This document shows, piece by piece, positions 1 through 64,000 of a stretch of 64,000 nucleotides of DNA (the stretch's first letter is position 1; each line of letters opens with the position of its first letter). The notes under the pieces are model-generated. The model saw nothing but the letters and a program-made list of their open reading frames with translations. It was not told where the DNA came from and ran no database searches. The stretch spans positions 36,150 to 100,149 of the forward strand of contig CAZRJB010000002.1 in assembly GCA_964600435.1 (NCBI GenBank). Direction: 5' to 3'. The stretch comes from an uncultured Lachnospiraceae bacterium. GTDB lineage: Bacteria; Bacillota; Clostridia; Christensenellales; UBA1242. The position numbers were made by a program, and so were the translations under genes.

Positions 1-1340
<1,340 letters not shown>

Positions 1341-1371
1341 ACAGAATATAATACCACAACATTAGCACACT

Positions 1372-1408
1372 GTCAAAAAGAAAATCATTAACACAAACCG
1401 TTAATGAT
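1372..1408 (-). terminator. intrinsic terminator downstream of tpiA
   Basis: 9-bp stem ATCATTAAC/GTTAATGAT (1384-1392 / 1400-1408) with a 7-nt loop, followed on the minus strand by a T-rich tract. Confidence 0.6.
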
Positions 1409-1433
1409 TTATTTTTTATAACAATTTATTTTG

Positions 1434-2177
1434 TTAAACATTGCAAATTTTAGCAAACTCGTCGGCATTAAGTGAAGCACCACCAACCAAAAGCCCATTA
1501 ACTCCAAAAATATTGGCAAACATTTTTGCATTTGAAGAATTAACACTTCCACCATACAAAACTTTTATGCTTTTTTCGGCAGAAGAAGAATATTCGTTTA
1601 ACAACTCAGCCCTTATTGTTTGAACCATTTCCTCTACCAATTTTGGTGTTGGAACATTACCTGTTCCAATTGCCCAAACTGGCTCATATGCAAATATAAT
1701 GTTTTTTAGTTCATTTTCGTATATTCCTTTTAATGCTTCTGATATTTGTTTTTGAATTATTAACTTGTGTTTATTGTTTGCTCTTTCGGTTTTTGTTTCA
1801 CCTACACATAAAACAACTTTTAAGCCACAGGAAAGTGCTTCTTTAATTTTTTTGTTTATGACATCGTTTTTTTCTTGAAAAAGCTTACGTCTTTCACTAT
1901 GCCCAACCAAAACAACATTCACACCAACACTTTTTAACATTTCACCAGAGATTTCACCAGTGAAAGCACCTTTGGGTTCAGCTGATATGTTTTGTGCACC
2001 CAACACAACCTTGCTTGATGTGAGTTTTTGTTTTGCAAACATCAAATTTGTGTATGGCGGAAAAATTCCAATTTCGTTTTTGCTTGTGCAAATTTTAGGC
2101 AAAAACTCCTCTGTGTATTTTTCTATTTCATGAATTGTTGTGTTCATTTTAAAATTGCCATAGATTATTTTTTTCAT
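1434..2177 (-). CDS. tpiA: triosephosphate isomerase
   Basis: 247 aa. NFKMN, VLVGHSERR and AYEPVWAIGTG motifs are typical of TIM. Lies directly downstream of pgk. Confidence 0.95.
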   Translation of the reverse strand: MKKIIYGNFKMNTTIHEIEKYTEEFLPKICTSKNEIGIFPPYTNLMFAKQKLTSSKVVLGAQNISAEPKGAFTGEISGEMLKSVGVNVVLVGHSERRKLFQEKNDVINKKIKEALSCGLKVVLCVGETKTERANNKHKLIIQKQISEALKGIYENELKNIIFAYEPVWAIGTGNVPTPKLVEEMVQTIRAELLNEYSSSAEKSIKVLYGGSVNSSNAKMFANIFGVNGLLVGGASLNADEFAKICNV

Positions 2178-2195
2178 AGAATTCCCTTTTACAAA

Positions 2196-3374
2196 TTAAA
2201 TATCTTCAATTACATCAACTCCGGGCAACTTTTCACCAGCCATAAGTTTTAAACTAGCCCCGCCACCAGAAGACACATGATATATTTTGTTTGTGTTTCC
2301 AACTTTTTTTATTGCGGAAACACTGTCTCCGCCACCAACAATTGCCTTGCCTTTAAATTTAAGAACTGTTTGTGCAATTTTTATTGTTCCCTTGCTGAAG
2401 TTTTTAAATTCAAAAACCCCCAAAGGTCCGTTCCAAACAAGAGAATTTGCTGTTTTAATTTCATTTTTAAACATTTTTATTGTTTTTGGACCAATATCCA
2501 ACCCTTGATAGCCATTTGGAATTTCTTCTTTAATTTTTTTTGCTTTTGCGTTTGGACTAAACTCGCTAGCACACATAAAATCTACAGGTAACACAATTTT
2601 TACATTGTTTTCTTTTGCTTTTTCTAAAATTTGTTTGGCATCTTCCAACCTTTCGGCATCAAAAAGAGAATCTCCAATTTTAAAACCTTTTGCCCTTAAA
2701 AAAGTATATGCCATTCCTCCACCAATTAAAATTGTGTTGCATTTTTCAACAAAATTGTTTAAAAGTGGAATTTTATCACTAACCTTTGCCCCACCTAAAA
2801 TTGCAACCAATGGACGTTCAGGTTTTTCAATAACAGATTTTATAGAACTAATTTCTTTGCCCATTAAAAAACCTACAGCATTTGGCAACAAACTTGCAAC
2901 ACCATAGTTTGAAGCATGTTTTCTATGTGCAGTTCCAAAAGCGTCATCAACAAATATGTCTGCCAAATTGGACAATTTTTTTGCAAAAACAGGGTCGTTG
3001 TTTTCTTCTTCTTTATAAAAGCGTACATTTTCTAACAGCAAAACTTCACCTGGCTTTAAAGAATTAACCTTTTTTTCAACCTCTTCGCCAATGCAATCTG
3101 AAACAAACAGAACCCTGCCCAAAAGTTCTTTCACTAAATATTTTGCAACTGGCAAAAGTGAATATTTTGTGTTTTTTTCTCCGTTTGGCCTGCCAAGGTG
3201 AGAACAAATGATGATTTTTGCATTATGTTGCAAAAGATATCTAATTGTAGGCAAAGCCACTCTAATTCTGGTGTCATCTGTTATTTCCCCTAATTCGTTT
3301 AAAGGAACATTAAAATCCACACGCAATAAAACTCTTTTGTTGGATACGTCAATATCTTTAATTGTTTTTTTCAT
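2196..3374 (-). CDS. pgk: phosphoglycerate kinase
   Basis: LLRVDFNVP, SHLGRP and GGGDS motifs. I chose the start at M11 of the track ORF (MKKTIKDIDV) because a GGGAGG SD sits just upstream. Confidence 0.95.
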   Translation of the reverse strand: MKKTIKDIDVSNKRVLLRVDFNVPLNELGEITDDTRIRVALPTIRYLLQHNAKIIICSHLGRPNGEKNTKYSLLPVAKYLVKELLGRVLFVSDCIGEEVEKKVNSLKPGEVLLLENVRFYKEEENNDPVFAKKLSNLADIFVDDAFGTAHRKHASNYGVASLLPNAVGFLMGKEISSIKSVIEKPERPLVAILGGAKVSDKIPLLNNFVEKCNTILIGGGMAYTFLRAKGFKIGDSLFDAERLEDAKQILEKAKENNVKIVLPVDFMCASEFSPNAKAKKIKEEIPNGYQGLDIGPKTIKMFKNEIKTANSLVWNGPLGVFEFKNFSKGTIKIAQTVLKFKGKAIVGGGDSVSAIKKVGNTNKIYHVSSGGGASLKLMAGEKLPGVDVIEDI

Positions 3375-3523
3375 AAAGCCTCCCATCTTTTGAAAATTGA
3401 ACAAAGCAAAAAAATAATTTCTTCTTGTTATGGTTATTTTATCACATTGTTATAAATATTCAAAACATTTTTAAAATAGTTAAAAAAAATGTATTTATGT
3501 TAAAGTTTTTTCATAAATTTATT

Positions 3524-4291
3524 ATGATGAAAACAAAAACAAATAAAAAACATATTTTAAGCAAAGTTTTTACGCTATCTTTTTGTGTTATTTCTGTTGC
3601 CATTATGCTAACAATGGCAGACCTTTTTTCGAGTTTGATAACCGTTGGAGGTTTTAGTTTTGTTAATGAAAATATATCTCTTAGCGAATATAACATGTAT
3701 GCAGTTTGCACATCTAGTTATCAAACAAAAGTTATGGCGTCAGAGTTTTCAGAAACAATTAAATCACAGGGTGGCGCAGGTTTTGTGTATATGAATAAAG
3801 ATTCATATTATATTGTAGCAAGCATGTATGAAAACGAGGCTGACGCTAAAAAAGTTCTTGAAAAAAACATCGAGTCAAAACCCGATGCTTCAATTTTAAA
3901 AATCAACATTCCGCCAATAAACATAAGCAGTAATTTGGAGTCGCAAGAAAAAGCAACTGTTAACTCTTGCCTGTCTATTTTTAAAAACTGCTATAAAAAA
4001 CTTTATGATATTTCTGTGAGCATTGACACTGCGGTTACAACCGAAGTGAGCGCAAGGCTGGATGTTAACCAATTGCTAAGCGAAGTTCAAACAAACTTGA
4101 ACAATTTTAACATTTTGTTTACAAACAATATAACTTCTGACCTTCTTTGCATAAAACTAGGTGTTGAAGATGTGGTTAAAATGTTAAAAACGCTTGTTGA
4201 GTCGGCATCAATTTACCCCTTTACTGCACTGGTTAAAGAAGCATATTGCAACATTATATACACCTATAAAAACATGTCAGAGAGAATGTAA
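3524..4291 (+). CDS. membrane-anchored hypothetical protein with a possible SPOR-like domain
   Basis: Basic N-terminus plus one TM helix (LSKVFTLSFCVISVAIMLTMA). The segment YAVCTSSYQTKVMASEFSETIKSQGGAGFVYMNKDSYYIVASMYENEADAKKVLE looks like a SPOR beta-alpha-beta fold. Start uncertain: the track ORF begins at a TTG at 3425. Confidence 0.45.
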   Translation: MMKTKTNKKHILSKVFTLSFCVISVAIMLTMADLFSSLITVGGFSFVNENISLSEYNMYAVCTSSYQTKVMASEFSETIKSQGGAGFVYMNKDSYYIVASMYENEADAKKVLEKNIESKPDASILKINIPPINISSNLESQEKATVNSCLSIFKNCYKKLYDISVSIDTAVTTEVSARLDVNQLLSEVQTNLNNFNILFTNNITSDLLCIKLGVEDVVKMLKTLVESASIYPFTALVKEAYCNIIYTYKNMSERM

Positions 4292-4292
4292 G

Positions 4293-5156
4293 TTAAATAA
4301 ACTTAAATTTTGGAATAAATTTTTGATTTGAACTTGTTAAATCTTGAACATAGCCGTCTAGTTCTAGTTCAATGTATTTATTTAAAACTTTTTCATATTC
4401 TCGCCTTGTTATTCTTCGGTTTATTTGTTTGTGATTTTCTAAATTTCCAAATGGAGTGTATTGTGCCAAAAGACTAACTTTTGTGCAAGGAAATTCTTTT
4501 TTTATTGTTTCTAAAACTTTAATGCTATCATCTGTGCAAAGCGGTAAAATCATGTGCCTTATTATAACCCCCTGCAAAATTTTGCCGTTACTAGAAAATA
4601 TGTCCGGTTTTAACTCACGCATAAGTTTTATTGAATCAAGCGCAACATTATAATAATTGTTTGCATTTGAAAAATTTAAAGCCAAGTTGTTGCTAAAATA
4701 TTTAAAGTCTGGCAAAAACACATCAACATATGGTGCAACAAACTTTATTGTTTCAAGATTTTCGTAAGCATTTGTGTTATAGATTACTGGAATTTGGGGC
4801 TTATACAACTTTAGTGCTTCTACAATTTGCAAAGCATAGTGAGTTGGACTAACCAAATTTATGTTTTCTGCCCCGTTTTGTTCTAATTCTTTAAATATTT
4901 CTGCGAGTTTTTGAACAGATATAAATTTACCTTTGTTATTGGTAGAAATTTCATAATTTTGACAGAACACACAATTTAGGTTGCAACCAGAAAAGAATAT
5001 TGCCCCACTCCCCTTGTTTAAACTTATGCATGGCTCTTCATAATTAAAAAGTTCATAATGTGCAATTTTAATTTTTAGGGGCATTTGACAATTTCCTTTT
5101 GCCATTTCTTGTGTTCTTTGTTTGTTACATTTTTTTGCACATAAATTACAAATCAT
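4293..5156 (-). CDS. radical SAM protein (PflX / pyruvate formate-lyase activase-like family)
   Basis: CNLNCVFCQN is a CxxxCxxC radical SAM cluster motif. Overall 287-aa layout resembles COG1313-type proteins. Confidence 0.7.
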   Translation of the reverse strand: MICNLCAKKCNKQRTQEMAKGNCQMPLKIKIAHYELFNYEEPCISLNKGSGAIFFSGCNLNCVFCQNYEISTNNKGKFISVQKLAEIFKELEQNGAENINLVSPTHYALQIVEALKLYKPQIPVIYNTNAYENLETIKFVAPYVDVFLPDFKYFSNNLALNFSNANNYYNVALDSIKLMRELKPDIFSSNGKILQGVIIRHMILPLCTDDSIKVLETIKKEFPCTKVSLLAQYTPFGNLENHKQINRRITRREYEKVLNKYIELELDGYVQDLTSSNQKFIPKFKFI

Positions 5157-5204
5157 AAATATCCTTATGATAATATTTTAATATGCAAATTTGAATATGT
5201 CAAA

Positions 5205-5960
5205 CTAAGATTTGTTTAAAATTTGAATTATTGTGCTTTTTAGTTTTTCATCTGGTTTTGTTAACAAAATTTTTATTGACGATTTTTTCTTTTGTTTTTT
5301 TATTAGCATTTTAGAAACACATGCAACTTCTTTTTCGCAATAAAAAAATTTAATATCGTTGTTAAAAATTTGATTTATGTTGTTTTCAATATATTTAAAA
5401 TGAGTGCATCCCAATGCTATATTTTTAACTTTTTTATAATATTTTTTAAGTTTTTTACTAAAAAACACATCATTTTTGATTATTTTTTGTAGTTTTTCAT
5501 AATTTTCGTTGGTTTTGTTAGATAAATAATTGTCAATGTGTTTTGGCAACTCTTTAATGTATAAAGTTTTTATATCTTTATAGTTAAACATATAAAATTT
5601 TACATAGTTAGAATTTTTTATTGTGCTTTTTGTGGCAAAAATTAACTTTTCGCCTTTTTGTTTTATAATGCTCTTAAAATCTGGCAGTGTTTTTAAAATT
5701 GGACACTTAATTTGCTCTAATTCCACATATCCAATTAAACTGCTAGCAGTGTTACAACCTAAAATAATAAAATCTATATCAAATTTTTTTAGCAAAATTT
5801 TTATGTTTTTTAAAACAATTTCTTTTACTAATTTTGCTGGTTTATCTCCATATGGGCAATTTTTGTTATCAACCAAATATACAAAATCATAGTTATAATG
5901 CTTCAAGCATTCCTTAATAACATTTGCTCCGCCGCTTCCACTATCTATCACCGCTATCAT
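5205..5960 (-). CDS. murI: glutamate racemase
   Basis: IAVIDSGSGG, CPYGDK, LGCNTAS and LGCTHF motifs. I preferred the ATG at M9 over the TTG at 5984, which overlaps the upstream terminator. Confidence 0.85.
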   Translation of the reverse strand: MIAVIDSGSGGANVIKECLKHYNYDFVYLVDNKNCPYGDKPAKLVKEIVLKNIKILLKKFDIDFIILGCNTASSLIGYVELEQIKCPILKTLPDFKSIIKQKGEKLIFATKSTIKNSNYVKFYMFNYKDIKTLYIKELPKHIDNYLSNKTNENYEKLQKIIKNDVFFSKKLKKYYKKVKNIALGCTHFKYIENNINQIFNNDIKFFYCEKEVACVSKMLIKKQKKKSSIKILLTKPDEKLKSTIIQILNKS

Positions 5961-5974
5961 AATATTCTTATATG

Positions 5975-6015
5975 AAAAAAACAACCAAGAGTTGAATGTA
6001 TTTTGATCTTGATTG
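5975..6015 (-). terminator. candidate intrinsic terminator after uvrB
   Basis: Minus strand CAATCAAGA-16 nt-TCTTGGTTG (9 bp, one G-U pair) followed by T7. It sits only about 15 nt upstream of the murI ATG, so it may be a partial terminator. Confidence 0.45.
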
Positions 6016-6026
6016 CTTTTTGAATT

Positions 6027-7991
6027 TTATTTTTTGCCTGATTTAAGTTCTTTTTTAAGCACTGTAATTCTATCTCTTAATTCAATTGCTGTTTCAAAAT
6101 CCAACTGTTTTGTAGCAATATTCATTAAGCCTTTCAGACGTTCAATTTCACTTTTTACATCATCCGATTTTCTGTTTGTTTCTTGTTTTTTTGCAAAATC
6201 TAGGGTGTTTTTTACTTCCTTTATGATTGTTTTTGGTGTTATGTTGTGTTCTTTGTTATATTTGTCTTGAATCTCTCTACGCCTTGAGGTTTCGTCAATT
6301 GCCCTTTTCATGCTTTTTGTTATAACATCTGCAAACATTATAACTCTGCCCTCGCTGTTTCGTGCCACACGACCAATTGTTTGAATTAACGACGTATCGC
6401 TCCTTAAAAAGCCTTCTTTATCTGCATCTAAAATGCAAACAAGTTCAACTTCTGGCAAATCCAAACCTTCTCTTAGCAAGTTTATTCCAACAATAACATC
6501 AAAATCACCAAGTCTTAAACCGTTGATTATTTCTATTCTTTCCATTGTGTCTATTTCGCTATGGAGATATTTTACTCTTATTTGACGTTCACTTAAAAAT
6601 GTTGTTAAGTTTTCTGCCATTTTTTTTGTTAAGGTTGTTATTAAAACCCTTCTATTCTTTTTTATTGTTTTGTTTATTTCATTAATTAAATATTCAATTT
6701 GTCCGTCTGTTTTTACAACTTCAACAACTGGATCTAAAAGTCCTGTTGGCCTTATTAACTGCTCAACAGTTTGACCACTTTTGTTTTTTTCGTAGTCTGA
6801 TGGTGTTGCCGAAACAAAAATTGTTTGGTTTAGTCTTTGTTCAAACTCTTCAAAATTTAGAGGTCTGTTGTCAAAAGCAGAAGGGAGTCTAAAACCGTAT
6901 TCAACCAAACTCTTTTTTCTTGCTCTATCTCCATTATACATTGCCCTTATTTGAGGAATTGTCATATGGCTTTCATCTATGATTGTTAAAAATCCTTTTG
7001 GAAAATAGTCCATAAGCGTAAAAGGTGGCTCGCCGACTTTTCTTCCATCAAAATATCTTGAATAGTTTTCAATTCCACTGCAGTAGCCTATTTCTCGCAT
7101 CATTTCAATATCGTAAGAAACGCGCTCTTTAAGTCTTTGTGCTTCAATAAGTTTGCCTTCTTTTTCAAACTGCTCAACATAAAAATCTCTATCTTGTTCG
7201 ATTTGTTTTAATGCGTTTACAAGTTTTTGACTGCCAACAGCATAATGAGTTGCAGGAAAAACAACAACTTGTTCTTTTGATGCAATTTTTTGTCCTGTTA
7301 ATGCTTCAAATTCAAAAATTGAATCTATTTCATCGCCAAAAAACTCAATTCTTACTGCAATTTCTGACTGGTTAGACGGAAAAATATCAAGCGTGTCGCC
7401 TTTTGATCGAAAAGTTGTTCTTTTAAAATCTAACTCATTTCTTGAATATTGCATTTCTATTAACCTAGAAATTACTTGTTCTCTTGAAACTTGCATGCCT
7501 TTTTCTAAAAGAAGTTGCAAATTGTAATATTCTTCAGGATTGCCTAAACCATATATGCAAGAAACTGATGCAACAACAATTGTGTCGGACCTTTCTAGCA
7601 AGCTTGTTGTTGCCGAAGACCTTAGTTTGTCAATTTCTTCGTTTATTGCCATATCTTTTTCAATGTATGTGTCTGAAGATACAATGTATGCTTCCGGTTG
7701 ATAGTAATCATAATAGGAAACAAAATATTCTACCCTGTTGTTTGGAAAAAACTCTCTAAGTTCGTTGCATAACTGTGCAGCAAGTGTTTTGTTGTGTGCT
7801 ATAACCAAGGTTGGTTTGTTAACCGAAGCAATTACGTTTGCCATTGTAAATGTTTTTCCGCTGCCTGTAACCCCCAATAAAACTTGAGAAGACAACCCAT
7901 CATTTAAACCTTCAACCAAGTTTTTTATTGCCTGTGGCTGGTCGCCCGATGGGCTATATTTTGATATTAATTCAAATTTCTTGTGTTCCAT
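6027..7991 (-). CDS. uvrB: excinuclease ABC subunit B
   Basis: 654 aa. GVTGSGKT Walker A, helicase motifs, and a C-terminal UVR domain ([11 protein letters not shown]). Confidence 0.97.
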
Positions 7992-8002
7992 TTTTCTCCT
8001 GT

Positions 8003-8365
8003 TTAACCATTAAAAATTGTTTTTAAAATTATACCAATAACAAAACTCAACACGGCAAAACCAAATGTTCTTAACAAAAGGAGCCAAAACTCCTGCTTTT
8101 GCTTTTTTAAATCTCTTTTTAAAGTTAATGCCTTGTTTTTTAGTGTTATACAATAATAATAACCATTTTTGCTGTCAGACACAACAAAATCGATGTAATT
8201 ATCTTTTGCAAGTGTAATCATAATGTCGTCCAGTTCGGTTGTGCTAATTAAATATTTTTTAGAAACAAATTCAGCAATTTGTTCCGCCAAAATAAGATAC
8301 GACCTTTTGTTCGGGCATATCTCTAACAAATATAACACAACAAACCTTTCTTTTTTATCTAACAT
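8003..8365 (-). CDS. small hypothetical protein: soluble N-domain plus C-terminal TM anchor (paralog 2)
   Basis: 120 aa. Starts MLDKKERF. C-terminal hydrophobic helix [14 protein letters not shown]. Same architecture as the gene immediately upstream. Confidence 0.6.
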
Positions 8366-8376
8366 TTTTATTATGA

Positions 8377-8748
8377 TTAAAAAATTAATCCATATAAAAT
8401 TATTGCCAAGAAACTACCCAAAAATGCACATATAAACACCAAAAGATATAAAAATGAACCTAATTTATACATTTTTTTTGTTTTTTGCTGTTCGTTGCTT
8501 TCATTTTCTAAAATTTGTCGAGCAAACGGCAAAGGTGAAATGCAATATAGTTTTGAATCTTTATATTTTATTGAAATATAGTTACCTTTTTCTAGATAAT
8601 CCATGCATAAAGATATTGCAGAGTCGTCGGGTTTATATTTTTTTGGCAATGAATTAATTAGTTCTTTAACATCAAAAACCCTATAAGAACCTTCATTGCA
8701 CTCTTTAACTAAATAGTTAAGTAAGTTTTTACTTCTATCATCTAACAT
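8377..8748 (-). CDS. small hypothetical protein: soluble N-domain plus C-terminal TM anchor (paralog 1)
   Basis: I chose the start at M16 of the track ORF (MLDDRSKNLL), which parallels the MLDKKERF start of the downstream paralog. C-terminal TM FLYLLVFICAFLGSFLAIILYGL. Confidence 0.55.
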   Translation of the reverse strand: MLDDRSKNLLNYLVKECNEGSYRVFDVKELINSLPKKYKPDDSAISLCMDYLEKGNYISIKYKDSKLYCISPLPFARQILENESNEQQKTKKMYKLGSFLYLLVFICAFLGSFLAIILYGLIF

Positions 8749-8817
8749 GATTATATTATTTGTTTTTTTTTGAAAAATAATGCCAATATTCAAAATTTAA
8801 CAAAAAACTTTATGCCT

Positions 8818-8858
8818 AAAAAAAAAATAGGAAAAATTATTAAAAAACCAATTTTTCC
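8818..8858 (-). terminator. intrinsic terminator after the 188-aa gene
   Basis: Stem GGAAAAATT/AATTTTTCC (8830-8838 / 8850-8858), followed on the minus strand by TA plus T10. Confidence 0.7.
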
Positions 8859-8869
8859 ATATTTTTTAA

Positions 8870-9436
8870 TTAAATTAACTTTTTTAATTGTTGAATAACA
8901 ACATCTATTGCTCTTGTGATTGACCTATCAAATGTTCTAAGAACCACAGCGCTAAAAGGAAGAGACGTTGGTTTTGTTTGTGCCAACTTTAAAGCATCAA
9001 TTTTCATATCTTCAACAACTGCTTTGCAAAGCATTTCTCCTAAAAGATAATGATAGTTTGAAAGGTCCATATCACACTTGTCTGCTATTTCGCTAAACTC
9101 ATTAATATCCGCTATTGCATCAAAAGCAAATCCAAAATGAATTTTTAACCTATCCAAAGAAAATTTGTTTCCATTTGCACCAGCCAAAATAAGCCACTTC
9201 ATGCTAGTGTCGATGTTTTCTTCAACAACTTGATTGCCATTTCTGAACCATTCAGCCAAAACATCCATGGCTATAACATTGCCAATTGCAGCATCTTCAC
9301 ACAAACGTTGATATTCTTCTTCTAAAATTTCTTGCGCCTTGATTGAACCAACACGTGCTGTTTTTGCATATATGGATTCTTTTCTGATTGCACCTTGTTG
9401 TCTAAAATCTTTAGATGTCATTGTTTCATAATTCAT
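8870..9436 (-). CDS. hypothetical protein
   Basis: 188-aa ORF with no TM helix and no motif I recognise. A weak Sel1/TPR-like segment (AMDVLAEWFRNGNQVVEENIDTSMKWLILAGANGN) is not convincing. Confidence 0.5.
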   Translation of the reverse strand: MNYETMTSKDFRQQGAIRKESIYAKTARVGSIKAQEILEEEYQRLCEDAAIGNVIAMDVLAEWFRNGNQVVEENIDTSMKWLILAGANGNKFSLDRLKIHFGFAFDAIADINEFSEIADKCDMDLSNYHYLLGEMLCKAVVEDMKIDALKLAQTKPTSLPFSAVVLRTFDRSITRAIDVVIQQLKKLI

Positions 9437-9494
9437 TTTTTTACCCCTTTTTAAAGAGTATATATTTTTTTTAAAAACAAATCAAACAATTTTA

Positions 9495-10229
9495 TTAATT
9501 TAAAGATTTTATGTCTTTTACCGTATCTTTTTTTACATATTTTCTTTTTTGTGCAGGCTCAATTTTTTGGGATTCATTTTCTTTTTTCAACAAAACATAT
9601 ATATGTGCAAACATCAATTCATAATAAGGGACAACGAACACAAAAATTAAAAACAAAGCCAACAAACACATGCTAACAATTGGAATCCAATAGCTCATGT
9701 TAAAATATAATCTCATTGCACAACCAATGCCAGCACAAACACACATTATTGTTACCACAACAAACATATAAGACAAATATAAAACTAGAATTTCGCCCCT
9801 GTGACCATAAACCATTTTTTTGGATTTTGCCATACATGCAAGTGCATCTAAGTCTTCATCTGCCATAACAAAAGAAGCCATTGAATAGTTTAATGCAGTC
9901 ACAATTCCCGGAACAATTAACACAATTGTCCATAATAATGATATTAACATTGTTGCAATTTTTAAGCAAAATGCCTTTATACAGATTTTAAACTTAGAAA
10001 AAACTGTTTCAATTGGCAAAAATTCGTTGTTTGCAATTCCTAATAGAAACTTTTTTGTGCCTATGCATAAAAAGCCATAAGCAAATGCCATTAAAGCAAA
10101 ACCCGCAACAGGAAAAAACAACAACAGCATCAGTGCTCCAGCCGACAATAAAATTGCTAAAATTGCCTCGAATCCCCTATCTGAAAAAGATTTTGAAGAA
10201 TTGTTTAAATATATTGAATACTTATTCAT
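9495..10229 (-). CDS. DUF975-like multi-pass membrane protein
   Basis: LWTIVLIVPGIVTALNYSMASFVMADEDLDALACMAKSKKMVYGHRGEI matches the conserved core I remember for DUF975. Several TM helices. Confidence 0.6.
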   Translation of the reverse strand: MNKYSIYLNNSSKSFSDRGFEAILAILLSAGALMLLLFFPVAGFALMAFAYGFLCIGTKKFLLGIANNEFLPIETVFSKFKICIKAFCLKIATMLISLLWTIVLIVPGIVTALNYSMASFVMADEDLDALACMAKSKKMVYGHRGEILVLYLSYMFVVVTIMCVCAGIGCAMRLYFNMSYWIPIVSMCLLALFLIFVFVVPYYELMFAHIYVLLKKENESQKIEPAQKRKYVKKDTVKDIKSLN

Positions 10230-10312
10230 GTTATCACTCCAACTTTATTATTTCCAAAGTTTTGATATCAATTCATTTTTTTCTTTGTTTTTATTATTTT
10301 AATTTTAGTTAG

Positions 10313-10351
10313 CAAAAAAAAGACAAACTTTCATTGTTTTGAAAATTTGCC
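10313..10351 (-). terminator. intrinsic terminator after rplS
   Basis: Minus strand GGCAAATTTTC-loop-GAAAGTTTGTC (11 bp, two G-U pairs) followed by T8. Confidence 0.65.
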
Positions 10352-10375
10352 TTTATTTTTTTTAATTTACAAAAA

Positions 10376-10720
10376 TTAACCTTTTTTTGCTTTAATTTTT
10401 GCTGCTTTACCAGTTAATTCACGAACATAGTAAAGTTTTGCACGTCTTGGTTTACCTTCACGAGTTACTTCAACATGGTCAATAAGTGGAGAGTGAACAG
10501 GGAATGTTCTTTCAACACCAACACCGTTAGAAATTCTTCTAACTGTAAAAGTTTCACGAATGCTACCGTTTTTGCGAGAAATAACCACACCTTCGTATGC
10601 TTGAAGACGTGATTTGTCACCTTCTTTAATTTTAACAAACACTTTAACAGTGTCTCCAACGTTAAATGAAAGTGCATCTGCTCTCAAATTTTCTTTTTCA
10701 ATTTGATCTATAACGTTCAT
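10376..10720 (-). CDS. rplS: 50S ribosomal protein L19
   Basis: 114 aa. FNVGDTVKV...[10 protein letters not shown]...ETFTVRR...GVERTFP is typical of L19. AGGAGG SD upstream. Confidence 0.97.
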
Positions 10721-10865
10721 CTTGACTTTCCTCCTAATAATAATTTTACCAAGTGTTCATACCCCAAGTTGATTGAGCAATTTCCCGTAAAAAGCAAGCC
10801 GTTCTCGTTTGCCATATATTGCGTTGCCCACAAAAAAGATAGCGGACCACCCGAAGTCTAAAATG
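10721..10865 (-). promoter_or_regulatory. about 145-nt 5' leader of rplS (possible L19 autoregulatory leader)
   Basis: Long untranslated gap between a strong promoter and the rplS SD. It contains GC-rich islands (GGGTGGTCCGC, GTGGGCAACGC, GGCTTGC) unusual for this AT-rich genome. Firmicutes are known to carry an L19 leader RNA upstream of rplS. I did not verify the structure. Confidence 0.3.
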
Positions 10866-10894
10866 ATTATAACACTAACAAATAAAAAACGCAA
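10866..10894 (-). promoter_or_regulatory. sigma-A type promoter for rplS
   Basis: Minus strand TTGCGT (10889-10894), 17-nt spacer, TATAAT (10866-10871), with TGT immediately upstream of the -10 (extended -10). Confidence 0.65.
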
Positions 10895-10917
10895 GTGTTA
10901 ATTTAATATTTTTTTAT

Positions 10918-13329
10918 TTATTCTTCAACCAAAAACTTACCAATTTTTAGTTCGCTACCAGAAACAATGTTAATTTGTTTAATGCTCATAACTGCCTTTA
11001 TGTCGTCTATGCAAGATTTTACAAAATCAACATGTTTCACCCCTGCTTCAACGCTTTCAATTTCTGTTTTTAAAGAAACTTTTGCTTCGGATTTGCTTTG
11101 ACGAATTTTTGAAACCAAAGAAATAACTTCATCACCCATTGGCAATATATCTTTGCTTATGTCAACGTCAATTTTATTAATTTGAAGTTTATGAATTGAA
11201 ATTGCTTTCACTGTGTTTTTAAATGTGTTTTGATAAATTTCTTCTGTAACGTGTGGCATGTATATTGCAAACATTTTTAGCATGCCCAAAAGTGCATGGT
11301 AGCAAACAAATTGAGCACTTTGTTTTGCATTTTCGCCATATATTTCTGGTTTATATAATCTGTTTTTAACCAACTCTACATAGTTATCACAAAAGTTCCA
11401 GAAGAAACTTTCTAGTTCGCCCATTGCCAAGCCAACTTCATATTTTTCAAAATATCTAACAAAATTGTCTTGCATGGTGTTAAATTTTGCAATAAGCCAT
11501 TTGTCCATTGGCAACAAATTAACCTGTGTTGGAACATAACCGTCAACAAATTGCCAAACAAATTTGCTTGCATTATATAACTTGTTAAGCAATTTTTGAC
11601 CGTTTTTGAATTGCTCATCACCAAAAATTATATCTCTACCCAAACTTCCTGTTGCTGTCCAATATCTTGTTACATCTGCACTAAACATGTCAATAAGTTG
11701 AAGAGGGTCCGATTTTGCATTGTTTTTGCTTTTTGATATTTTTTCACCTTGTCCAGCCATAACAAAACCAGAAATCATTACGTTTTCCCATGGTTTGGTG
11801 TTGCTATGATAGAAAGATTTAACAATTGTATAAAAATCCCATGTTCGAATAATATCATGTGCATTAGGTCTAAGGCTCATTGGCATTAATCGTTTATACA
11901 TATCATCGTCAACTTTCCATTTGCAGTTTATTTGTGGGGTAACTGATGAAGTTGCCCATGTGTCTAAAATGTCTGTTTCTGGATTAAATTCGGTACTTCC
12001 GCATTTTTCACAAGCACAGTTTGGTTTTTTGGACATTGGATTAACAGGCAAATCTTTTTCATCTGCAACCTTAATTTCTCCGCATTTTGCACAATACCAA
12101 ACTGGAAATGGCACGCCAAAATATTTTTGACGACTAATGCACCAATCCATCATTAAGTTTTCTACCCAGTCGTTATATCTTGCTTGCATAAATGAAGGAT
12201 ACCAAGTTATTTCGTCTCCCTTTTTACGCCATTCTTGTTTGTTTTCTATTGTTTTGATAAACCATTGTTTTTTAAGGTTTATTTCCATTTCTGTTCCACA
12301 TCTTTCATGAACAGAAACTTGGTGAGTTAAAGGCTCTTGCTTGATTAATAAATTTTCAGCTTTTAAATCTTCTATGATGGCATTGCGTGCTTCTTTGCAT
12401 TTTAAACCAGCATATTTTCCTGCTCTTTCGGTCATTCTGCCCGCATCATCAATTGCAACTTTATATTCTAGGTTATATTTTTTAAACCATTGAGTGTCTG
12501 TTTGATCTCCAAAAGTGCAACACATAACAGCACCTGTTCCTTTTTCCATGTCGGCTTTGTCGTCGGTCATGATTGGAACATAATAGTTATACAAAGGAAC
12601 TCTAACATTTTTACCAACCAAATTTTTGTATCTTTGGTCATTTGGATTAACAAAAACGCAATCACATGCACACAAAAATTCTGGTCTTGTGGTTGCAATT
12701 TCTAAATAAGTATCACTGTTTTCAACATAAAATTTTAAATGATTAAAATATGTTTCAATTTCTTTTGTTTCTAGTTCACTTTGAGCAATTGCAGTTCTGC
12801 ACTTTGTGCACCAAAGTGCTGGTGCTTCTGCATAATAAACTTTGTTCTTTTTATAAAGATCCAAAAAAGACATTTGGCTAACTTTTTGTGTTTCGGGGCT
12901 TACTGTGTGATAACGCAAAGACCAATCTGCCGAATTGCCAACTTTTATAAATAGATTTTTAAAATCTTCAACATATTTGTTAACAACTTCCATACAAATG
13001 TTTGTGAATTCTTCACGTGGCAAAGAATAAGCCTTTATGCCTCGCTCTTTTTCAACCAAAAGTTCTGTTGGAAGACCATTATCGTCAAAACCAAAAGGAT
13101 AAAAAACGTTATAACCTCTCATTCTTTTGTATCTGGCAACAAACTCTGCTTGAGAATAACTAAAAATGTGACCAATATGAATTTTTCCACTAACTGTTGG
13201 TGGTGGAGTATCGATTGAAAAAATTGGTTTTGTTGTGTCTGCCTTGTCAAAGTTATATATTCCATTGTCTTGCCAAAACTTTTGCCATTTTTCTTCTGAT
13301 GTTTTGTAATTATATTTGTTTTCTAACAT
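10918..13329 (-). CDS. valS: valine--tRNA ligase (archaeal/short type)
   Basis: DTPPPTVSGKIHIGH (HIGH), ATTRPE editing-domain motif, KISKSK (KMSKS). Start set at M44 of the track ORF (MLENKYNYKTSEEKWQKFWQ) because an AAAGGA SD lies upstream. The upstream part of the track ORF is leader read-through. Confidence 0.85.
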   Translation of the reverse strand: MLENKYNYKTSEEKWQKFWQDNGIYNFDKADTTKPIFSIDTPPPTVSGKIHIGHIFSYSQAEFVARYKRMRGYNVFYPFGFDDNGLPTELLVEKERGIKAYSLPREEFTNICMEVVNKYVEDFKNLFIKVGNSADWSLRYHTVSPETQKVSQMSFLDLYKKNKVYYAEAPALWCTKCRTAIAQSELETKEIETYFNHLKFYVENSDTYLEIATTRPEFLCACDCVFVNPNDQRYKNLVGKNVRVPLYNYYVPIMTDDKADMEKGTGAVMCCTFGDQTDTQWFKKYNLEYKVAIDDAGRMTERAGKYAGLKCKEARNAIIEDLKAENLLIKQEPLTHQVSVHERCGTEMEINLKKQWFIKTIENKQEWRKKGDEITWYPSFMQARYNDWVENLMMDWCISRQKYFGVPFPVWYCAKCGEIKVADEKDLPVNPMSKKPNCACEKCGSTEFNPETDILDTWATSSVTPQINCKWKVDDDMYKRLMPMSLRPNAHDIIRTWDFYTIVKSFYHSNTKPWENVMISGFVMAGQGEKISKSKNNAKSDPLQLIDMFSADVTRYWTATGSLGRDIIFGDEQFKNGQKLLNKLYNASKFVWQFVDGYVPTQVNLLPMDKWLIAKFNTMQDNFVRYFEKYEVGLAMGELESFFWNFCDNYVELVKNRLYKPEIYGENAKQSAQFVCYHALLGMLKMFAIYMPHVTEEIYQNTFKNTVKAISIHKLQINKIDVDISKDILPMGDEVISLVSKIRQSKSEAKVSLKTEIESVEAGVKHVDFVKSCIDDIKAVMSIKQINIVSGSELKIGKFLVEE

Positions 13330-13374
13330 AAAATTTTCCTTTTTGAAATTATTTTTGTGTATTTTTGTTTTAAC

Positions 13375-13402
13375 AAAAAAAAGATAGCACTCTTGTGCCA
13401 CC
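13375..13402 (-). terminator. intrinsic terminator (attenuator) in the valS leader
   Basis: Minus strand GGTGGCAC-AAGA-GTGCTATC (8 bp, two G-U pairs) followed directly by T8. The last T of the tract lies 45 nt upstream of the valS ATG. Confidence 0.65.
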
Positions 13403-13447
13403 TTAAAAACCTGTTTGCATTTTAATTTGGCACAAAAACACTTGTGC
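13392..13447 (-). promoter_or_regulatory. alternative-pairing segments of the valS leader (anti-antiterminator / antiterminator)
   Basis: GCACAA (13442-13447) pairs with TTGTGC. TTTTTGTGCCA pairs with TGGCACAAGAG (13392-13402 region), which overlaps the 5' arm of the terminator. So the 1:2, 2:3 and 3:4 pairings are mutually exclusive. Confidence 0.5.
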
Positions 13448-13459
13448 GGAAACTCCACA

Positions 13460-13498
13460 CTAAATTGTTTTCACGACCACTACCAAATTTTTTTTCAT
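13460..13498 (-). CDS. candidate valS leader peptide MKKNLVVVVKTI
   Basis: ATG AAA AAA AAT TTG GTA GTG GTC GTG AAA ACA ATT TAG read directly from the minus strand. Four consecutive Val codons at 13472-13483. No SD, and the ATG is only 8 nt from the -10 box, so the mRNA would be nearly leaderless. Confidence 0.45.
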   Translation of the reverse strand: MKKNLVVVVKTI

Positions 13499-13506
13499 AC
13501 TTAAAC

Positions 13507-13535
13507 AATTTAACACATCTAATTTTTTCTGTCAA
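13507..13535 (-). promoter_or_regulatory. sigma-A type promoter for the valS leader
   Basis: Minus strand TTGACA (13530-13535), 17-nt spacer, TAAATT (13507-13512). Confidence 0.6.
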
Positions 13536-13590
13536 ATATTTCTGATAACAAAAAACATTTATTAACAAAATTACAAACAATTTTTATGTT

Positions 13591-14295
13591 CTATTTGTTT
13601 TGAGCAAGCAAAATTTCTTTTTCGAACACATTCCAAGGAGTTTTTTCAACAGGTGGAATACATCTAAACATCATTTGTTTTTTTGTTGTTGGATGTTCAA
13701 ACGACAATTCATATGCCCAAAGTGCAAGATTATGCCCTTTTGCCAAAGTATCTCCATTATATTTAACATCACCAAACACTGGGCAACCAATTTGAGACAT
13801 TTGAACTCTTATTTGATGACTTCTGCCAGTTAAAATTTGAACCTCGAGCAAACTAACCTTGTCGATCGTTTGAATTGTTTTATATTCTAAAATTGCTTGC
13901 TTTGCACCATCTTCGCCCCTTGGCACAACTTTTACAATGTTGTTTGTTTCGTCTTTTTTTAAAAAATGCTCAAGCCTGGATGCTTTGTATCTTGGCGTTC
14001 CCACAACCACGGTTAAGTATTTTTTTATAAATTTTTTTGCTTTAATTTGTTCTGACAATCGATTTGCTGCCTTGCTTGTTTTTGCAAAAACCATTATTCC
14101 GCCTGTTGGACGATCTAGTCTATGAACCAACCCAACAAAAACATTTCCTGGTTTGTTATATTTTTCTTTAATATAGTCTTTAACAATGTCTAAAAGTGAT
14201 TTATCTGAAGTTGAGTCACCTTGACTTAAAATGTTTTGTGGTTTTAAAACCACAATTATATGATTATCTTCGTATAAAATGTTTAAATCTTGCAT
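13591..14295 (-). CDS. RluA-family pseudouridine synthase
   Basis: HRLDRPTGGIMVFAKT catalytic-Asp motif and GRSHQIRVQ motif. 234 aa, no S4 domain. Confidence 0.85.
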   Translation of the reverse strand: MQDLNILYEDNHIIVVLKPQNILSQGDSTSDKSLLDIVKDYIKEKYNKPGNVFVGLVHRLDRPTGGIMVFAKTSKAANRLSEQIKAKKFIKKYLTVVVGTPRYKASRLEHFLKKDETNNIVKVVPRGEDGAKQAILEYKTIQTIDKVSLLEVQILTGRSHQIRVQMSQIGCPVFGDVKYNGDTLAKGHNLALWAYELSFEHPTTKKQMMFRCIPPVEKTPWNVFEKEILLAQNK

Positions 14296-14298
14296 TTA

Positions 14299-15159
14299 TT
14301 AATTCTCCCAAACTTTTATTCCGCTTGCGCCACATGGCAAGACAATGTTTTTTTCTTGAGTTGCTATTCCAATTTCATATGCATCAGTTTTTCCACCATC
14401 AAAAACATCATTTAAAATGTTGGAAAGCACCATTGGCTGCAACCCTGTTGTGTATGAGTTTATTAAAACAAACAAAGGCTTGTTTGACAACACTTTTTTG
14501 CATAGAGAAACAAAATCATATAAATTGTTTTCAATTTTCCACATTTCTCCACTTGGCCCTCTTCCGTAACTAGGTGGGTCCATTATTATTGCATCATAAA
14601 CCTTGCCACGCCTATGTTCTCTTTCAACAAACTTTGCACAATCATCGACAATGTACCTTATTGGCATGTGGTCTAAACCTGACAGTTTAATGTTTTGTTT
14701 GCAGCGATCAACCATACCCTTTGACGCATCCACATGTGTAACTTCTGCCCCTGCATAAGTGCATGCAACGGTTGCTCCGCCTGTGTAACCAAACAGGTTT
14801 AAAACCTTTATTGGTCGGTTTGCATTTTTGATTAATTCAATCATATGGTCCCAATTAACAGCCTGTTCTGGAAAAAGCCCTGTGTGTTTAAAGCCCATTG
14901 GTTTAATCAAAAACTTTAAATTTTTGTAATCAATAACCCATTCTTGTTGCATTGGTTTTAAGTTGTTCCAATGCCCACCACCAGTGCTTTCTCTAATATA
15001 GTGTGCATTTAAGTTTTTCTCTTTTGTTAAATCTCTTTTTGCATGCCAAATAACTTGCGGGTCTGGCCTTAAAAGTTTAACATTGCCCCAACTTTCAAGC
15101 TTTTCGCCGTCACCAGTTGCAATAACCGAATAATCTTTCCAATCTGTGCTAATTTTCAT
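14299..15159 (-). CDS. class I SAM-dependent methyltransferase (RlmI/RlmK-like rRNA methyltransferase fold)
   Basis: LNLFGYTGGATV (SAM-binding glycine loop) and IIMDPPSYG motif. Confidence 0.7.
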   Translation of the reverse strand: MKISTDWKDYSVIATGDGEKLESWGNVKLLRPDPQVIWHAKRDLTKEKNLNAHYIRESTGGGHWNNLKPMQQEWVIDYKNLKFLIKPMGFKHTGLFPEQAVNWDHMIELIKNANRPIKVLNLFGYTGGATVACTYAGAEVTHVDASKGMVDRCKQNIKLSGLDHMPIRYIVDDCAKFVEREHRRGKVYDAIIMDPPSYGRGPSGEMWKIENNLYDFVSLCKKVLSNKPLFVLINSYTTGLQPMVLSNILNDVFDGGKTDAYEIGIATQEKNIVLPCGASGIKVWEN

Positions 15160-15622
15160 TTGCCACCACCTTTTTGTCTAAATCTTCAACAATAATATTG
15201 CAAAAATTGTTTACGCTCAAAAACTTATAAAACAATTGCAAAACATCATTTTTTGTTATTCCAACGCATTTTTCTTCGTTTACATGCAAAACAATTTTGT
15301 TAAACTGGTCTACCTTTTCAAGTTTTATTAAACCAACAATTGCTCGTGCTTTAACATCCACACAAACCCATTGAGTGTTTAAAAACCAGTAGTTGTCTTC
15401 CATATCTAGAGCAGACACAACTTTTTGCAAACTTTTTTTGTTTTGCAACTTTGCATAAAAAGGAAGCCTTATATATGCAGAAAAATCTTCCACACTTAAA
15501 ACAAGTTGTGAAACCTCTTCTTTTGTTAAGGGAAAAAGTAATGTGTTGCCATCTTGAAGCAAATACTGGCTTAAATCATAGTTCATAGTTTTTAGTTTAG
15601 TTATATATTTTGTTTTTGTCAA
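15149..15622 (-). CDS. hypothetical protein
   Basis: 157-aa ORF. Its stop overlaps the start of the methyltransferase gene by 11 nt, and its start overlaps the upstream stop (ATGA). No recognisable motif. Confidence 0.55.
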   Translation of the reverse strand: MTKTKYITKLKTMNYDLSQYLLQDGNTLLFPLTKEEVSQLVLSVEDFSAYIRLPFYAKLQNKKSLQKVVSALDMEDNYWFLNTQWVCVDVKARAIVGLIKLEKVDQFNKIVLHVNEEKCVGITKNDVLQLFYKFLSVNNFCNIIVEDLDKKVVANEN

Positions 15623-15840
15623 TTTTTTGGCATTGTAAGTTCCAAATAAATTTTTTCAAAATCTTGTTTTGGAATTTTTAACTCTCTTAAAATTGAAAAT
15701 GCTTGTTCTATTGGCATTTTCAAAAAGCAATCTTCTGTTTTTAAAATTTTGCTAATGGTTTTTTGAATTTTTAAATTTTTTTCATCATTTTTATAATATT
15801 CTATTAAAGAAATGTTGATTTTTTTTAACTTTTCTAACAT
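15619..15840 (-). CDS. small hypothetical protein
   Basis: 73-aa ORF that overlaps both neighbours, which suggests translational coupling. Helical, charged composition. Confidence 0.5.
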   Translation of the reverse strand: MLEKLKKINISLIEYYKNDEKNLKIQKTISKILKTEDCFLKMPIEQAFSILRELKIPKQDFEKIYLELTMPKN

Positions 15841-16874
15841 TTTTCGTTACCTCCGTTATCTATTCCCGGAATAATGTGTTTTTCTTTAACACCTGCAGTG
15901 ATATGTTTAAAAATTCCATTTTTAAAATTGTTTTTGATTGTTTCTTTATCTAAATTTTCTAAATTTGAGCCATGCAAAATTTTGTATGTGCTTTTTTCTG
16001 GAAACTCTTCAAAAGATTTGTCATTAAAAGAATACAGCAAAACTGGAGCACTTTTAAGGCGAAAGCCATCAATTGTTTTTCCACTTAAAATTGTAACGTT
16101 AAATTGTTTGTTTTCAATTTCTTTAGCAAAAATGGCTTTTGACAAAAGCAAAACATAACTAACTTTTTCCATTTCTGGAAGTTGTTGTGCAAGTTTACAT
16201 TGTTTCTCTAAAATTTTTAGTTTTTGTTCTTTTGAAACGGCTTCCGTTTCACACATTTCTGAAAACTCTTCCAAAAACATTTCAATGTTGTCTTGGTCGG
16301 TTTCTTTTTCTTCTTCTTTTAAAATTATATCTTGATACACTTTTCTATATATTTCACTAAATGATTCAAGTTTATTTTCGTCACCTGTGCAATTTAAACC
16401 AATTAGATTATTATTTATTTTTGCATTATACAAATCGCCATAAATGATTGTTGAAACAGAATCTGCATCAACAAGATATCCTTCTTCGCTAAAAGTTACA
16501 TTGCAGTGACTATTGCCATAACCATGTTTGTCATTAATTAAAAAGTCTACATCCAAATCTTCTAAAAATTTTCCAAAAATATATGCAAATTCATAGCAAA
16601 CAATTTTGTTGTTTTCTGGAGTTACTGTGTTTATTCTTTTAACATCTTGATGAATTTCTGCAATCATTCCACGTTGATTATTTGAATAAAATTCTTCATC
16701 ATAGGTTAAAGTTTTACACAATTTAATGTATACATATATTGCCTTTTCTAAATCTGTGTATGTGGTTGGCATGTCTGAAAGAATATTGCTTTTTAACTTT
16801 TCATTTATAACAATTTTATCTAAATATGCATTATCCATTGACTTATATAAGCCCAAACTTTTTTCTTTTTCCAT
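15834..16874 (-). CDS. hypothetical protein with a transglutaminase-like Cys-His-Asp pattern
   Basis: VCYEFAYIFGKF...GNSHCNVTF...YLVDADS, with Cys-His and His-Asp spacing compatible with the transglutaminase-like/papain-like core. Start set at M15 of the track ORF (MEKEKSLG) because an AAGGG SD lies upstream. Confidence 0.4.
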   Translation of the reverse strand: MEKEKSLGLYKSMDNAYLDKIVINEKLKSNILSDMPTTYTDLEKAIYVYIKLCKTLTYDEEFYSNNQRGMIAEIHQDVKRINTVTPENNKIVCYEFAYIFGKFLEDLDVDFLINDKHGYGNSHCNVTFSEEGYLVDADSVSTIIYGDLYNAKINNNLIGLNCTGDENKLESFSEIYRKVYQDIILKEEEKETDQDNIEMFLEEFSEMCETEAVSKEQKLKILEKQCKLAQQLPEMEKVSYVLLLSKAIFAKEIENKQFNVTILSGKTIDGFRLKSAPVLLYSFNDKSFEEFPEKSTYKILHGSNLENLDKETIKNNFKNGIFKHITAGVKEKHIIPGIDNGGNEKC

Positions 16875-17041
16875 ATTTAACCCTTTGTTTATTATTTGTT
16901 TTTGATAGAATAACATACTTTTTATTTTTTTTCAATAGCATTTAAAAATATGTTGCAGAAAAAAATCAATATTCAAAAAATATGGTTTTGCATGAATAAA
17001 AACTTTTTTGTTGTTAATCATAAACGAAAAAGGGGAATGTT

Positions 17042-17812
17042 ATGGCTACAAAAGTTGTTGTTTGTGGAGTTGACACTAGCAAACTACCAAAATTAAAATC
17101 TGAAGAAATGGAAGCACTTATGAAAAAAGTTAAAAGCGGAGATAGTCTTGCTAGAGATGAATTTGTTATTGCAAATCTCAGGTTGGTTTTAAGTGTTGTC
17201 CAACGTTTTTATGGTAGAAGAGATAAATCAGATGATATGTTTCAAGTTGGTTGTGTTGGATTGATGAAAGCAATAGACAATTTTGATTGCAACTTAAATG
17301 TAAAGTTTTCCACATATGCTGTTCCAATGATTATTGGAGAAATAAAAAGATATTTACGTGACAACAATGCCATTAGGGTTTCTAGAAGTTTAAGAGATAT
17401 TGCATATAAAGCACTTCAGGCAAGAGATAAACATTCAAAACAATTTGGCAAAGAACCAACCATTGATGAAATCTCTTCGCTTATTGACGTGCCAGCAAAA
17501 GACGTTGCTTTTGCTCTTGATGCAATTAGTGACACGGTTAGTTTGAACGAACCTGTTTATGAAGATGGCGATTCTGTTAGAATTATGGACCAAATTGCCG
17601 ACACAAAACATGATGATGACAGTTTGAATGAAATTTTATCATTAAAAAATGCTTTAAACAAGTTGGACAAGCGAGAAAGGGAAATTTTGCTATTAAGATA
17701 TTTTATTGGCAAAACCCAAATTGAAGTTTCGGATGCAATTGGAATTTCTCAAGCACAGGTTTCTAGGCTAGAAAAAAATGCCATTGAAGAAATTAAAGAA
17801 CAAATTAGATAA
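17042..17812 (+). CDS. sigG: RNA polymerase sporulation sigma factor SigG
   Basis: VVVCGVDTSKLPKLKSEEM...NLRLVLSVVQRF...FQVGCVGLMKAIDNFD...VKFSTYAVPMIIGEIKRYLRDNNAIRVSRSLRDIAYKA closely matches my recollection of B. subtilis SigG. Confidence 0.9.
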   Translation: MATKVVVCGVDTSKLPKLKSEEMEALMKKVKSGDSLARDEFVIANLRLVLSVVQRFYGRRDKSDDMFQVGCVGLMKAIDNFDCNLNVKFSTYAVPMIIGEIKRYLRDNNAIRVSRSLRDIAYKALQARDKHSKQFGKEPTIDEISSLIDVPAKDVAFALDAISDTVSLNEPVYEDGDSVRIMDQIADTKHDDDSLNEILSLKNALNKLDKREREILLLRYFIGKTQIEVSDAIGISQAQVSRLEKNAIEEIKEQIR

Positions 17813-17842
17813 TGCTGCAAAAAAAGATATTGATTATATGTT

Positions 17843-18568
17843 TTAAATAACTTTTCTAATATCTTTTTTCATTTTTCCTAATATTTTTTTCTCGAGTCTG
17901 GAAATATAACTTTGAGAAATGCCTAGTTCGTCAGCAACTTCCTTTTGAGTTTTTTCTTCTCCGCCCAAAAGTCCAAAACGCATTATCATTATCTCTTTTT
18001 CACGAGAGCCTAATTTGTTGATTATTTCCCAAAGAATTTGTTGTTCAGACGAGCGTTCCATGTCTTTGCCCAGAGTTTGTTTTTCGTCATATAGAATATC
18101 TTCAAGCAAAAGTTCGTTTCCGTCACCATCGCTTTTTAGCGGTTCATCCAAACTGACTTCGGCTTTTATTTTATTCATTTTTCTTAGTTGCATTAAAATT
18201 TCGTTTTCTATGCACCTAGATGCATATGTTGCAAGTTTAATTTTTTTATCATATTTATACGTTTGCACTGCCTTGATTAAACCAATTGCACCAATAGATA
18301 TTAAATCTTCTAGTTCAATTCCTGTGTTGTCAAATTTTTTAGCAATGTAAACAACAAGTCTTAAGTTGTGTTCTATCAACTTTTGTTTTGCGGTTTGATT
18401 GTTATTTGCAACTTCGTCTAAAAGTGCCAATTCTTCTTCTGGTTCTAAAGGCATTGGAAGCGCTTCGTTTCCACAAATGTAAAGCAATATGTTTTCGGCA
18501 TTATCTAAGTGGTTTTTTGAGAAAAAATTTTTTAGTAATTGTTTAACTTTTAAAACTATATTTTTCAT
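17843..18568 (-). CDS. sigE: RNA polymerase sporulation sigma factor SigE (pro-sigma-E)
   Basis: [34 protein letters not shown]...[16 protein letters not shown]...[13 protein letters not shown], with an N-terminal pro-sequence. Directly downstream of spoIIGA. Start at M7 of the track ORF, with a GGGGGA SD. Confidence 0.92.
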
Positions 18569-18578
18569 ACATCCCCCA

Positions 18579-19409
18579 TTAAACAAACATGTTTATGTTT
18601 AACAACATGTCGCAATTAAAATTTTTATTAAAATTTGAATATGAAATTCCTAACTTTGCATTTGTTATTTCAATTTTTTTTATGTTGTTTGTTTCCACCA
18701 CAACATGATCCACACTAAACACCAAAATTTTTCCACTTCCATTTGCAAACCCAGATTTAATATAATGTGGGTTATTTAAGTTTTTAAAGTTTTTGGTTAG
18801 CAAATCGCTTAAAGAAATGTTTTTATAGAGTTTGTTAAAAAGGTTCGAATTAATAACAAACACTGGTGTTGAATCGGTGTCGGTTAAAGTGTTGCCGCTG
18901 TCTAAAAACGCGTTGGTTTCAATTGTTTTGCCTTGATGAGTTATTTTGACCTTATAAACAAAATTTGCAATGGTTAATTTTTTGCGTGCGAGGTTTATGC
19001 ATTGTTTTGTTAAAAAGTATATTAAAAGCAACAATCCCAAAAGAATGTAAGTTGGAAAATTGTCATACACATCTAGATGTCCATATGTAAAATAGTAAAT
19101 CAAAATGTTTAGTCCTGCATATAATGCAGTAAAAAACACAAAAGATATGTATTTTGCTAAAAAATATTCTCGGCTTAATGCAATGGCGACAATAATAAAA
19201 CCAACACTAAGTTTTAAAACAACAAGCAATATATTGTTTAACTGAACAAGCGGATATAAAACAGAGATTATTGAAGCAAAAATACAAGCACCAAAAATTC
19301 TGATTTTGTTTTCTTTTAACTTAAAGCATAAACAAACACACTTTAAAACAAGAAAAGTAACCACAAAATTTTCAATTAAACAATCTTCTACATAAACTAC
19401 CACACACAT
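18579..19409 (-). CDS. spoIIGA: sigma-E processing peptidase SpoIIGA
   Basis: Five N-terminal TM helices plus a C-terminal domain with the FLDSGN aspartic protease motif. Classic position upstream of sigE. Confidence 0.88.
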
Positions 19410-19459
19410 TTCCTTTTTTTATTTATAAAAGTTTTTTCTTTATATGTGCTTGATTTATT

Positions 19460-19489
19460 ATAAAAAAGCACTGCCAAAATGAGCAATGC
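19460..19489 (-). terminator. intrinsic terminator after the htrA-like gene
   Basis: Minus strand GCATTGC-TCATTTTG-GCAGTGC (7 bp, one G-U pair) followed by T6. Confidence 0.55.
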
Positions 19490-19534
19490 TAATTATTATG
19501 TTTTTTTTCTAATTATGCCGAAAAACATATTTTT

Positions 19535-20581
19535 TTATTGTCTGTCACCTAAAGTTAAACTGTATTCTAATTGAGTGTTATCTCTGTATAGATATATGTT
19601 TATTTTATCTCCAATTGAGTGAGAATATAAAACATTTCTTAAATCTAGAAAACTATAAATCAGTTGGTTGTCAATTTTGTAGATTATGTCACCTTTTTGT
19701 AAACCCAAAATTCCCGCAACGCTATTTCTATCAACATCTAAAACATATAGCCCCTCTTTTGATGTTGAAATGTTTTTTGACCTTGCATAGTCTGTTGAAA
19801 CACCAATTATTCCCATATATGGGGCAGAATATCCCGCATCGGCGCTTAGCCTTGAAACAATTTTTTGCCCCGCAACAATTGGTATTGCAAAACCAATGCC
19901 TTCAGCATTTGTTGCTTTTAAGGTGTTTATTCCCACCACTTTGCCATTTAGGTTAATTAGGGGTCCACCACTGTTTCCGGGGTTGATGCTTGCATCGTGC
20001 TGAATTAGGTTTTGCATGTATGTTATTGACCCATCTGAATTTTGAATTTCTAGAGTTCTGTCTAGGGCAGAAACAATGCCTTTGGTTACAGTGTGGCCAA
20101 ATGCCAAAGATAGTGGAGTTCCAATTGCAATAACATCTTGTCCAACTGCAACATCAAGTGTTTCACACTCCAAATATGGCATATCTTTGCTAGACTTTAT
20201 AACAGCCATATCAATTGAACCATCTTGCCAAATTAATGATGCCGGAGCAGATGTTTTATCTGCAAAATAAATTTCAATTGATTTTGCGTTGGATATAACA
20301 TGTTGATTTGTTAAAATATATCCACCGCTTTTTATTGCAACACCGCTTCCAACAGAATAGCCTGCCCCAGTTGTGCTTTTTATTCCAACAATTGCAGTTT
20401 TTACATTTTCAACAACTTGGCTTGTTTTTTGCTCGCCAGCAAGGGTGATTAATCTTGGGGTCATGTTTGTGTTGCCATAGCCACCAACGCCCGGCATTAT
20501 GTTCATGCTGCAACCACCAAAAGCAAAAATTGAAAAAAGAATAAAAACAAAGAAAAAATTATTAAAAACTCTTTTAAACAT
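19535..20581 (-). CDS. S1C (HtrA/DegP-type) serine protease with a PDZ domain
   Basis: N-terminal signal/anchor, GNSGGPL active-site serine motif, and a C-terminal PDZ-like segment (GDIIYKIDNQ). Confidence 0.85.
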   Translation of the reverse strand: MFKRVFNNFFFVFILFSIFAFGGCSMNIMPGVGGYGNTNMTPRLITLAGEQKTSQVVENVKTAIVGIKSTTGAGYSVGSGVAIKSGGYILTNQHVISNAKSIEIYFADKTSAPASLIWQDGSIDMAVIKSSKDMPYLECETLDVAVGQDVIAIGTPLSLAFGHTVTKGIVSALDRTLEIQNSDGSITYMQNLIQHDASINPGNSGGPLINLNGKVVGINTLKATNAEGIGFAIPIVAGQKIVSRLSADAGYSAPYMGIIGVSTDYARSKNISTSKEGLYVLDVDRNSVAGILGLQKGDIIYKIDNQLIYSFLDLRNVLYSHSIGDKINIYLYRDNTQLEYSLTLGDRQ

Positions 20582-20582
20582 A

Positions 20583-20610
20583 TAAAAAACCTCAAATCAA
20601 TTCTGAGGTT
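20583..20610 (-). terminator. hairpin plus T-tract between the MBL-fold gene and the htrA-like gene
   Basis: Minus strand AACCTCA-GAATTGATT-TGAGGTT then TTTTAT and the htrA-like ATG. The 3' arm contains the only SD (GAGG). Confidence 0.55.
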
Positions 20611-20616
20611 TTATTA

Positions 20617-21414
20617 TTAATTATGCTCGTCAATATTAAAAACATAACTTGGATAAATGCTTGTTAGGGAAATTTTTATGTTTTTTCCTTCTTCAATTCC
20701 ATGCTGTTTTAAATAATTGCAAACAGTTGCATATGCCAATTCTGGAGTGTTGTTTTCTCTTGACAAATGAGCAAGCATTATTTGTTTTGTTCCCGTATGT
20801 GCCAAAAACTCAATTGCCTCTGCACAAGCCATGTTTGACAAATGCCCACGCCTGCCTAAAATTCTTTGTTTTAAGGCAAGCGGATAAGAAGGGTTGTTTT
20901 TTAACATTTCTACATCATGATTTGCTTCTATGTATACCAAAACACTTCCTTCTATTTTTGATAAAACCTCAGTGTTAGTATATCCGAGATCGGTTAAAAT
21001 ACTCACCTTTTTTGTTTTTTCTTTAAAACTGAATCCGGAGCAATATTGTGAGTCGTGCGACAAGGGAAAATTTGTTATTGTTATATCTTTAATAATAAAA
21101 TCTAAATCGTCAAAGGCAACAAAGTTGATTTTATCAACTTTTTTTAATTTAGATTTTAAAGCCCACAAGCCCTTGCTATGAACATAAACATTTGTATGAT
21201 ATTTGCTTGCAAAAACATCTAAACCTTTAATATGGTCTGAATGTTCGTGACTAATTAAAATGGCATCTATTTCTTCTGGTGCAACTCTTAAAAGTGCTAA
21301 TCTTTTTGTTATTTCACTTGCCGACAGCCCTGCATCTAATAAAATTTTAGCATTTAAGGTTTCTATGTAAGTTAAGTTTCCGTCACTGCCAGAACTTAAA
21401 TTGCAAACACGCAT
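20617..21414 (-). CDS. MBL-fold metallo-hydrolase (YycJ/WalJ-like)
   Basis: SHEHSDH metal-binding motif. 265 aa. Followed by an HtrA-type protease, as in the B. subtilis walJ-htrC arrangement. Confidence 0.8.
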   Translation of the reverse strand: MRVCNLSSGSDGNLTYIETLNAKILLDAGLSASEITKRLALLRVAPEEIDAILISHEHSDHIKGLDVFASKYHTNVYVHSKGLWALKSKLKKVDKINFVAFDDLDFIIKDITITNFPLSHDSQYCSGFSFKEKTKKVSILTDLGYTNTEVLSKIEGSVLVYIEANHDVEMLKNNPSYPLALKQRILGRRGHLSNMACAEAIEFLAHTGTKQIMLAHLSRENNTPELAYATVCNYLKQHGIEEGKNIKISLTSIYPSYVFNIDEHN

Positions 21415-21857
21415 TATTCCACTTCAACAATTACTTTAAACTTTGCACTAACTGTTGGATGAAGTTTTACTGCAACAACCTGTTCTCCAACCGATTTTAT
21501 TGTTCCGTTTAAAACAATTTTTCTTTTGTCTATGTCTAAATTCATTTGTGACTTAAAAGCATCTGCAATTTCTTTTGATGTTATTGCCCCAAAAAGTTTG
21601 CCATTGTTGCCACACTTAACTTTTACAACAATTGTTTTGTTTTCGATTTGTTTTGCAACTTCAACCGCTTTTAAACGTTCTTGCTCTTTATGATATGCAT
21701 CTGCTTGTTTTTGGCTTGCATTGATTTGACAACCAACAAGGTCCGCCTTTTTTGCCAAATTGTTTTTAAGCAAATATGTTGCATAGCCATCTGCAACATT
21801 AACAATGTCACCTTTTTTGCCTGAGCCTTTGACATCTTTTTGTAAAATAACTTTCAT
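21414..21857 (-). CDS. rplI: 50S ribosomal protein L9
   Basis: [35 protein letters not shown]. Start taken at M24 of the track ORF. Its stop overlaps the downstream ATG (TAATG). Confidence 0.93.
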
Positions 21858-21991
21858 TTTACACCTCCAAACAATAATATTGTAGTTTAAAATGTGTTTT
21901 TTTGTCAAGAATATAAACACAAGCAAAATTTTTACTAAAAAACATTTTTGCCAACAACCACACTGCCTGGCAAAAAAATAAGGAGATTTTT

Positions 21992-22303
21992 ATGGACTTA
22001 AAATGCCGAAAAACAAATTGTGTTTACAATAACTACTACACTTGCATGGCAAAAAACATTGAAATTGGGTGCAGTCTTGCATGTGAGTCATATGAAAAAA
22101 ATGTTAAAAAAAGTGTTAGAGATAATTCTAGATGCATGTTTGACGAAGCACCAAAATATGCACCACACAGAGCCAAAAAACATATGAGAATTGCATGTTG
22201 TGCCAAATGCATTTTTAATGTTCAAGGAACATGCACAGCAAACGGCTTAACTGTTAATGCAATTGATGAAAAACCTTTGTGCATGACATTTTTAAAACCA
22301 TAA
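21992..22303 (+). CDS. Cys-rich protein with two DUF1540-like modules
   Basis: Two repeats of the pattern C-x2-C...C...C...C (KCRKTNCVYNNYYTCMAKNIEIG...CESY, then ACCAKCIFNVQGTCTANGLTV...CMTF). AAGGAG SD. Confidence 0.6.
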   Translation: MDLKCRKTNCVYNNYYTCMAKNIEIGCSLACESYEKNVKKSVRDNSRCMFDEAPKYAPHRAKKHMRIACCAKCIFNVQGTCTANGLTVNAIDEKPLCMTFLKP

Positions 22304-22335
22304 CAAAGAACTTTTTTTTAATAGCACATTATAGC

Positions 22336-22381
22336 AAAAAAAACAAGCAACACTTTAAACAATGTTGCTTGATTTTTTTTG
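22336..22381. terminator. bidirectional intrinsic terminator between the DUF1540-like gene and rpmE
   Basis: Perfect 9-bp stem CAAGCAACA/TGTTGCTTG (22344-22352 / 22363-22371), flanked by A8 on the left and a T-run on the right. Confidence 0.8.
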
Positions 22382-22421
22382 TAACCATAATTTTTTGTGT
22401 TGTTTAAAACAAAACAAATTT

Positions 22422-22628
22422 TTATTGCATGTTGTGTTTTGCTTTGAATTTTTCCAATCTTCCGCTTGCGTCTACAACTTTTTGTTTTCCTGTAAAAAAT
22501 GGATGGCATTTGTTGCAAATGTCAACTTTGATTGTGTCGCCTTCTGCACAAGAGCCAGTTTTGAATGTATTTCCACAAGCGCAAACAACTGTTACTTCGT
22601 GATAATTTGGTTGTATTTCTGTTTTCAT
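22422..22628 (-). CDS. rpmE: 50S ribosomal protein L31 (type A, Zn-binding)
   Basis: [22 protein letters not shown]...[13 protein letters not shown]. Confidence 0.95.
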
Positions 22629-22689
22629 TTTCGTTCACCCTTTTTATTTTTATTTAACGAATAGAGTTTAACACATACAATTTAGGTTG

Positions 22690-24075
22690 TCAACACATTT
22701 TGGCAACATTTTTAGCCATATCAAATATATCTCCAGCACCAAGAAACAAAACGCCATAGCCACAATTTATTTTGTTTAATATATATTTAACTGCATTTTT
22801 TTTGTTTTTGATATATGTGGCATTTGAACCAACATTTTTGCAAAGATATGCTGCCGAGCCTTTATATTGATACTTTTCTCGTGCCGAATATGTTGGTATT
22901 ATCAATAGTTCATCCGCACACTTAAGCACTTGAATAAAATTGTTAAAAAGAGTTTTTGTTCTTGAATATGTGTGTGGTTGAAAAACAACCAAAAGTTTGT
23001 TTGTGTAAAAATTTTTTGTTTCTTGAATTGCCGAAGCAATTTCATCCGGATGATGAGCATAGTCATGAACAATAAATTTTTTGCCATGCAAAAACTGATA
23101 TCTTCTTTCCACTCCACAAAACTTTGACAAAGCAATAGAAATATCTTTTTTGCTTATTTTTAAAACATAGCAAGTTGCAACACAAGCAAGAGCATTTAAA
23201 ACATTATGTTTGCCAATTAGGTTAAGGTTTATATGCACAAAAAACTTGTTGTTTTTATAGCAATCAAAAGTATATTTACCATTTTTTAGCATTTTGACGT
23301 TTTTTGCTGTAAAGTTTGCATCATTTAGCCCAAAAGTAACCTTGTTTTTATGTTCAATTTTAAAATCTTTGTTAACAACAATTATGTCTGATTGTTGAGC
23401 AAATTTGTTAAATGAAGACACAACATTTTTATAAGTTTTAAAATAATCTAAGTGTTCTGGCGCAACATTTAAAACAACCCCAATTGTTGGTGAAAACTCT
23501 AAAAAACTATCTTTATATTCGCATGCTTCACAAACCATGTATTGGTTTGAATTATAGCAATAATTTTTTTTGCTCTCAACCAAATTGCCACCCAAATGCA
23601 AACTAGGCTGTTTTTTTGCCTGATGCAAAACGCTATATATTAAAGCAGTTGTTGTTGTTTTTCCATGAGCACCAGAAATGCAAATTTTTGTTTTGTATTG
23701 CTTTAAAACAATTGCCAAAAACTTGGCTCTTGACATTGTTGGAATGTTTTTTTGTTTTGCCTCCACCACTTCGGCACTGTTTTCTGTTGCGTTTGAATAG
23801 ACAATTAAATTTGCATCTGAAATGTTTGTTGCATTGTGCGAGTAAAAAACGTTGATGCCAAAACCTTGCAAGTGTTTTGTTACCGAAGAACAATTGCAAT
23901 CGCTTCCCGAAACCCTAAAACCAATATCTTTTGCAAAAATTGCAAGCGAACTCATGCTAACACCACCAATTCCAACAAAGAAAATATGTTCAACCTGACA
24001 AAAAATTGGGTTGCAGTTTGCCATTTCAATTTTTAACTTGTTTAAATCATTTTTGCAGTTTTTTACTTGTTTCAC
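22690..24075 (-). CDS. murC: UDP-N-acetylmuramate--L-alanine ligase
   Basis: FVGIGGVSMSSLA and GAHGKTTTTALI motifs, Mur ligase layout. The true start may be the internal ATG at 24024. Confidence 0.9.
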   Translation of the reverse strand: MKQVKNCKNDLNKLKIEMANCNPIFCQVEHIFFVGIGGVSMSSLAIFAKDIGFRVSGSDCNCSSVTKHLQGFGINVFYSHNATNISDANLIVYSNATENSAEVVEAKQKNIPTMSRAKFLAIVLKQYKTKICISGAHGKTTTTALIYSVLHQAKKQPSLHLGGNLVESKKNYCYNSNQYMVCEACEYKDSFLEFSPTIGVVLNVAPEHLDYFKTYKNVVSSFNKFAQQSDIIVVNKDFKIEHKNKVTFGLNDANFTAKNVKMLKNGKYTFDCYKNNKFFVHINLNLIGKHNVLNALACVATCYVLKISKKDISIALSKFCGVERRYQFLHGKKFIVHDYAHHPDEIASAIQETKNFYTNKLLVVFQPHTYSRTKTLFNNFIQVLKCADELLIIPTYSAREKYQYKGSAAYLCKNVGSNATYIKNKKNAVKYILNKINCGYGVLFLGAGDIFDMAKNVAKMC

Positions 24076-24184
24076 AACAATATATATGAAAAAATATATT
24101 AAATTGTTTTGAAATTTTAAAAGTATATGCTAAAATATGTATGCTAAAGTAAATTAGTAATTAAAAAAAGGAAGGTACAAAAAC

Positions 24185-24448
24185 TTGAAAATTTCAGACA
24201 TTAGAATCAGACTTGTTGACAAAGAAGACAGCAAACTTAAAGCAGTTGCTTCCATAACAATTGATGATTGCTTTGTTGTGCACGACATTAAAGTGATTGA
24301 AGGAAAAGACGGTTTCTTTATTTCTATGCCATCTAAAAAAACTCCAGATGGAGAATATAAAGACATTGTTCATCCAATCAACACAGAAACTCGTGAATCA
24401 ATTTCTGCACAAATTATTGAAGCTTTTAAATCTGCACCAAGAGAATAG
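24185..24448 (+). CDS. spoVG: septation/sporulation regulator SpoVG
   Basis: [67 protein letters not shown] start with an AAGGAAGG SD. Confidence 0.93.
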
Positions 24449-24516
24449 TTTTTTAAAATGTTACAAATGCTTTGTTGGCAAAAAAGTTCATTTTAAACAA
24501 TTTTAGGTTTGCAGTT

Positions 24517-24556
24517 AAAAAAAACCAACACCAAAAATTTTGGTGTTGGTTTTTTT
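24517..24556. terminator. bidirectional intrinsic terminator shared by spoVG and the giant-gene pair
   Basis: Palindrome CCAACACCAAAA-A-TTTTGGTGTTGG (24525-24549), flanked by A8 and T7. Confidence 0.85.
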
Positions 24557-24605
24557 GATTAAGAGATTTGATTAAACAACATTATGAACCAGCTGAAGTT
24601 GATGA

Positions 24606-27600
24606 TTATTGTGTAATTGTTATTGGTGTAATTTGCTCAGGTATAACTGTGTCACTGTTTGTTACAACTTTTTTTGTTAGTAAAATCTTTAAGTCGCTCT
24701 CAGTCATACAGATTTTATCCTGCCAGAGCACAATTTCTCTGTTTATCCCGCTTTCATTTGTGTTAACTCCTTTATATGTTTCAAAAAACACTTCAAGGTC
24801 AGAAAGCAATGTTAATTCTATTTTTACATCTGTTTCTAAGGTAAAACCAACCACATTGTTTTTGAATGTTTTTTCATTCCCTGCAACCAAACCGATTTGT
24901 TGAATGTTTTCAAAAGAATAGGTTGGAATGTTTTCGCCAACAGATTCACTTACATAAGAGAAGTACAATTTGTTTGTTTCTGAAACCTCTTCTGCATTGA
25001 TGTAAGTTTTTTCACCAACAAAATTAATTTTTGTTGTTTCTGTGATAGTATTAGTTTCTTTTGTACAACCGAAAATTCCGCCAACATAGTAAGACCCCAT
25101 AAGTGCCAAACCTGTTGATTTGTTGTAATCTATTTTTCCTTGTTCTTTGTAAACTGTGTTTCCTATGCTAACATTTCCAACTTTTACACCTTCAGCATAG
25201 CCAACAATTCCGCCAACATAACGAGCAATGTATGGGTTGTGAACTTTTAGATGCTGGTCTTCTTGCACGCCTAAAATGTGAGCGCCAACAACCGAATAGC
25301 CGTCTAATGAATTTAGTCCGTCAATTTTTGCACCTTTTGCATAGCCAGCAACACCACCAATTGAAACTGGGGTTATTGGATAACAAGTAAATGCATTGTA
25401 GTTTATAATTTTTGAATTTATTGAGAAATTATTAACTTCTCCTTTAATTTCACCTGCAACATAACCTGCAAAGGCATATGCTTCAACCGAATTGTCAAAC
25501 GAGTTCAAATTAAGGTTAAAGTTTGAAACTTTAGCAATTCCACCAATTCCACCAAACATTAAACCTGAAATCATTGCAAATGTTTTTGCATTTTCGCCAA
25601 CACTTGCTTGAGTTATGTTTGCAACACCGCCAACATAGCCAACTAAAGAACCAGAATAAGAAACCTGACCTCCGTTGGAATTAATCTCAGAAAATTGAAT
25701 TAGCCTTAACAATCCTTCCACATTGGTTTTGTTTGTTGTTAAAGCGGTTGAATTGTAATGAGATGCTTTAACCGAAATGTTTGAATAAATTAAACTTAAG
25801 AATGTTTCATCTGTTGTTCTTCCAAAAAGTCCGCCAACAATGTTTTTACCAATAACAACCACATCTTCACCTAAAACGCTTACATTGGCAACACTTGCAT
25901 TTATTGCTGTTCCAGCAATTGCTCCAACATATATGCTGTTTGGCAAATTGATGTAATATGGCTCAAAAATTGTGTTTTTTAAGCAACTTATTTGAGACTC
26001 TTGACTGCCAATTGACGCAAAAAGTCCGGCTGACAAATTTGAAGTTATGGTGTTAACTGAATAACCAGAAATGCTAAAACCATTACCTTCATAATATCCA
26101 ATTAAAGATTTATTGTATAAATTGCTTGAATATTTTTGTTCTTCTATGTAATTTATGCTACAAATTTGCCTATAATATGAATATTCGCCGTTTAACTGAT
26201 TGCAGTATGTTTCAAACTCGTTAACAGAAGAAATTAAATATGGATTGGTTTCGCTTCCTGGAGTTTGTGAACTTGAAGATGTTGTGTAAATATATTTGTC
26301 TGGATTATTCTTGTCAAAGTTTATGTCTAGTTGAGAGAAAGCAATAATGTTTGGAGAAACCAAATGAAGTCTTCTAGCAATATATTCACCATTTAATGCA
26401 TTTTCGCCATCAACTTTTGTGCTGTATGTAAACATGTTAAACGATGTACTTGCTTCTTTTGTTGAATCAAACACATAAAACCAAACCCCTTGGGATTTTT
26501 TATTGTTTGTTACAAATGACTTTAATTTTGAATCTTGCTTGAATTGACCTGTTGAATCACAAACATTAAAGTCTGCAATGGAAAGTGGTTCAATTCCGTC
26601 AATCACTGAAACAATTTTGTTGTCGGTTTCGCTATAGGTGTAGTTTGTTTGCGATGTGTTGTAGTTTATTAAATTATCTTCAATCAAAAAGAAACAATCT
26701 TTAAAAATAACATTTTCTTCAGTTTGTTCATGAGATGCAACAAAACCATAGTTTAAGGTGTCTTGTTGTTTTAGTTTAGACAACGAGAACACTCTTGTTA
26801 TTGTTCCGGATGTTGCTTTTGCAACAAAACCACTGCTTTCGTTTGTTGACATAATTGGAATGTTTGAATAGCAATCCATAATGTCACCAGAATTTTCATA
26901 AACAAAACCTGCAACTTTTGTTGCTGTGTATATAATTTTTGATGCTTTTGAATCGCTAGCAGCATAATCCGCATAAATTCTTTTTGAAGCTGAATTCATT
27001 AAACCTTCCACATAACACATTGCAATTGAGCCTGTGTTTCTACAAACAAAACCTGCAGTTGTAATGTTTTCGTTTGTGGTTGAAGTTGTGTTGTGAATTC
27101 GTGAATTTTTAATATAAGAACTTGCAACATGCCCAACATTGTTTGCAACAACGCCCGCAAGAGAAGCACCACTTGCTGTTAAGTTGCACTCAACTTGACA
27201 ATTGGTTATGTCGCCATAGTTGTTTGCACAAAGCCCAGCAAAGAACGAATTTTCCATAACAACAATTGTGCTTAAAATGTCAACAGTTACAACGTTGGTT
27301 GATTTTATTGCGCAGTTGGTTATTATGCCGTTGTTTTCCGCAACCAAAAGTGCAATGTTTGCACCATTTGAACTTGTGTTGTTGTCCAAAACAATGTTCA
27401 AGTTGCCTAAAATTTCAATTGTAACATTTTTGATTATGTTTCCAGTTTTGTTTGTTTTAAACAAAGCAAAGTCCGAACTAGAATCCAAAGCAAAATTAAT
27501 TGTTCCTGAAGAAATTTTAATTTTGTAACCATTTCCGTCAAACATTTTTGGAGAAACGGTTAACATTTGCAATTGAGATGGTGATATTGTTATGTCTGCA

Positions 27601-30600
27601 ACTTGTCTATAGTATTCGTCGTCTTTCATTTCCAACATGTCGTTATAGTTATAAATTGGAGTTGCGTTGTCGCTTGTTGTTGACAAATATGAATTAACTT
27701 CAAATTGATAACTTGTTAAAATGTCTGTTTCGGCAGGCTCCGAAATTGTTGGCACGCCTTCAATTGCATCAAGTTTATATTTAATAACAAAAGAGAAATT
27801 GCATGGAGATTGAACAAGTTTTGTTGTTATTGTTTGCCTGTTTAAAATAAATTCGTCATATGATAAATTTGTTGTGTTTGTGATTTGAATTTCGTTTGTG
27901 TTTTTATCTATAAGGAATAATTGAGCATTTGTTTTAAAACTCTCTAAGAATTGATTTTGACTTGGAGTGTTTATGTTTGCACATTCAAACTGAATTTTAT
28001 CTGCAATAACGTTTAAAACATTTGTGCTTTCTAACAATCTTAAATTTATTGTGTTATTTTCACCAAACATATTGTCAGCAACCAAAAATTTATAAATGTG
28101 CAATTTGGTTGTTTTTTTAATGCTTTCTGAAGAATCTTTTTTGCCATAAGATGTTATGATCACTTCTTTATATGCATTGCTTTCATAATTAATATTGTTT
28201 GAAATTTTTAAATAATAACTTCCACCAGCATAAACAACATTTGCAATGCCTGGGTTGTCACTTTCAAAAACAGCTTCATCAGAAGTGTAACCAACAATTG
28301 TTGTGTCTAAAAGATAGGTCATTCCTTCGGCAACATTATATGTTTTGTAATCAGCAAGTTCTTCAACAACCTTTTTGTTGTAAATTTCAAAAGAAACTTG
28401 ATTTGTAAGTTTAGAAATTAAGTTTGTTGTTTCAACCCAAACTGGTTCTGATACATTTTTGTTGTAAAAACTAAAAGTTATTGGAATAATTGTTCCATCG
28501 GCAACAGTTTTTGGGATTTTATAAACCAAACCAATAAGCAAACTATCATCAATTTCTTTAATGGAATTTTTAAATATTCTAATTGTTGAACCGCCAGTGA
28601 TTGATGTGTAAACAGAATCACTAGACACTGTGCCTTTTTTGTTGGCTGAATCGTATTGAATATATCCCAAATAGCCACCTTCTGCTTGAAGTTGCATGGT
28701 GACATCAACGTAGTCAAATTGGCTATATTTTGTGTTTACATATGCATTTATAGTGTTCAATTCTGCTGTTGATGCTTGATTGCCTGAGTAAAGCATTTCT
28801 TTTAAGTCAAATGTGTTTACTCCGTTTGATGATGTTATCATTTCTGTATTGTTTGAAGAATCAAAGTTGTTTATCAAAACTGAAGAGATGGTTTCTGGGG
28901 TTATTGTTATGTAAACGGTTATGCTTTGATTTGTTTTGTGTGATGTTAAAACCAATTTAATGGTTTTTCCAACCAAATAATTATAGGTTTCTGTGTCAAA
29001 ACTGCCTTCGCCCAACATTCTTAAAGAAAAATCAATTCTTTTTGTTAAGTTTTGTAAATCAATGACATCACCCCATTTTAACGTGAACAATGTTTTTTCT
29101 TCTTCTGTTTCAAAAGTACCTGAACCTTTTATACCAATTTTTTGTGAATTATTTTTTAAATTGAAATATTGATAATCAATTATTGTGTTTCCGTTTGAAT
29201 CTTTTGTTTCTTCTCCAACACCCAGTTGTGCAGAAAAGAAATCAGAATCATCAAAAGTGTTGTAAGTTAAGAAAAATTCGATTGTGTCGGTTGGTTCTGC
29301 GGACAAATGAGATTTGTTTGTTTTTACATTTTCAATTCCCATTGTTGCTTCAACTGTATAACCATTTAATTCGTAAGTGTATGAAGAGTTAATTGTTTTT
29401 TGTTTTGCAAAAACTAAAAGTTTTTTGTTGTTGTCACCTACAACCATATCCTCAGAATTATCAGTTTTCTTTGTTTCACAATAATATGTATAACCATCGA
29501 GTTTAAAAATTGTGTAAAAACTTATTTCGTCAGTAGTTATTTCCGCTTTTCTTGTTACAAAAGCAGTTGTGCCTTGAACAGAAATTAATAAATCTGTTAT
29601 ATTTCCATTAACTTCAAAAGAAATTTCGTTGTTTTGTGCCAAGGTTATTGGTGTGTTTTTGTAGTTATAGAAACTTGAAGCTGCCTTGAAATATACAAAC
29701 GTTGTTTGATTGTTGACCAATGTGATTTTGCTCATTGATTCTGTTTTTTCTTTGTTTTTGTAAGCAGTGATTGTGTCGTAGTAATTTGTTATGTTTAACT
29801 CTGCTGTTGTTTGGTTTGTGTAGTTTAATGCGCTAGAAATTTTTATGTTTAAGGCACCAACACCCAAAATGCAAATGTTTTTGCCATAATATTCAAGCCT
29901 TGCAACCGAAGGATTTTTAATTTCCAAATCTATATCTCTGCAAGTTATGTTAAGATATTTTAAGAGAGAAATTGTGTCTGTTAGGTTGGAAATTTTTTGT
30001 TGGTCGACACTATTGCTTGCTTGCATATATGCGGCAATGACCATTTTTATGTTGTTTGGCAATGAGTCTTCTGAGCCTTCAGTGAATTTGCTATAATAAT
30101 ATATATTGGTTGAATCTGCAAAAACAACATCGCCATAATAGTAATCTTTGGAGTTGCCATCATCGCCGCTATAATCATATTCGATTGAAGTATTACTATT
30201 TGCAGCGCTTAAACCAGAATGAATATTTCTTTTAAAATATGTTTCAGCGGTGATGCCTGCAGCAATAGAACTTGGTGCAGTAACAAGAACCTTGTTTGAA
30301 TCATAGGCACCATAATAAACAATAAACGAAGCGTTTATGCCGGTTCTTTCACCGTTGTCAACTGCTTGAATTTTGTTGTTTGAATAAGTTGTACCACTTG
30401 AAGCTGCAACAAATCCACTTAAAATTGTGCCTGAGCCTCTAACAAAAATTCTTGAAGTGTTGTTTTTAATTTCTCCACCACTTGAAGTCGCAACAAAGCC
30501 GGCAACATTGGTTGCGGATAATGTTTTTTTGGTATTATCTGTGTTGGTTTTTATTATTCTTCCATCAATTTCGCCGGTCACTTTTAAGCCAGAAATTGTG

Positions 30601-33600
30601 CCGCCAACATTAGAGCCAACAATTCCGCCAAAATTGGTTGCATTTGACAAAGCAAAAATGCTTGCATGAATTCCATAAAGCCCAATTGTGATTAAATCTT
30701 GTGATAATGTGTTTTGAATTGTTCCAGTATTATAGCCAACAATTCCGCCAAAATTTGATGTCTGCGAACCACTGAACTCAACCGAAAGCGTTGTTGTTTT
30801 TGTGTTGCAAACCATTAATGTGTAATTTTTACAATTGTCATCAATTTGGATTGTTCCTATGTTTGTGCCTGCAACCAAACCAAAATTTACATTGATTGAG
30901 TCATTTTGGGTGTTCACAACAACTGTGTTTTGTTCATTTAATTCAACAAACACATTTGAAATTGTTCCGTTGTTTGTTCCACACAAAAGCCCAATGTTTG
31001 TTTCTGAATTTACATTGTATTCACTTGAAAACAACCCACTTATGCTCAAGTTGTAAACTTTTGCATCATTTTCAATTGTTTGAAACAAACCTTTGTTAAC
31101 TTTGAAATTGGTTATTCTTCCATATTGGTTAATGTTTTTAAAGTCTTTATGGTCTGAATATAAAAATGTTCCACGAATTGAACCTGTTAAAATTCCAAGG
31201 TTAACTAGTTCATTTTTGCAATCTATTTCGGTATCTACATAGTAGTGTTTGTCGGGCGACAAGGTTTTTAAGTCTTGCAAAGAAGAAATTTTTAAAGCGG
31301 TTTGTTCAGACAAGCCGTCAGCACAAACAAAGTTTAATTCTAGGTGATAGTAATAATTTCCGTTGGAATCTGTTGGAGAATTTGTTTTCATAACAGAAAT
31401 TGGGAAAATTAAAACTTTGCCCGAACCAGCACTGTTAAACTTAAAGGTTATTTTGTTATTGTCGGTTTCTGCGATTTCTGCAATTAAACAATTTGAATCT
31501 TTTGTGTCAATATATACAAAAACTTCTTTAAAGTTTGCATTTTCGGGATAAACTTGAACATTTATTGTTTTTTCTGCGTTTACTGCATCCAAATATATAT
31601 ATTCTTCTGGACTAGAAAGCCAAATGCTTTCAACATTAATATATTTTTCAACAACCAAAGTCACGTCCGATTTAAAGGTTTCGTTTGTGTTGGAATCTTT
31701 AATTTCAACCGAAATGTTTATCGAATCGGCATTGCTTAAACCAAGGTAGTTAAACTCAAATTTTCCAATGTAGCCTTTGTCATTTATTGTAGCAACTTCA
31801 TTATTTAGGCTATTAAAGGTTAAAGTTCCAATTGATGTTCCATTGTTGTTTTTAACCGAACCATCTTGTTTAATTGTAAAAGTTTCGTTATCATAAACAA
31901 ATTCAATGTCAGCAAGATTAATTGGATGATTTGTGGTGCCTTCTGAACTCATGTTAACATTTAAATATAAATAAGTTGATGCAAGGTTAACATTTTTATA
32001 AGACAAATCTCTTTTGTTGTATATGCTTGCTTTTTTTAACAAATCGTTCTGATCAACTTGTTCATTTTTGCTGCTGGCATAAAGCGAAGCGGACTTTATG
32101 TAATTTATGCATTTTAAGCGGACTGTTATGTTTTCTATTTCTGGTTCTTTCAATTGAAACAAAAGTGTGCCGTTGTGGTCACGACTGATTTTGTTTAACG
32201 TTATGGCAACTGTTAATGTTTTTGTTGTGTTTTCTTCTGTAAAATTTTTTGTTGTTATTGTTCCGTTTTCAGAAACTTCAAAATTATCGTAGTTTTCAAG
32301 CGAATAAGAATAAGTGAAAGAATTTTGATTGTAGTCTTTAAATGTTGTTGTTGGTTTTACGGCAAGATTAACTTTTGAGCCTATTCCTTTTATTGTTATG
32401 GTGTTTAAATTGCCGCCATCATCATAACCAAAGTCTGAAACATTATTGTTGACTTGGTCGGCAAAATCAAGTTTGAGGCCACTCTCGTTAATCTCTCTAA
32501 AAATTATCACTTTTAATGTTGTTTGAAGCCCGTTTGCTGTTGTAAATTCAAAGGTTTGTTCGCCAACACTTTTTGGAGTGATTGTTATTTGTGTAGACAA
32601 GCTGCTTGTTTGTTCAATTGTGCATATGTTTTGTTTAGACGATGAATAAATTGACATTTTGCCAGGAACTGCATCTTTTGATTCGTTTTGACACACCAAA
32701 CCATTGAATGTATATTCTTTTGTTTCTTCTTCTAGTGGTAAATATATTATTCCATTTGTAAAGCTTGTATTAACATAAAAACTTGTTGCACCGGCAAACA
32801 CATTAATGTTTATTTCTCTAGAACAAATCTTTTCATGAGTGCTTAGGTCGGCAGTTTTATCACCTTTGTAGCAAACAACTTTTATGTAATAGTTTGTGGT
32901 TGCAGAAATTGCAGAAATTGTTATTGCATTTTTCAACTCGCCTAAGTCAAAAACCGTATTGTTGTCATCAGGCTCTAACCCACCAAGTTTAACAGTAAAG
33001 GATTTTTTAATTTCTGAATAATTTACTGATGTAGGGTCTTGGGTTGTGCTCCCAGTTTCAGGTTTTTTCCAAAACTCTAATTTGTAAGAATAATTTTCCA
33101 CAACCGCTTTTTGTGGCATGATTCCAAACTTTAAACTTTTGGAAGTTGCATTTCCGGTTGTATATAATTCAATTTCGGTAAGATTTGCTTGATTGTTGAC
33201 TGTTATGTTGTTAGGTTCGCAAATTGCACTAACCTCAATTGTTACATCGACTTTGTTTTCTTCAAAATCGTTTTGATACACTTCAAATTTTAGTTCTGAG
33301 TCTGTTAAAGTAACATCTGAGGCAGACAAAATAAATTCGGAATTTTTGTTGATTATGATTGGATTTGTGCAAACATCAACTCCATCAAGAGTAATGTTTT
33401 TTGATGCGGAAATTTTTATGGAATATTTATCTCCAAACAAAAAGTCAACCTTTAGTTTCTTTTTGTAACCTGAATCTTTTGTTAAAACAAGTTCAACAGG
33501 TTGGTTTTTGCCCTCTCCTGCTTCAATTAATGGAGTAAAATCATTGCCAAAACTATCAACGTTGTCTGTGCTTTGGTTTGCATATGAAATGTTTAACCCT

Positions 33601-34262
33601 CCTAAATCTATTTCATCAGCAATTTTAACCACCAAATTTGTGGTAATGTTTGAATTATGCATGCTTGTGGCTTTTATTGTGATTGTGTCCGCTGTGCAAC
33701 CATTTTCTACCATTAAAACATTGGTTTCTTTGTTGAAAGTTACACCAGTTATGCCTTGAGAATTTTCGTCCAATTCAAACGTTAAACCTGTTAGTGTTGC
33801 ATTTTCGGGGGTGAATGTAAACATTGAAGAGTCAATTTTTAAAGAACCACCCTTTTTGATGTATATGTTTTGTTTTGCGGAAACAGATTCAATTTCTTTT
33901 GCAACAACAACGGGAACAGAAATGTGATTGCCGATTCCCCTTAAAGTTATTGTTAAAGTTGTGTTTCCTTCAGATATTGGTGCTATCGAGAATTTGTATT
34001 CTCCACCACCTAAGTTTTCTATTGATTTGTCAACATATGCGGCTTTTTGCTCTGCAAAATAAAAGTCAAATTCCGCATTAAAATCAAAATAGTTATTAAT
34101 TACAATTGTGTAATCAACTTTTTGGTCGGTTGTTAACATTTCAATTTTGTCTGCGTTTTTTAAAGACAGCGAAAGAGAACCATAGTCCTGCGAACAGCCG
34201 GACAACATTGCTCCAGTTAAAATTATTAATAATAATGTGACTATGCTTAATGTTTTTTTCAT
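24606..34262 (-). CDS. giant surface lipoprotein (about 3218 aa) with Ig-like regions and three GLUG-like repeat blocks
   Basis: Uninterrupted 9.7-kb ORF. Start at M15 of the track ORF, with a GGAGAG SD. MKKTLSIVTLLLIILTGAMLSGC is a lipoprotein signal with lipobox LSGC. More than 20 motifs by eye of the type NFGGIVGYNTGTIQN / VAGFVYENSGDIMDCYS. Confidence 0.85.
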   Translation of the reverse strand: MKKTLSIVTLLLIILTGAMLSGCSQDYGSLSLSLKNADKIEMLTTDQKVDYTIVINNYFDFNAEFDFYFAEQKAAYVDKSIENLGGGEYKFSIAPISEGNTTLTITLRGIGNHISVPVVVAKEIESVSAKQNIYIKKGGSLKIDSSMFTFTPENATLTGLTFELDENSQGITGVTFNKETNVLMVENGCTADTITIKATSMHNSNITTNLVVKIADEIDLGGLNISYANQSTDNVDSFGNDFTPLIEAGEGKNQPVELVLTKDSGYKKKLKVDFLFGDKYSIKISASKNITLDGVDVCTNPIIINKNSEFILSASDVTLTDSELKFEVYQNDFEENKVDVTIEVSAICEPNNITVNNQANLTEIELYTTGNATSKSLKFGIMPQKAVVENYSYKLEFWKKPETGSTTQDPTSVNYSEIKKSFTVKLGGLEPDDNNTVFDLGELKNAITISAISATTNYYIKVVCYKGDKTADLSTHEKICSREININVFAGATSFYVNTSFTNGIIYLPLEEETKEYTFNGLVCQNESKDAVPGKMSIYSSSKQNICTIEQTSSLSTQITITPKSVGEQTFEFTTANGLQTTLKVIIFREINESGLKLDFADQVNNNVSDFGYDDGGNLNTITIKGIGSKVNLAVKPTTTFKDYNQNSFTYSYSLENYDNFEVSENGTITTKNFTEENTTKTLTVAITLNKISRDHNGTLLFQLKEPEIENITVRLKCINYIKSASLYASSKNEQVDQNDLLKKASIYNKRDLSYKNVNLASTYLYLNVNMSSEGTTNHPINLADIEFVYDNETFTIKQDGSVKNNNGTSIGTLTFNSLNNEVATINDKGYIGKFEFNYLGLSNADSINISVEIKDSNTNETFKSDVTLVVEKYINVESIWLSSPEEYIYLDAVNAEKTINVQVYPENANFKEVFVYIDTKDSNCLIAEIAETDNNKITFKFNSAGSGKVLIFPISVMKTNSPTDSNGNYYYHLELNFVCADGLSEQTALKISSLQDLKTLSPDKHYYVDTEIDCKNELVNLGILTGSIRGTFLYSDHKDFKNINQYGRITNFKVNKGLFQTIENDAKVYNLSISGLFSSEYNVNSETNIGLLCGTNNGTISNVFVELNEQNTVVVNTQNDSINVNFGLVAGTNIGTIQIDDNCKNYTLMVCNTKTTTLSVEFSGSQTSNFGGIVGYNTGTIQNTLSQDLITIGLYGIHASIFALSNATNFGGIVGSNVGGTISGLKVTGEIDGRIIKTNTDNTKKTLSATNVAGFVATSSGGEIKNNTSRIFVRGSGTILSGFVAASSGTTYSNNKIQAVDNGERTGINASFIVYYGAYDSNKVLVTAPSSIAAGITAETYFKRNIHSGLSAANSNTSIEYDYSGDDGNSKDYYYGDVVFADSTNIYYYSKFTEGSEDSLPNNIKMVIAAYMQASNSVDQQKISNLTDTISLLKYLNITCRDIDLEIKNPSVARLEYYGKNICILGVGALNIKISSALNYTNQTTAELNITNYYDTITAYKNKEKTESMSKITLVNNQTTFVYFKAASSFYNYKNTPITLAQNNEISFEVNGNITDLLISVQGTTAFVTRKAEITTDEISFYTIFKLDGYTYYCETKKTDNSEDMVVGDNNKKLLVFAKQKTINSSYTYELNGYTVEATMGIENVKTNKSHLSAEPTDTIEFFLTYNTFDDSDFFSAQLGVGEETKDSNGNTIIDYQYFNLKNNSQKIGIKGSGTFETEEEKTLFTLKWGDVIDLQNLTKRIDFSLRMLGEGSFDTETYNYLVGKTIKLVLTSHKTNQSITVYITITPETISSVLINNFDSSNNTEMITSSNGVNTFDLKEMLYSGNQASTAELNTINAYVNTKYSQFDYVDVTMQLQAEGGYLGYIQYDSANKKGTVSSDSVYTSITGGSTIRIFKNSIKEIDDSLLIGLVYKIPKTVADGTIIPITFSFYNKNVSEPVWVETTNLISKLTNQVSFEIYNKKVVEELADYKTYNVAEGMTYLLDTTIVGYTSDEAVFESDNPGIANVVYAGGSYYLKISNNINYESNAYKEVIITSYGKKDSSESIKKTTKLHIYKFLVADNMFGENNTINLRLLESTNVLNVIADKIQFECANINTPSQNQFLESFKTNAQLFLIDKNTNEIQITNTTNLSYDEFILNRQTITTKLVQSPCNFSFVIKYKLDAIEGVPTISEPAETDILTSYQFEVNSYLSTTSDNATPIYNYNDMLEMKDDEYYRQVADITISPSQLQMLTVSPKMFDGNGYKIKISSGTINFALDSSSDFALFKTNKTGNIIKNVTIEILGNLNIVLDNNTSSNGANIALLVAENNGIITNCAIKSTNVVTVDILSTIVVMENSFFAGLCANNYGDITNCQVECNLTASGASLAGVVANNVGHVASSYIKNSRIHNTTSTTNENITTAGFVCRNTGSIAMCYVEGLMNSASKRIYADYAASDSKASKIIYTATKVAGFVYENSGDIMDCYSNIPIMSTNESSGFVAKATSGTITRVFSLSKLKQQDTLNYGFVASHEQTEENVIFKDCFFLIEDNLINYNTSQTNYTYSETDNKIVSVIDGIEPLSIADFNVCDSTGQFKQDSKLKSFVTNNKKSQGVWFYVFDSTKEASTSFNMFTYSTKVDGENALNGEYIARRLHLVSPNIIAFSQLDINFDKNNPDKYIYTTSSSSQTPGSETNPYLISSVNEFETYCNQLNGEYSYYRQICSINYIEEQKYSSNLYNKSLIGYYEGNGFSISGYSVNTITSNLSAGLFASIGSQESQISCLKNTIFEPYYINLPNSIYVGAIAGTAINASVANVSVLGEDVVVIGKNIVGGLFGRTTDETFLSLIYSNISVKASHYNSTALTTNKTNVEGLLRLIQFSEINSNGGQVSYSGSLVGYVGGVANITQASVGENAKTFAMISGLMFGGIGGIAKVSNFNLNLNSFDNSVEAYAFAGYVAGEIKGEVNNFSINSKIINYNAFTCYPITPVSIGGVAGYAKGAKIDGLNSLDGYSVVGAHILGVQEDQHLKVHNPYIARYVGGIVGYAEGVKVGNVSIGNTVYKEQGKIDYNKSTGLALMGSYYVGGIFGCTKETNTITETTKINFVGEKTYINAEEVSETNKLYFSYVSESVGENIPTYSFENIQQIGLVAGNEKTFKNNVVGFTLETDVKIELTLLSDLEVFFETYKGVNTNESGINREIVLWQDKICMTESDLKILLTKKVVTNSDTVIPEQITPITITQ

Positions 34263-34402
34263 AGTTCTCTCTCCGTTCTTTATTTTTTTTGTTTTGTTTT
34301 TCATTTTTCTTGTTTTTTTGTTATTTTAACATTTTTTCAACCAAAACCATAACTTTTTTAAACATATTTATTTTGTTTTTATAATTATGTGTTGCCATTA
34401 TG

Positions 34403-37400
34403 TTAGTTGCTAGTTGGCAATCCGGAAATTGTTTTGTTAGTGTCAACCTTAGAAATTTCATAGAACCCGCCAAAGTTTGCAAGTTGTGTATATTTCGCAG
34501 ATAATTCTTCATTATATACATAATATACTGTTGAACCCGCTCCTTGCCCTGCTATTATTGCAATGTATAAAGTGAATTCTTTATCATCGAGTTTTATTGT
34601 TTTAGAGTAAAGTTTGTCGTTAGAAATTAAAGTTGGATTTTCTATAACACTTTTGTCAGCAACTGTTGTAAAGCCTTTGTAAGGATTATCTGTGTCTGCT
34701 GTTTCAATACTTGTGCCGGTTATGATATTACCATTTTGCTCTGTTGTTAGATTATTTTCTCCAACAAACACATAGGTTGTGGTTTTAACAACTTTTCCGT
34801 CAGAATCTTTGTACCCTATTGAAATTGTGCCGCTTGAATTAACTGTGTAAGTTGTTTTGTCTGTGTCAATTGTTGGAGAAGTTGTACTACTACAGCTTGT
34901 GCATGTGCAGGTTGAGCCAGATTTGCAACCAAATTCACTACATGTGCAGGTTGTGCATGTGCAAGTTTGTGATAAAGTAACCTGATTGTTAGAATAACTG
35001 ATTTCTATTTTTGTTTCTTTTTCAGTGTAAGTTGTTGTGTAACTATAGAACAAATCGCCCAAATTTGCTTCAATGTCCACTTGAACATCTTTCCAATTTC
35101 TGGTTATGGATAATGTAGAAATTTCGCTTTCTGCTGGTTGAACCAAGTTGTCTTGAATGTTATAAATGTTATCATCTGCATCTTTTGGAACAAAACTTGG
35201 GTAGCGGTCTGGTGCATTGTTTTGCCATTTAGTTATTAAGGATATTGCTGTTTTATCAGAACCATTATCTCCGAGTGTATACGTAATGTTGCCACAAGAC
35301 TGGAACTTGTCATTATTAACCAAATAAACATAATCTGTAACATTATAGTTACTATCTATGCAAGCAACAACAAGGTAGGTTTTATTATTAAATGTGTACG
35401 ATTGAACCGAAAGATAATTATAGTTCTTTCCACCAAAACTAAACGAGCTGTTATAATCTATTTTAATTTCGCCACCAATTGTTAAGCTAGAAGTGTAAGT
35501 GCCGGTAATTTTTTTATTGTCTGTTTTTGGTTCGACAGTGTATGTCGTTGGAGTTTGATTCCCATCGGTTGCAGTGAAGGTTGGTTCGCCGTTAACTATA
35601 TAAGTTATTTCGGCAACTGTTGTGCTGACACTCGTTAGCGTGGTTTTGATTTTTGCAGCATTATTATACTGACTAGAATCAGTGATTTTTTCACCACTAC
35701 CATCTATGTATTTTGTTTCAATTGTTAATGGATTGTTTGAGTTATTATAAGCAGAATAAATTACGCCATTTTTATGTGCAAAGCGTGCTACAACATTTCC
35801 GTTACTATTTTTAACTTGATAATAATTATGCTTAATGTTGATTTCATAATTGTTTGCATTTAAGTTAGCGCTGCCGCCAACAAGTGCTTCTATCATTGTT
35901 GGAAGAGTTATTGTGCAAAGGCTTAATGTTGGAATTGTGCCCTCGTCTGGAAGTGTTGTTGCCCCATTAACATATTCAGCATTGCTGTATTCAGTTGTGG
36001 TTGTGGGGGTGGTATCGTCACTAACCGTTTCCGTTTTTGAAACAATAAATTTTTGTGATAGAGAAAGTGTGTTGCTATTCTCAGCAAAACTTGCATATAA
36101 CCCACCGCAAGACAAAGATACTGTTTTTGATGCTGATGAAAGTTTGTTGTTATCTCCGCTTGTGTTTGAACCGTTGTAATAAGTTGTTGTGCCATTTGCG
36201 GTAACAATTGTTGCAACTGTTGTGTTGTCGCTATCAGTTAGCGTGGTTGTGTTGTCGCTTGGTGTGGCGGTGAGAACTTCGCCGCTTGCACTTAAGTAAG
36301 TGGTCTTTTGTGTTATTGTTGCAACTGCTGTGCCGTCTTTCGTTAGCGTGGTTGTGTCGCCGTTTGTTCCTAGTTTATATGTTTCCCCATTAGAAGTAAA
36401 CTTATTGCCTTTAGCATCTGTGTAGATTGGCGTTTTACCACTGTTGTCTATGCATGCAACTATATCATAAACAGTTGTTTTGTCGCCTTTGATTATTCCA
36501 ACCAGTGGAGTTGAGGTGTTATCATAATAGAAAGTTACATCTTGTTTGAACACAACTCCGTCGCTATTTAAATAAGAAATTGAACCATCTTGGTTTGCTT
36601 GTTCTGTTAGTTTGTTGCCATCTCCGCTTGTGCTTGAACCTTCGTAATAAGTTGTTGTGCCGTTGCTGTCTGTAACAATTGTTGCAACTGTTGTGGTTGT
36701 TGTTTCCCCATTGGCACCTGTTTCGGTTTTCTTTAGCGTGATTTTGTTGTCGCTTGTTTCGGCGGTGAGTTCTTCTCCGCTAGCACTTACATATTGCTTT
36801 GTTGTTATTGTTGCAACTGCGTTGTTGGTGTTGTCTTTTATGTATGCTTTGGTTTTGTCTGTAGAGTCTTGTTTGTAAGTTAAAATGTTATTATAATCAT
36901 CATAATAAATTGTTGAGTTTGAAAGAATTGTTACAACTGTTTTGTTGTCGCTATCCGTTAGCGTGGTTGTGGTGCCGTTTGTTGTGGCGGTGAGAACTTT
37001 GCCGCTTGTGCTTGAACCGCTGTAATAAGTTGTTGTGCCATTTTCGGTAACAATTGTTACAACTGTTTTGTTGTCGCTATCCGTTAGCGTGGTTGTGGTG
37101 CCGTTTGTTGTGGCGGTGAGCAAAACATTATTTGCAATATAAAAATGCTCATCTTCGTCGGTGCTTTCAATATTAAACTTTATTGAATTGCTTAAATAGA
37201 TTTTTCCATCTAAAGTGTTAACAAAAACATCTCCATTACTTCCATTTTTATAAATTGTTGTATTTAATATTTTTAATACCAACTCTCCAGAGGTGTTAAA
37301 TAGTGAGCTAGCGCTATCTGAAGCTGCTGAACTTTCAAGTTCGTCTTCAAACAATTTATTTAATATTTTTGTATCATTTAAGTCTGAAACCAAACCACCA

Positions 37401-40400
37401 TAAACTCTGTTAGGTGTAAAAGCGGCATTTTTTTTGTATTTAGGTTCAGAAATACCATAATCAAACTTTTCCCTATTGGCTGTGATTGTAACATCACAAG
37501 ATTCTTCTCCGTTTTGTTGATATTCACTAAGTTGATAAATTTCAAGATTGTATCTGTCATCTTCGTTAACCTTATAGTTTACGTCATTCAAAACAATTGC
37601 ATATTCTAAAGTTTTTGATGTTGAAACAATTGCTTCTGTTTGGTTTGGTTTAAAGTACTCAATTTTTTTATCTACTGCAAGATAATATGCCTGAGTTCCA
37701 TTTACAACAGATGAACTAGCATTTGTTGTGCTAGAAGTTGTTGTTTTATACAAATAATATGTTAAGGTTGTTGTTTTATCATAAATCTTGTCACCAGCAT
37801 TAATATTGGTGCTATTGCCACTACCATAACTAATTTTCCCGTTTATTTCTGCAAGAGTGGTTTCTGTTATAGAAATTGTGTTTCCTGTTGTGTTATAGCT
37901 AATTGACAAAGATATTGTTTTTTGTTCAGGTCCTGATGTGGATTCAGTTGTTTCTTCTTCGCCATCTGAATTGGTTTTTGTTTCTTCTGTGGTTTCGGTT
38001 TTGTTTACGGCCAGATTGTTGAAACTTAGACTATTCAAGTTAGTAATTAAATTATTGCCGCTAATGGTATATGTTATGCCATTAATTGTAAAATTTCCTG
38101 AAACATTATTACTCGTAATATTAACAGAACTGCTATTATCAATTTTGTTGCCATCAGCACCGAGTGTTGTTTTACATATCCATCTGCTAACAATGCTGTT
38201 GTAAGTGATGTTTTGTGGAACCCCATCGTTTGCTGTTAGTGTGCCATCATCAGTTGCAGCAATATATTTGCTTGCAAATGCAGAAGAAGGATAAACAAAT
38301 TCGTCACCTGATTCATTTAACACATTAAAGCCTGCCAAAACGTAGCCAACATTTGAGAAACCTTTGCTGGTGCATCCAAATGTGACACCTTCAATTATGT
38401 TGATGGATTTGTCTTTCTTATTTACGCCAACAAAACCTCCGGCAGAGGCTGTTAAGCCTGGCGCTGTTACATCGGCAGAAATGATTATTGGAGTTGTTTT
38501 TCCAATGTTTAATGTTTTGTTAACAGCAACTGTGCCATTATTGTAGCCAACCACTCCACCAACATAAACATTTTCGCTGGATGCAACTTTAAGGCTAAGG
38601 TCATGCTGTGCACCCAAAGTTGTGGTTTGTTTGGTTTCACCAATACTTAAAGTGCCTGCATTGTTGCCAACAAAACCGCCGGCATAATTTATGCCTGAAA
38701 CAAGTTCAACTGAGCCTGTTAATTCAACATTGGCTAATGTTACAGAACCTGAAGTAACTGTTCCAATAAGTCCACCAAAAGAAATGTTCGTTTTGGTTGA
38801 ATCCTTAAAATTAATGTTTACAGAATTAATTTTAACATTTTTTATTGTAACTGCAGATTGCGAAACTTTTTCAACCACAGAGCCAATCAACAATCCAACA
38901 CTTGAACTGCCGTTAACACTGTTAATGTTAACTCCAGAAATTGTTATATTTTCAAGAGTGCAACCCGTTGTTGATTTAATAAAGCCAAGGGCTGTGTCAT
39001 TGTTGTTTGTTGATAAAACAACCTTTTTAAATATGGTGTAAAAATTCAAAACCTTAATTGTGCCGTTAAACTCGTTAATTAAGTTATCTCCAACATTAAT
39101 TTCTGTTTGATTATTGTTTAAATTAACTGTTACATAAATTGATGAAAAATCTATTTTATTATTATCACCTTTTACATTGTTATTATAATCATTTAATGTG
39201 TTAACGAGTTTGTTCCATGATTTTTCGTTTGTTATTGTAACTGCAGATTTTTCGTTTACGATACCAATTGTGTTGTCTGGGAATGTACCATCCGAGTCAA
39301 CTATACTTAAGAACAAATCAGCTTGAGTTTCTGGAATGTAATGACCATTGATAAGTGTCCAACAATTATTATTATTCGAGTTTTTCCAATCTTTAAACAC
39401 AGTATTTTGGGTGGTACTCTTGTCTTTGTTATATTTTAATGTTAACTTTGAGGTTTCTGTCTCATTTATAATTCTGCTAACATCTACTATTATGTTTTTG
39501 TCTGGTGTTGATGTTGAATTTGTTTCAACAATTTCCCCGAGAACTTCGATAGGAACCGAAGTGTAGTAATAGTATGCATGATGTACGTTAGAACCAGAAA
39601 GTTCAGTGAGTTTGATTAATCCTAAGTTATTATATGATTTTGAATAACTATCAAAAGCATTTTTTACTTGGATTTCTGTCACTTGAGTATATGTTGTAAT
39701 ATTAGAATCAACATAAATTTCTGCGCTTGAAGAGTCAGGACTGCTAGTTGAGCTACCTGATCCAGAACTTTGCAACACCGCAGTTGCACTTGCACCTGTT
39801 CCAATAACTGGTACAATTGAGTCAGAATGGTTTCCAAAAATATAATTAAAACATAGAATTTTTGAGGTGTCTGCGTCTTCATATTTCCACGTTGATTTTG
39901 TATTGTATTTTTTAAATCCGTGATAATAATTTTTCCCAAACGTCCATTTATTCTTTTTATACCAACCTATACCCTCTCCATAGTATGTTTTACCCCATAT
40001 GTTATTATCTACATCAACAAAGAACTTTTCCATGCGTTCTTGACAATTTTCACTATTGTAACCAACAAGTGAACCTAAAGAAACATTAATAAATTTTAGA
40101 TCATTTGAGTTGTCAAATATGGCATATCTATTAAACAACCCATCTTCCCATATGCTTTTATTTTTTGTCATAAATCTAGGGCTTGTTCCAAGATATTTTG
40201 TTAAATAGAATGTTGGTGTATCTAGCAATGTTGAAATTTTTGAAACTTCTTCCCTAAATGCCTTTACAGCAAAATATTTTTCTATCGCACCGCTGTATGC
40301 TGAAGCTAGAAATAACCAAGGAAGTTTTATGGACGATTTTTTCACAGAAGAACCTACATTTTTTGCTGTAATGTTTTCAATTGGTTTAATTGCTCTATAG

Positions 40401-43400
40401 CCCGCATTAACGTTGCCATAGACCGCAACTTGTGTATAAGTTGTGTCAGAAGACATGCCCCCTGCAATTCCACCTGCATAAGCAAGAGCTGACCTTTCTT
40501 GATATATGTTTATGGCACCATTGAAATAATAACCCAACGTTCCATCTCCACTTAAAACAAAAGTAAAGTCATTCGCTAATGTTCCATTTGTCTGGAGATA
40601 ATCTTGAGCATTTAAAAGATTAGCATTATAATCTGAAAAATATCTAGCTAAATACTCTTGAACATTGTTTTCATCTTTAAAATCAAAAGCATAAACTAAT
40701 CCTGCTTTGTCCCACCAATCATTTTTAATTGAATTACTTTCATTCTCAATAATGCGGCAAACTGTTTTATCTCTAAACTTCATTGAAAATTTTGAATTGT
40801 TGGTTTTTTGTTGTGATTCTTCGAAATTATAACTATCGTCCCAACTGCCTTGAGTCATTGTTATGGTAAAATCAACGCCATTTTCAGATGCTGAAATTTT
40901 TGTTATGGTAAATTTGTAACCCTGCGTTGAACCACTCGCGACTGCACTTGAACTATTTATCGGATATTCTAAATAGTAATTGTATTGTTTTGGGGTTTCT
41001 CCGCTTTCTCTCTTTGCATTATCATAGATATATTCAGTATCCCAACCGGTAGGGTTATCGGATGAGTGTAAATCTACATTTTTATTTGCTATGATGATTT
41101 TGTTACTTGAATTTGCAGTTTTATCCTCAATTATCAAACTAAAATAACCTGAATCATCTTTAAAACTTTTCGTTGTAATTTTTTCAAAAAATGCTTTGTA
41201 AATTGGGATTCTTGACAGGTCAATTATCGTGCCGCCTGTAAACATGTTGTAAATTGAGGCAAGATCATCACTAGATGTACCTTTGCTTTTTATAACATTG
41301 TCTATGCTTACTGCATCGTCGTAATAAACTCGTGAAGTGCCGTCTTGTGTTTTTTCAACAAGTCCAGTTTCACTGTTTAGTGAATAAGCGTAAACACTGA
41401 TTGTTTCTGTTGTTGTTGATACATCGTCGCCAGAGCCTGTGGTGGTGGTTTTTGTTGTGTTTTTTAATGGTGTGGTTTTTTGCCAAACTGACATTGCCGC
41501 AACGTTTGAAATATTTGCACAATTTTTGATTGTCCCTGAGTTTGAAAAACCCACAACTCCCCCTGCATAGGCAACCATTTGATAACGTTCATCACCAACA
41601 AAAACTGCATATTGATTGTCTCCACAAGAATAAGCTGTGTAACATTGTTCGATTAATGGTCGTGTTGGTTTAGTAACTTGTGTTGCTGCGACATTTGCAG
41701 TTGAAAATGCTCCATTTATTCCAACAATGCCGCCAACATATGCATATCCACTTGTTTTAACAAAAATTTGAGATGTATATTCTTTAATGCAAGAACCTTG
41801 TATTGTTGTACTGTTTGTGTCTGTTTCCATTAAATGTGGACCTTTATTGTCATTGGTTTGTTCTATACACTCTGTTAACACATCACCACTTTCTGTAACA
41901 TGAAGTGTTTGGAATTGAGAAGGTTGTTTTAAGCTTAATCTTTCAGCCGTGCCTAAGTTTTCACCAATGAATGCACCAAACACAACGATTGAAGATTCAT
42001 CTAAACTTTCCTCAATTACAGTAACAGCCCCACTAAATGTACTGCTTTCCACGGTGCCGGAGTTTTGTCCAACAAAGCCGCCTAATGTATAGCCAGTACT
42101 TGTATGTGTTGCTTTTGCGGAAATATCTATTTTAAAAGCAGAATTTTTTATTGTGCCATTGTTTATGCTTGCCAAAACGCCATAATAACCTCCTGCACTG
42201 GTTGAAGTGATTGTTGCAACGGAGACTGTGTCGCCAGCGGATAGAGTATTATCACTTAGTTTAATTTCTTTCGGTTCGGTGTAATCTTCCAAATTAATGT
42301 TGTCCAAGGTCGCATTTGGGCCAATTGTGCCAATAATGCCTGTGGCACCTTGAAGAACAATTGCCCCAAATTTCAAGTTTTGAATGGTTATGATTTTTGT
42401 GTTTTGTGGGTTTTGTGAGTCAGTGTTTCCAATTGAATGGAACAAATTTTTTGTTAGGTTAAGGTTATAAAGACCATTATTCATGCCTTCAATGATTGTA
42501 TCGTAAGATGTGTTGCCGGTGATTTCGATGCTATCGCTATAAGCATCTCCAGTGTAGCACACGTTGATGTCGTTTATTAAAACAAATTTGCTGTGGATTG
42601 TCATTAAACCACTTAATTTTTTTAGCACTGTTAGGTTTGGAATTGTGAAGTAATAGGTTGAAGATGCTTCGGGTTTTAATGTTTTTTGTCCACTAACAAG
42701 ATCCGTTGTATATAAATCATTTGCATAAAGCCCTTTAAACACAATTGTTGAATCATTAGAAGATGGGGTTGAGGTTGAGGTTGATGGCTCGGAAGCTGGG
42801 TCGGAACCATCGCCACTTGCGCCACTTGGTGTGTTTTGGCTTGAATCATCTTGTCTTTCAAGCATTGTAACACGTTTTGAATATGTGATGCCTGCAAAAG
42901 GTCCGCCAGAAATTGTTGGATAGTTATGATTATATAACGAGTTACAAGCAAAGTAGTCTTTTGAACCATTTACATAACTTGAAGTCTCATAAATTGTTTT
43001 ATCTTGGTCTGAATCTTTTATTGTAATTTCACAAGCATCGCTTTCGCCAACGACACCTGTTGGAAGGTTGGCATCAATGCCAACGCCTTTTGCCATAACA
43101 ATTGTGTAACAGTTGTTAATGTTGTAGCTATAATCAGTAGATTTTATATATTTATTGTTACTTACTGTATAAGCTACAGGTGCAAACAAGGTATGTTGTT
43201 TGTTTAATTCGCCCTTTTTGTTAAAGTCAGTTTGTGTAACTTTACCAACACTCACATAACCATTGTTAATGCCGGATGCATAACTGAATTCAATTGTGCC
43301 TGAGTTTTCTGCAACAAAGCCGTGGCAAGTAACACTTTCCTTATTTGTTTGAATTTTGATGTTTGTGTTAGAGCCAAAAACGTAACCCGTGTTTTTGTGA

Positions 43401-46400
43401 ACAAAGCCTGCAACGGCTTCAACTTTTGTTTGATCAGGAAGTATAATTTGAAGAGGTGAACTAGATGTATGTGATACATTATTATTCAAATATGCTTGGA
43501 ATTGAGTGTTGCCTGTGTTGAACACATTAAGAGTTTCTTGAACACTGCAAACGTACACAATGCCATTGTTTGTGTTAACAAAACCTGCCGCATTTGTGAA
43601 TGCAGAGCTTGCATTATTTAAGTTTATATTAGATGGCATTGGTGTTGAACCAGATTCATCAATATACACTCTTGCAACAACACCCGAAACAGCACTTGTT
43701 TCAGAAATTGTGTTAAATGGAGTGTGGTTTGACCAAATTTCTGCCCCAGCAGAGAACAAAATTGCATTATTTAAAGAAATTTGATAATCCAATGGGCTTA
43801 TATCGCCCCACGTTGCAGGGGCATCACCAAGGTTTATGTAAAGTTTTCTTGTTTTTGTGCTGCCATATTCAACAACATGTTTATCAGTACTTTCTTGTTT
43901 ATAGAATACCTCATCTGTTGAACCTGACTCCGGTTTTTGGTCATAAGCACTATCATCATCCAATTCCATAGCATTAAGTTTTGAACCTTGAGGAGCATTG
44001 TCTTGCAACAATATAATAATTTCAGGACGTGAATCTGTTCCACCGGTTAAATCTTGAGTAAATGTTCCAAAATCACAATTTGTTGTGATAGATGTTTGTG
44101 AACTTACAGACAATGTTACGGCTGAGCAATATTGGGCATTGCCAGTTAGAGCTACACCAGTTGCACACTTTATTACCGCATCCAAGCTGTCGCTTTGTGT
44201 GGTTGCAAACACTGTTGTTAAGGCAATAACTTTTGTATTGCCAGCACTTTTTTCAAATGTGATGCTTGTGTTAGCATTGTCTTCTTTTGCAGCAAAACCA
44301 ACAATGCCGGCAAAATTTTGATTAACTGATTGTGTTCCAATGTTTTTAGCAGGCAAGTTAAGTTCTCCGGATGCCACACAATTTGAAATTGTGAGCGAAT
44401 TGCCACTGCTAACAAACCCTACAATTCCACCAACATTTACATTTGAAAATTCATATTTGTTTTGTTTGCCAGTTTCGCTGACTTTAAAGCCAATTGTTCC
44501 TTCATAAATTGTGTTGCAAATTGAACCGCTGCCAGTGGTACCAGCAGTGCCATATGCACCACCAATGTTTAGATAAGTCACTGTGATTGGGGTATTAGAA
44601 GCACCTTGTTCAACACCTCCAACATCAATCGTTAGGTCACCATAATAAGCAACATAGCCTGGATTGCTGGCGTCGGTGGTTGATACGTTTTCTACTCCGC
44701 CTGCAACACCACCAATATAGTTGTTTGTTGATGCAAAAGTGTCAATTGTTAATGGTTTAAATACATAGTTTAGATTATTATCTTTATAAGCACCAAACAC
44801 AATCAAGCCGTTTATTGTTAACGTTTTAGCATGTCCGCATGCATTGCCTAAATACAATGTTTTATAGTTTTCTAAGTTTGAAACTGAAATGTTAAAAGCA
44901 TAATAAACAGGGTTTTCTTTGTCTTTGCCATTTAAAGTGAATGTGCCTTTTACATCACCAACCAAACCACCAATATAAATTGTTTTATCTGCACTGTCAC
45001 CAGAAGTTCCTTCAACTTCCAAAGTAACATTATTGGAAATGTTTAATGAACTTATTGTTATATTGCCAGTTACAGAACCAGCTACCAAACCTATTGATGT
45101 TTCAATTCCAGAATTAGGTCCCACGGTTAAGGTTCCACCATTAATATTTACATTTGAAATGGTTGCACTAGCGCCTGAACCAAACAACAAACCATAGATT
45201 ACGGCACTATTAGAAGTGTTTGGTGTTGAGACTGTGACTATAACATTGCTATTAATTAATATGTCTTGAATTGTAACCTCAGAACCGGTGTGTGCACCAA
45301 ACAACAAGCCTGCATTGTTTGCTTGTGATGGAGTAAGTTGGCAGTCAGAATCAAAAGAGATTCCTTCAAATTTGCCGCCCTGGGTTGTTGCGGTTAAAAG
45401 TGCTGAGTTACCATTGTATACATAGCTAGTTCTGCAGTTTATTAAAGAAATTTTTTGGTATGTAACATTATTTGAAGAAATAACCAAAGGTGATGCGCAA
45501 CCCTGCAAAATTAAATCTGAAATTGTGCAATTTTGTGCTTGTGTGAACAATGGGCTGTGAAGGTTTTTAAAACCATCTTTGTTTGTTGCTCCATAAATGT
45601 CGCCCCTAATTACACCCAAAGTTGTGTACCAATTTGAGCAGTCAATTAAAATTTCATCATCGTTTAGCTTTGATGTGTCACCTTTAACAAGGAAAATTGC
45701 ATCATCTTCATTTCCGTGAAGAATAAATTTATAGAAATCATTTACAGACTCAATAATGTAAGTTGAAGTTGGATATATATAGTTTATATGTGGGAAAGTT
45801 TCGTTAAAATCACGTGACCAGTTTTTATCTTTATACCAGCCATTTTCTTTAAACATTAAGTCTATTGTTGCGCCGTCGTCACTAATTATGCCAGGGTAAG
45901 AATAGTAAGAGGTTATGCCTGCAGCTGAATTGCTTGATGTGCTTTTATCAACAGCAACATCACCTTCACCCTCAAATTGCACTTTTTTAATTGTGTAGAT
46001 TGATGAAGATGTTGTGTTTGAACCTGTTGATTCCTCAAAATAAGCTCCATCGCCAAGAATTCCACCAATGTTCTTATAGCTTGGGTCTTTAAATTTTTCA
46101 TATGAATTATGACCCCAATAGTTTAGAGCATTAACCATTATTAATTGTGGATGACCCAGTAAGTTGTCTTTATTGACAGCCACTTTATCTCCATTTATTT
46201 CACATTTGCCAAAAATTCCACCAATTTTTGCATTGGCAGCATTTGAATACACGTCACCAATTGCATAAATTTCATTTAAAATTAACCAGTCATCTGTTAA
46301 TTCATCAGAATCCTGATTTATTTTATATGAATAGCCAACAATACCTCCGGCATTTTTTGCGTATTGATTTATAACATTAATTTTTGAATAACCAATGCTA

Positions 46401-49400
46401 AGTTTTCCGCTATAAGCACCGCCAACCAATCCACCAATTGCAAATGGTTTATAGCCAACATTAGATTCAAAAATGTCTTCCAAGCCGCGGTCAATTGTTG
46501 AATCGCCACCAGCAACTTTATAATATTGTTGCATATTTTTTTCAATTAAGTCTTGCCATTCAGATTCGTGCTCTGCCTTGATTTGATACAAATAGCCACT
46601 GCTGAAACCAACAACACCGCCAGCATAGCAGTTGTAAGCATTTATTTTTGCAATTTTATCTTTTTTGATTGTTAAAGCCAAATCACGAGCAATAACTTGA
46701 GAGCCAACGTGACCAATAACACCACCGGCAGTCATTCCTTGAATAACCAATCCGCCAGAAACGTGAATGTTGATGATGTTTGCAGATTGTTGGTCTTTTG
46801 CAATTTCAGATTCTTTAACTTCTTCAAGATTTCTGTAGAAATCTACAACACCAAAAGCACCACCAGCAATTGACAACTCTGTGTATGAGGATTCTGGTTT
46901 TGTTTTGTCATATATGTTAACCTGTTCACTTTCACAAGAAATGCTTGTATGGTTGGTTGATGTAACAGAAATGTTGTCAACAATAATGTTTGAAACGTTG
47001 GATGTGCCAATAACTCTACCAAAAACACCGCCAGTAACGTTTGCACCAATAATTTTGGTTGTGTTTTTATCTGTGTCAGCCAAACTGTTAGCCTTGATGC
47101 TAATATTAAACGCGCTAGAATTTTTAAGAGTTCCTGCAATTGTTCCAACAAATGTTGTGTGGTCGGCACTAACACCACCCTCAGAAAGTTCAATGTTTAA
47201 ATTTGAAATGCTTGCACCACTTTCTAGAGCCCTAAACAAGCCAAACTCGTCACTTGTTGCGCTTGAGTTTGAAATTGCAAGGTTTTTAATTGTTAAGCCA
47301 TTGCCTTCAAGCGAACCACCCATTTTTGAAATTGATTTTTGTTCACCAGTTAAAACATAGCCAGTTGAAAGCAAATTAACTTTGTATTCTGTTTCTTGTT
47401 CAGATTTTGGAACGAGAGAAAGCATGTCTAAATTATTTACAATTCTATATGAACCGTAAATCTTTTTAAACTCTGTGCTATAGTTATTTTTTATGTCTGT
47501 AGATTTTGATGCACCAAACACTGAGTTAAATTCTTCTGCATCTCTTATGATGATTGGGTTGTTTATTGTGCCAAGTTCATAACCAACGCAATATGGGAAA
47601 AGATATTCAACATCTGTGTTTTGCCCAGTTGTGTTTGCTTTTTTATATCTAATTGATTGAGCAATGTTGTTTGTGTTTACAAGAACAGGTCCGTTTTTTG
47701 CAATTGCCCATGTTCCAGATGCATTTATGCTTGAATCTATAAAACTAAAGCCATAGAATGTTCTGCTTTTGTCAACTTCGGAAACGGCTGTTATTGAAGT
47801 GTTTATAACACTTTCTATTGAAATTTGGTCTGAATCATTTTTAACGTAGTAATAACAAGTGTCAATAACACCACTGTTGTTGTAACCACCAATGTCTTTT
47901 ATTCCTGCAAAATTCATTTGAGTTATATTGTTGTTTATTATTGTGGATGCTGAATATGCACGTTTGATTGTTGCATCTTCACCATTTTCATAAACAAAAC
48001 CTGCACCCAAACGCCCAACTTGCGAACGTGAATTTGTTAAACGCAAGTTGCTATAGCAGTCAGTTATTGTTCCTTGATTTGAGTAAACAAAGCCAGACAT
48101 TATTCCAAGTGCTTCAATTCCGCCAATGTCAGATTGAATGCTGTTTTCGTCTTTAAAGCCACCTTGAGCATAAGACATAACAATTGTTCCAGTGTTTTCT
48201 CCAACAAATCCGGTTGTGGTTTTTGTTTCTTGTTTGTTATATATGTTTTGAATGTTTATGTTTTTAACAAACGAACTTGAAATCACCCCTGAGTTGTTTT
48301 GAACAAAACCTGAAATTGTTCCACTTGCCTTAATTTCAAATTGTTCAGCAGTTATTATTTTTGTTTCTGCAATTCCAATATCAGAAACGCTTTCAACAAT
48401 TGTTTTGCTTGAATTGCCAACTCTTGAGTTTGTTATTGAACCATAATTGTTTAAAACTAAGCCTGCAACATTTGCTTCAACGTTGTCTTCAATTTTTAAG
48501 CCATGTGAGTTTGTTGTGCTAGCCAAATTTGGGTCAAGATACGACATAACATCACAGTTGTAAACCACACCATTGTTGTTGATTGCCAAGCCTGCAACGT
48601 TTATGGTTGTTGCGCCTTGAACAGAAAGTGTTGGCAAATAATATATGTTAACTGTTAAGTTTTTGATTGTTGTTTCTGATGAAATTTGCTTAAACAATGC
48701 ATAGTCAGTTAAAGTTGAATCTTGAGCAAATTCTATAATGTGAATTGCATGGTTGTTTCCATCTAACGACTTAATTTTGTTTGTGTTTTCAATTGTTTTA
48801 AAGTTATACAAGAACAAATCTGCATTTAAAATGTAGTCTTGAGATTGTTCTTCGTTTGAAATGTTTAAAAAGCCAGCAGGGTCAGCAATTTCTTTTGGCA
48901 AATCTTCTGTTGTGTATTGATTGTTTGTGATTGTAAAATCATAAACATATACACCAGTAGAACCATTTGGCATTGTGTAAGGAATTCTTAGGCGCATGTT
49001 AACTTTGCCAGTGTATGCCCCACCTTGAACATATAGTTTTTCGTTGTTAATAAAGAATTTAACATAGTTATCATAAAACTCGTGTTGGTTAATTGAGCCG
49101 TCATTTTCGTTTGTGAGTTTTATTTCTGAGTTTCCGTTAACAAAATACAAATATGATGCCAAATTGTGTGCTGATGTGAAATCGCTTTTTGTAGCACCAA
49201 ATATAAAGCCAGTTCTAACGTTTTCAAAGTAGTAAGTAGCGTTTTCGTTTGTAGCATTAAATTCTTTTTTGAAGTTGGCTGATGCTTTTACGTTTTCAGA
49301 CAAAGACAACATAAATTCTGACGCATTAAAGTTTGTAACATTAAAGTTTTTATCTAGCGCTCTATACACAACAATGTCGTCTTGTTCAATTTTTGCATCA

Positions 49401-52400
49401 ATCACATAAACAAACATTTCGGAATGCACTTTAATTTCGTTTCCTTGTGAAATTTTTGTGCTTTCTACAACAAGTTTTAATTGTGTGCTATCATTTAGGA
49501 ATGAATAACCATCTTTGAATCTAAGAGTTATGTTATATACCGAATAACCAGCAGCATTATTGTTTAAGCGTTCTATTATGCATTCTATATTACCTACAGG
49601 TTTTCCATCTAATTCAGATTTTTCATTTCCATCATCATCTATTGTTGCTATTTTTATTGATGTGTTAATTTGGTCGCCAGCAACAAGTGCGGTAATGTTA
49701 CTAATTTCAGTTTTTGCCTCTGCATAAACATATACATGAGTTTCTCCGTTTAAAGAGATTTCTGGAGCTTCTGGTGCTTTTACGTATAAAATGAACACTG
49801 ATTGAACATTTTCAATTTTTTTGCCGTTGTAATATGCATTAACAGTTAAAGTGAAAACAGTGTCTGCATCAAAGTTTATGCTTGCATAAATTTTAACAAA
49901 ATATGCGCCAGTTTGATTATTAAAAATTCTTATACCATTTTTGCCATTTATTGATTCAAATCCTTCTGTTGCATTTTTATATGAAGAATTATTATTTTCT
50001 TGAAGTCTGAAAGCAAGAGTTGTGAGTGTGCTAGATTCTGCAACAATTTCAATATAGTCATAAGTTGCATATGTTGGGAACATGTCAACAACAAAAATGC
50101 CTGATTGAGTTGGCAACAAAACAGATGCCGGTTCTTCGAATCTAGAAACACTTACGCCTTCTGTTGTTGCATTTGTTACTTTATATAATGTTGTGTTTAT
50201 GTTTGAAACTGCTTGTGGCAAAATTGTTAGGGTTAAAGTTGTTGAAACATCGTATTTTGAGTTTGAGTTTGATGCTCCTACAACAATTGTGTAGGTTTTG
50301 TCTACCATGTTCAATTTTGCTTTGTTGTCTTCTTTTAGTTCAACAAAAACTTCAAATTTATTTGTTTCAGTTTCACTTTGTTGTACTTTAATATTAAAGA
50401 ATTGAGTAACATCAAGGTTTTGAGCATTTAAAACTTTAATGTCTGCTTCAGTTACTTTGTCGCCTTCTGCATCTGTTGTTAAAGTTGCAACAAAAGAGAA
50501 TGTGTCTTTTGGTTCAATTTCTCCATGGCTAACGTTTGCTGAAATCTCGGTTGTTCCAGTTTTTCTGGTTATTGTGAAATTAGTATCTGTTGATGACAAG
50601 CATAAATAACCATTAATAAGAGTATTAAAATCAGCATGGTTGCTTGTTAATTCAACATAAACTCCAACATCGTCGCTTTTAACAAAGTTTGTGTCCATGT
50701 TTATTGTGTGAACACCTAGTTTTGTGTTTGTTATGTAATTTTTTATGTCTAAAGTTGTGCCATCTATGCCTGTTTGCTCAAAAACAAACCCAAACACAAC
50801 ATCAAATGTGTTTTCTACAAGTTCAATAGAAACACCAGAAACACTAATGCTGTGATTCAATTTTGTAATTATTTCTGCTGTTTGCCCAACAACAATTTGA
50901 ATGTTTGTTGAAGAAGAAATTGTATTGCCGTTGTGAGTGATTGTAAAATTTGAGAAATAGTGCATTGACACCAAGTCAATTTTGACACTTGTTGTGAAAT
51001 CATATTGGCTAGAAACTTCTAAAACAAATTCCCCAACACCATATAGAGTGATTGAGTTAGCACTAACACTAACAAAATTGCATGCAGAACCATCTTTGTT
51101 TAATGCACGAACTTTTAAATCATCGATTTTAATTGAGGTTGAAGTTGAAGAAAGCAAATCACTAAGTGCTATTGTGTTTTTACCATTTAACAATGATTGT
51201 TTTGAAGAGTCTTTTGCTTGATAATAGAAAACAATGCCTTTGGTTTCATGGCCATAAGATTTTTCTGTTGTTTCTTTAACGGAAATTGTGCCAAGAGCTT
51301 TGTCTTCGTAATTTTCTGTTGTGATGTCTGTGCTGTTTTTGTCAGAAAAATCTTTGGAGCCTCCGCCAATCACTCCGTTGATGTAAATTGTTTGATTTGT
51401 TGTTGTATCTGTTGTTTCAACAACTTTGTTTGAATCGTTTATATTAAATTTTGCAATTATTATTTTGCAATCTGAAATTGTGCCTGTGGTTGTTAAGTTT
51501 GTTCCCGCAATGGCATTTGCTGTTTTGTTGGTTAAGTCAGAAACATCAATTGAGCCGGCAAAACAACAGTTTGAAATTGTGCCTATGTTTGTTCCAACCA
51601 ACCCGCCTGGGTTTTCATTTTTTGCGATTAAAACACTTGGAACATATTGGTTATTATATATATAAGTTGTAACATTAACATTTTTAATTGTTCCATTGTT
51701 TGTTTCTGCAACAAAACCAATGTTGACAGTGTTATCTGTTTGTGTAACAGTTCCACATATGTTCAAATTTTCAATGTGTGCATCTGCACCTAATGTTTTA
51801 AACAAAGATGTTGATGTTAATTGAATTGTTGCACATGCTGATGATGTGTCGTCTGAATATCTTTTTCCGTATAATCCACCATAAAATGTGCTAAATAAGA
51901 AATTGGTTTCATTATGTATATATGTTGTTGGAATGGTTAAAACATAGTGCTTGCTTGAATCTTTTATTTCGCTCAAACTTGTTATTTCAAATGCGGTTGC
52001 ATAAGATTCTCCGTCTGCAACAACAATTGGAACTAGCACTTTTTTTGCTGTTGAATTGGTATCTTTTGGAGTTATTTCAATAATTCCTGTGCCACCAGTG
52101 TTGCCCAAAACTGTGATTGTTCCGTTAGGAGTTATTGACAAAATATCTTTAGATGTGTTGTTTGTTGGAGAAAACTCAATTTCTAATTCTTTTTCGAGAG
52201 CTTCTGCTGGAGTGATTTCAAAATTAAGTTTAAATTGTTTAGCATCATTTTTAGACAAATCTATATAAATTTGTTTATATGTTTTTGTCGATTCGGTTAT
52301 GCCTTGCAAATCCAAATTTGTTATAGAAACATCACCAACAATTTTTGTTTCAATTATATTGACAATTACAACATATTTTACAAACGATTTTAAATTTGTA

Positions 52401-54994
52401 TAATCTGCCGTTATGCCTGCTCCAAAGTCTATAAAATCTGCAGCAAACAATTCAATTGTTATTGTTGTTTCATTTTTATCATAATTGTTTGCTGTTATTT
52501 CCAATTTTCCAGTTGCAATTGTTAATGTGGCTGTTAAAATGTTCTTTGTATTGTCTGAGTTCTGTTTTGTAAACGTCATGGTTCCATCAGCGTTTTCATT
52601 AACATTTGCGCCTTGAATAAACACCTTGTTGTAGGTTGCAGCTCTGTTTGCGTTTGACATTGCAGATAAGTTTATTGTTGTTTTTGCCAAATCAGTTTTT
52701 GTGGACAATTGGTTTTTTGCTCTAAGTGTTATGTTTTTTGCAGTTGATTCTATTGATTTAACAGCATCATAAATTTCAACAAACAAATATTTTGTTATAG
52801 GGGCGTCGGCAGCACCAACAATTTTGCCGTTTTCAATTTTTTTGTCAAAGAAATCAATTTTTATTATTGTGATTCCAGCTTTTATTGAAGAAATTAATTT
52901 GTTGTTGTTTAAACCCTGAGTATTTACATATGAACTATATATTTTTGAAAAATCTGCTGGGGCTAAGTCGCTCCCGTCCTCTTTTTTTAATTGTTTTAAG
53001 TTTTTAATTTGGGCTGTGCTGTAAACTCCAACACCTGGTTCGTAAAAAGAATATTCTACTTTTTCGTATGTTGCATTGTTGTTTAACGTGTATTTTAATT
53101 CAACAGCATAGCCGTTTTTGATTGAAATGTTAACAAGGTTGCCGTTTTCTTCTTTATAATCTCCAACACCAGACAAAAACTCAATGTTATTTTTTAATGA
53201 AATGTTTGCACTTTGTAATTCTTCAAACAAAATAACTTCCGCTTGAATTGTGTGCCCATTTTTTGTTTTTATTGTGTATGTTCCGCTTTGTCCTGTAGGG
53301 AAATTTAGATTAAAATAATAATCTTTATCCTTTGTAACAGTTAATTCTTTTGTAGGGTCTGCATTATTATAAACAGAAATTTCGTTAGGGTCAACAGCGC
53401 CATATGCATAAATAATGCAACTTGGGTTTGTGCCTGATTTAAAACCATAAACTGTGCATTGGTTTTGTGTTGTTGTTGAATCAGTTGATTCAACAAAACC
53501 AAGGGTTGTGATTCCATTTTTTATTTCAAAATCAATTGTGCCTTTTATATTTGTGTTTGATTCGCAAGAATAAGTAAGTTGCTCCGAGTTGTTGCTTGCT
53601 GTGTTTCCTTTTACATAAACAACTTCGTCTGCATTAATTGTTGCTGATGTTGTTGTTTGGTCGTTGCCCTCTAATAATACTGTTCCGTCACTTTTTATAA
53701 CTTGAAGATTGCTGTTTTTTTTCAAAGTTAAGGTAATTTTTTTGCGAGAGAAAATAACTTCTTGTGGCAAAATGCCAAATTCCAACCTTTCACCCAAAGT
53801 GCCAACACCATGATTAACATAGGCTGTGTATGTGTTGTTAGCGTTAACATTTTCACCATTTATTTTGCATGATATGCTTGTTATTGGCAAAACAACGTCA
53901 ACATTAACACTTTCAACAATTTGATTATTTTGATAGCACAAAAAAGTTGCAAAAAGATTTTCATCGGTTTTTAATGCTGTTTTTTTATATGAATAGTTAA
54001 ATTTTAAAGAGCCTTTGCCCTGACTTGCTGCATTTACAGCTTTAAACACAAAAGTGTAAACATCATCACCGCCTTGTGTTGAAGATGTTTTTAAGCAAGA
54101 AAGAATGTCTGAAATGCTGCCAGATGCAGTGTTAAGGTCAACATCAATTCCATAAATGTTTGGAACTTTAACCGTTACCTTAAAGGTTTGAATTTCATAT
54201 GCATCATTGACTAAATTTGAAAGAGTTAATGAATAGCCATCTTTGTTAACAACATCTTCTTCGTTGTTATAGTCAACTGTTACTTGCATTTTATCTGCAA
54301 TAAGTTTTATGTTTGGAACAACTGCAATGTTTAAAGTTGTGGAAAGTTCAGGTTTGATTTTTGAAGTTGCAACAACAGTGATTTGTTGTGTTGAAGCTTC
54401 AAATTTTGTGTTGTCAATAACCAAGTTGTTGCCTTCAATTGAAGCGCCTTTTATTTCATCTTTAATTTCAAAACTAACATCCGTTTGTTTTGTGTCTGCG
54501 GGTTCAAAAGTTAAAAAGTTTTTGAGGTTGTGAGTTGTTTTGTCAGCCTCCCCTTCACCCAAGTTTGGAGTTGTGCCAAAAAATGGAATATATAAATCAG
54601 ATTTTGATGAAAGGTTTTCTATTGGCAAAACAAGTTCAAAATTGAAAGATGTTTTAACATTGCCGGATTTAACTTCAACCAATGTTGGTTCAAGTGCAAT
54701 GTTTGAATTTGCTTTGATTGTTATTAAAAAAGTGTTGTCAGAAGTTTTTGTTTGAGAAACCAAAAAGTAGTTTGAAGGTTCATAAATTAACTCTAGTGAA
54801 TTTGCACTAAAGTTTTCTAACGTTGCAACAACCGACACAGTGTTGTTTTCGGTTTGCCCTAAAACAATGGACACATTGGTTTTGTCCAGCAAGATTTTGC
54901 CGTTTTGCTCTTTATTGCATGCAGAAAGAAACATGCAAGACCCCAGCAAGAAAACAGAAACAACAAAAACTAAAAATTTATTTAACTTTTTCAT
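34403..54994 (-). CDS. giant surface lipoprotein (6863 aa) with Ig-like regions, seven GLUG-like repeat blocks, Thr-rich tandem repeats and a Cys cluster
   Basis: Uninterrupted 20.6-kb ORF with an AGGAG SD 5 nt upstream. MKKLNKFLVFVVSVFLLGSCMFLSAC is a lipoprotein-type signal. About 40 motifs by eye such as PGGLVGTNIGTISN, YAGGVVGFSNSGTIKN, YVGGVVGYNNGTVAVN. Confidence 0.85.
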   Translation of the reverse strand: MKKLNKFLVFVVSVFLLGSCMFLSACNKEQNGKILLDKTNVSIVLGQTENNTVSVVATLENFSANSLELIYEPSNYFLVSQTKTSDNTFLITIKANSNIALEPTLVEVKSGNVKTSFNFELVLPIENLSSKSDLYIPFFGTTPNLGEGEADKTTHNLKNFLTFEPADTKQTDVSFEIKDEIKGASIEGNNLVIDNTKFEASTQQITVVATSKIKPELSTTLNIAVVPNIKLIADKMQVTVDYNNEEDVVNKDGYSLTLSNLVNDAYEIQTFKVTVKVPNIYGIDVDLNTASGSISDILSCLKTSSTQGGDDVYTFVFKAVNAASQGKGSLKFNYSYKKTALKTDENLFATFLCYQNNQIVESVNVDVVLPITSISCKINGENVNANNTYTAYVNHGVGTLGERLEFGILPQEVIFSRKKITLTLKKNSNLQVIKSDGTVLLEGNDQTTTSATINADEVVYVKGNTASNNSEQLTYSCESNTNIKGTIDFEIKNGITTLGFVESTDSTTTQNQCTVYGFKSGTNPSCIIYAYGAVDPNEISVYNNADPTKELTVTKDKDYYFNLNFPTGQSGTYTIKTKNGHTIQAEVILFEELQSANISLKNNIEFLSGVGDYKEENGNLVNISIKNGYAVELKYTLNNNATYEKVEYSFYEPGVGVYSTAQIKNLKQLKKEDGSDLAPADFSKIYSSYVNTQGLNNNKLISSIKAGITIIKIDFFDKKIENGKIVGAADAPITKYLFVEIYDAVKSIESTAKNITLRAKNQLSTKTDLAKTTINLSAMSNANRAATYNKVFIQGANVNENADGTMTFTKQNSDNTKNILTATLTIATGKLEITANNYDKNETTITIELFAADFIDFGAGITADYTNLKSFVKYVVIVNIIETKIVGDVSITNLDLQGITESTKTYKQIYIDLSKNDAKQFKLNFEITPAEALEKELEIEFSPTNNTSKDILSITPNGTITVLGNTGGTGIIEITPKDTNSTAKKVLVPIVVADGESYATAFEITSLSEIKDSSKHYVLTIPTTYIHNETNFLFSTFYGGLYGKRYSDDTSSACATIQLTSTSLFKTLGADAHIENLNICGTVTQTDNTVNIGFVAETNNGTIKNVNVTTYIYNNQYVPSVLIAKNENPGGLVGTNIGTISNCCFAGSIDVSDLTNKTANAIAGTNLTTTGTISDCKIIIAKFNINDSNKVVETTDTTTNQTIYINGVIGGGSKDFSDKNSTDITTENYEDKALGTISVKETTEKSYGHETKGIVFYYQAKDSSKQSLLNGKNTIALSDLLSSTSTSIKIDDLKVRALNKDGSACNFVSVSANSITLYGVGEFVLEVSSQYDFTTSVKIDLVSMHYFSNFTITHNGNTISSSTNIQIVVGQTAEIITKLNHSISVSGVSIELVENTFDVVFGFVFEQTGIDGTTLDIKNYITNTKLGVHTINMDTNFVKSDDVGVYVELTSNHADFNTLINGYLCLSSTDTNFTITRKTGTTEISANVSHGEIEPKDTFSFVATLTTDAEGDKVTEADIKVLNAQNLDVTQFFNIKVQQSETETNKFEVFVELKEDNKAKLNMVDKTYTIVVGASNSNSKYDVSTTLTLTILPQAVSNINTTLYKVTNATTEGVSVSRFEEPASVLLPTQSGIFVVDMFPTYATYDYIEIVAESSTLTTLAFRLQENNNSSYKNATEGFESINGKNGIRIFNNQTGAYFVKIYASINFDADTVFTLTVNAYYNGKKIENVQSVFILYVKAPEAPEISLNGETHVYVYAEAKTEISNITALVAGDQINTSIKIATIDDDGNEKSELDGKPVGNIECIIERLNNNAAGYSVYNITLRFKDGYSFLNDSTQLKLVVESTKISQGNEIKVHSEMFVYVIDAKIEQDDIVVYRALDKNFNVTNFNASEFMLSLSENVKASANFKKEFNATNENATYYFENVRTGFIFGATKSDFTSAHNLASYLYFVNGNSEIKLTNENDGSINQHEFYDNYVKFFINNEKLYVQGGAYTGKVNMRLRIPYTMPNGSTGVYVYDFTITNNQYTTEDLPKEIADPAGFLNISNEEQSQDYILNADLFLYNFKTIENTNKIKSLDGNNHAIHIIEFAQDSTLTDYALFKQISSETTIKNLTVNIYYLPTLSVQGATTINVAGLAINNNGVVYNCDVMSYLDPNLASTTNSHGLKIEDNVEANVAGLVLNNYGSITNSRVGNSSKTIVESVSDIGIAETKIITAEQFEIKASGTISGFVQNNSGVISSSFVKNINIQNIYNKQETKTTTGFVGENTGTIVMSYAQGGFKDENSIQSDIGGIEALGIMSGFVYSNQGTITDCYSNLRLTNSRSQVGRLGAGFVYENGEDATIKRAYSASTIINNNITQMNFAGIKDIGGYNNSGVIDTCYYYVKNDSDQISIESVINTSITAVSEVDKSRTFYGFSFIDSSINASGTWAIAKNGPVLVNTNNIAQSIRYKKANTTGQNTDVEYLFPYCVGYELGTINNPIIIRDAEEFNSVFGASKSTDIKNNYSTEFKKIYGSYRIVNNLDMLSLVPKSEQETEYKVNLLSTGYVLTGEQKSISKMGGSLEGNGLTIKNLAISNSSATSDEFGLFRALESGASISNLNIELSEGGVSADHTTFVGTIAGTLKNSSAFNISIKANSLADTDKNTTKIIGANVTGGVFGRVIGTSNVSNIIVDNISVTSTNHTSISCESEQVNIYDKTKPESSYTELSIAGGAFGVVDFYRNLEEVKESEIAKDQQSANIINIHVSGGLVIQGMTAGGVIGHVGSQVIARDLALTIKKDKIAKINAYNCYAGGVVGFSSGYLYQIKAEHESEWQDLIEKNMQQYYKVAGGDSTIDRGLEDIFESNVGYKPFAIGGLVGGAYSGKLSIGYSKINVINQYAKNAGGIVGYSYKINQDSDELTDDWLILNEIYAIGDVYSNAANAKIGGIFGKCEINGDKVAVNKDNLLGHPQLIMVNALNYWGHNSYEKFKDPSYKNIGGILGDGAYFEESTGSNTTSSSIYTIKKVQFEGEGDVAVDKSTSSNSAAGITSYYSYPGIISDDGATIDLMFKENGWYKDKNWSRDFNETFPHINYIYPTSTYIIESVNDFYKFILHGNEDDAIFLVKGDTSKLNDDEILIDCSNWYTTLGVIRGDIYGATNKDGFKNLHSPLFTQAQNCTISDLILQGCASPLVISSNNVTYQKISLINCRTSYVYNGNSALLTATTQGGKFEGISFDSDCQLTPSQANNAGLLFGAHTGSEVTIQDILINSNVIVTVSTPNTSNSAVIYGLLFGSGASATISNVNINGGTLTVGPNSGIETSIGLVAGSVTGNITISSLNISNNVTLEVEGTSGDSADKTIYIGGLVGDVKGTFTLNGKDKENPVYYAFNISVSNLENYKTLYLGNACGHAKTLTINGLIVFGAYKDNNLNYVFKPLTIDTFASTNNYIGGVAGGVENVSTTDASNPGYVAYYGDLTIDVGGVEQGASNTPITVTYLNIGGAYGTAGTTGSGSICNTIYEGTIGFKVSETGKQNKYEFSNVNVGGIVGFVSSGNSLTISNCVASGELNLPAKNIGTQSVNQNFAGIVGFAAKEDNANTSITFEKSAGNTKVIALTTVFATTQSDSLDAVIKCATGVALTGNAQYCSAVTLSVSSQTSITTNCDFGTFTQDLTGGTDSRPEIIILLQDNAPQGSKLNAMELDDDSAYDQKPESGSTDEVFYKQESTDKHVVEYGSTKTRKLYINLGDAPATWGDISPLDYQISLNNAILFSAGAEIWSNHTPFNTISETSAVSGVVARVYIDESGSTPMPSNINLNNASSAFTNAAGFVNTNNGIVYVCSVQETLNVFNTGNTQFQAYLNNNVSHTSSSPLQIILPDQTKVEAVAGFVHKNTGYVFGSNTNIKIQTNKESVTCHGFVAENSGTIEFSYASGINNGYVSVGKVTQTDFNKKGELNKQHTLFAPVAYTVSNNKYIKSTDYSYNINNCYTIVMAKGVGIDANLPTGVVGESDACEITIKDSDQDKTIYETSSYVNGSKDYFACNSLYNHNYPTISGGPFAGITYSKRVTMLERQDDSSQNTPSGASGDGSDPASEPSTSTSTPSSNDSTIVFKGLYANDLYTTDLVSGQKTLKPEASSTYYFTIPNLTVLKKLSGLMTIHSKFVLINDINVCYTGDAYSDSIEITGNTSYDTIIEGMNNGLYNLNLTKNLFHSIGNTDSQNPQNTKIITIQNLKFGAIVLQGATGIIGTIGPNATLDNINLEDYTEPKEIKLSDNTLSAGDTVSVATITSTSAGGYYGVLASINNGTIKNSAFKIDISAKATHTSTGYTLGGFVGQNSGTVESSTFSGAVTVIEESLDESSIVVFGAFIGENLGTAERLSLKQPSQFQTLHVTESGDVLTECIEQTNDNKGPHLMETDTNSTTIQGSCIKEYTSQIFVKTSGYAYVGGIVGINGAFSTANVAATQVTKPTRPLIEQCYTAYSCGDNQYAVFVGDERYQMVAYAGGVVGFSNSGTIKNCANISNVAAMSVWQKTTPLKNTTKTTTTGSGDDVSTTTETISVYAYSLNSETGLVEKTQDGTSRVYYDDAVSIDNVIKSKGTSSDDLASIYNMFTGGTIIDLSRIPIYKAFFEKITTKSFKDDSGYFSLIIEDKTANSSNKIIIANKNVDLHSSDNPTGWDTEYIYDNAKRESGETPKQYNYYLEYPINSSSAVASGSTQGYKFTITKISASENGVDFTITMTQGSWDDSYNFEESQQKTNNSKFSMKFRDKTVCRIIENESNSIKNDWWDKAGLVYAFDFKDENNVQEYLARYFSDYNANLLNAQDYLQTNGTLANDFTFVLSGDGTLGYYFNGAINIYQERSALAYAGGIAGGMSSDTTYTQVAVYGNVNAGYRAIKPIENITAKNVGSSVKKSSIKLPWLFLASAYSGAIEKYFAVKAFREEVSKISTLLDTPTFYLTKYLGTSPRFMTKNKSIWEDGLFNRYAIFDNSNDLKFINVSLGSLVGYNSENCQERMEKFFVDVDNNIWGKTYYGEGIGWYKKNKWTFGKNYYHGFKKYNTKSTWKYEDADTSKILCFNYIFGNHSDSIVPVIGTGASATAVLQSSGSGSSTSSPDSSSAEIYVDSNITTYTQVTEIQVKNAFDSYSKSYNNLGLIKLTELSGSNVHHAYYYYTSVPIEVLGEIVETNSTSTPDKNIIVDVSRIINETETSKLTLKYNKDKSTTQNTVFKDWKNSNNNNCWTLINGHYIPETQADLFLSIVDSDGTFPDNTIGIVNEKSAVTITNEKSWNKLVNTLNDYNNNVKGDNNKIDFSSIYVTVNLNNNQTEINVGDNLINEFNGTIKVLNFYTIFKKVVLSTNNNDTALGFIKSTTGCTLENITISGVNINSVNGSSSVGLLIGSVVEKVSQSAVTIKNVKINSVNINFKDSTKTNISFGGLIGTVTSGSVTLANVELTGSVELVSGINYAGGFVGNNAGTLSIGETKQTTTLGAQHDLSLKVASSENVYVGGVVGYNNGTVAVNKTLNIGKTTPIIISADVTAPGLTASAGGFVGVNKKDKSINIIEGVTFGCTSKGFSNVGYVLAGFNVLNESGDEFVYPSSAFASKYIAATDDGTLTANDGVPQNITYNSIVSRWICKTTLGADGNKIDNSSSVNITSNNVSGNFTINGITYTISGNNLITNLNSLSFNNLAVNKTETTEETKTNSDGEEETTESTSGPEQKTISLSISYNTTGNTISITETTLAEINGKISYGSGNSTNINAGDKIYDKTTTLTYYLYKTTTSSTTNASSSVVNGTQAYYLAVDKKIEYFKPNQTEAIVSTSKTLEYAIVLNDVNYKVNEDDRYNLEIYQLSEYQQNGEESCDVTITANREKFDYGISEPKYKKNAAFTPNRVYGGLVSDLNDTKILNKLFEDELESSAASDSASSLFNTSGELVLKILNTTIYKNGSNGDVFVNTLDGKIYLSNSIKFNIESTDEDEHFYIANNVLLTATTNGTTTTLTDSDNKTVVTIVTENGTTTYYSGSSTSGKVLTATTNGTTTTLTDSDNKTVVTILSNSTIYYDDYNNILTYKQDSTDKTKAYIKDNTNNAVATITTKQYVSASGEELTAETSDNKITLKKTETGANGETTTTTVATIVTDSNGTTTYYEGSSTSGDGNKLTEQANQDGSISYLNSDGVVFKQDVTFYYDNTSTPLVGIIKGDKTTVYDIVACIDNSGKTPIYTDAKGNKFTSNGETYKLGTNGDTTTLTKDGTAVATITQKTTYLSASGEVLTATPSDNTTTLTDSDNTTVATIVTANGTTTYYNGSNTSGDNNKLSSASKTVSLSCGGLYASFAENSNTLSLSQKFIVSKTETVSDDTTPTTTTEYSNAEYVNGATTLPDEGTIPTLSLCTITLPTMIEALVGGSANLNANNYEINIKHNYYQVKNSNGNVVARFAHKNGVIYSAYNNSNNPLTIETKYIDGSGEKITDSSQYNNAAKIKTTLTSVSTTVAEITYIVNGEPTFTATDGNQTPTTYTVEPKTDNKKITGTYTSSLTIGGEIKIDYNSSFSFGGKNYNYLSVQSYTFNNKTYLVVACIDSNYNVTDYVYLVNNDKFQSCGNITYTLGDNGSDKTAISLITKWQNNAPDRYPSFVPKDADDNIYNIQDNLVQPAESEISTLSITRNWKDVQVDIEANLGDLFYSYTTTYTEKETKIEISYSNNQVTLSQTCTCTTCTCSEFGCKSGSTCTCTSCSSTTSPTIDTDKTTYTVNSSGTISIGYKDSDGKVVKTTTYVFVGENNLTTEQNGNIITGTSIETADTDNPYKGFTTVADKSVIENPTLISNDKLYSKTIKLDDKEFTLYIAIIAGQGAGSTVYYVYNEELSAKYTQLANFGGFYEISKVDTNKTISGLPTSN
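36180..37130 (-). repeat. in-frame tandem array of about 42-aa Thr-rich repeats, including two identical 69-nt copies
   Basis: 69-nt perfect duplicate at 36926-36994 and 37052-37120 (period 126 nt, LTATTNGTTTTLTDSDNKTVVTI...). Diverged copies near 36205-36275, 36310-36360 and 36670-36770. Confidence 0.85.
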
Positions 54995-55071
54995 AACAAC
55001 TCCTAAACTATTTTTAGCAAATAATGACTAAATATTTGTTTTTTTTGACTTTTGTTTGTTTTAATATATTA

Positions 55072-55111
55072 ATAATATATTATTTAATCGAATATTGTCA
55101 ATTGATTGACA
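55072..55111 (-). promoter_or_regulatory. candidate promoter and operator for the giant-gene pair
   Basis: Minus strand TTGACA (55096-55101), followed after 16-18 nt by TATATT/TATTAT. The -35 box is one arm of the inverted repeat TGTCAAT-TG-ATTGACA (55096-55111). Confidence 0.4.
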
Positions 55112-55379
55112 TCACTTTTTAAAAAAAATTATTGTGTTAAAAATCATTTTTTTAACAATGTAAAAAATTTAAAAAAAATAATTTTTGCAAATTTTTAATA
55201 TTTTATATATAAAATATTAATAAATAATTATTTTTTTAATAAAAAAATGGGATAATTTTAAATTTAAACTTTTTAAATTGTTCATCTTTTTAAAATTCAC
55301 CCATTATTTTTATAATGTTCACCATTGTTTTTTTGCACAAAAAAACACGTGCTTTTACGTGCTTTTTTTGTTTTACTTT

Positions 55380-55610
55380 TTATAAATTTTTTGAATCTAT
55401 TAAATCAACAATGTCTTTGATTGTTTTCATGTTCATTGCTTCTTCGTCCGGAATGCTAATTCCAAATTCTTCTTCAAAAGCCATTAGCAATTCTACTGTG
55501 TCTAAAGAATCGGCACCAAGATCTTCTATAAGTCTTGAACTTTCTGTTATTTTTGATTCTGCAACATTGAGTTGATTTGAGATTAATTTTTTTACTTTAT
55601 CAATAGTCAT
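55380..55610 (-). CDS. acpP: acyl carrier protein
   Basis: 76 aa. LGADSLDTVELLMAFEEEFG contains the phosphopantetheine-attachment DSL motif. GGAGG SD. Confidence 0.93.
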   Translation of the reverse strand: MTIDKVKKLISNQLNVAESKITESSRLIEDLGADSLDTVELLMAFEEEFGISIPDEEAMNMKTIKDIVDLIDSKNL

Positions 55611-55638
55611 TTACATTTCCTCCATTGGTACTGAGCTA

Positions 55639-55667
55639 TATTTTAGCACCTTTAGAAAATATTGTAA
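55639..55667 (-). promoter_or_regulatory. sigma-A type promoter for acpP
   Basis: Minus strand TTTACA (55662-55667), 17-nt spacer, TAAAAT (55639-55644), preceded by TGC (extended -10). Confidence 0.5.
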
Positions 55668-55690
55668 AGCAATTTTATCAACTAATTTTT

Positions 55691-56248
55691 TTACTTGTTT
55701 TCAAAAGTTATATATCCAGATGGGTCAACTTTTTTTCCATTTAACAAAACCGAAAAGTGCAAATGATTTCCGTCCAAACTTTCGTTTGATGCAGAACTTG
55801 ATGCTTCTCCAATTTTTTGCCCACGTTTAACGCTGTCACCTTTTTTTATTGAGTTTATGTTAGAAAGCGAACAGTAGTTTGTGCTTAAACCATCATCATG
55901 AGCAATTGTTATGCAATAGCCATTTTCGTATGAATATGAGCAATCTGTAACAATGCCATTCAAAACTGAATAAACATCGGAACTTATTGACGAAGTCAAA
56001 TCCACCGCTTTATGGCTTTCCCATTGATTTAATGTTGCATTGTAAAACAGTTCTGTGTCGCTAAACCATTTTAAAACTTCTGGTGATTCCATTGGACACA
56101 ACATGTTTATTTCTGTTGTGGTGGTTGGAACGTTTGGTTGTTCTTCTTGCACAGATTCACCGGTTAAACCTGCAGTTATGCCAACAGCCAAAATTGCCAC
56201 AAATGCCAACATATAAAAACCGTACTTTTTTATGATTTTTTTAAACAT
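55691..56248 (-). CDS. membrane-anchored M23/LytM-family peptidase
   Basis: N-terminal TM (FYMLAFVAILAVGITAGL). HKAVDL (HxxxD) and HLHF (HxH) metal ligands are present. Start at the ATG at 56248, 7 nt downstream of GGAGGT. The track start is an upstream TTG. Confidence 0.8.
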   Translation of the reverse strand: MFKKIIKKYGFYMLAFVAILAVGITAGLTGESVQEEQPNVPTTTTEINMLCPMESPEVLKWFSDTELFYNATLNQWESHKAVDLTSSISSDVYSVLNGIVTDCSYSYENGYCITIAHDDGLSTNYCSLSNINSIKKGDSVKRGQKIGEASSSASNESLDGNHLHFSVLLNGKKVDPSGYITFENK

Positions 56249-56314
56249 CTTTTTTACCTCCGTCAAAAATTATTGACAGGTTTTGATTGTTTAAACATAT
56301 ATTTTAAAACTTTT

Positions 56315-56779
56315 TTAATAACTTCCTAAAATTATTGGAAACCCCAGCAACACATAGTTCTCTTTTTCTACGCACTGAAAATTTATGTTTTTACCAGAAA
56401 AGTTAACACTTTTTTCTGCAATTTTTTTTGAGTTTGAAAGCAGATTTGTCCAGCCATATATGCCAAAATTTGCGGAAACCAGTTGATTTGCTCCGATTTT
56501 TTTTAAAATTTGGCTTTTGTTTAAGCCACAAACTTTTAGCGTTAAACCAGCAACACAATCTGTGTTATTTAATATGTAATTTATATCTGAAGAATCACAA
56601 AAAATTATTTCCCCCATGCCATTATCGATTTTTTTAAGTGGAATTTGTGTTTTTTCACTTAAAAACACTTCTGCGGTGGATTGAGGAAATATTTTATCAA
56701 TTGTTAAGTTTTGAGTTGTTGAAAAATTTACAGCACACAAAAGAATTGCCAACAAAATAAAAACAATTAGTCTTTTCAT
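56315..56779 (-). CDS. secreted hypothetical protein
   Basis: 154 aa. N-terminal signal-like segment MKRLIVFILLAILLCAVNF. No recognised motif. Confidence 0.5.
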   Translation of the reverse strand: MKRLIVFILLAILLCAVNFSTTQNLTIDKIFPQSTAEVFLSEKTQIPLKKIDNGMGEIIFCDSSDINYILNNTDCVAGLTLKVCGLNKSQILKKIGANQLVSANFGIYGWTNLLSNSKKIAEKSVNFSGKNINFQCVEKENYVLLGFPIILGSY

Positions 56780-56817
56780 AAAAATAATTATTGACTAATT
56801 GTTGTTTTTTAAACATT

Positions 56818-58020
56818 TTATGCTAGAAAACAATTTAAAACACCTGAGCATGCAAGCATGTTTATCAAATTGTCGCTTTTATATATAAATGGGGCAACAG
56901 CAAGTGCTTTAAAAACATCTGAAATTTGGCTCGTTAATTCAATACCATATTTAAATATTGAACGTACCTTTTTTGCAAATTCTTTAATAAAGAACAGTTG
57001 CTGGTTAATTAGTCTATAATTGTTTTCTCTGTTTTCTAAAAAAACTTTTTTTGCAGATGCTTTTTTTGCAAAAACATCAAAAAAGTTGTTATTTTTTAAG
57101 TTTTTGTATGATATTTTATTGTTTTTTATTAATTTTGCAACTTTTAGATAGTTGTTTTTTTCCAAACATTTTAACGTGTTCAATTCAATAAAGCCTTTTA
57201 GTGTTGACAAAATTGATTTTGCACAAACAAGCATTTTTTTGCCCGCCATTTCTGAATTATTGTTTATGCTTGAAAAAACATTATACATGTTAAACAAATA
57301 GTAGTTTTCTCTGTTTAACAAACCTATGTAAAAACCAAAATCTATAAACAAATCCATTAAAACCAAGTTGGAATCTTCCCCACAAAGCAAAATGTTTGTT
57401 TGTTCTGATTGGAGTTTGTTTAAAATTTTTTCCAATCCAATAAAAATATATCTTTCTTTTTCGTGGTCGTTTGCTACACCTTCGACATAAACTGCCCGCA
57501 AAGATTGCAAAAAGCAAAGTCCCTCGATGTTTACACTGCAACTAGAGTTTTTTATTATTTGTTCTTGAATAAAAATTTTGTTTGGAAATTCTGCGTAAAA
57601 ACTTTTGCTTGGGTCATATGGATTTATGCAGTAATTAGAAAAATATGCCAAAGTTGAAGCAACAGTTGGGCAAACAATGTATGGCAGTTTAAACATGTGA
57701 CAAAAGAATTTAACAGAATCGCAACATTTTCCCCCACCAAATGCCACAACCAAGTCAAAGTTGCCAGCAGACAATCTGTCTTTTAAAGATTCCAACTCTG
57801 CTTTAATAAAATTTTGCCTTGCAACAAAATGGCTAACATTTTCACTTCCACAAAACAACGAATTTAAAAGACATGTTACATTTTCCGCAGGAACACTCTT
57901 TGTTGAAACGAGTAAAATTTTTTTGTTGTTAAAATTTAGTTTTATGTATGTTTTTACATCTTCAAATGCATTCTTTTTGTAAATTATGTTTTTATAATAA
58001 GAATTTTCAATTTCCATCAT
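56818..58020 (-). CDS. iron-containing alcohol dehydrogenase / glycerol-phosphate dehydrogenase-like family protein
   Basis: VVAFGGGKCCDSVKF (GGGxxxD nucleotide-binding loop) followed by PYIVCPTVAST, typical of the Fe-ADH/DHQS-like superfamily. The metal-binding His motifs are not clearly recognisable. Confidence 0.45.
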   Translation of the reverse strand: MMEIENSYYKNIIYKKNAFEDVKTYIKLNFNNKKILLVSTKSVPAENVTCLLNSLFCGSENVSHFVARQNFIKAELESLKDRLSAGNFDLVVAFGGGKCCDSVKFFCHMFKLPYIVCPTVASTLAYFSNYCINPYDPSKSFYAEFPNKIFIQEQIIKNSSCSVNIEGLCFLQSLRAVYVEGVANDHEKERYIFIGLEKILNKLQSEQTNILLCGEDSNLVLMDLFIDFGFYIGLLNRENYYLFNMYNVFSSINNNSEMAGKKMLVCAKSILSTLKGFIELNTLKCLEKNNYLKVAKLIKNNKISYKNLKNNNFFDVFAKKASAKKVFLENRENNYRLINQQLFFIKEFAKKVRSIFKYGIELTSQISDVFKALAVAPFIYKSDNLINMLACSGVLNCFLA

Positions 58021-58132
58021 TCACTCCTTGAACAAATTTTAACAAAAGAAATTATTGATATTTTGATAAGTTTTGTAGAAAAATTGTTTTGTTTGTCGCA
58101 TTAAAAATTGTTTTTTTGCAAACAATAGAAAT

Positions 58133-59239
58133 ATGATTAAATATGCATTAAAATTTAAAAAAAATGTTAAAAAAATCAATTTTTTTGTATTTTTTTTGGT
58201 TTTTTTAACAATTTTGAGCGCTTTTTTCTCTTTTTTTGATTGTCATGTTTTTGCGGAAAACAGTTTTTATTACACAACCAAAGTCGAGCATTTGTTTACA
58301 CATTGTTTGATTGCTTATCCAGAAATTGCATTTAAAAAAGACAACGAAATGAAAAAATATTACTCTGCAGATTGCATAACTTCTATCGAATTTGTTGCCA
58401 TTTTAAATGAACTATATTCAAACAACTATGTTCTTGTTAAAATTAGTTCTTGTTTTAATGTTGACAAAAATGGTACTGCTGTAAAGGAAAAAATTAAAAT
58501 TCCTAAAAATAAAAAGGCACTAATTTTAAGTTTTGATGATGTTAATTACGACAAAAAGAAAAAAGGTCTTGGCATGGTGGATAAAATTATTGTTAACAAA
58601 AACGGAGAACTTGCAACCCAAACCAAAATCAACGGAAAAACAGATGTTAGGCAAGACTTAGAATTTGCGCCTATTCTTGAACAGTTTATTAAAAAACATC
58701 CAGATTTTTCCATTGATGGAGCAAAAGGGGTTTTAAATTTGACTGGCTACGATGGAATTTTGGGTTATAGAACAGGACACAGAAACAATGTTGATCGAGA
58801 TGAAGAAATTGAGCAAGCAAAAATTGTGATTAACAAACTTAAAATTTGTGGTTGGGAATTTGCCTGCCACAGCTATGGACATTATCACATGAACAAAATC
58901 AGTTTGGAAAAATTTAATGAGGAAATTTTGCTTTGGAAAAACGAAGTTGAACCATTAGTTGGAAAAACAAATGTTTATGTTTATCCTTATGGCGAATGGC
59001 AAGTTTTTGAAAACGGTGAAATTTGTGAAAAGCACAAAGCTTTGCAAAATGCAGGTTTTTCTCTTTTTTGTGGGGTCGGAATGAAAACTTTTTACTCATA
59101 TTTGCCAAACAAGAACAGTCACAAAGTTTTGTTTATGGATAGAAAATGTGTGGACGGAAACACAATTTTGTCAAACAGGTCAGAACTTTTTCCATTTTTT
59201 AACCCAGCAAAAATTGTTGACTATTCTAGATTTCTTTAA
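58133..59239 (+). CDS. polysaccharide deacetylase (NodB-like) family protein with a signal anchor
   Basis: N-terminal TM. LILSFDDVNYD (NodB motif 1-like) and ACHSYGHYH (H-S/T-x-x-H motif 2). Confidence 0.6.
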   Translation: MIKYALKFKKNVKKINFFVFFLVFLTILSAFFSFFDCHVFAENSFYYTTKVEHLFTHCLIAYPEIAFKKDNEMKKYYSADCITSIEFVAILNELYSNNYVLVKISSCFNVDKNGTAVKEKIKIPKNKKALILSFDDVNYDKKKKGLGMVDKIIVNKNGELATQTKINGKTDVRQDLEFAPILEQFIKKHPDFSIDGAKGVLNLTGYDGILGYRTGHRNNVDRDEEIEQAKIVINKLKICGWEFACHSYGHYHMNKISLEKFNEEILLWKNEVEPLVGKTNVYVYPYGEWQVFENGEICEKHKALQNAGFSLFCGVGMKTFYSYLPNKNSHKVLFMDRKCVDGNTILSNRSELFPFFNPAKIVDYSRFL

Positions 59240-59819
59240 ACTCTGTTTCTGATGCTTCAACTATAAATGTAAGAATATAGTTTATGTTTGTTTCAAGCTT
59301 GTTGTTTTCGCTTAATCTAACATATTTGCAGAGTCCAATTTTTTCGTTTGAGCCAATGGTTTGATTTAAATATAAATAGCCATCTTCACCACTCACCCAA
59401 TTTGTGTAACCATACATTAAATTGTTTTGCGTTGCTGCACCAACAAGTTCTATTTTTGCACGCAAAAAAAGTGGAACGTTTATGTTTGACGTTTTTAAAA
59501 ATATTTCCTGCTTAATATCATCGTTTAATAGTGTTGTTCCACTAAAATTGCTTGCTGTTACAAAACTCCCTTGCCCAGATATGGTTATTGTTTGCTCTTC
59601 ACCTAAAATTTTTTGATATTCAACCACCCTGCCATAATAAAAACCACCACTAAAATTGTAAATTATGCTAATTAAACAAACAATGCTTAAAATTACAATG
59701 ACCGAAATATAAATAACATTTTTTGATTTGTTTTTCATCTTTTTTTGCAATTCCTTTTTAATAAATAAATTTTTATCAAAAAAAGCAATATTTAAACCTT
59801 TTAATGCGTTTTTAACCAA
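59226..59819 (-). CDS. membrane-anchored hypothetical protein
   Basis: 197 aa. One N-terminal TM (VIYISVIVILSIVCLISIIY) followed by a beta-rich domain. Its 3' end overlaps the convergent deacetylase gene by 14 nt. Confidence 0.5.
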   Translation of the reverse strand: MVKNALKGLNIAFFDKNLFIKKELQKKMKNKSKNVIYISVIVILSIVCLISIIYNFSGGFYYGRVVEYQKILGEEQTITISGQGSFVTASNFSGTTLLNDDIKQEIFLKTSNINVPLFLRAKIELVGAATQNNLMYGYTNWVSGEDGYLYLNQTIGSNEKIGLCKYVRLSENNKLETNINYILTFIVEASETEFKEI

Positions 59820-59821
59820 CT

Positions 59822-59886
59822 CAAAAAAAAGGAAGAGTGCTCAAATGAAACAAACCCCATAAGGATTCACTCAAACACCTTCCTTT
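59822..59886 (-). terminator. long imperfect hairpin terminator after hisS
   Basis: AAGGAAG...CTTCCTT outer stem with inner GTG/CAC and TGAA/TTCA pairs, followed on the minus strand by T8. Flanked by A/T runs on both sides. Confidence 0.55.
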
Positions 59887-59910
59887 TTTATTGTGCAATT
59901 CCACACCTTT

Positions 59911-61167
59911 TTACAACTCACCATTGTTGCTGAAAATTTCTACAAAGCTTTTAAAACCAAACTCAGCAAGCCTTTCTTTTTGAAATTTGGCATTGTTGTT
60001 TCTTGGAGAAATCATCACTGTTTTGCCTTGTTTTCTCAATTCGTTTGCTCTTTTGATTGTTTGTTGAATTTTTTCTTTTTTTACATCTTTTGCAATTAAA
60101 ACCGCCAACTTGTCTTGGTTTTCGGCAGGAGCAAGATTGTTGTCTTTTATAACTGAAATGATTCTTTCAAAACCAATGGAAAATCCGCAAGCACAAACTT
60201 CTTTCAAGCAATATTTTCCTATCATTTTATCATACCTTCCACCACCAGCAACAGAAGCATGATAGTTGCTAAGTTCAATTTCAAAAATTGGCCCAGTATA
60301 ATATGACATTCCTCTAACCAAAGTTGGGTCAAAAACAACTCTGCATTGATTATTTACAAGGCTTGATGTTATTTCAATTATATCATTTAAGTTTTCAACA
60401 ACTTCGTCAGGCAAATAGCCTTGCAGTTTGTTGCCAATAAAACTTTTACAATCAACTGCATCGTTTAAGTTTTCAAACATTGAACAATATTGTTCAACAT
60501 TGTCTTTTTCAAGACCAAATTCTAACAAACAATTTTTTACTCCGTCCAAACCAATTTTGTCAATTTTGTCAAGGATTATATAAATAGACTCTAACTTCTC
60601 TTCTGAAAAATGGCAAGCAAGAGCCATTGCTTTTAAAATGTTTCTGTCATTAACTCTAACCTTTAACTCTTTAATACCCAATTCGTTTAGCATGTTTGCA
60701 GTGGCTGTAATAAGTTCAATTTCTGCCAAGTTGCTACCATCGCCAAGAATATCTATGTCGCATTGAGTAAATTGCCTAAATCTACCCTTTTGCGGTCTAT
60801 CTGCCCTAAAAGATTCTCCTATTTGCAAAGACTTAAAAGGCAACGGCAACTTTTCGCCATTGTTTGCATAAAACCTTGCAAGAGGAACAGTTAAATCGTA
60901 TCTAAGCCCACTATCGCACAAATCTTCTAAAGATTCAGATTTTGTAAGTTTTTCACCCCTTTTCATAATTTTAAAAATTAACTGTTCGTTTTCACCACCT
61001 TGTTTATTGGTTAAGTTTTCTATGTGTTCAATTAATGGGGTGTTTATTAGCATAAAACCATGTTTTTTGTATGTATCTTTTATTTTTCTTAAAGCATATT
61101 CTCTAATAACCATATCGTTTGGCATTTGTTCTGGCATGCCTTTAACGGGTGTTTTAATAAATTCCAT
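59911..61167 (-). CDS. hisS: histidine--tRNA ligase
   Basis: RYDLTVPLARF, FRADRPQKGRFRQFTQCDIDILG and GGGRYD motifs of class II HisRS. 418 aa. Confidence 0.93.
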   Translation of the reverse strand: MEFIKTPVKGMPEQMPNDMVIREYALRKIKDTYKKHGFMLINTPLIEHIENLTNKQGGENEQLIFKIMKRGEKLTKSESLEDLCDSGLRYDLTVPLARFYANNGEKLPLPFKSLQIGESFRADRPQKGRFRQFTQCDIDILGDGSNLAEIELITATANMLNELGIKELKVRVNDRNILKAMALACHFSEEKLESIYIILDKIDKIGLDGVKNCLLEFGLEKDNVEQYCSMFENLNDAVDCKSFIGNKLQGYLPDEVVENLNDIIEITSSLVNNQCRVVFDPTLVRGMSYYTGPIFEIELSNYHASVAGGGRYDKMIGKYCLKEVCACGFSIGFERIISVIKDNNLAPAENQDKLAVLIAKDVKKEKIQQTIKRANELRKQGKTVMISPRNNNAKFQKERLAEFGFKSFVEIFSNNGEL

Positions 61168-61267
61168 TTTAAATCTCCTAGTATTGTCATTTAAGTTGTG
61201 TTATTATTTTCATTAAATTACAATAAAAAATAGTCTTTATGCAACTATTTTTCACATAACTTGTTTT

Positions 61268-61951
61268 TTAAATTGAGTCAATATCATTCAAACTTGCGCT
61301 CATTTTAAGCTTTAATGCGCCATCTTTTAGTGCAAATGTTTCAGCTGCAGATTTTAAAGTTAGTGTCACAACAAAAATTCTTGTTTCACCTTCTAGAAAA
61401 TCTGAACACAAAGAGTCACCTTTTATAACATCTGTTCTTAAGAGCAATTCATTATTTTTTGTTGGCGCTTCTGGTTCTGGGGTTACATCTTTATCCTTTT
61501 TTAAACTTGTTCCAATTTTGCTGTTTACATAAGAAGAAATTTGAACAGCACCCTCACCCGCTGTTTGGTCTGAAAAGTTATATTTTGAAGAACCGGTCCA
61601 TTCAAACCCAAACCTAATTTTTATGTCACGAGAGTGCAAGTTTTTGACATATATGTGATAAGTTATTGAATTTCCATTTTCAATTTCGTCATTAAACTCA
61701 ACATCTGGAAGAGCGGTGAGTTGAGTTAAAGGAAGTTGTGAGCCAGATGGTTGAGAATAATAATATGTTGCATTTTCTGCAGGTGCATCACCCTTGCCGG
61801 CAGAAACCTCCACAAAAACATTTTGAACAGTAAATTCAACAGAGCTTGTTACAGAAAAAGTTGCACTTGAAGCAGCATACACTCCAAAAGCCATAAGCGA
61901 AATCATTAACAAAATAGATGCACAAAGCGAAACAATTCGAAATTTTCTCAT
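61268..61951 (-). CDS. secreted hypothetical protein
   Basis: 227 aa. Signal peptide MRKFRIVSLCASILLMISLMAFGVYAAS. Beta-rich mature part. Confidence 0.5.
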   Translation of the reverse strand: MRKFRIVSLCASILLMISLMAFGVYAASSATFSVTSSVEFTVQNVFVEVSAGKGDAPAENATYYYSQPSGSQLPLTQLTALPDVEFNDEIENGNSITYHIYVKNLHSRDIKIRFGFEWTGSSKYNFSDQTAGEGAVQISSYVNSKIGTSLKKDKDVTPEPEAPTKNNELLLRTDVIKGDSLCSDFLEGETRIFVVTLTLKSAAETFALKDGALKLKMSASLNDIDSI

Positions 61952-62017
61952 AACTTTTCCCCTTTTTAATAGAAATAGTTTATAACATTCTACATTTTTT
62001 AGTCAAATTATTACAAG

Positions 62018-62749
62018 TTAATAATCAACTTTTTTTAAAATTAACCCCTTTGCCGGCATTGTTTTTCCTGCAAGACTTCTAGACTTAGAATCTAAAATGT
62101 TTTTTACATCAACAGCGGACAACTTTCCACGACCAACATCAACAAGCGTTCCCACAATAATTCTAACCATATTATACAAAAATCCGTTGCCACAAATTTC
62201 AAACTCAAACAAGGCATCTGTTTGCTTAATGTTTATGCTATAAATTGTTCTAACAAAATCTGGAGTTGTTGTGTTTGCCGAACAAAATGCTTTAAAATCA
62301 TGCTCACCAGTTAATATTTTTGCTGCTTTTAACATGTTTGAAAGGTTTAAATTATATGTTAAATATGTGGTAAAAGCACTATCAAAAGGGCTTTCAATTT
62401 GCCCCACCTTAACTCTATATAAATAGGTTTTTTTATGTGCTGAAAAACGAGCATGAAAAACCGAATCAACTTCCTTTGCCCATAAAATTCTAATATCATC
62501 TGGCAACTTAACGTTTAAAGCAATTGGAAGTTTATCTACTGCAGAAAAATTTATTTTTGCACTAAAACACTGCTCAATTGCATGAACACCTGCATCGGTC
62601 CTTCCGCTTGCAAAAATTTCAGGGTTTTTTATGCCAAGTTCCTGCATTGCATTTTCAATAACTTCTTGAATTCCCAAGGCATTGTTTTGTTTTTGCCAGC
62701 CTGCATAGTTTGTCCCTAAATAACTGACTCCAAATAAAACATTAATCAT
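62018..62749 (-). CDS. truA: tRNA pseudouridine(38-40) synthase
   Basis: GWQKQ and GRTDAGVHA catalytic motif. 243 aa. Confidence 0.92.
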   Translation of the reverse strand: MINVLFGVSYLGTNYAGWQKQNNALGIQEVIENAMQELGIKNPEIFASGRTDAGVHAIEQCFSAKINFSAVDKLPIALNVKLPDDIRILWAKEVDSVFHARFSAHKKTYLYRVKVGQIESPFDSAFTTYLTYNLNLSNMLKAAKILTGEHDFKAFCSANTTTPDFVRTIYSINIKQTDALFEFEICGNGFLYNMVRIIVGTLVDVGRGKLSAVDVKNILDSKSRSLAGKTMPAKGLILKKVDY

Positions 62750-63410
62750 TTTCTTTGTTCTCTTTTAATTTATTATTTTCCAAATAATCACTCATTTTTT
62801 TAAATATGTCATCTTCTTTAAAATGCTTTTTATCTGAATAAATAAACATATCGGAAACGTTGGTTATTCCTTTTTTGTACATTTCTTGAATTTTGGGATT
62901 GTCTTTTATTGAATCGCCATTTTCATAGATTAAGCAACCTTCTTCACCATATAACTTTGCTTGAATGTCACATTCCAACTTGTCACACTTATGTGCAAAA
63001 ATTGCTTCAGGAGTTGCAAGTGTGTTAAAGTCGTGAATAAGATTGTTATAAACCTCTTTTGCAACAAGATTTTTAAATATTGCTTGCACAGCCTTTTCAC
63101 CATTTTGTTTTAACTTTTCTTTTTGGTCGCCATCAAAAGGTGTGATATCTCCAATAACAATCTCTTCTGTTTCGTGAATTGCCAACATTAAAATAACCTC
63201 GGCAAGATTAACATTTGGCAACGTTTCGGACCATATTGCAACAGCCAACATACAAGTTCCATAAATGTGTTCTGCAATTGACTCCACTCTTGCACGCTTA
63301 ACACCCCATCGTTTCCAACCTGACCTAACAACGTCTTTAAGTTTGTTTGTTAAAACATAGTAGTCCAAAATTGTTTTAATTTTTTTATCATCAGTTTTTA
63401 GTTCTATCAT
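62742..63410 (-). CDS. HD-domain phosphohydrolase (YfbR-like 5'-deoxynucleotidase family)
   Basis: ESIAEHIYGTCMLA and LAIHETEEIVIGDITP (H...HD-type metal ligands). Overlaps truA by 8 nt. Confidence 0.7.
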   Translation of the reverse strand: MIELKTDDKKIKTILDYYVLTNKLKDVVRSGWKRWGVKRARVESIAEHIYGTCMLAVAIWSETLPNVNLAEVILMLAIHETEEIVIGDITPFDGDQKEKLKQNGEKAVQAIFKNLVAKEVYNNLIHDFNTLATPEAIFAHKCDKLECDIQAKLYGEEGCLIYENGDSIKDNPKIQEMYKKGITNVSDMFIYSDKKHFKEDDIFKKMSDYLENNKLKENKEND

Positions 63411-64000
63411 CTAATTTCCCCTTTGAAATTTTGTTTGCTTTTTTGTGCTGTTGCCTTGTTTGTTTTTTGTATTCAAACACATCAATGTCTGCTCTGACAA
63501 ATCTATACATTTGAAGCCTTTTATCTTGAAGTTCTTTTCTAACCAAAAAATGATTATCAACCACTTCCCACAAAAAAACATAAGCAATTAAGTCAAAAAC
63601 ATAGGTTATTGCAAAATGAACATTTAAGTAGCATAACAAAAGATAAATTCCAAAAGAAATCAACCCAAAAGTAAGCAAATATATTGAAAATTTTGCATTT
63701 TTTTGAAGTTTTCTGTTGATTGCCCTAACCTCTCTTTTATAGTTGTTTTTTATTGCATGTTCAATTTCTTCTTTTTTTTCGTCTGTTGGATTTTTAACGT
63801 GAAAATGAAGTGCCAGCTCTACTTTTTGAGGGATTGCTTTTGATTTTTTATCTAAAAATTCTGCAAATTCGTCATCTAAAACATTTTCTCCATTTAAGTC
63901 ATAATATGAAAAAATATCATCGTAGTTTTCGGCGCCAACATCAATAACTCCACGATTGTTGGCATCTGTTTCATAAAACTCATCATCTCCGAGTTTTGAT
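63391..64000 (-). CDS. hypothetical membrane protein, N-terminus beyond the window
   Basis: The track ORF (63391-63678, TTG start) stays open in frame upstream to the window end (...DEFYETDANNRGVIDVGAENYDD...HFHVKNPTDEKKEEIEHAIKNNYKREVRAINRKLQ...), followed by two TM helices. Confidence 0.55.
   Translation of the reverse strand, partial: SKLGDDEFYETDANNRGVIDVGAENYDDIFSYYDLNGENVLDDEFAEFLDKKSKAIPQKVELALHFHVKNPTDEKKEEIEHAIKNNYKREVRAINRKLQKNAKFSIYLLTFGLISFGIYLLLCYLNVHFAITYVFDLIAYVFLWEVVDNHFLVRKELQDKRLQMYRFVRADIDVFEYKKQTRQQHKKANKISKGKLDDRTKN

Follow-up and report, generated by a model that had tools for sequence, protein, structure and literature searches.

The trp, his, leu and ilv leaders are the textbook class of transcription attenuation, and several classical leaders use rare codons as their regulatory codons. 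In Escherichia coli, a Phe-rich leader peptide, pheM, controls the phenylalanyl-tRNA synthetase genes pheST. Aminoacyl-tRNA synthetase (aaRS) genes of Firmicutes, on the other hand, are textbook territory of the T-box. A 2005 survey named pheM-pheST as a precedent, predicted attenuators before the Streptomyces genes leuS and trpS2, and stated that classical attenuation was not known for any aaRS gene of Firmicutes (PMC1262725). In bacilli, a His leader peptide, the only later prediction of this kind for Firmicutes, precedes a hisS paralogue/hisZ and has been described as replacing a T-box (PMC2965389), and His-leader attenuators of his operons occur in Peptostreptococcaceae, Erysipelotrichales, and the B. 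cereus group (PMC9413887). In mycobacteria, leaderless short ORFs that encode polycysteine act as attenuators of downstream genes (bioRxiv 10.1101/834739).

We analyzed the region upstream of valS in a 64-kb stretch of DNA from an uncultured gut bacterium of the Clostridia (hereafter the window, meaning the whole stretch). Judging from its sequence and that of its relatives, we suggest that this region is a valine-specific ribosome-mediated (leader-peptide) transcription attenuator of valS, with a probability of roughly 80%. The analysis thus supports the reading given in the original prediction, which had been made from the window alone. Full-text literature searches found no earlier report of a leader-peptide attenuator for valS. 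The mechanism is long known, and the valS leader leaves the understanding of attenuation itself unchanged; its less common traits are a sensor ORF predicted to be leaderless and a target that is a housekeeping synthetase of a Firmicute. The element is compact (~125 nt) and nine sequences of it are known, which makes it a good experimental target and suits it to a comparative survey.

Similarities to described systems are in logic more than in sequence. With pheM-pheST, the valS leader shares a leader ORF of cognate codons, a terminator/antiterminator pair, an aaRS target, and the proposed feedback from charged tRNA. It differs in amino acid, gene, and lineage (Clostridia versus Proteobacteria) and has no sequence similarity to it. 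Moreover, a normal ribosome-binding site precedes pheM, while the valS leader ORF is predicted to start at the 5' end of the transcript. With trpL, leuL, hisL, and ivbL/ilvL of Proteobacteria, it shares a four-segment logic in which segment 1 contains the regulatory codons and the segments pair as a 1:2 protector, a 2:3 antiterminator, and a 3:4 terminator followed by a U-tract. Rare regulatory codons and termination as the default without translation, predicted here, are further likenesses. Those leaders, however, precede biosynthetic operons rather than a synthetase gene, no Rfam leader family matches the valS leader, and only the latter has an extra apical hairpin that rises from the stop codon on top of the protector, in what would be a leaderless message. 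The attenuators of Streptomyces leuS and trpS2 and of the Bacillus hisS paralogue are likewise predictions from comparative genomics at aaRS or aaRS-like genes of Gram-positive bacteria, but they concern other amino acids and lineages, and the Bacillus genes are paralogues, whereas valS here is the sole housekeeping synthetase. The polycysteine ORFs of mycobacteria are leaderless short ORFs with consecutive codons for one amino acid, as is predicted for the valS leader; they differ in phylum (Actinobacteria), amino acid (Cys), and target (biosynthetic genes), and the valS leader has a canonical terminator.

Architecture and distribution of the valS leader

All elements are on the minus strand. 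The gene valS (13329..10918) encodes a valyl-tRNA synthetase (ValRS) of 803 aa and has its own Shine-Dalgarno sequence, AAGGA (13341-13337). Upstream, a sigma-70-type promoter (13507..13535) consists of the -35 element TTGACA (13535-13530), a 17-nt spacer, and the extended -10 element TGT-TAAATT (13515-13507), of which TAAATT (13512-13507) is the hexamer with TG in front of it. It matches 10 of 12 consensus positions in addition to the TG and is the best-scoring promoter of the region. The leader mini-ORF (13498..13460) begins 8 nt past the -10 and has 12 codons and a stop (ATG AAA AAA AAT TTG GTA GTG GTC GTG AAA ACA ATT TAG; peptide MKKNLVVVVKTI*). Its four Val codons, GTA GTG GTC GTG (13483..13472), are the proposed sensing site. 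This is the only (GTN)4 run on the minus strand of the window.

Further segments follow or overlap the mini-ORF. Segment 1 (13479..13462), the 5' strand of a protector helix, is made of Val codons 2-4 and the three trailing codons. The protector is capped by an apical hairpin (GUGUGGA-GUU-UCCGCAC, 13460..13444) that starts with the final G of the stop codon. Segment 2, AAGUGUUUUUGUGCCA (13443..13428), contains an invariant UGUGCCA core and can be either the 3' strand of the protector or the 5' strand of an antiterminator; an AU-rich spacer of variable sequence comes after it. Segment 3, UGGCACAAGAGUGCU (13400..13386), pairs with segment 2 as antiterminator or joins the intrinsic terminator AAGGUGGCAC-AAGA-GUGCUAUCUU (13404..13381), which has a 10-bp stem (arms AAGGTGGCAC and GTGCTATCTT around the AAGA loop) and a U8 tract (13382..13375). 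From the end of the U8 (13375) to the valS ATG (13329) there are 45 nt. The promoter, mini-ORF, terminator, and spacing to valS all lie where the original prediction had placed them, and so do its pairing segments GCACAA (13447-13442), TTTTTGTGCCA (13438-13428), and TGGCACAAGAG (13400-13390). Folding of the 133-nt leader is significantly more stable than that of dinucleotide shuffles (z = -4.25).

Among the loci compared, the element is confined to a narrow clade. A scan with the ValRS protein, using one genome per GTDB species, yielded 80 valS loci whose products match the window's ValRS over the full length at 89-52% identity. These loci are in uncultured Clostridia/Christensenellales-like metagenome-assembled genomes (MAGs) from gut and rumen. 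A metagenome scan for ValRS yielded 80 more loci, among them a single further leader-bearing member, L081 (ValRS 90%). The element is present in all eight of the closest relatives (L001-L006, L056, and L081; ValRS 82-90% identical) and absent from 151 other, more distant valS loci. The resulting nine leaders, including that of the window, are all from one clade of uncultured MAGs. A nhmmer profile of the leader searched against valS upstream regions matched only these nine and none of the T-box-bearing or other loci. The gene upstream of the leader differs between species, which indicates that promoter and leader form a unit that belongs to valS. We also considered three-Val runs upstream of other valS genes, but these are in longer frames (15-124 open codons) or tiny fragments and have none of the leader architecture.

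Mutually exclusive helices supported by covariation

Across the nine leaders, the sequence elements are conserved and their helices covary. Segment 2, through UGUGCCA, can pair with the Val-codon strand or with UGGCAC, and UGGCAC can pair with segment 2 or with the 3' arm of the terminator. The protector, antiterminator, and terminator pairings are therefore mutually exclusive, and each is backed by covariation. When only the transcript up to UGUGCCA was folded, as a representation of nascent RNA, the minimum free energy (MFE) structure was one long protector hairpin in all nine species (-16.6 to -22.5 kcal/mol), in which the 5' strand (13479..13462) pairs with 13443..13428 and the stop-codon hairpin (13460..13444) forms the tip. 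In the MAFFT alignment, 84.9% of cells in the protector plus apical hairpin are paired, versus 34-61% (at most 60.8%) after a shift of the 3' partner by 1-3 columns. In seven of these pairs both sides changed, and none of 500 shuffles reached the covariation score.

The AU-rich middle of the protector shifts register between species, and for this reason we also compared cognate with noncognate combinations of strands. Duplexes of the protector average -4.6 kcal/mol for cognate and -2.2 kcal/mol for noncognate strands (permutation p = 5e-5). The same comparison gave p = 1.5e-4 for the apical hairpin, in which three pairs have compensatory changes, and p = 5e-5 for the terminator, which is present in all nine leaders and has arms that covary. 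For the antiterminator, whose core is invariant and thus offers little signal, the comparison gave p = 0.034. The RNAalifold consensus contains the apical hairpin and the UGUGCCA:UGGCAC antiterminator (columns 70-78 with 105-113), with compensatory pairs. Compensatory change, the evidence that the original prediction had proposed to look for in the stems, thus supports all four helices, and the locus is a clean-looking, covariation-supported candidate for attenuation of a housekeeping synthetase gene, valS.

In the original prediction, the principal protector helix was overlooked and GCACAA was paired with TTGTGC. That pairing exists, but as a minor alternative of 5-6 bp (GCACA:UGUGC); it may contribute when the stop codon is occupied by a ribosome (five of the nine species). 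We dropped a scheme in which readthrough is the default and a ribosome at the stop codon uncovers GCACA for UGUGC, because the long protector is found in all nine nascent folds. The prediction had also cautioned that the geometry does not fit that of trp; with the protector in place this caveat falls, since Val codons 2-4 lie within segment 1, as in trp-type leaders.

Simulated occlusion of the Val codons changes the predicted fold. A ribosome covers ~13 nt downstream, and we masked the Val region with a footprint that extends 13 nt beyond the A-site codon's first base. With this mask, transcripts up to segment 3 fold into the apical hairpin and the antiterminator in nine of nine species. In full-length transcripts with the Val codons masked, the terminator is still present in the MFE structure of five of nine species. 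Because the terminator is thermodynamically favored in these five despite masking, the decision must be kinetic, as it is in classical attenuators. In the free nascent transcript of most species, the lower protector helix can, at equilibrium, already give way to the UGGCAC core. The MFE structure of the free full-length RNA comprises protector and terminator in seven of nine species, and in the window and L005 it is a three-way junction that contains the antiterminator. This junction, in which GGUAGUG pairs with the 3' arm of the terminator, is not found in the other seven species, and we regard it as species-specific or incidental.

Proposed regulation of valS

We infer the transcription start, leaderless translation, ribosome stalling, and the efficiencies of termination from the arrangement of these elements. 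Transcription is predicted to start at, or 0-4 nt before, the ATG of the mini-ORF, which would then be translated from a leaderless or near-leaderless message; in the window, the predicted 5' UTR is 0 or 2 nt. The nascent RNA would fold first into the protector, with Val codons 2-4 and the trailing codons paired to the strand that ends in UGUGCCA. When Val-tRNA(Val) is ample, the ribosome would clear the ORF, the protector would hold UGUGCCA, and UGGCAC would be free for the terminator. Formed by the UGGCAC arm with GUGCUAUC and the U8, the terminator would stop transcription 45 nt short of valS. Termination would also be the outcome if there were no translation at all.

When charged tRNA(Val) is scarce, for example when ValRS is limiting, a ribosome would be expected to stall with a Val codon in its A site. 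The placement of such a ribosome fits the layout, in that Val codons 2-4 and the next 9 nt form the 5' strand of the protector. The ~13 nt that the stalled ribosome covers downstream would correspond to this strand, and UGUGCCA would be released. Once made, UGGCAC would pair with the released UGUGCCA, the antiterminator would form in place of the terminator, and valS would be transcribed. The predicted net effect is negative feedback on ValRS activity, a logic equivalent to that of a T-box or of E. coli pheM-pheST. If translated as proposed, the leader would be a natural example of how a nascent transcript that lacks a ribosome-binding site can be coupled to translation. The model requires efficient initiation on a leaderless message or one with a 2-4-nt UTR, which we assume for this lineage.

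Conservation of the mini-ORF

The nine leader peptides are MKKNLVVVVKTI in the window and MENLVVVVNNN, MKRFLVVVVKIS, MKKNLVVVVNNL, MKKIYVVVVNKF, MKKQFVVVVEKF, MKINNVVVVNKF, MKEVLVVVVNKK, and MKNSLVVVVNSL in the relatives. All nine retain the ATG, the frame, four to five codons before the Val run, four Val codons, and exactly three codons after the run. The stop codon is TAG or TAA and always abuts the base of the apical hairpin. Outside the Val run, changes are nonsynonymous and every other position of the peptide varies. The four-Val run that the original prediction had seen in the window is thus present in every orthologous leader (eight of eight relatives).

This pattern bears on whether valine is what is sensed. 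Since the protector is the default fold, any pause within the first nine codons would relieve termination, and the Lys-rich, AAA-rich N-termini are slow to translate. A translated leader could hence sense general translation capacity or coupling, or could encode a 12-aa product with a function of its own. We consider either quite improbable. The Val run is the sole conserved part of the peptide, and its four codons are cognate, rare, and located exactly on the protector strand before valS. Conservation only as VVVV also makes a role of the peptide in trans unlikely.

The codons themselves favor attenuation that is specific to valine. The run is GTN GTG GTC GTG in all nine leaders. In this DNA, GTT accounts for 72% of Val codons, GTG for 10-12%, and GTC for 3-4%, so the invariant GTG and GTC are rare ones. 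Silent sites have otherwise diverged considerably: the same codon is used by all nine genomes in only three of the 28 invariant-Val columns of valS, and of the 140 invariant four-fold codons of this gene, only 12 are the same throughout. Invariance of GTG GTC GTG amid such divergence indicates an additional constraint at the nucleotide level, and we attribute the frozen GUGGUCGUG to its pairing with (U)UGUGCCA. The nucleotide invariance of GTGGTCGTG is explicable by RNA pairing alone. Conversely, Val codon 1 sits outside the conserved protector helix, and there GT is invariant while all four bases occur at the third position in different species. Variation that is limited to the wobble position and located outside the helix is a signature of coding and not of pairing.

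The same observations weigh on a reading in which the ORF is incidental and the leader is an untranslated RNA switch, whether sensing a ligand, a tRNA, or a protein, or a leaky terminator with alternative folds. Such a leader would explain the nucleotide-level invariance of GUGGUCGUG and its pairing with UGUGCCA, and, as the original prediction had pointed out, the mini-ORF has no Shine-Dalgarno sequence and its message would be nearly leaderless. A 12-codon open frame is also not improbable in AT-rich sequence (~0.4 per sequence by our estimate). We nevertheless find this reading very improbable. The promoter layout TTGAC(A/G) / 17-18 nt / TGnTAnnnT is common to all nine leaders, and in each the ATG is at a constant 6-10 nt past the -10 (10 nt in L003). 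Although codons 2-5 and 10-12 have undergone many substitutions, frame and length are maintained, the stop remains at the base of the apical hairpin as either TAG or TAA, and the first Val codon, outside the protector helix, keeps GT with all four third bases. The run encodes valine, the substrate of the synthetase encoded downstream, and no Rfam family matches the leader. For a translated, valine-sensing leader, 6-10 nt between -10 and ATG leave no room for a Shine-Dalgarno sequence, and initiation must therefore be leaderless or near-leaderless.

Comparison with T-boxes

At the position of the valS leader, distant relatives have T-boxes. The core motif of the T-box is present in ~50 of the 151 other valS loci, and in nine of 12 loci tested, Rfam confirmed a T-box directly upstream of valS (95-142 bits). 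The valS T-box (RF00230) resembles the leader in position, gene, the tRNA(Val)-charging signal proposed here, and the choice between terminator and antiterminator. It differs in that RNA senses tRNA without ribosomes, and its Stem I, specifier, and T-box sequence are absent from the valS leader. The nearest outgroups (~65-73% identity) have neither element, and their valS immediately follows another gene or has a plain promoter before it. The statement that the leader is used instead of a T-box is thus fair in function, given the T-boxes at valS of distant relatives, but the immediate sister lineages have neither. The distribution suggests that two sensors of charging, T-box and leader peptide, may be evolutionarily interchangeable even within one order.

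Rfam searches agree with the claim that a T-box is absent. At the gathering threshold, no family was detected in the whole 64-kb window. At E<=10, positions 13250-13650 had only chance-level matches to unrelated families, with no T-box and no curated leader; none of the curated leader families (Leu, His, Thr, Trp, Phe, and others) matches the valS leader. Rfam likewise detected no T-box (RF00230) in the eight orthologous leader loci, and there is no Stem I in the valS leader. Of the observations that could have spoken against a leader-peptide attenuator at the level of sequence, neither a T-box match nor a leader lacking the Val run was encountered.

A degenerate or miniaturized T-box, in which a GUN triplet is the specifier for tRNA(Val) and UGGC in AAGGUGGCAC binds the acceptor end, is scarcely conceivable: Val triplets are present, and the T-box core of relatives, AAGGUGGUACC, is similar to the AAGGUGGCAC of the window and L001, but this AAGGUGG resemblance is not conserved (the other leaders have AGUGGCAC, UGUGGCAU, GAUGGCAC, or AAUGGCAC, with UGGCA as the one invariant part), cis pairing with UGCCA suffices to explain UGGCA, the leader is only ~125 nt and has no match even at E<=10, where genuine T-boxes of relatives score 95-142 bits, its nhmmer profile matches no T-box-bearing locus, and UGGC would imply a discriminator G, at odds with the usual A73 of tRNA(Val). 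We excluded a T-box or T-box remnant on the basis of the Rfam scans, the lack of Stem I, and the unconserved resemblance of AAGGUGGCAC.

Other synthetase genes

The leader of valS raises a wider possibility, which we regard as doubtful, that this clade of gut Clostridia with small genomes invented the leaderless attenuator de novo and may replace T-boxes with it at several aaRS genes. If so, the lineage would have switched from control by a tRNA-sensing RNA to control by ribosome sensing, and initiation by 70S ribosomes on leaderless messages would serve to time the coupling of the first ribosome to RNA polymerase. Sister lineages are without any valS leader.

The only other aaRS gene in the window is hisS (59911..61167). 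Its ~100-nt upstream region has no His run and, as had been predicted, no T-box. Extension of the window's contig revealed no new aaRS genes. We also scanned ~0.95 Mb of DNA with a generic pattern (an extended -10, an ATG within 5-11 nt, a short ORF with a run of at least three, and a T-run). Apart from the valS leaders, the scan recovered a single match, a false positive that lies within a gene (L039).

Possible origin of the proposed attenuator

In the lineages nearest the nine valS loci that carry the valine leader peptide (loci L007–L025, L043, and L048 of related genomes and metagenome contigs), valS often lies only ∼20–60 nt behind a methyltransferase-like gene whose product ends in ...YGKVQIDF..., and no leader of any kind precedes it. 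Both the T-box and the leader peptide thus seem to be missing before valS in the closest neighbors of the attenuator clade, which suggests that the attenuator arose de novo and not by direct replacement.

T-boxes precede valS in more distant relatives, and in several of these a tRNA-Val(UAC) gene is located ∼15–45 nt upstream of the T-box leader (positions 509–582 in locus L087, 1168–1240 in L088, 1176–1248 in L089, and 1157–1231 in L091). The gene for the ligand tRNA adjoins the riboswitch that senses it, and the two are possibly co-transcribed. The equivalent position in L077 holds tRNA-His instead of tRNA-Val.

Within the valine leader of valS, the start of the run of Val codons (GGUAGUG, window 13483..13477, minus strand) has an additional possible partner in the terminator's 3′ arm (13390..13383), and pairing between the two results in a minimum free energy structure with a three-way junction. 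This pairing is confined to the window and L005, and is not kept in the seven other leaders of the nine compared.

Other features of the window

The second synthetase gene of the window, hisS (histidyl-tRNA synthetase, 59911..61167), has an upstream space of only ∼100 nt. Neither a T-box, a mini-ORF with His codons, nor an obvious attenuator was found in this region (61168..61267) and because of this, hisS, at least, appears from its sequence to be without RNA-level control by tRNA charging.

Two neighboring giant ORFs on the minus strand, of 3232 aa (24606..34304) and 6863 aa (34403..54994), together occupy ∼30 kb of the window, and their region is slightly raised in G+C (∼0.33–0.36). A 5968-aa product is listed at the equivalent place on a related Logan contig. 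The two ORFs presumably encode very large proteins of a surface or adhesin-like type. Elsewhere, a gap of ∼880 nt (7992..8869) separates uvrB from the next ORF when ORFs of at least 150 aa are considered.

Follow-up and report, generated by a model that had tools for sequence, protein, structure and literature searches.

Giant fibrillar adhesins such as LapA, SiiE, MpIBP and Ebh are beta-rich proteins of thousands of amino acids that are anchored at one end and have a presumed binding region at the distal end; they are arrays of tens of nearly identical Ig-like repeats in tandem, and depend on type 1 secretion or on anchors in the wall. Beta-helix adhesins such as Fap2, Ag43, filamentous haemagglutinin (FHA) and PfbA project from the cell surface as a rigid rod formed by a long right-handed beta-helix; of these, Fap2, Ag43 and FHA belong to diderm bacteria and leave the cell by type V secretion. 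The Vlp and Vsa lipoproteins of Mollicutes, which have reduced genomes, combine an N-terminal lipid anchor with a variable exposed C-terminus; they are small and vary via repeat number and phase switching. We know of no established role for the GLUG domains themselves. The SPEARE proteins of nanohaloarchaea are giant proteins of ultra-small, partner-dependent microbes. The giants of Omnitrophota have many transmembrane regions and divergent SecA-like DEAD helicase domains (bioRxiv 10.1101/2023.11.21.568195).

Here we describe a tandem pair of genes, A and B, predicted to encode giant lipoproteins of 6863 and 3218 aa, in a window of 64,000 nt (the whole stretch of DNA that was analysed). The giant lipoprotein pair has not been described previously. 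In size, beta-richness and one-end anchoring, A and B are like the giant fibrillar adhesins, but they are almost repeat-free, have an N-terminal lipobox and contain no recognised ligand-binding domain; of the features by which fibrillar adhesins are defined, neither a tandem-repeat stalk nor a recognised adhesive domain was found in A or B. With the GLUG and M26_N domains (PF07581 and PF05342; PDB 6xja and 3n6z) they have in common the coil motif xGGxVGxNxGxIxNxY and a right-handed beta-helix, but the modules have diverged so far that the conserved core goes unrecognised by Pfam, and they are embedded in lipoproteins of 3–7 thousand aa with mostly unrecognisable sequence. Unlike the IgA1-specific M26 proteases (ZmpA/B/C), A and B have no M26 catalytic domain, HExxH or LPxTG, and unlike Fap2, Ag43 and FHA they have no translocator or TPS domain and carry several separate helices among other modules. 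The Omnitrophota giants are alike in size, fast evolution, poor annotation, notable genome share and a lineage predicted to be partner-dependent; in A and B, however, the signal peptide is the sole hydrophobic segment, Pfam matched no helicase domain, and we found no sequence relationship to those proteins. Compared with the variable lipoproteins of Mollicutes, A and B are 10–50 times larger and come from a single locus with no switching elements seen, and compared with S-layer and wall-bound proteins of Firmicutes they have no SLH, CWB2 or choline-binding modules that Pfam could match.

Results

Gene A (34403..54994, minus strand, ORF list) and gene B (24606..34262, minus strand, ORF list and ribosome-binding site) are co-oriented and together span 30,389 nt, or 47.5% of the window, where a sequence-only reading of the locus had given 47%. 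The spacer of 140 nt between them (34263..34402, minus strand) holds the GGAGAG of B and does not fold stably (−9.1 kcal/mol, z −1.5), in agreement with the gap without a hairpin noted in that reading. Its claim that such stop-free frames cannot arise by chance was borne out by the probabilities of equally long frames at the window's base composition, ~1e-252 for A and ~1e-119 for B. Read from the first ATG, B would have 3232 aa (24606..34304, minus strand, ORF list); translation more probably begins at Met15 (34262), 5 nt downstream of the GGAGAG ribosome-binding site, which makes B 3218 aa long, as estimated before and as gene calling on independent contigs also returned. No Rfam family or tRNA was found in the window. 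Exact look-ups had matches for spoVG and acpP and none for hisS, uvrB or B as read from the first ATG.

Contiguity, a point that the earlier reading had marked for confirmation, was checked against Logan assemblies of the runs SRR14160761, SRR22923249, SRR14160767, SRR14160765 and SRR14160763. The contigs from these five runs were near-identical (99.94–100% identity) and gap-free over window positions 18951–34448 and 45380–64000. For 34449–45379 the support comes from gene-call lengths, not from a letter-by-letter comparison, and the gene calls gave 5968 unbroken codons of A from its start, with the last 850 codons on another contig. The sole stretch without corroboration, of ~135 nt at ~36956–37090, lies within 126-nt repeats, the locus's sole DNA repeats, so that the copy number of the 42-aa unit is uncertain. 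The DNA repeats are restricted to 36126–37140, where the short-read contigs break (their ends were inferred from gene-call lengths), and appear in A as Thr-rich repeats of ~42 aa each at residues ~5950–6300 (36095..37147, minus strand), which are mostly missing from the closest orthologue (57–63% gaps). In self-comparisons of A and B, internal repeats were almost nil. A and B are two real, intact and adjacent genes.

A promoter-like site of the form TTGACA-16/18-TATATT/TATTAT (55072..55101, minus strand; 11 of 12 consensus matches) lies upstream of A, where a candidate promoter had been placed earlier at ~55100. In six orthologues (L001, L002, L003, L004, L005 and L047), a TTGACA or TTGACT −35 element is followed ~17 nt on by an A/T-rich, TATAAT-like −10 element, at an equal distance upstream of the giant gene. 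A regulatory role for a palindrome at the promoter was considered and dropped, as the palindrome is not conserved. A hairpin and U-run after acpP (AAAAAGCACGTAAAAGCACGTGTTTTTTT; 55340..55372, minus strand), placed by the palindrome scan at 55346–55361, sets acpP apart from the giant-gene unit, and comparable hairpins were seen by eye 3' of acpP in L001, L002, L003, L005 and L047. The strong bidirectional terminator of the earlier reading (24517..24556) likewise held up, its 18-bp stem folding at −21.8 kcal/mol (z −6.5) with an A-run on one side and a U-run on the other; it is common to the convergent spoVG (24185–24448, plus strand), which ends there. We infer from this arrangement that A and B are transcribed together. 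In 21 related loci synteny holds, with an M23 peptidase gene, acpP and the giant gene in this order, and a scan of viral contigs found no relative, consistent with the earlier placement of the locus among core genes and not in an island.

Each product starts with its own putative lipoprotein signal, as had been read before: hydrophobicity and lipobox place a signal peptide with lipobox LSAC and Cys26 in A (54917..54994, minus strand) and one with lipobox LSGC in B (34194..34262, minus strand). Both pass a lipobox test that combines a basic N-terminal region, a hydrophobic core and [LVI][ASTVI][GAS]C, and in each the N-terminal segment is the only hydrophobic one. The strict test was also passed by 66 of 72 5'-complete orthologues, with variants in most of the others. 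Two lipoboxes, LLGSC or FLSAC, had been offered for A; because the orthologues carry LLSAC|G, the second was retained and the first discarded. Neither Lgt nor LspA was recognised among the annotated ORFs of the window. A and B are predicted to be lipid-anchored surface lipoproteins.

Among uncultured gut Clostridia, the genomes of at least 98 species encode a relative (genome scan, confirmed matches), and we read the loci of 80 of these 98 confirmed genomic matches. In nearly all 80 the match lies within one open frame of 4,400–7,000 aa, and a second large lipoprotein ORF follows 7–290 nt downstream in 13 of the 16 loci whose sequence extends far enough to tell. Between the lipobox cysteine and the core lies a median of 2277 aa (interquartile range 2203–2345). 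Judged by this comparison across related genomes, which the sequence-only reading had suggested and in which the pair is conserved with its synteny and promoter kept, the giant pair is a conserved lineage trait and not the oddity of one genome. Two member genomes were placed by their authors in family UBA1242, which belongs to the order Christensenellales. The organism of the window is tentatively assigned to UBA1242 by a gene tree built from the giant protein itself. In one genome of that family, the 791-kb MAG KY236-132 of genus Onthoplasma (L074), the orthologue of 6809 aa takes up 2.6% of the 0.79-Mb genome.

B is collinear with A residues 1–3030 (z 5–30 against shuffles) and, by this alignment, is a collinear paralogue of A's first 3,000 aa. 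The part common to both consists of beta-rich regions and three GLUG-type beta-helix modules; A runs 3,800 aa further, with more beta-helix modules and orphan modules separated by Ser/Thr-rich linkers, which occur in A only from residue 3643 onward. Local HMMs mapped six beta-helix modules in A and three in B. On the minus strand, as are all modules given here, A starts after the signal peptide with a beta-rich region (residues 27–1050; 51845..54916) that comparison found collinear in ~16 orthologues and B, followed by beta-helix module 1 (residues 1058–1256; 51227..51823), identified with local HMMs from the core modules and conserved in position in about 36 orthologues. The core comprises a first beta-helix module (residues 2042–2385; 47840..48871), which belongs to the family's most conserved stretch, a conserved linker domain (residues 2386–2559; 47318..47839) with an invariant Trp and NPIIIxSAEEFN, and a second beta-helix module (residues 2560–2932; 46199..47317) with a weak profile match to PDB 3n6z (E 0.03). 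The two core modules were delimited by HMM, AlphaFold2 and Foldseek, and the linker domain by alignment and a low-confidence model.

Beyond the core, A has a further beta-helix module (residues 3784–3938; 43181..43645) matched by the HMM of core module 1 at E 4e-12, a beta-helix module with a Pfam GLUG motif (residues 4198–4506; 41477..42403; HMM and Pfam), an orphan aromatic-rich module flanked by Ser/Thr-rich linkers (residues 4535–5070; 39785..41392), and a last beta-helix module (residues 5349–5527; 38414..38950; HMM) that forms a conserved island in the variable tail. In B, local HMMs found beta-helix module 1 (residues 1066–1313; 30366..31109) and a core of two beta-helix modules and the linker domain (residues 2221–3084, counted from the first ATG; 25053..27644), with E values of 1e-32, 7e-47, 1e-19 and 1e-43 against the A-type core HMMs. 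PF07581 reached 23.4 bits in the A piece 4001–5000 (cut-off 20.5, E 7e-5) and matched three stretches of A, the best being residues 4301–4325. GLUG surfaced only in pieces of 1000 aa: scanned as long pieces, A and B gave no Pfam family at E<=0.01, and GLUG was reached neither in the conserved core nor in B.

The AlphaFold2 model of A residues 2041–2960 is all-beta (pLDDT 69, pTM 0.63); modelling of usable confidence covers about 13% of A. Foldseek searches of this core model against the PDB returned a right-handed beta-helix in 50 of the 50 matches listed, Ag43 and PfbA among them. The best E-values, the lowest a weak 2.5e-3, belonged to PL6 alginate lyases, a fucoidan lyase and GH55 glucanases, and a probability of 1.00 was given to the Streptococcus pneumoniae IgA1 protease (6xja, 6xjb) and BACOVA_03286 (3n6z), at E 7e-3 to 4e-2 and a TM-score of 0.47 at best, the low TM-scores arising because the query contains two domains. 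A profile of 41 orthologous cores reached proteins with PF07581 GLUG and PF05342 Peptidase_M26_N at E 1e-42 to 1e-7, and also some proteins with TPS domains. At its invariant positions the core has Asn, Gly or aromatic residues, which we read as typical of structural positions in beta-helix coils and not as a catalytic set. As modelled for the core, the one recognisable fold in A and B is a right-handed beta-helix of the GLUG or IgA1-protease N-terminal type.

The N-terminal regions gave fewer leads. With B as the sole alignment partner, AlphaFold2 modelled A residues 27–700 at an unusable pLDDT of 33.6, and an N-terminal profile of 15 orthologues matched neither PDB nor Pfam. No Ig-like Pfam domain was found in these 15 N-termini, save single marginal matches; those to nucleoporin Ig-like domains are the sole hints of an Ig-like fold. 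Of the checks that the earlier reading had proposed, domain searches and windowed modelling have delivered the GLUG-type beta-helix core and no usable model for the N-terminus. Searching PDB sequences with A and B yielded no meaningful match, HExxH and LPxTG are absent from both, and no peptidase, CAZyme, adhesive or lectin, or toxin Pfam family was found in A, B and 14 orthologous tails. Our motif and Pfam scans, which also gave no SLH, CWB2 or choline-binding match in A or B, agree with the earlier observation that HExxH, a sortase signal, and SLH and choline-binding repeats are missing. That reading would have given way had the proteins belonged to a characterised adhesin family; the domain searches found no such membership.

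Conservation falls steeply along A. The core (residues 2000–2900) was found in 76 of 80 loci and the N-terminal 2,000 aa in 15–49 of them, residues 3000–4500 were found in 4–20 of the 80, and the sequence beyond 4500 in almost none. Residues 4500–5700 had no homologue among 5.8 billion proteins, and the C-terminal 1200 aa had no match in metagenome contigs. Against its closest orthologue, A is 45% identical overall (neighbouring genes, 78–97%), with 56–64% identity in the core, 18–27% in the orphan module region, and 14–28% with large gaps in the tail. On these alignments, A's last 2,300 aa diverge almost beyond recognition between species. We rejected horizontal exchange of tail modules as the source of this divergence: tail similarity falls smoothly with core identity and thus bears no mark of cassette exchange. 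Relaxed constraint, and not diversifying selection, could also explain how rapidly the tail diverges; the strain-level SNPs, 6 nonsynonymous and 2 synonymous, are too few to judge selection. The paralogy of B with A, the GLUG-type fold and the C-terminal drop in conservation go beyond what the sequence-only reading had noticed.

Discussion

We consider it slightly more likely than not that the pair are conserved, paralogous giant surface lipoproteins, each built on a lipid-anchored stalk and, in A, reaching out with a fast-evolving distal binding end; the bacteria would probably use them to adhere to other cells or surfaces. The earlier reading had assigned no function and had treated an adhesin or sheath role as conjecture, a status that is the same after Pfam and PDB searches in which no adhesive domain appeared. 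Under our proposal, A and B would be made from one transcript, exported by Sec, and then lipidated and cleaved at the lipobox cysteine, and lipidation at this cysteine would keep the N-terminus anchored in the cytoplasmic membrane. From there, the conserved proximal part would form a rigid stalk through and past the cell wall, leaving the fast-evolving distal end of A as an exposed interaction surface, whose ligands may be glycans or proteins of host mucus, of food particles or of a partner microbe. B would be a shorter version without the distal end, either pairing with A or occupying a layer closer to the cell.

The constancy of the pair could also be explained by a structural coat. The pair would then be the main outer layer in place of an S-layer, with stalks packed side by side, and the variable end would bind nothing and change only to evade phages and host antibodies. 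The presence of the pair in nearly every judgeable locus of the lineage, beside core genes at one constant chromosomal site, agrees with such a coat, as do the conserved architecture and cysteine-to-core distance and the lack of a recognised SLH or CWB2 layer domain in A or B, and a long and a short protein would fit a two-tier layer. Known S-layer proteins, however, are far smaller and self-assemble into lattices, of which we see no sign here, and flexible Ser/Thr-rich linkers with distal orphan modules fit a tethered reach better than a lattice. We regard the coat as unlikely, though it deserves to be weighed.

The structural matches raise another alternative, namely that one or more of the beta-helix or orphan modules cut polysaccharides, as PL6, GH55 and tailspike folds do, or proteins, as IgA1 protease does, and so feed a bacterium without biosynthetic pathways. 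PL6 alginate lyases, fucoidan lyase and GH55 glucanases lead the Foldseek results by E-value, distant sequence relatives bear Peptidase_M26_N, and UBA1242 has been described as missing many pathways (PMC12306168). The matches of high probability, however, involve 3n6z and the N-terminal beta-helix of IgA1 protease, which is non-catalytic; HExxH is absent, A, B and the 14 orthologous tails have no CAZyme or peptidase Pfam family, and the invariant Asn, Gly and aromatic residues read as structural, not catalytic. An enzymatic role thus appears rather improbable.

A hypervariable C-terminus on a conserved N-terminal scaffold also recalls contact-dependent polymorphic toxins directed at neighbouring cells, a reading that we hold to be very improbable: the variable part of A measures 2,300–3,800 aa against a toxin tip of 100–300 aa, paralogue B and then a terminator follow in place of a small immunity gene, the N-terminal lipid anchor speaks against release, and there is neither a sign of cassette exchange nor a match to a toxin family. 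An assembly artefact or a decaying pseudogene, for which one could cite the short-read contigs ending within the 126-nt repeats at about 36956–37090, is a negligible concern given frames of a length not attainable by chance, a matching architecture in about 80 independent genomes, and near-identical contigs with intact frames from five other runs.

Within the favoured reading of a lipid-anchored stalk with a distal binding end, a narrower and more tentative proposal, to which we give modest weight, is that the pair is the partner-attachment organ of a gut Clostridia family with genomes under about 1.5 Mb (UBA1242 and relatives), built on a stalk of fixed length of 3,000 aa. UBA1242 has been proposed to live as an obligate symbiont or parasite of other cells and described as lacking many biosynthetic pathways, and the symbiosis proposal names no contact molecule (PMC12306168). 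The pair is retained in nearly every judgeable locus, changes more quickly than its neighbours and is almost unannotated, which makes it an obvious candidate for the contact apparatus. If partner attachment were true, the distal 2,000–4,000 aa of A would set the partner microbe or host surface for each species, and the pair would be an independently evolved Gram-positive counterpart of the giants of Omnitrophota, Patescibacteria and DPANN episymbionts. An antigen or probe made from the conserved core could make these cells and their contacts visible, and the variable end could be a marker for partner or host specificity; with more than 10,000 aa per genome outside any family assignment, the proteins are also a target for structure determination. 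Clostridia of the UBA1242 type, with genomes of roughly 0.7–1.6 Mb, inhabit chicken, ruminant, rabbit, mouse and human guts.

Two Giant Frames and Their Contiguity

Gene A (34403..54994, minus strand, 6863 aa) and gene B (24606..34304 from its first ATG, minus strand, 3232 aa) are the two giant lipoprotein genes in the ORF list, and no other ORF in the window exceeds 846 aa. At the window's composition (G+C ~32%), a random frame on this strand meets a stop every ~12 codons, and open frames of such length would arise by chance with probabilities of ~1e-252 (A) and ~1e-119 (B). Translation of B most likely starts at the 15th codon, position 34262, after a GGAGAG ribosome-binding site; the resulting 3218 aa agree with the length given by the sequence-only reading and with gene calls on independent contigs. 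The signals which that reading had described around the pair were recovered. We found no stable structure in the 140-nt spacer between A and B, and the strong bidirectional terminator at 24517-24556 is a hairpin of -21.8 kcal/mol (z -6.5) common to the convergent spoVG (24185-24448). The promoter proposed near 55100 coincides with a near-consensus promoter-like site at 55101..55072, upstream of A and preceded by the hairpin and U-run ending acpP, and this promoter is conserved in the six closest relatives. A perfect 16-nt palindrome at 55096-55111, TGTCAATCAATTGACA, overlies the -35 hexamer and gives TTGACA on both strands; it is absent upstream of the six closest orthologues.

Several of the window's proteins are present in a public collection, and the same DNA is found in Logan assemblies of five other sequencing runs with 99.94-100% identity and no gaps in two compared spans: 18951-34448, which covers gene B in full, its junction with A, and flanks, and 45380-64000, which covers A through codon 3205 and flanks. 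The stretch 34449-45379 was judged by gene-call lengths on those contigs, not by sequence: the calls cover the first 5968 codons of A and, on another contig, the last 850, which places the contig break at ~36956-37090, within the sole DNA-level repeats of the locus (126-nt spacing). Genes A and B are therefore not chimeras, and the copy number of a 42-aa repeat in A is the sole feature known from a single assembly. Strain-level changes in the compared parts of A and B (6 nonsynonymous, 2 synonymous) are too few for a measure of selection. Against the strain-level DNA (L082-L087), B (24606-34262) shows K->N, P->Q, and S->Y plus 2 silent changes, and A (45380-54994) shows R403M, F3063V, and S3168A with none silent; the changes are mostly nonsynonymous overall.

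A Conserved Family and Its Carriers

Scanning one genome per species with patterns from the most conserved stretch gave 98 confirmed matches, from which 80 loci were fetched, and comparison across related genomes identifies the giant lipoprotein as a conserved family, not a singleton. All matched genomes are metagenome-assembled, nearly all are labeled as uncultured Clostridia, Clostridiales, Christensenellales, or Firmicutes, and their gut sources include chicken, yak, deer, sheep, rabbit, mouse, and human. The viral contigs scanned contained no relatives. In nearly every fetched locus, the match falls within a single open frame, 4,400 to >6,900 aa long and free of stops. These frames open with lipoprotein signals of the MKKF...LLSAC|G type, which 66 of 72 show under a strict test; most of the remainder have variants. 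Complete mature orthologues have a median length of 6340 aa, placing A (6837 aa mature) near the top of the range, and the lipobox cysteine lies at a narrowly distributed distance from the core (A residues 2042-2932), with a median of 2277 aa and an interquartile range of 2203-2345. In a few relatives, the giant frame is split into two adjacent or overlapping frames (L052 16278-22244; L048 10726/10727; L044 5475-5586), which could be assembly-error frameshifts or genuine disruptions.

A second large lipoprotein ORF follows 7-290 nt after the first in 13 of the 16 loci with enough downstream sequence, and some of these ORFs match the N terminus of B. In the closest complete orthologue (L081, 6293 aa), three ~43-nt direct repeats (AAAGAATTGCTC..AAAAGATTA.TTAA..; L081 22742-22880) stand directly after the giant-gene stop; they have no counterpart in the window, where gene B occupies that place. 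In 21 loci, the giant gene is preceded by an M23 peptidase gene and acpP, in that order; in the window, the M23 (SpoIIQ-like) peptidase lies at 55691-56266. A short ORF for a secreted product of 154 aa, also upstream of acpP (56315-56779), is syntenic with the giant gene in 9 loci.

The carriers include Candidatus Caccopulliclostridium gallistercoris (L006), a 1.0-Mb genome assigned to family UBA1242 (PMC8035907), and KY236-132 (L074), a 791,354-bp metagenome-assembled genome of genus Onthoplasma, family UBA1242, order Christensenellales (PMC12306168), whose 6809-aa orthologue takes up 2.6% of the genome. UBA1242 genomes measure 0.67-1.6 Mb and are without most biosynthetic pathways and standard transporters, and an obligate symbiont or parasite lifestyle was proposed for them by authors who do not mention the giant genes (PMC12306168). 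In a neighbor-joining tree of the core, a single gene tree, the window's protein clusters with those of L081, L002, L003, and L005; this clade adjoins that of Caccopulliclostridium, and Onthoplasma is more basal. By this single tree, the window would derive from UBA1242 or from a near relative of that family.

Conservation Gradient and Domain Architecture

Across the 80 loci, detection falls from 76 for the core to 15-49 for the N-terminal 2,000 aa of A, 4-20 for residues 3000-4500, and almost none for the last 2,300 aa. Compared with L081, the N-terminal part of A is 36-54% identical and the core 56-64%; most of the tail drops to 14-28%, with gaps of 30-63%, and residues 5202-5606 and 6500-6648 form conserved islands there. 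Over its full length, A shares 45% identity with this orthologue, and the flanking proteins AcpP, GldA-like, and M23 are 97%, 79%, and 78% identical. Tail similarity drops smoothly with falling core identity, a pattern that points to divergence in place, not to cassette swapping.

B is homologous over its entire length to residues 1-3030 of A: BLAST finds the core at E 7e-31, and collinear segments score 5-30 standard deviations above composition-preserving shuffles. The predicted model of the core is all-beta (pLDDT 69, pTM 0.63), and all 50 PDB matches listed by Foldseek are right-handed parallel beta-helices, none at E <= 1e-3; among the matches listed, pneumococcal IgA1 protease and BACOVA_03286 have probability 1.00. 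A profile of 41 orthologous cores weakly matches the BACOVA_03286 chain at sequence level (3n6z, E 0.03) and reaches distant proteins with GLUG motif and Peptidase_M26_N at E 1e-42 to 1e-7. In P0011, a database protein from this search, part of a beta-helix core is combined with amidase and D-Ala-D-Ala ligase C-terminal domains; it probably reflects a chimera of the contig or gene call, not a true fusion. Pfam GLUG exceeds its cut-off in the piece 4001-5000 of A, and HMMs built from the two core modules locate further beta-helix modules at residues ~1058-1256, ~3784-3938, ~4198-4506, and ~5349-5527 of A and three modules in B. All other regions are unassigned: the N-terminal 1,000 aa of A and residues 1257-2041, 2933-3783, 4535-5070, and 5530-6863 have no Pfam or PDB match and, where searched, none among 5.8 billion proteins (2933-3783 was covered as part of longer pieces). 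HExxH and LPxTG, already reported missing, and a second hydrophobic segment are absent from A and B.

In A, Ser/Thr-rich linkers are confined to residue 3643 onward, so that the proximal 3,600 aa appear compact and the distal part resembles beads on a string. Near the C terminus, 8 of the 66 cysteines of A fall within 24 residues (34892-34963, residues 6678-6701, CTCTTCTCSEFGCKSGSTCTCTSC), which might form a metal or disulfide knot. Across 26000-38000 (plus strand), GC skew turns positive and AT skew strongly negative inside the giant genes, with flanking genes on the same strand; this likely reflects their Thr/Asn/Ser-rich composition (~30% of residues), not foreign origin.

Possible Function and Relation to Known Systems

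These features fit a predicted surface protein, lipid-anchored at its N terminus, in which the conserved proximal part would act as a stalk holding rigid beta-helix rods and the exposed distal part would be the fast-evolving end. By our own estimate from standard geometry, beta-helix coils and modules the size of beta-sandwiches would give a chain this long a reach of roughly 100-250 nm, well past a Gram-positive wall. Binding of a partner cell, host mucus, or particles would be the most economical function and suits a lineage predicted to rely on other cells. Its main rival is a coat-forming role, and an enzymatic role is less likely; a toxin is effectively excluded, as is an artefact.

GLUG-type beta-helix domains are the sole family link to pass a test, and we know of no function for these domains themselves. 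By their defining features, M26 proteases, repeat-built fibrillar adhesins, polymorphic toxins, S-layer proteins, and Omnitrophota giants all differ from A and B. We found no description of the family in the literature; the Clostridia giants listed in a giant-gene survey, with RCC1, Listeria-Bacteroides, or dockerin repeats, are different proteins (bioRxiv 10.1101/2023.11.21.568195). We rate A and B as a type of giant beta-helix-containing surface protein set apart by its lipobox anchor, the near-absence of internal repeats, the conserved long-plus-short paralogue pair, and conservation across the lineage, members with very small genomes included.

Follow-up and report, generated by a model that had tools for sequence, protein, structure and literature searches.

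Two adjacent minus-strand genes, A and B, lie in the window analysed here, by which we mean the whole stretch of 64,000 nucleotides (Table 1; positions are counted from its first letter). Taking about 110 Da for each residue, their products would weigh roughly 0.75 and 0.35 MDa, and A is the longest among the 150 family representatives listed out of 261. The paralogy of the two proteins is apparent in BLASTP, which aligns A159-1140 with B160-1152 and A2018-2800 with B2199-2991. The true start of B is probably Met15, at position 34262; the form of the protein in the database has 3218 aa. The gap between the genes contains neither a minus-strand promoter-like site nor a terminator-like site, and A and B are probably transcribed as one unit.

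Table 1. Features of the locus, with positions in the window
Feature	Position	Strand	Description and basis
Gene A	34403-54994	minus	Uninterrupted ORF, 6863 aa; giant putative lipoprotein with seven predicted beta-helix modules
Gene B	24606-34304	minus	3232 aa, three predicted modules; paralogue of the first ~3000 aa of A
Promoter-like site TTGACA-16-TATATT	55074-55101	minus	~80 nt upstream of A; 11/12 consensus, consensus match only
Putative signal peptide and lipobox of A (L-S-A-C, Cys26)	54917-54994	minus	Read from sequence
Putative signal peptide and lipobox of B (L-S-G-C, Cys37)	34194-34262	minus	Read from sequence
A N-terminal ~970 aa, presumed Ig-like array	52010-54916	minus	BLASTP homology to B N-terminus
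AM1 (A aa 995-1230), GLUG-type predicted beta-helix	51305-52012	minus	hhalign 97.6-97.9% to BM2/BM1; Pfam Glug 20.8 bits
A spacer (aa 1230-2018), Ig-like array by homology to B spacer	48941-51307	minus	hhalign 95.8%, 664 columns, to alignment A4
AM2 (A aa 2018-2470)	47585-48943	minus	hhalign 100% to BM2; six strict motifs
AM3 (A aa 2468-3085), core-motif type, adjoins AM2	45740-47593	minus	hhalign 100% to BM3, 97.3% to BM2
AM4 (A aa 3083-3650), core-motif type, adjoins AM3	44045-45748	minus	hhalign 91.8% to BM1, 91.7% to BM3
AM5 (A aa 3690-4040)	42875-43927	minus	hhalign 97.2% to BM2; M2 HMM match 1.5e-12
AM6 (A aa 4105-4520)	41435-42682	minus	hhalign 97.7% to BM2; Pfam Glug 29.2 bits
A aa 4520-5245, no assigned fold	39260-41437	minus	Searches of Pfam, NCBIfam, hhalign
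AM7 (A aa 5245-5580)	38255-39262	minus	hhalign 92.2% to BM3, 86.5% to BM1; Pfam Glug 21.3 bits, excised
A C-terminal ~1280 aa (aa 5580-6863), no assigned fold	34406-38257	minus	T-rich quasi-repeats, Cys cluster
B N-terminal ~960 aa, presumed Ig-like array	31314-34193	minus	Homologous to A N-terminus
BM1 (B aa 997-1345), most canonical GLUG repeats	30270-31316	minus	Pfam Glug 30.2 + 23.9 bits; hhalign 99.3% to BM2
B spacer (aa 1371-2213), predicted string of Ig-like beta-sandwich domains	27666-30194	minus	AF2 pLDDT 82.5, all-beta
BM2 (B aa 2199-2682), modelled right-handed beta-helix with N-terminal cap and C-terminal subdomain	26259-27710	minus	AF2, Foldseek
BM3 (B aa 2680-3150), core-motif type, adjoins BM2	24855-26267	minus	hhalign 96-98% to BM2/BM1, 100% to AM3

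The signal peptide is the sole hydrophobic segment in each protein, and both conform to the lipobox pattern [LVI][ASTVI][GAS]C, a motif of which 72 of the 84 full-length relatives have a similar version. A and B are thus predicted to be bacterial lipoproteins, and lipidation of the lipobox cysteine would hold the N-terminus in the cytoplasmic membrane. The statement in the preliminary description that no protease domain accompanies the repeats holds for both proteins, since they contain no HExxH motif and match no peptidase family, M26 included, in Pfam or NCBIfam. Neither an LPxT[GAN] sortase motif nor, by Pfam, a G5 domain is present in either of them, and no known adhesive domain family was detected.

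The repeats themselves are real and much more frequent than expected by chance. A loose expression for the full motif, [AG][GF]h x1-3 [NS] x1-2 G x [IVL], finds 20 matches in A and 10 in B when overlaps are counted (23 distinct sites), as compared to 0.7 and 0.3 in residue shuffles, and the shorter core G[GF]hhG has 21 matches in A and 7 in B, where shuffled sequences have 0.6 and 0.2. Per 1000 aa, this core is found 16 and 23 times within the blocks but 3 and 1 times elsewhere in A and B, a 5- to 20-fold difference in density. How many copies there are depends on what is counted. The first estimate of about 60 (some 40 in A and more than 20 in B) is reached when degenerate copies carrying only the core h-G-G/F-h-h are added, which gives ~66 in total (A 44, B 22); a motif profile recovers 29 copies at a strict threshold (conditional E <= 1e-3), and with a lax threshold the number within the modules is 37, such that the estimate does not stand for well-formed motifs. 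No tandem repetition is visible at the DNA level in the locus, and hence the repeats are old and diverged.

The proposed kinship with the GLUG motif is supported. On excised blocks of AM1, BM1, AM7 and AM6, the Pfam model PF07581 scores 20.8, 30.2, 21.3, 26.1, 29.2 and 23.9 bits (gathering cut-off 20.5 bits), with the BM2 block falling just under the cut-off at 20.2 bits, and it is the sole Pfam family that matches the blocks. On the whole proteins it fails: no family is reported at E <= 1 for the halves of A or at E <= 0.01 for B, and GLUG does not match whole B even at E <= 10. Among 21 orthologous M2 modules, three match GLUG at E <= 0.01. With excised scores near the cut-off, no match on whole proteins and few among orthologues, the repeats are best described as divergent GLUG relatives at the limit of detection, and the link rests on a short motif at the Pfam threshold together with the predicted fold.

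Profile-profile comparison by hhalign shows that the repeats belong to ten mutually homologous modules (86-100% probability, control regions <5%), and all ten blocks that had been delimited by eye lie within these independently delimited units. The similar entry segments noticed ahead of most blocks correspond to an N-terminal cap, recognisable in nine of the ten modules, which consists of a short strand and a short helix followed by Y-h-L-x-x-D-I. It is kept across the family: Y34 does not vary at all in a 21-sequence alignment, and P16, I19 and D39 hardly do. The alternation of blocks and Ig-like spacers that had been described applies only in places, because M2, M3 and M4 abut directly, and M4, M5 and M6 are joined by short or low-complexity linkers.

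A right-handed beta-helix had been suggested as the fold of the blocks, and an AlphaFold2 model of BM2 (pLDDT 85.3, pTM 0.88), with its short strands in triplets, agrees with this. Every Foldseek match to the model is a right-handed beta-helix, and a search of a viral structure library gave the same picture. The highest-probability neighbours are the IgA1 proteases of S. pneumoniae and G. haemolysans (6xjb, 6xja, 7uvl, 7jgj and 7uvk) and BACOVA_03286 (3n6z), at probabilities of 0.85-1.00 (6xjb 1.00, 3n6z 0.97), though with weak E-values of 0.01-0.25. In the IgA1 protease, the N-terminal domain forms a non-catalytic beta-helix at residues 781-1070 (PMC7695701). IgA1/Zmp (M26) metalloproteases (6xjb, 6xja, 7uvk) and BACOVA_03286 also have the short repeat PF07581 in common with the blocks of A and B. 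A search of PDB sequences with the module profile found no IgA1 protease, and the modules show no similarity at profile level to those PDB chains; A and B lack the M26 domain, HExxH and LPXTG, as well as G5 by Pfam; and whereas those proteases carry one beta-helix per protein, the two proteins here are predicted to hold ten, in longer modules (about 240-620 aa) with a conserved cap and a C-terminal subdomain.

For the spacers, the Ig-like assignment made at the outset is upheld. The model of the B spacer, a stretch of 840 aa between BM1 and BM2, consists of tandem beta-sandwiches and has 502 PDB matches at E <= 1e-3 (best 5e-15) among arrays of Ig-like and related beta-sandwich domains, the top ones being NUP210, protocadherins and the arrays of the S-layer proteins Sap, EA1 and SbsB (E 5e-15 to 1e-9); the A spacer is homologous to it. 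Pfam and NCBIfam recognise no Ig-like domain in either protein, and for the N-terminal regions there are just faint hints, to Ig_NUP210 in A (E 0.036) and to aBig_2 in B (E 0.017). Residues 4520-5245 of A match no Pfam or NCBIfam family and, by hhalign, neither the modules nor the spacer. The C-terminal half of A is poorly conserved.

A and B belong to an unannotated family that is conserved in uncultured gut Clostridia. An exhaustive search retrieved 261 representatives, and every named one is called "hypothetical protein". By length they form two classes, of ~3.2-3.7 k and of ~4.7-6.9 k aa, and the module stands at a fixed position. Ten modules in one locus had been considered unusual, which we would not maintain: three lie in B, several stretches are matched in A-type relatives, and multiple modules per protein look like a conserved trait of the family. 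The gene order A, B, murC, L9, MBL, HtrA, with an M23 peptidase gene upstream, is kept in related MAGs, and the A-B pair flanked by M23 peptidase and MurC-like genes is conserved among MAGs of uncultured Clostridia/Christensenellales. Both the murC-like gene and the placement of the related MAGs in Clostridia suggest a wall-bearing Gram-positive organism.

We favor, with moderate confidence, the view that A and B are paralogous giant fibrillar surface proteins, anchored by lipid, that have an adhesive or coat-forming role and are not enzymes, a view built on sequence features and structural models. A Sec-type signal peptide would direct the export of each protein, the lipobox cysteine would receive a lipid, and the N-terminal array of ~1000 aa, presumed to be Ig-like, would form a stalk that crosses the wall and extends past it. 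The distal part is predicted to consist of rigid right-handed beta-helix modules, each starting with the conserved strand-helix cap and a D-G-N-G turn, whose coils would be formed by divergent GLUG repeats (consensus x-A/G-G/F-h-h-x-N-x-G-x-I-x-x-C/S-Y), and some of which would have strings of Ig-like beta-sandwiches between them. The conserved residues of the modules appear to occupy structural positions (an Asn ladder, Gly turns and core aromatics), and this, together with the apparent lack of a catalytic domain, makes a long, non-enzymatic surface fibre most likely. Fibrillar adhesins and other giant repeat surface proteins, for example Ebh/Embp, SiiE and the RTX adhesins, offer a close parallel in architecture, being large secreted proteins with a long Ig-like beta-sandwich stalk and distinct non-stalk modules, as predicted for A and B. 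They differ in that their anchor is a C-terminal LPXTG or T1SS retention module, whereas that of A and B is the N-terminal lipobox, such that the free tip would be the C-terminus; in that the non-stalk elements here would be serial beta-helices; and in that the Ig-like domains of A and B escape Pfam and NCBIfam and the two proteins form a conserved pair.

There is a modest chance that adhesion is not the main role and that A and B instead form a clade-specific lipid-anchored coat or sheath replacing an S-layer. In relatives, too, the pair keeps its syntenic place among genes for the envelope (an M23 peptidase, a MurC-like ligase and HtrA), both paralogues are retained side by side, and the Ig-like array is similar to the domains through which Sap and EA1 of B. 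anthracis and SbsB of G. stearothermophilus assemble. These are likewise Firmicutes envelope proteins, and their beta-sandwich assembly regions match the spacer model at E ~1e-9 to 1e-10. However, this likeness is generic for Ig-like arrays, as protocadherins and NUP210 were matched in the same search. Pfam finds no SLH, CWB2 or other wall-binding domain in A or B, which are also 5 to 10 times larger than those S-layer proteins, contain predicted beta-helix modules and would be anchored by lipid. Furthermore, the poor conservation of the C-terminal half of A fits an exposed, diversifying tip, not a lattice.

An enzymatic function has to be weighed as well. Many enzymes that cleave polysaccharides, both lyases and hydrolases, have a beta-helix fold too. 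The modules share the predicted right-handed parallel beta-helix with pectate-lyase-like enzymes and phage tailspikes, and A and B might be surface-tethered multi-enzyme glycan degraders made of lyases, hydrolases or epimerases of that superfamily. Foldseek also lists the fucoidan lyase FdlA, a GH87 alpha-1,3-glucanase, the AlgE4 epimerase, PL6 lyases and phage tailspike depolymerases, and for gut Clostridia glycan foraging is plausible. We nevertheless consider this improbable: the enzymes are matched at probabilities of 0.07-0.54, as opposed to 0.85-1.00 for the non-catalytic beta-helix of the IgA1 proteases; no lyase or hydrolase family in Pfam or NCBIfam matches, even on excised modules; and the columns that never vary in the alignment of 21 module sequences hold N, G, F, Y and W and one D in the DGN turn, without a conserved acidic or basic cluster that would point to catalytic residues. 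The ~4000 aa without an assigned fold (the N-termini, A 4520-5245 and A 5580-6863) could, however, contain an enzymatic or toxin domain that Pfam and NCBIfam do not cover.

Finally, it is very improbable that A is a polymorphic toxin or contact-dependent effector, i.e., a beta-helical filament with a variable C-terminal toxin like CdiA/TpsA or Rhs-type proteins, for although A is very large, has beta-helical repeats and ends in a lineage-variable region that has no homologues in the set of 150 representatives, no Rhs/YD repeat, LXG, PT-domain or toxin family was detected, Pfam finds none of the TPS secretion domain, FHA repeats and C-terminal beta-barrel of TpsA/CdiA proteins or autotransporters in A or B, the gene downstream of A is its paralogue B and not a small immunity gene, A aa 6492-6651 form a partly conserved domain that is kept in relatives, and an N-terminal lipid anchor is not a known feature of CdiA/TpsA or Rhs-type systems.

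For the organism, a lipid-anchored surface fibre of this kind would mean adhesion to glycans, particles or other cells, or else a protective coat, with the variable C-terminal half of A as its exposed tip. The A-B pair is probably a vertically inherited core feature of a Christensenellales-like clade of uncultured low-GC gut Clostridia.

The repeat blocks listed in the preliminary description all lie inside two adjacent minus-strand ORFs, here called A and B, and 10/10 of them fall within the ten modules that we delimited independently (AM1 to AM7 in A, BM1 to BM3 in B). The motif itself is far more frequent than expected by chance. A loose regular expression for the full motif gave 20 matches in A and 10 in B (overlaps included; 23 distinct sites), as compared to 0.7 and 0.3 in shuffled sequences, and for the core G[GF]hhG the counts were 21 and 7, where shuffling yielded 0.6 and 0.2; the density of this core inside the blocks is 5 to 20 times that outside. 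The earlier figure of about 60 motifs holds if degenerate copies are counted, since the total including core-only copies is approximately 66 (44 in A, 22 in B); a profile trained on the motif found 29 confident or 37 lax copies inside the modules. Tandem Repeats Finder (TRF) did not detect DNA-level tandem repeats in either gene, and the repetition therefore is ancient.

Coordinates of the two giant genes, their modules and associated features in the window
Feature	Position	Strand	Remarks
Gene A	34403-54994	minus	ORF, 6863 aa
Gene B	24606-34304	minus	ORF, 3232 aa
AM1	51305-52012	minus	module of A
AM2	47585-48943	minus	module of A
AM3	45740-47593	minus	module of A
AM4	44045-45748	minus	module of A
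AM5	42875-43927	minus	module of A
AM6	41435-42682	minus	module of A
AM7	38255-39262	minus	module of A
BM1	30270-31316	minus	module of B
BM2	26259-27710	minus	module of B
BM3	24855-26267	minus	module of B
AM5-AM6 linker	42749-42847	minus	A aa ~4050-4082
Ig-like array	27666-30194	minus	B, between BM1 and BM2
Presumed Ig-like array	31314-34193	minus	B
Presumed Ig-like array	52010-54916	minus	A
Thr-rich quasi-repeat	36125-37123	minus	A aa 5958-6290
Conserved C-terminal segment	35042-35521	minus	A aa 6492-6651
Cys cluster	34892-34963	minus	A aa 6678-6701
159-aa ORF	46881-47360	plus	within gene A
Gap upstream of A	54995-55690		non-coding, ~700 nt
Gap downstream of B	24076-24605		non-coding, ~530 nt
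Promoter-like site	55101-55074		in gap upstream of A
Conserved flank	19535-24075		compared with L002-L005, L011, L012
Conserved flank	55691-56779		compared with L002-L005, L011, L012
LeuRS	10918-13458		
HisRS	59911-61167		

In order to compare the modules, a family alignment was made for each and the alignments were then aligned profile to profile (hhalign). Each module resembled at least one of BM1, BM2 and BM3 with 86-100% probability over 200-400 columns, while the controls (spacers, N-termini, A residues 4520-5245 and the C-terminus of A) stayed below 5%. AM1, AM2, AM5, AM6, BM1 and BM2 carry the full motif; in AM3, AM4 and BM3 mostly just the GG-h-h-G core is left, and AM7 is intermediate, having kept two strict copies and matching Pfam Glug. 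All ten blocks are, as shown directly or by prediction, homologous GLUG-type beta-helix modules.

With respect to the GLUG assignment, Pfam returned nothing for whole or half A and B, even with permissive E-values. Excised blocks reached 20.8-30.2 bits with Glug (PF07581; cut-off 20.5), the sole family to reach its cut-off, which ties the GLUG-like motif of the preliminary description to this family and attributes the silence of the whole-protein searches to protein length and composition. Among 21 orthologous M2 modules, three matched GLUG at E <= 0.01 (best 1.4e-8) and none matched another family, and NCBIfam had no match in A or B. The modules therefore are related to GLUG but divergent, and lie at the edge of what the model detects. 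Profile searches with a module against PDB sequences did not find relatives, and the link to IgA1 proteases hence rests on motif and fold; the literature on GLUG yielded nothing useful beyond structure papers on the IgA1 protease. A word-indexed protein search retrieved a single fragment (P0001) with BM2 and nothing with BM1 or the C-terminus of A, but this search also missed the query's own protein.

We modelled BM2 (B residues 2199-2680) with AlphaFold2 and a family alignment of 21 sequences. The model (mean pLDDT 85.3, pTM 0.88) is a right-handed beta-helix, as had been anticipated from the repeats, and is made up almost entirely of short strands in triplets. One motif corresponds to one coil, where A-G-F-V forms strand 1, G-x-I strand 2 and C-Y-x strand 3. 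What had been called entry segments cap the modules at their N-terminal side, and in the model they form a short strand and a helix cap. The residues conserved in the family alignment are repeat-structural (Asn ladder, Gly turns, core aromatics, DGN turn). Foldseek searches of the PDB returned right-handed beta-helices only, with weak E-values throughout (>= 0.01). The top probabilities were for the Streptococcus pneumoniae IgA1 protease (6xjb 1.00, 6xja 0.99, 7uvl 0.98, 7jgj 0.94), BACOVA_03286 (3n6z; 0.97, target-normalised TM-score 0.50) and G. haemolysans IgA1P (7uvk; 0.85). A viral structure library gave the same outcome, including a phage 'putative IgA1 protease'. In IgA1P, the beta-helix extends over residues 781-1070 and serves as a gating domain without catalytic function (PMC7695701).

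The spacer between BM1 and BM2 (B residues 1371-2213, 843 aa), modelled with 15 orthologues, is likewise all-beta, with longer strands (pLDDT 82.5, pTM 0.50, the latter as expected for a beads-on-a-string arrangement). It had 502 PDB matches at E <= 1e-3, the best of which are arrays of Ig-like or related beta-sandwich domains, namely NUP210 (5e-15), protocadherins, the S-layer assembly regions of Bacillus anthracis Sap and EA1 and of SbsB, complement MG domains and KIT. A residues 1230-2018 are homologous to this spacer (hhalign 95.8%, 664 columns), while the N-terminal regions, A residues 4520-5245 and the C-terminal region showed no similarity to it. Pfam found nothing meaningful in the 15 orthologous spacers, recognising none of the Ig-like domains, and gave only sub-threshold Ig-like hints (aBig_2, Ig_NUP210, GldM_2nd) in pieces of approximately 400 aa from every non-module region, where NCBIfam had no match. 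Of the alternation of blocks with Ig-like spacers that had been described, the Ig-like nature thus stands for the modelled M1-M2 spacer, but strict alternation does not, because M2, M3 and M4 abut; M4, M5 and M6 are connected by short or low-complexity linkers. The AM5-AM6 linker, a low-complexity stretch of Ser/Thr/Pro/Asp (…PSGASGDGSDPASEPSTSTSTPSS…), probably is a flexible hinge.

As collinear paralogues, A and B align at A159-1140/B160-1152 and at A2018-2800/B2199-2991, with 23-25% identity; the DNA has approximately 32% G+C. Both begin with a lipoprotein-type signal peptide (...FLSAC with Cys26 in A, ...MLSGC with Cys37 in B) and contain no further hydrophobic segment. The database form of B has 3218 aa, and its true start therefore probably is Met15 (34262); TRF found an imperfect A/T-rich repeat of 21 nt that overlaps the first 14 codons of the ORF (MKNKTKKIKNGERT; 34262-34327). 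The ORF on the opposite strand within A very likely is a chance ORF in a giant gene.

The C-terminal part of A has several peculiarities. By direct reading, it contains about four copies of a Thr-rich quasi-repeat of approximately 45 aa (LTAxxxxxTTTLTDSDNxTVxTIVTxNGTTTYYxGSxTSG...), two of which are identical over 23 aa and none of which is recognised by Pfam or NCBIfam. Within the last ~1200 aa, residues 6492-6651 are the sole conserved segment, with 32-35% identity to the A-type genes of two homologous loci (L002 and L004), and may be a distinct tip domain. Near the C-terminus of the otherwise Cys-poor protein, there is a cluster of 8 Cys in 24 residues (CTCTTCTCSEFGCKSGSTCTCTSC), which matches no family and could be a metal-binding site or a disulfide knot.

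Unusually long non-coding gaps flank the pair, and the one upstream of A holds a strong promoter-like site, by consensus match only. Consensus matching found neither promoter-like nor terminator-like minus-strand sites between A and B, which probably are co-transcribed. A terminator-like site downstream of B was not found either. Ordinary chromosomal genes surround the pair. Downstream of it there are genes for a MurC-like Mur ligase, ribosomal protein L9, a metallo-beta-lactamase-fold (MBL) protein and HtrA, and upstream there are an M23 peptidase, a 154-aa ORF, Fe-ADH, polysaccharide deacetylase and HisRS. T-box leaders are common upstream of such aminoacyl-tRNA synthetase genes in Firmicutes; in the 64 kb, no Rfam family reached its gathering score, including upstream of LeuRS and HisRS, and there are no tRNA genes in the window (1-64000).

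When 1.84 billion representatives were searched exhaustively with a profile, 261 family proteins were found at E <= 1e-3, 97 of them at E <= 1e-30. They form two length classes, B-like (~3150-3700 aa) and A-like (~4700-6860 aa), and A is the longest among the 150 matches listed. Full-length members carry the module at a fixed site near residues 2000-2700, A-type members show several matched stretches each, and a lipobox-like motif is present in 72/84 full-length members. Those with a name are entered as 'hypothetical protein', from MAGs of Clostridiales or Christensenellales. Related loci, searched for with five close sequences, belong to MAGs of uncultured Clostridia (among them HGM11346, SIG415, SIG417 and 'Christensenella sp. 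UBA1242'; G+C 28-40%). In L002-L006 a B-type gene comes after the C-terminus of an A-type gene; MurC comes next in L002-L005, then L9, MBL and HtrA in L002-L004, and L011 and L012 have the M23 peptidase upstream of the A-type gene, with the 154-aa ORF in L012. The order kept in related MAGs is 154-aa ORF, M23 peptidase, A, B, MurC-like ligase, L9, MBL-fold protein, HtrA. Identity to the window is 70-85% for L9, MBL and HtrA (L002-L004), 49-66% for MurC (L002-L005) and 49-65% for the B module. Among the modules, conservation is highest in M2 and M3 and poor in M4 to M7, as it is in the C-terminal half of A. The gene pair thus is conserved clade-wide, and the giants reside in a stable, envelope-related core neighbourhood.

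As to function, we consider it probable that A and B are long fibrillar adhesins or coat proteins with an N-terminal lipid anchor. Both would be exported and anchored at the N-terminus, with the N-terminal array as the stalk; the segments formed by the beta-helix modules would be rigid and exposed, and the tip would be the C-terminus of A, which is variable. An S-layer-like structural coat, which would accord with the Sap, EA1 and SbsB matches of the spacer, seems unlikely. Glycan-degrading enzymes, another setting in which beta-helices occur, are less likely still: lyases, glucanases and tailspikes had far lower Foldseek probabilities against the BM2 model. A and B have no recognisable catalytic, sortase or wall-binding domain. 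Neither protein contains HExxH or LPXTG, on which grounds a protease and a sortase-anchored adhesin, respectively, were rejected; with the defining peptidase features tested and absent, A and B are not M26 proteases, in line with the preliminary description, which had seen no protease domain. Toxin delivery is highly improbable and was rejected, as toxin and immunity features are absent.

A fibrillar surface protein is a mechanism of known type, and A and B resemble fibrillar adhesins and giant repeat surface proteins in their mode of action, their modules being related to the GLUG beta-helix found in IgA1/Zmp proteases. They differ from known examples in the N-terminal lipid anchor, the serial beta-helix modules (seven in A), Ig-like domains foreign to domain libraries, the fact that a long and a short paralogue are kept as a conserved pair, and the fixed position among envelope genes. 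A bolder and rather doubtful reading is that A and B constitute an undescribed, clade-defining envelope organelle of Christensenellales-like gut Clostridia, a heterotypic lipid-anchored fibre or coat that replaces the S-layer and governs attachment. If so, the giant fibre or coat, possibly >100 nm long, would consist of GLUG-type beta-helices in series together with new Ig-like domains, and what the cells attach to would be mucus of the host, particles from the diet or partner cells, with ~30 kb of genome devoted to it at a fixed position beside wall-synthesis genes.

The locus is useful for annotating metagenomic dark matter, though unsurprising to a specialist. Its ~10,000 residues are invisible to Pfam and NCBIfam, yet the architecture is clear, with a lipobox, Ig-like arrays and GLUG-type beta-helices in series. 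Together with their orthologues, the ten modules would provide the basis for a domain family, a divergent branch of the GLUG beta-helices, and the spacers for several new Ig-like families, with the three arrays (one modelled, two presumed), which neither library covers here or in 15 orthologues, as candidates; such families would improve the annotation of many metagenomic giant proteins. Proteins of this kind are likely the main interface of these uncultured Clostridia with their environment.
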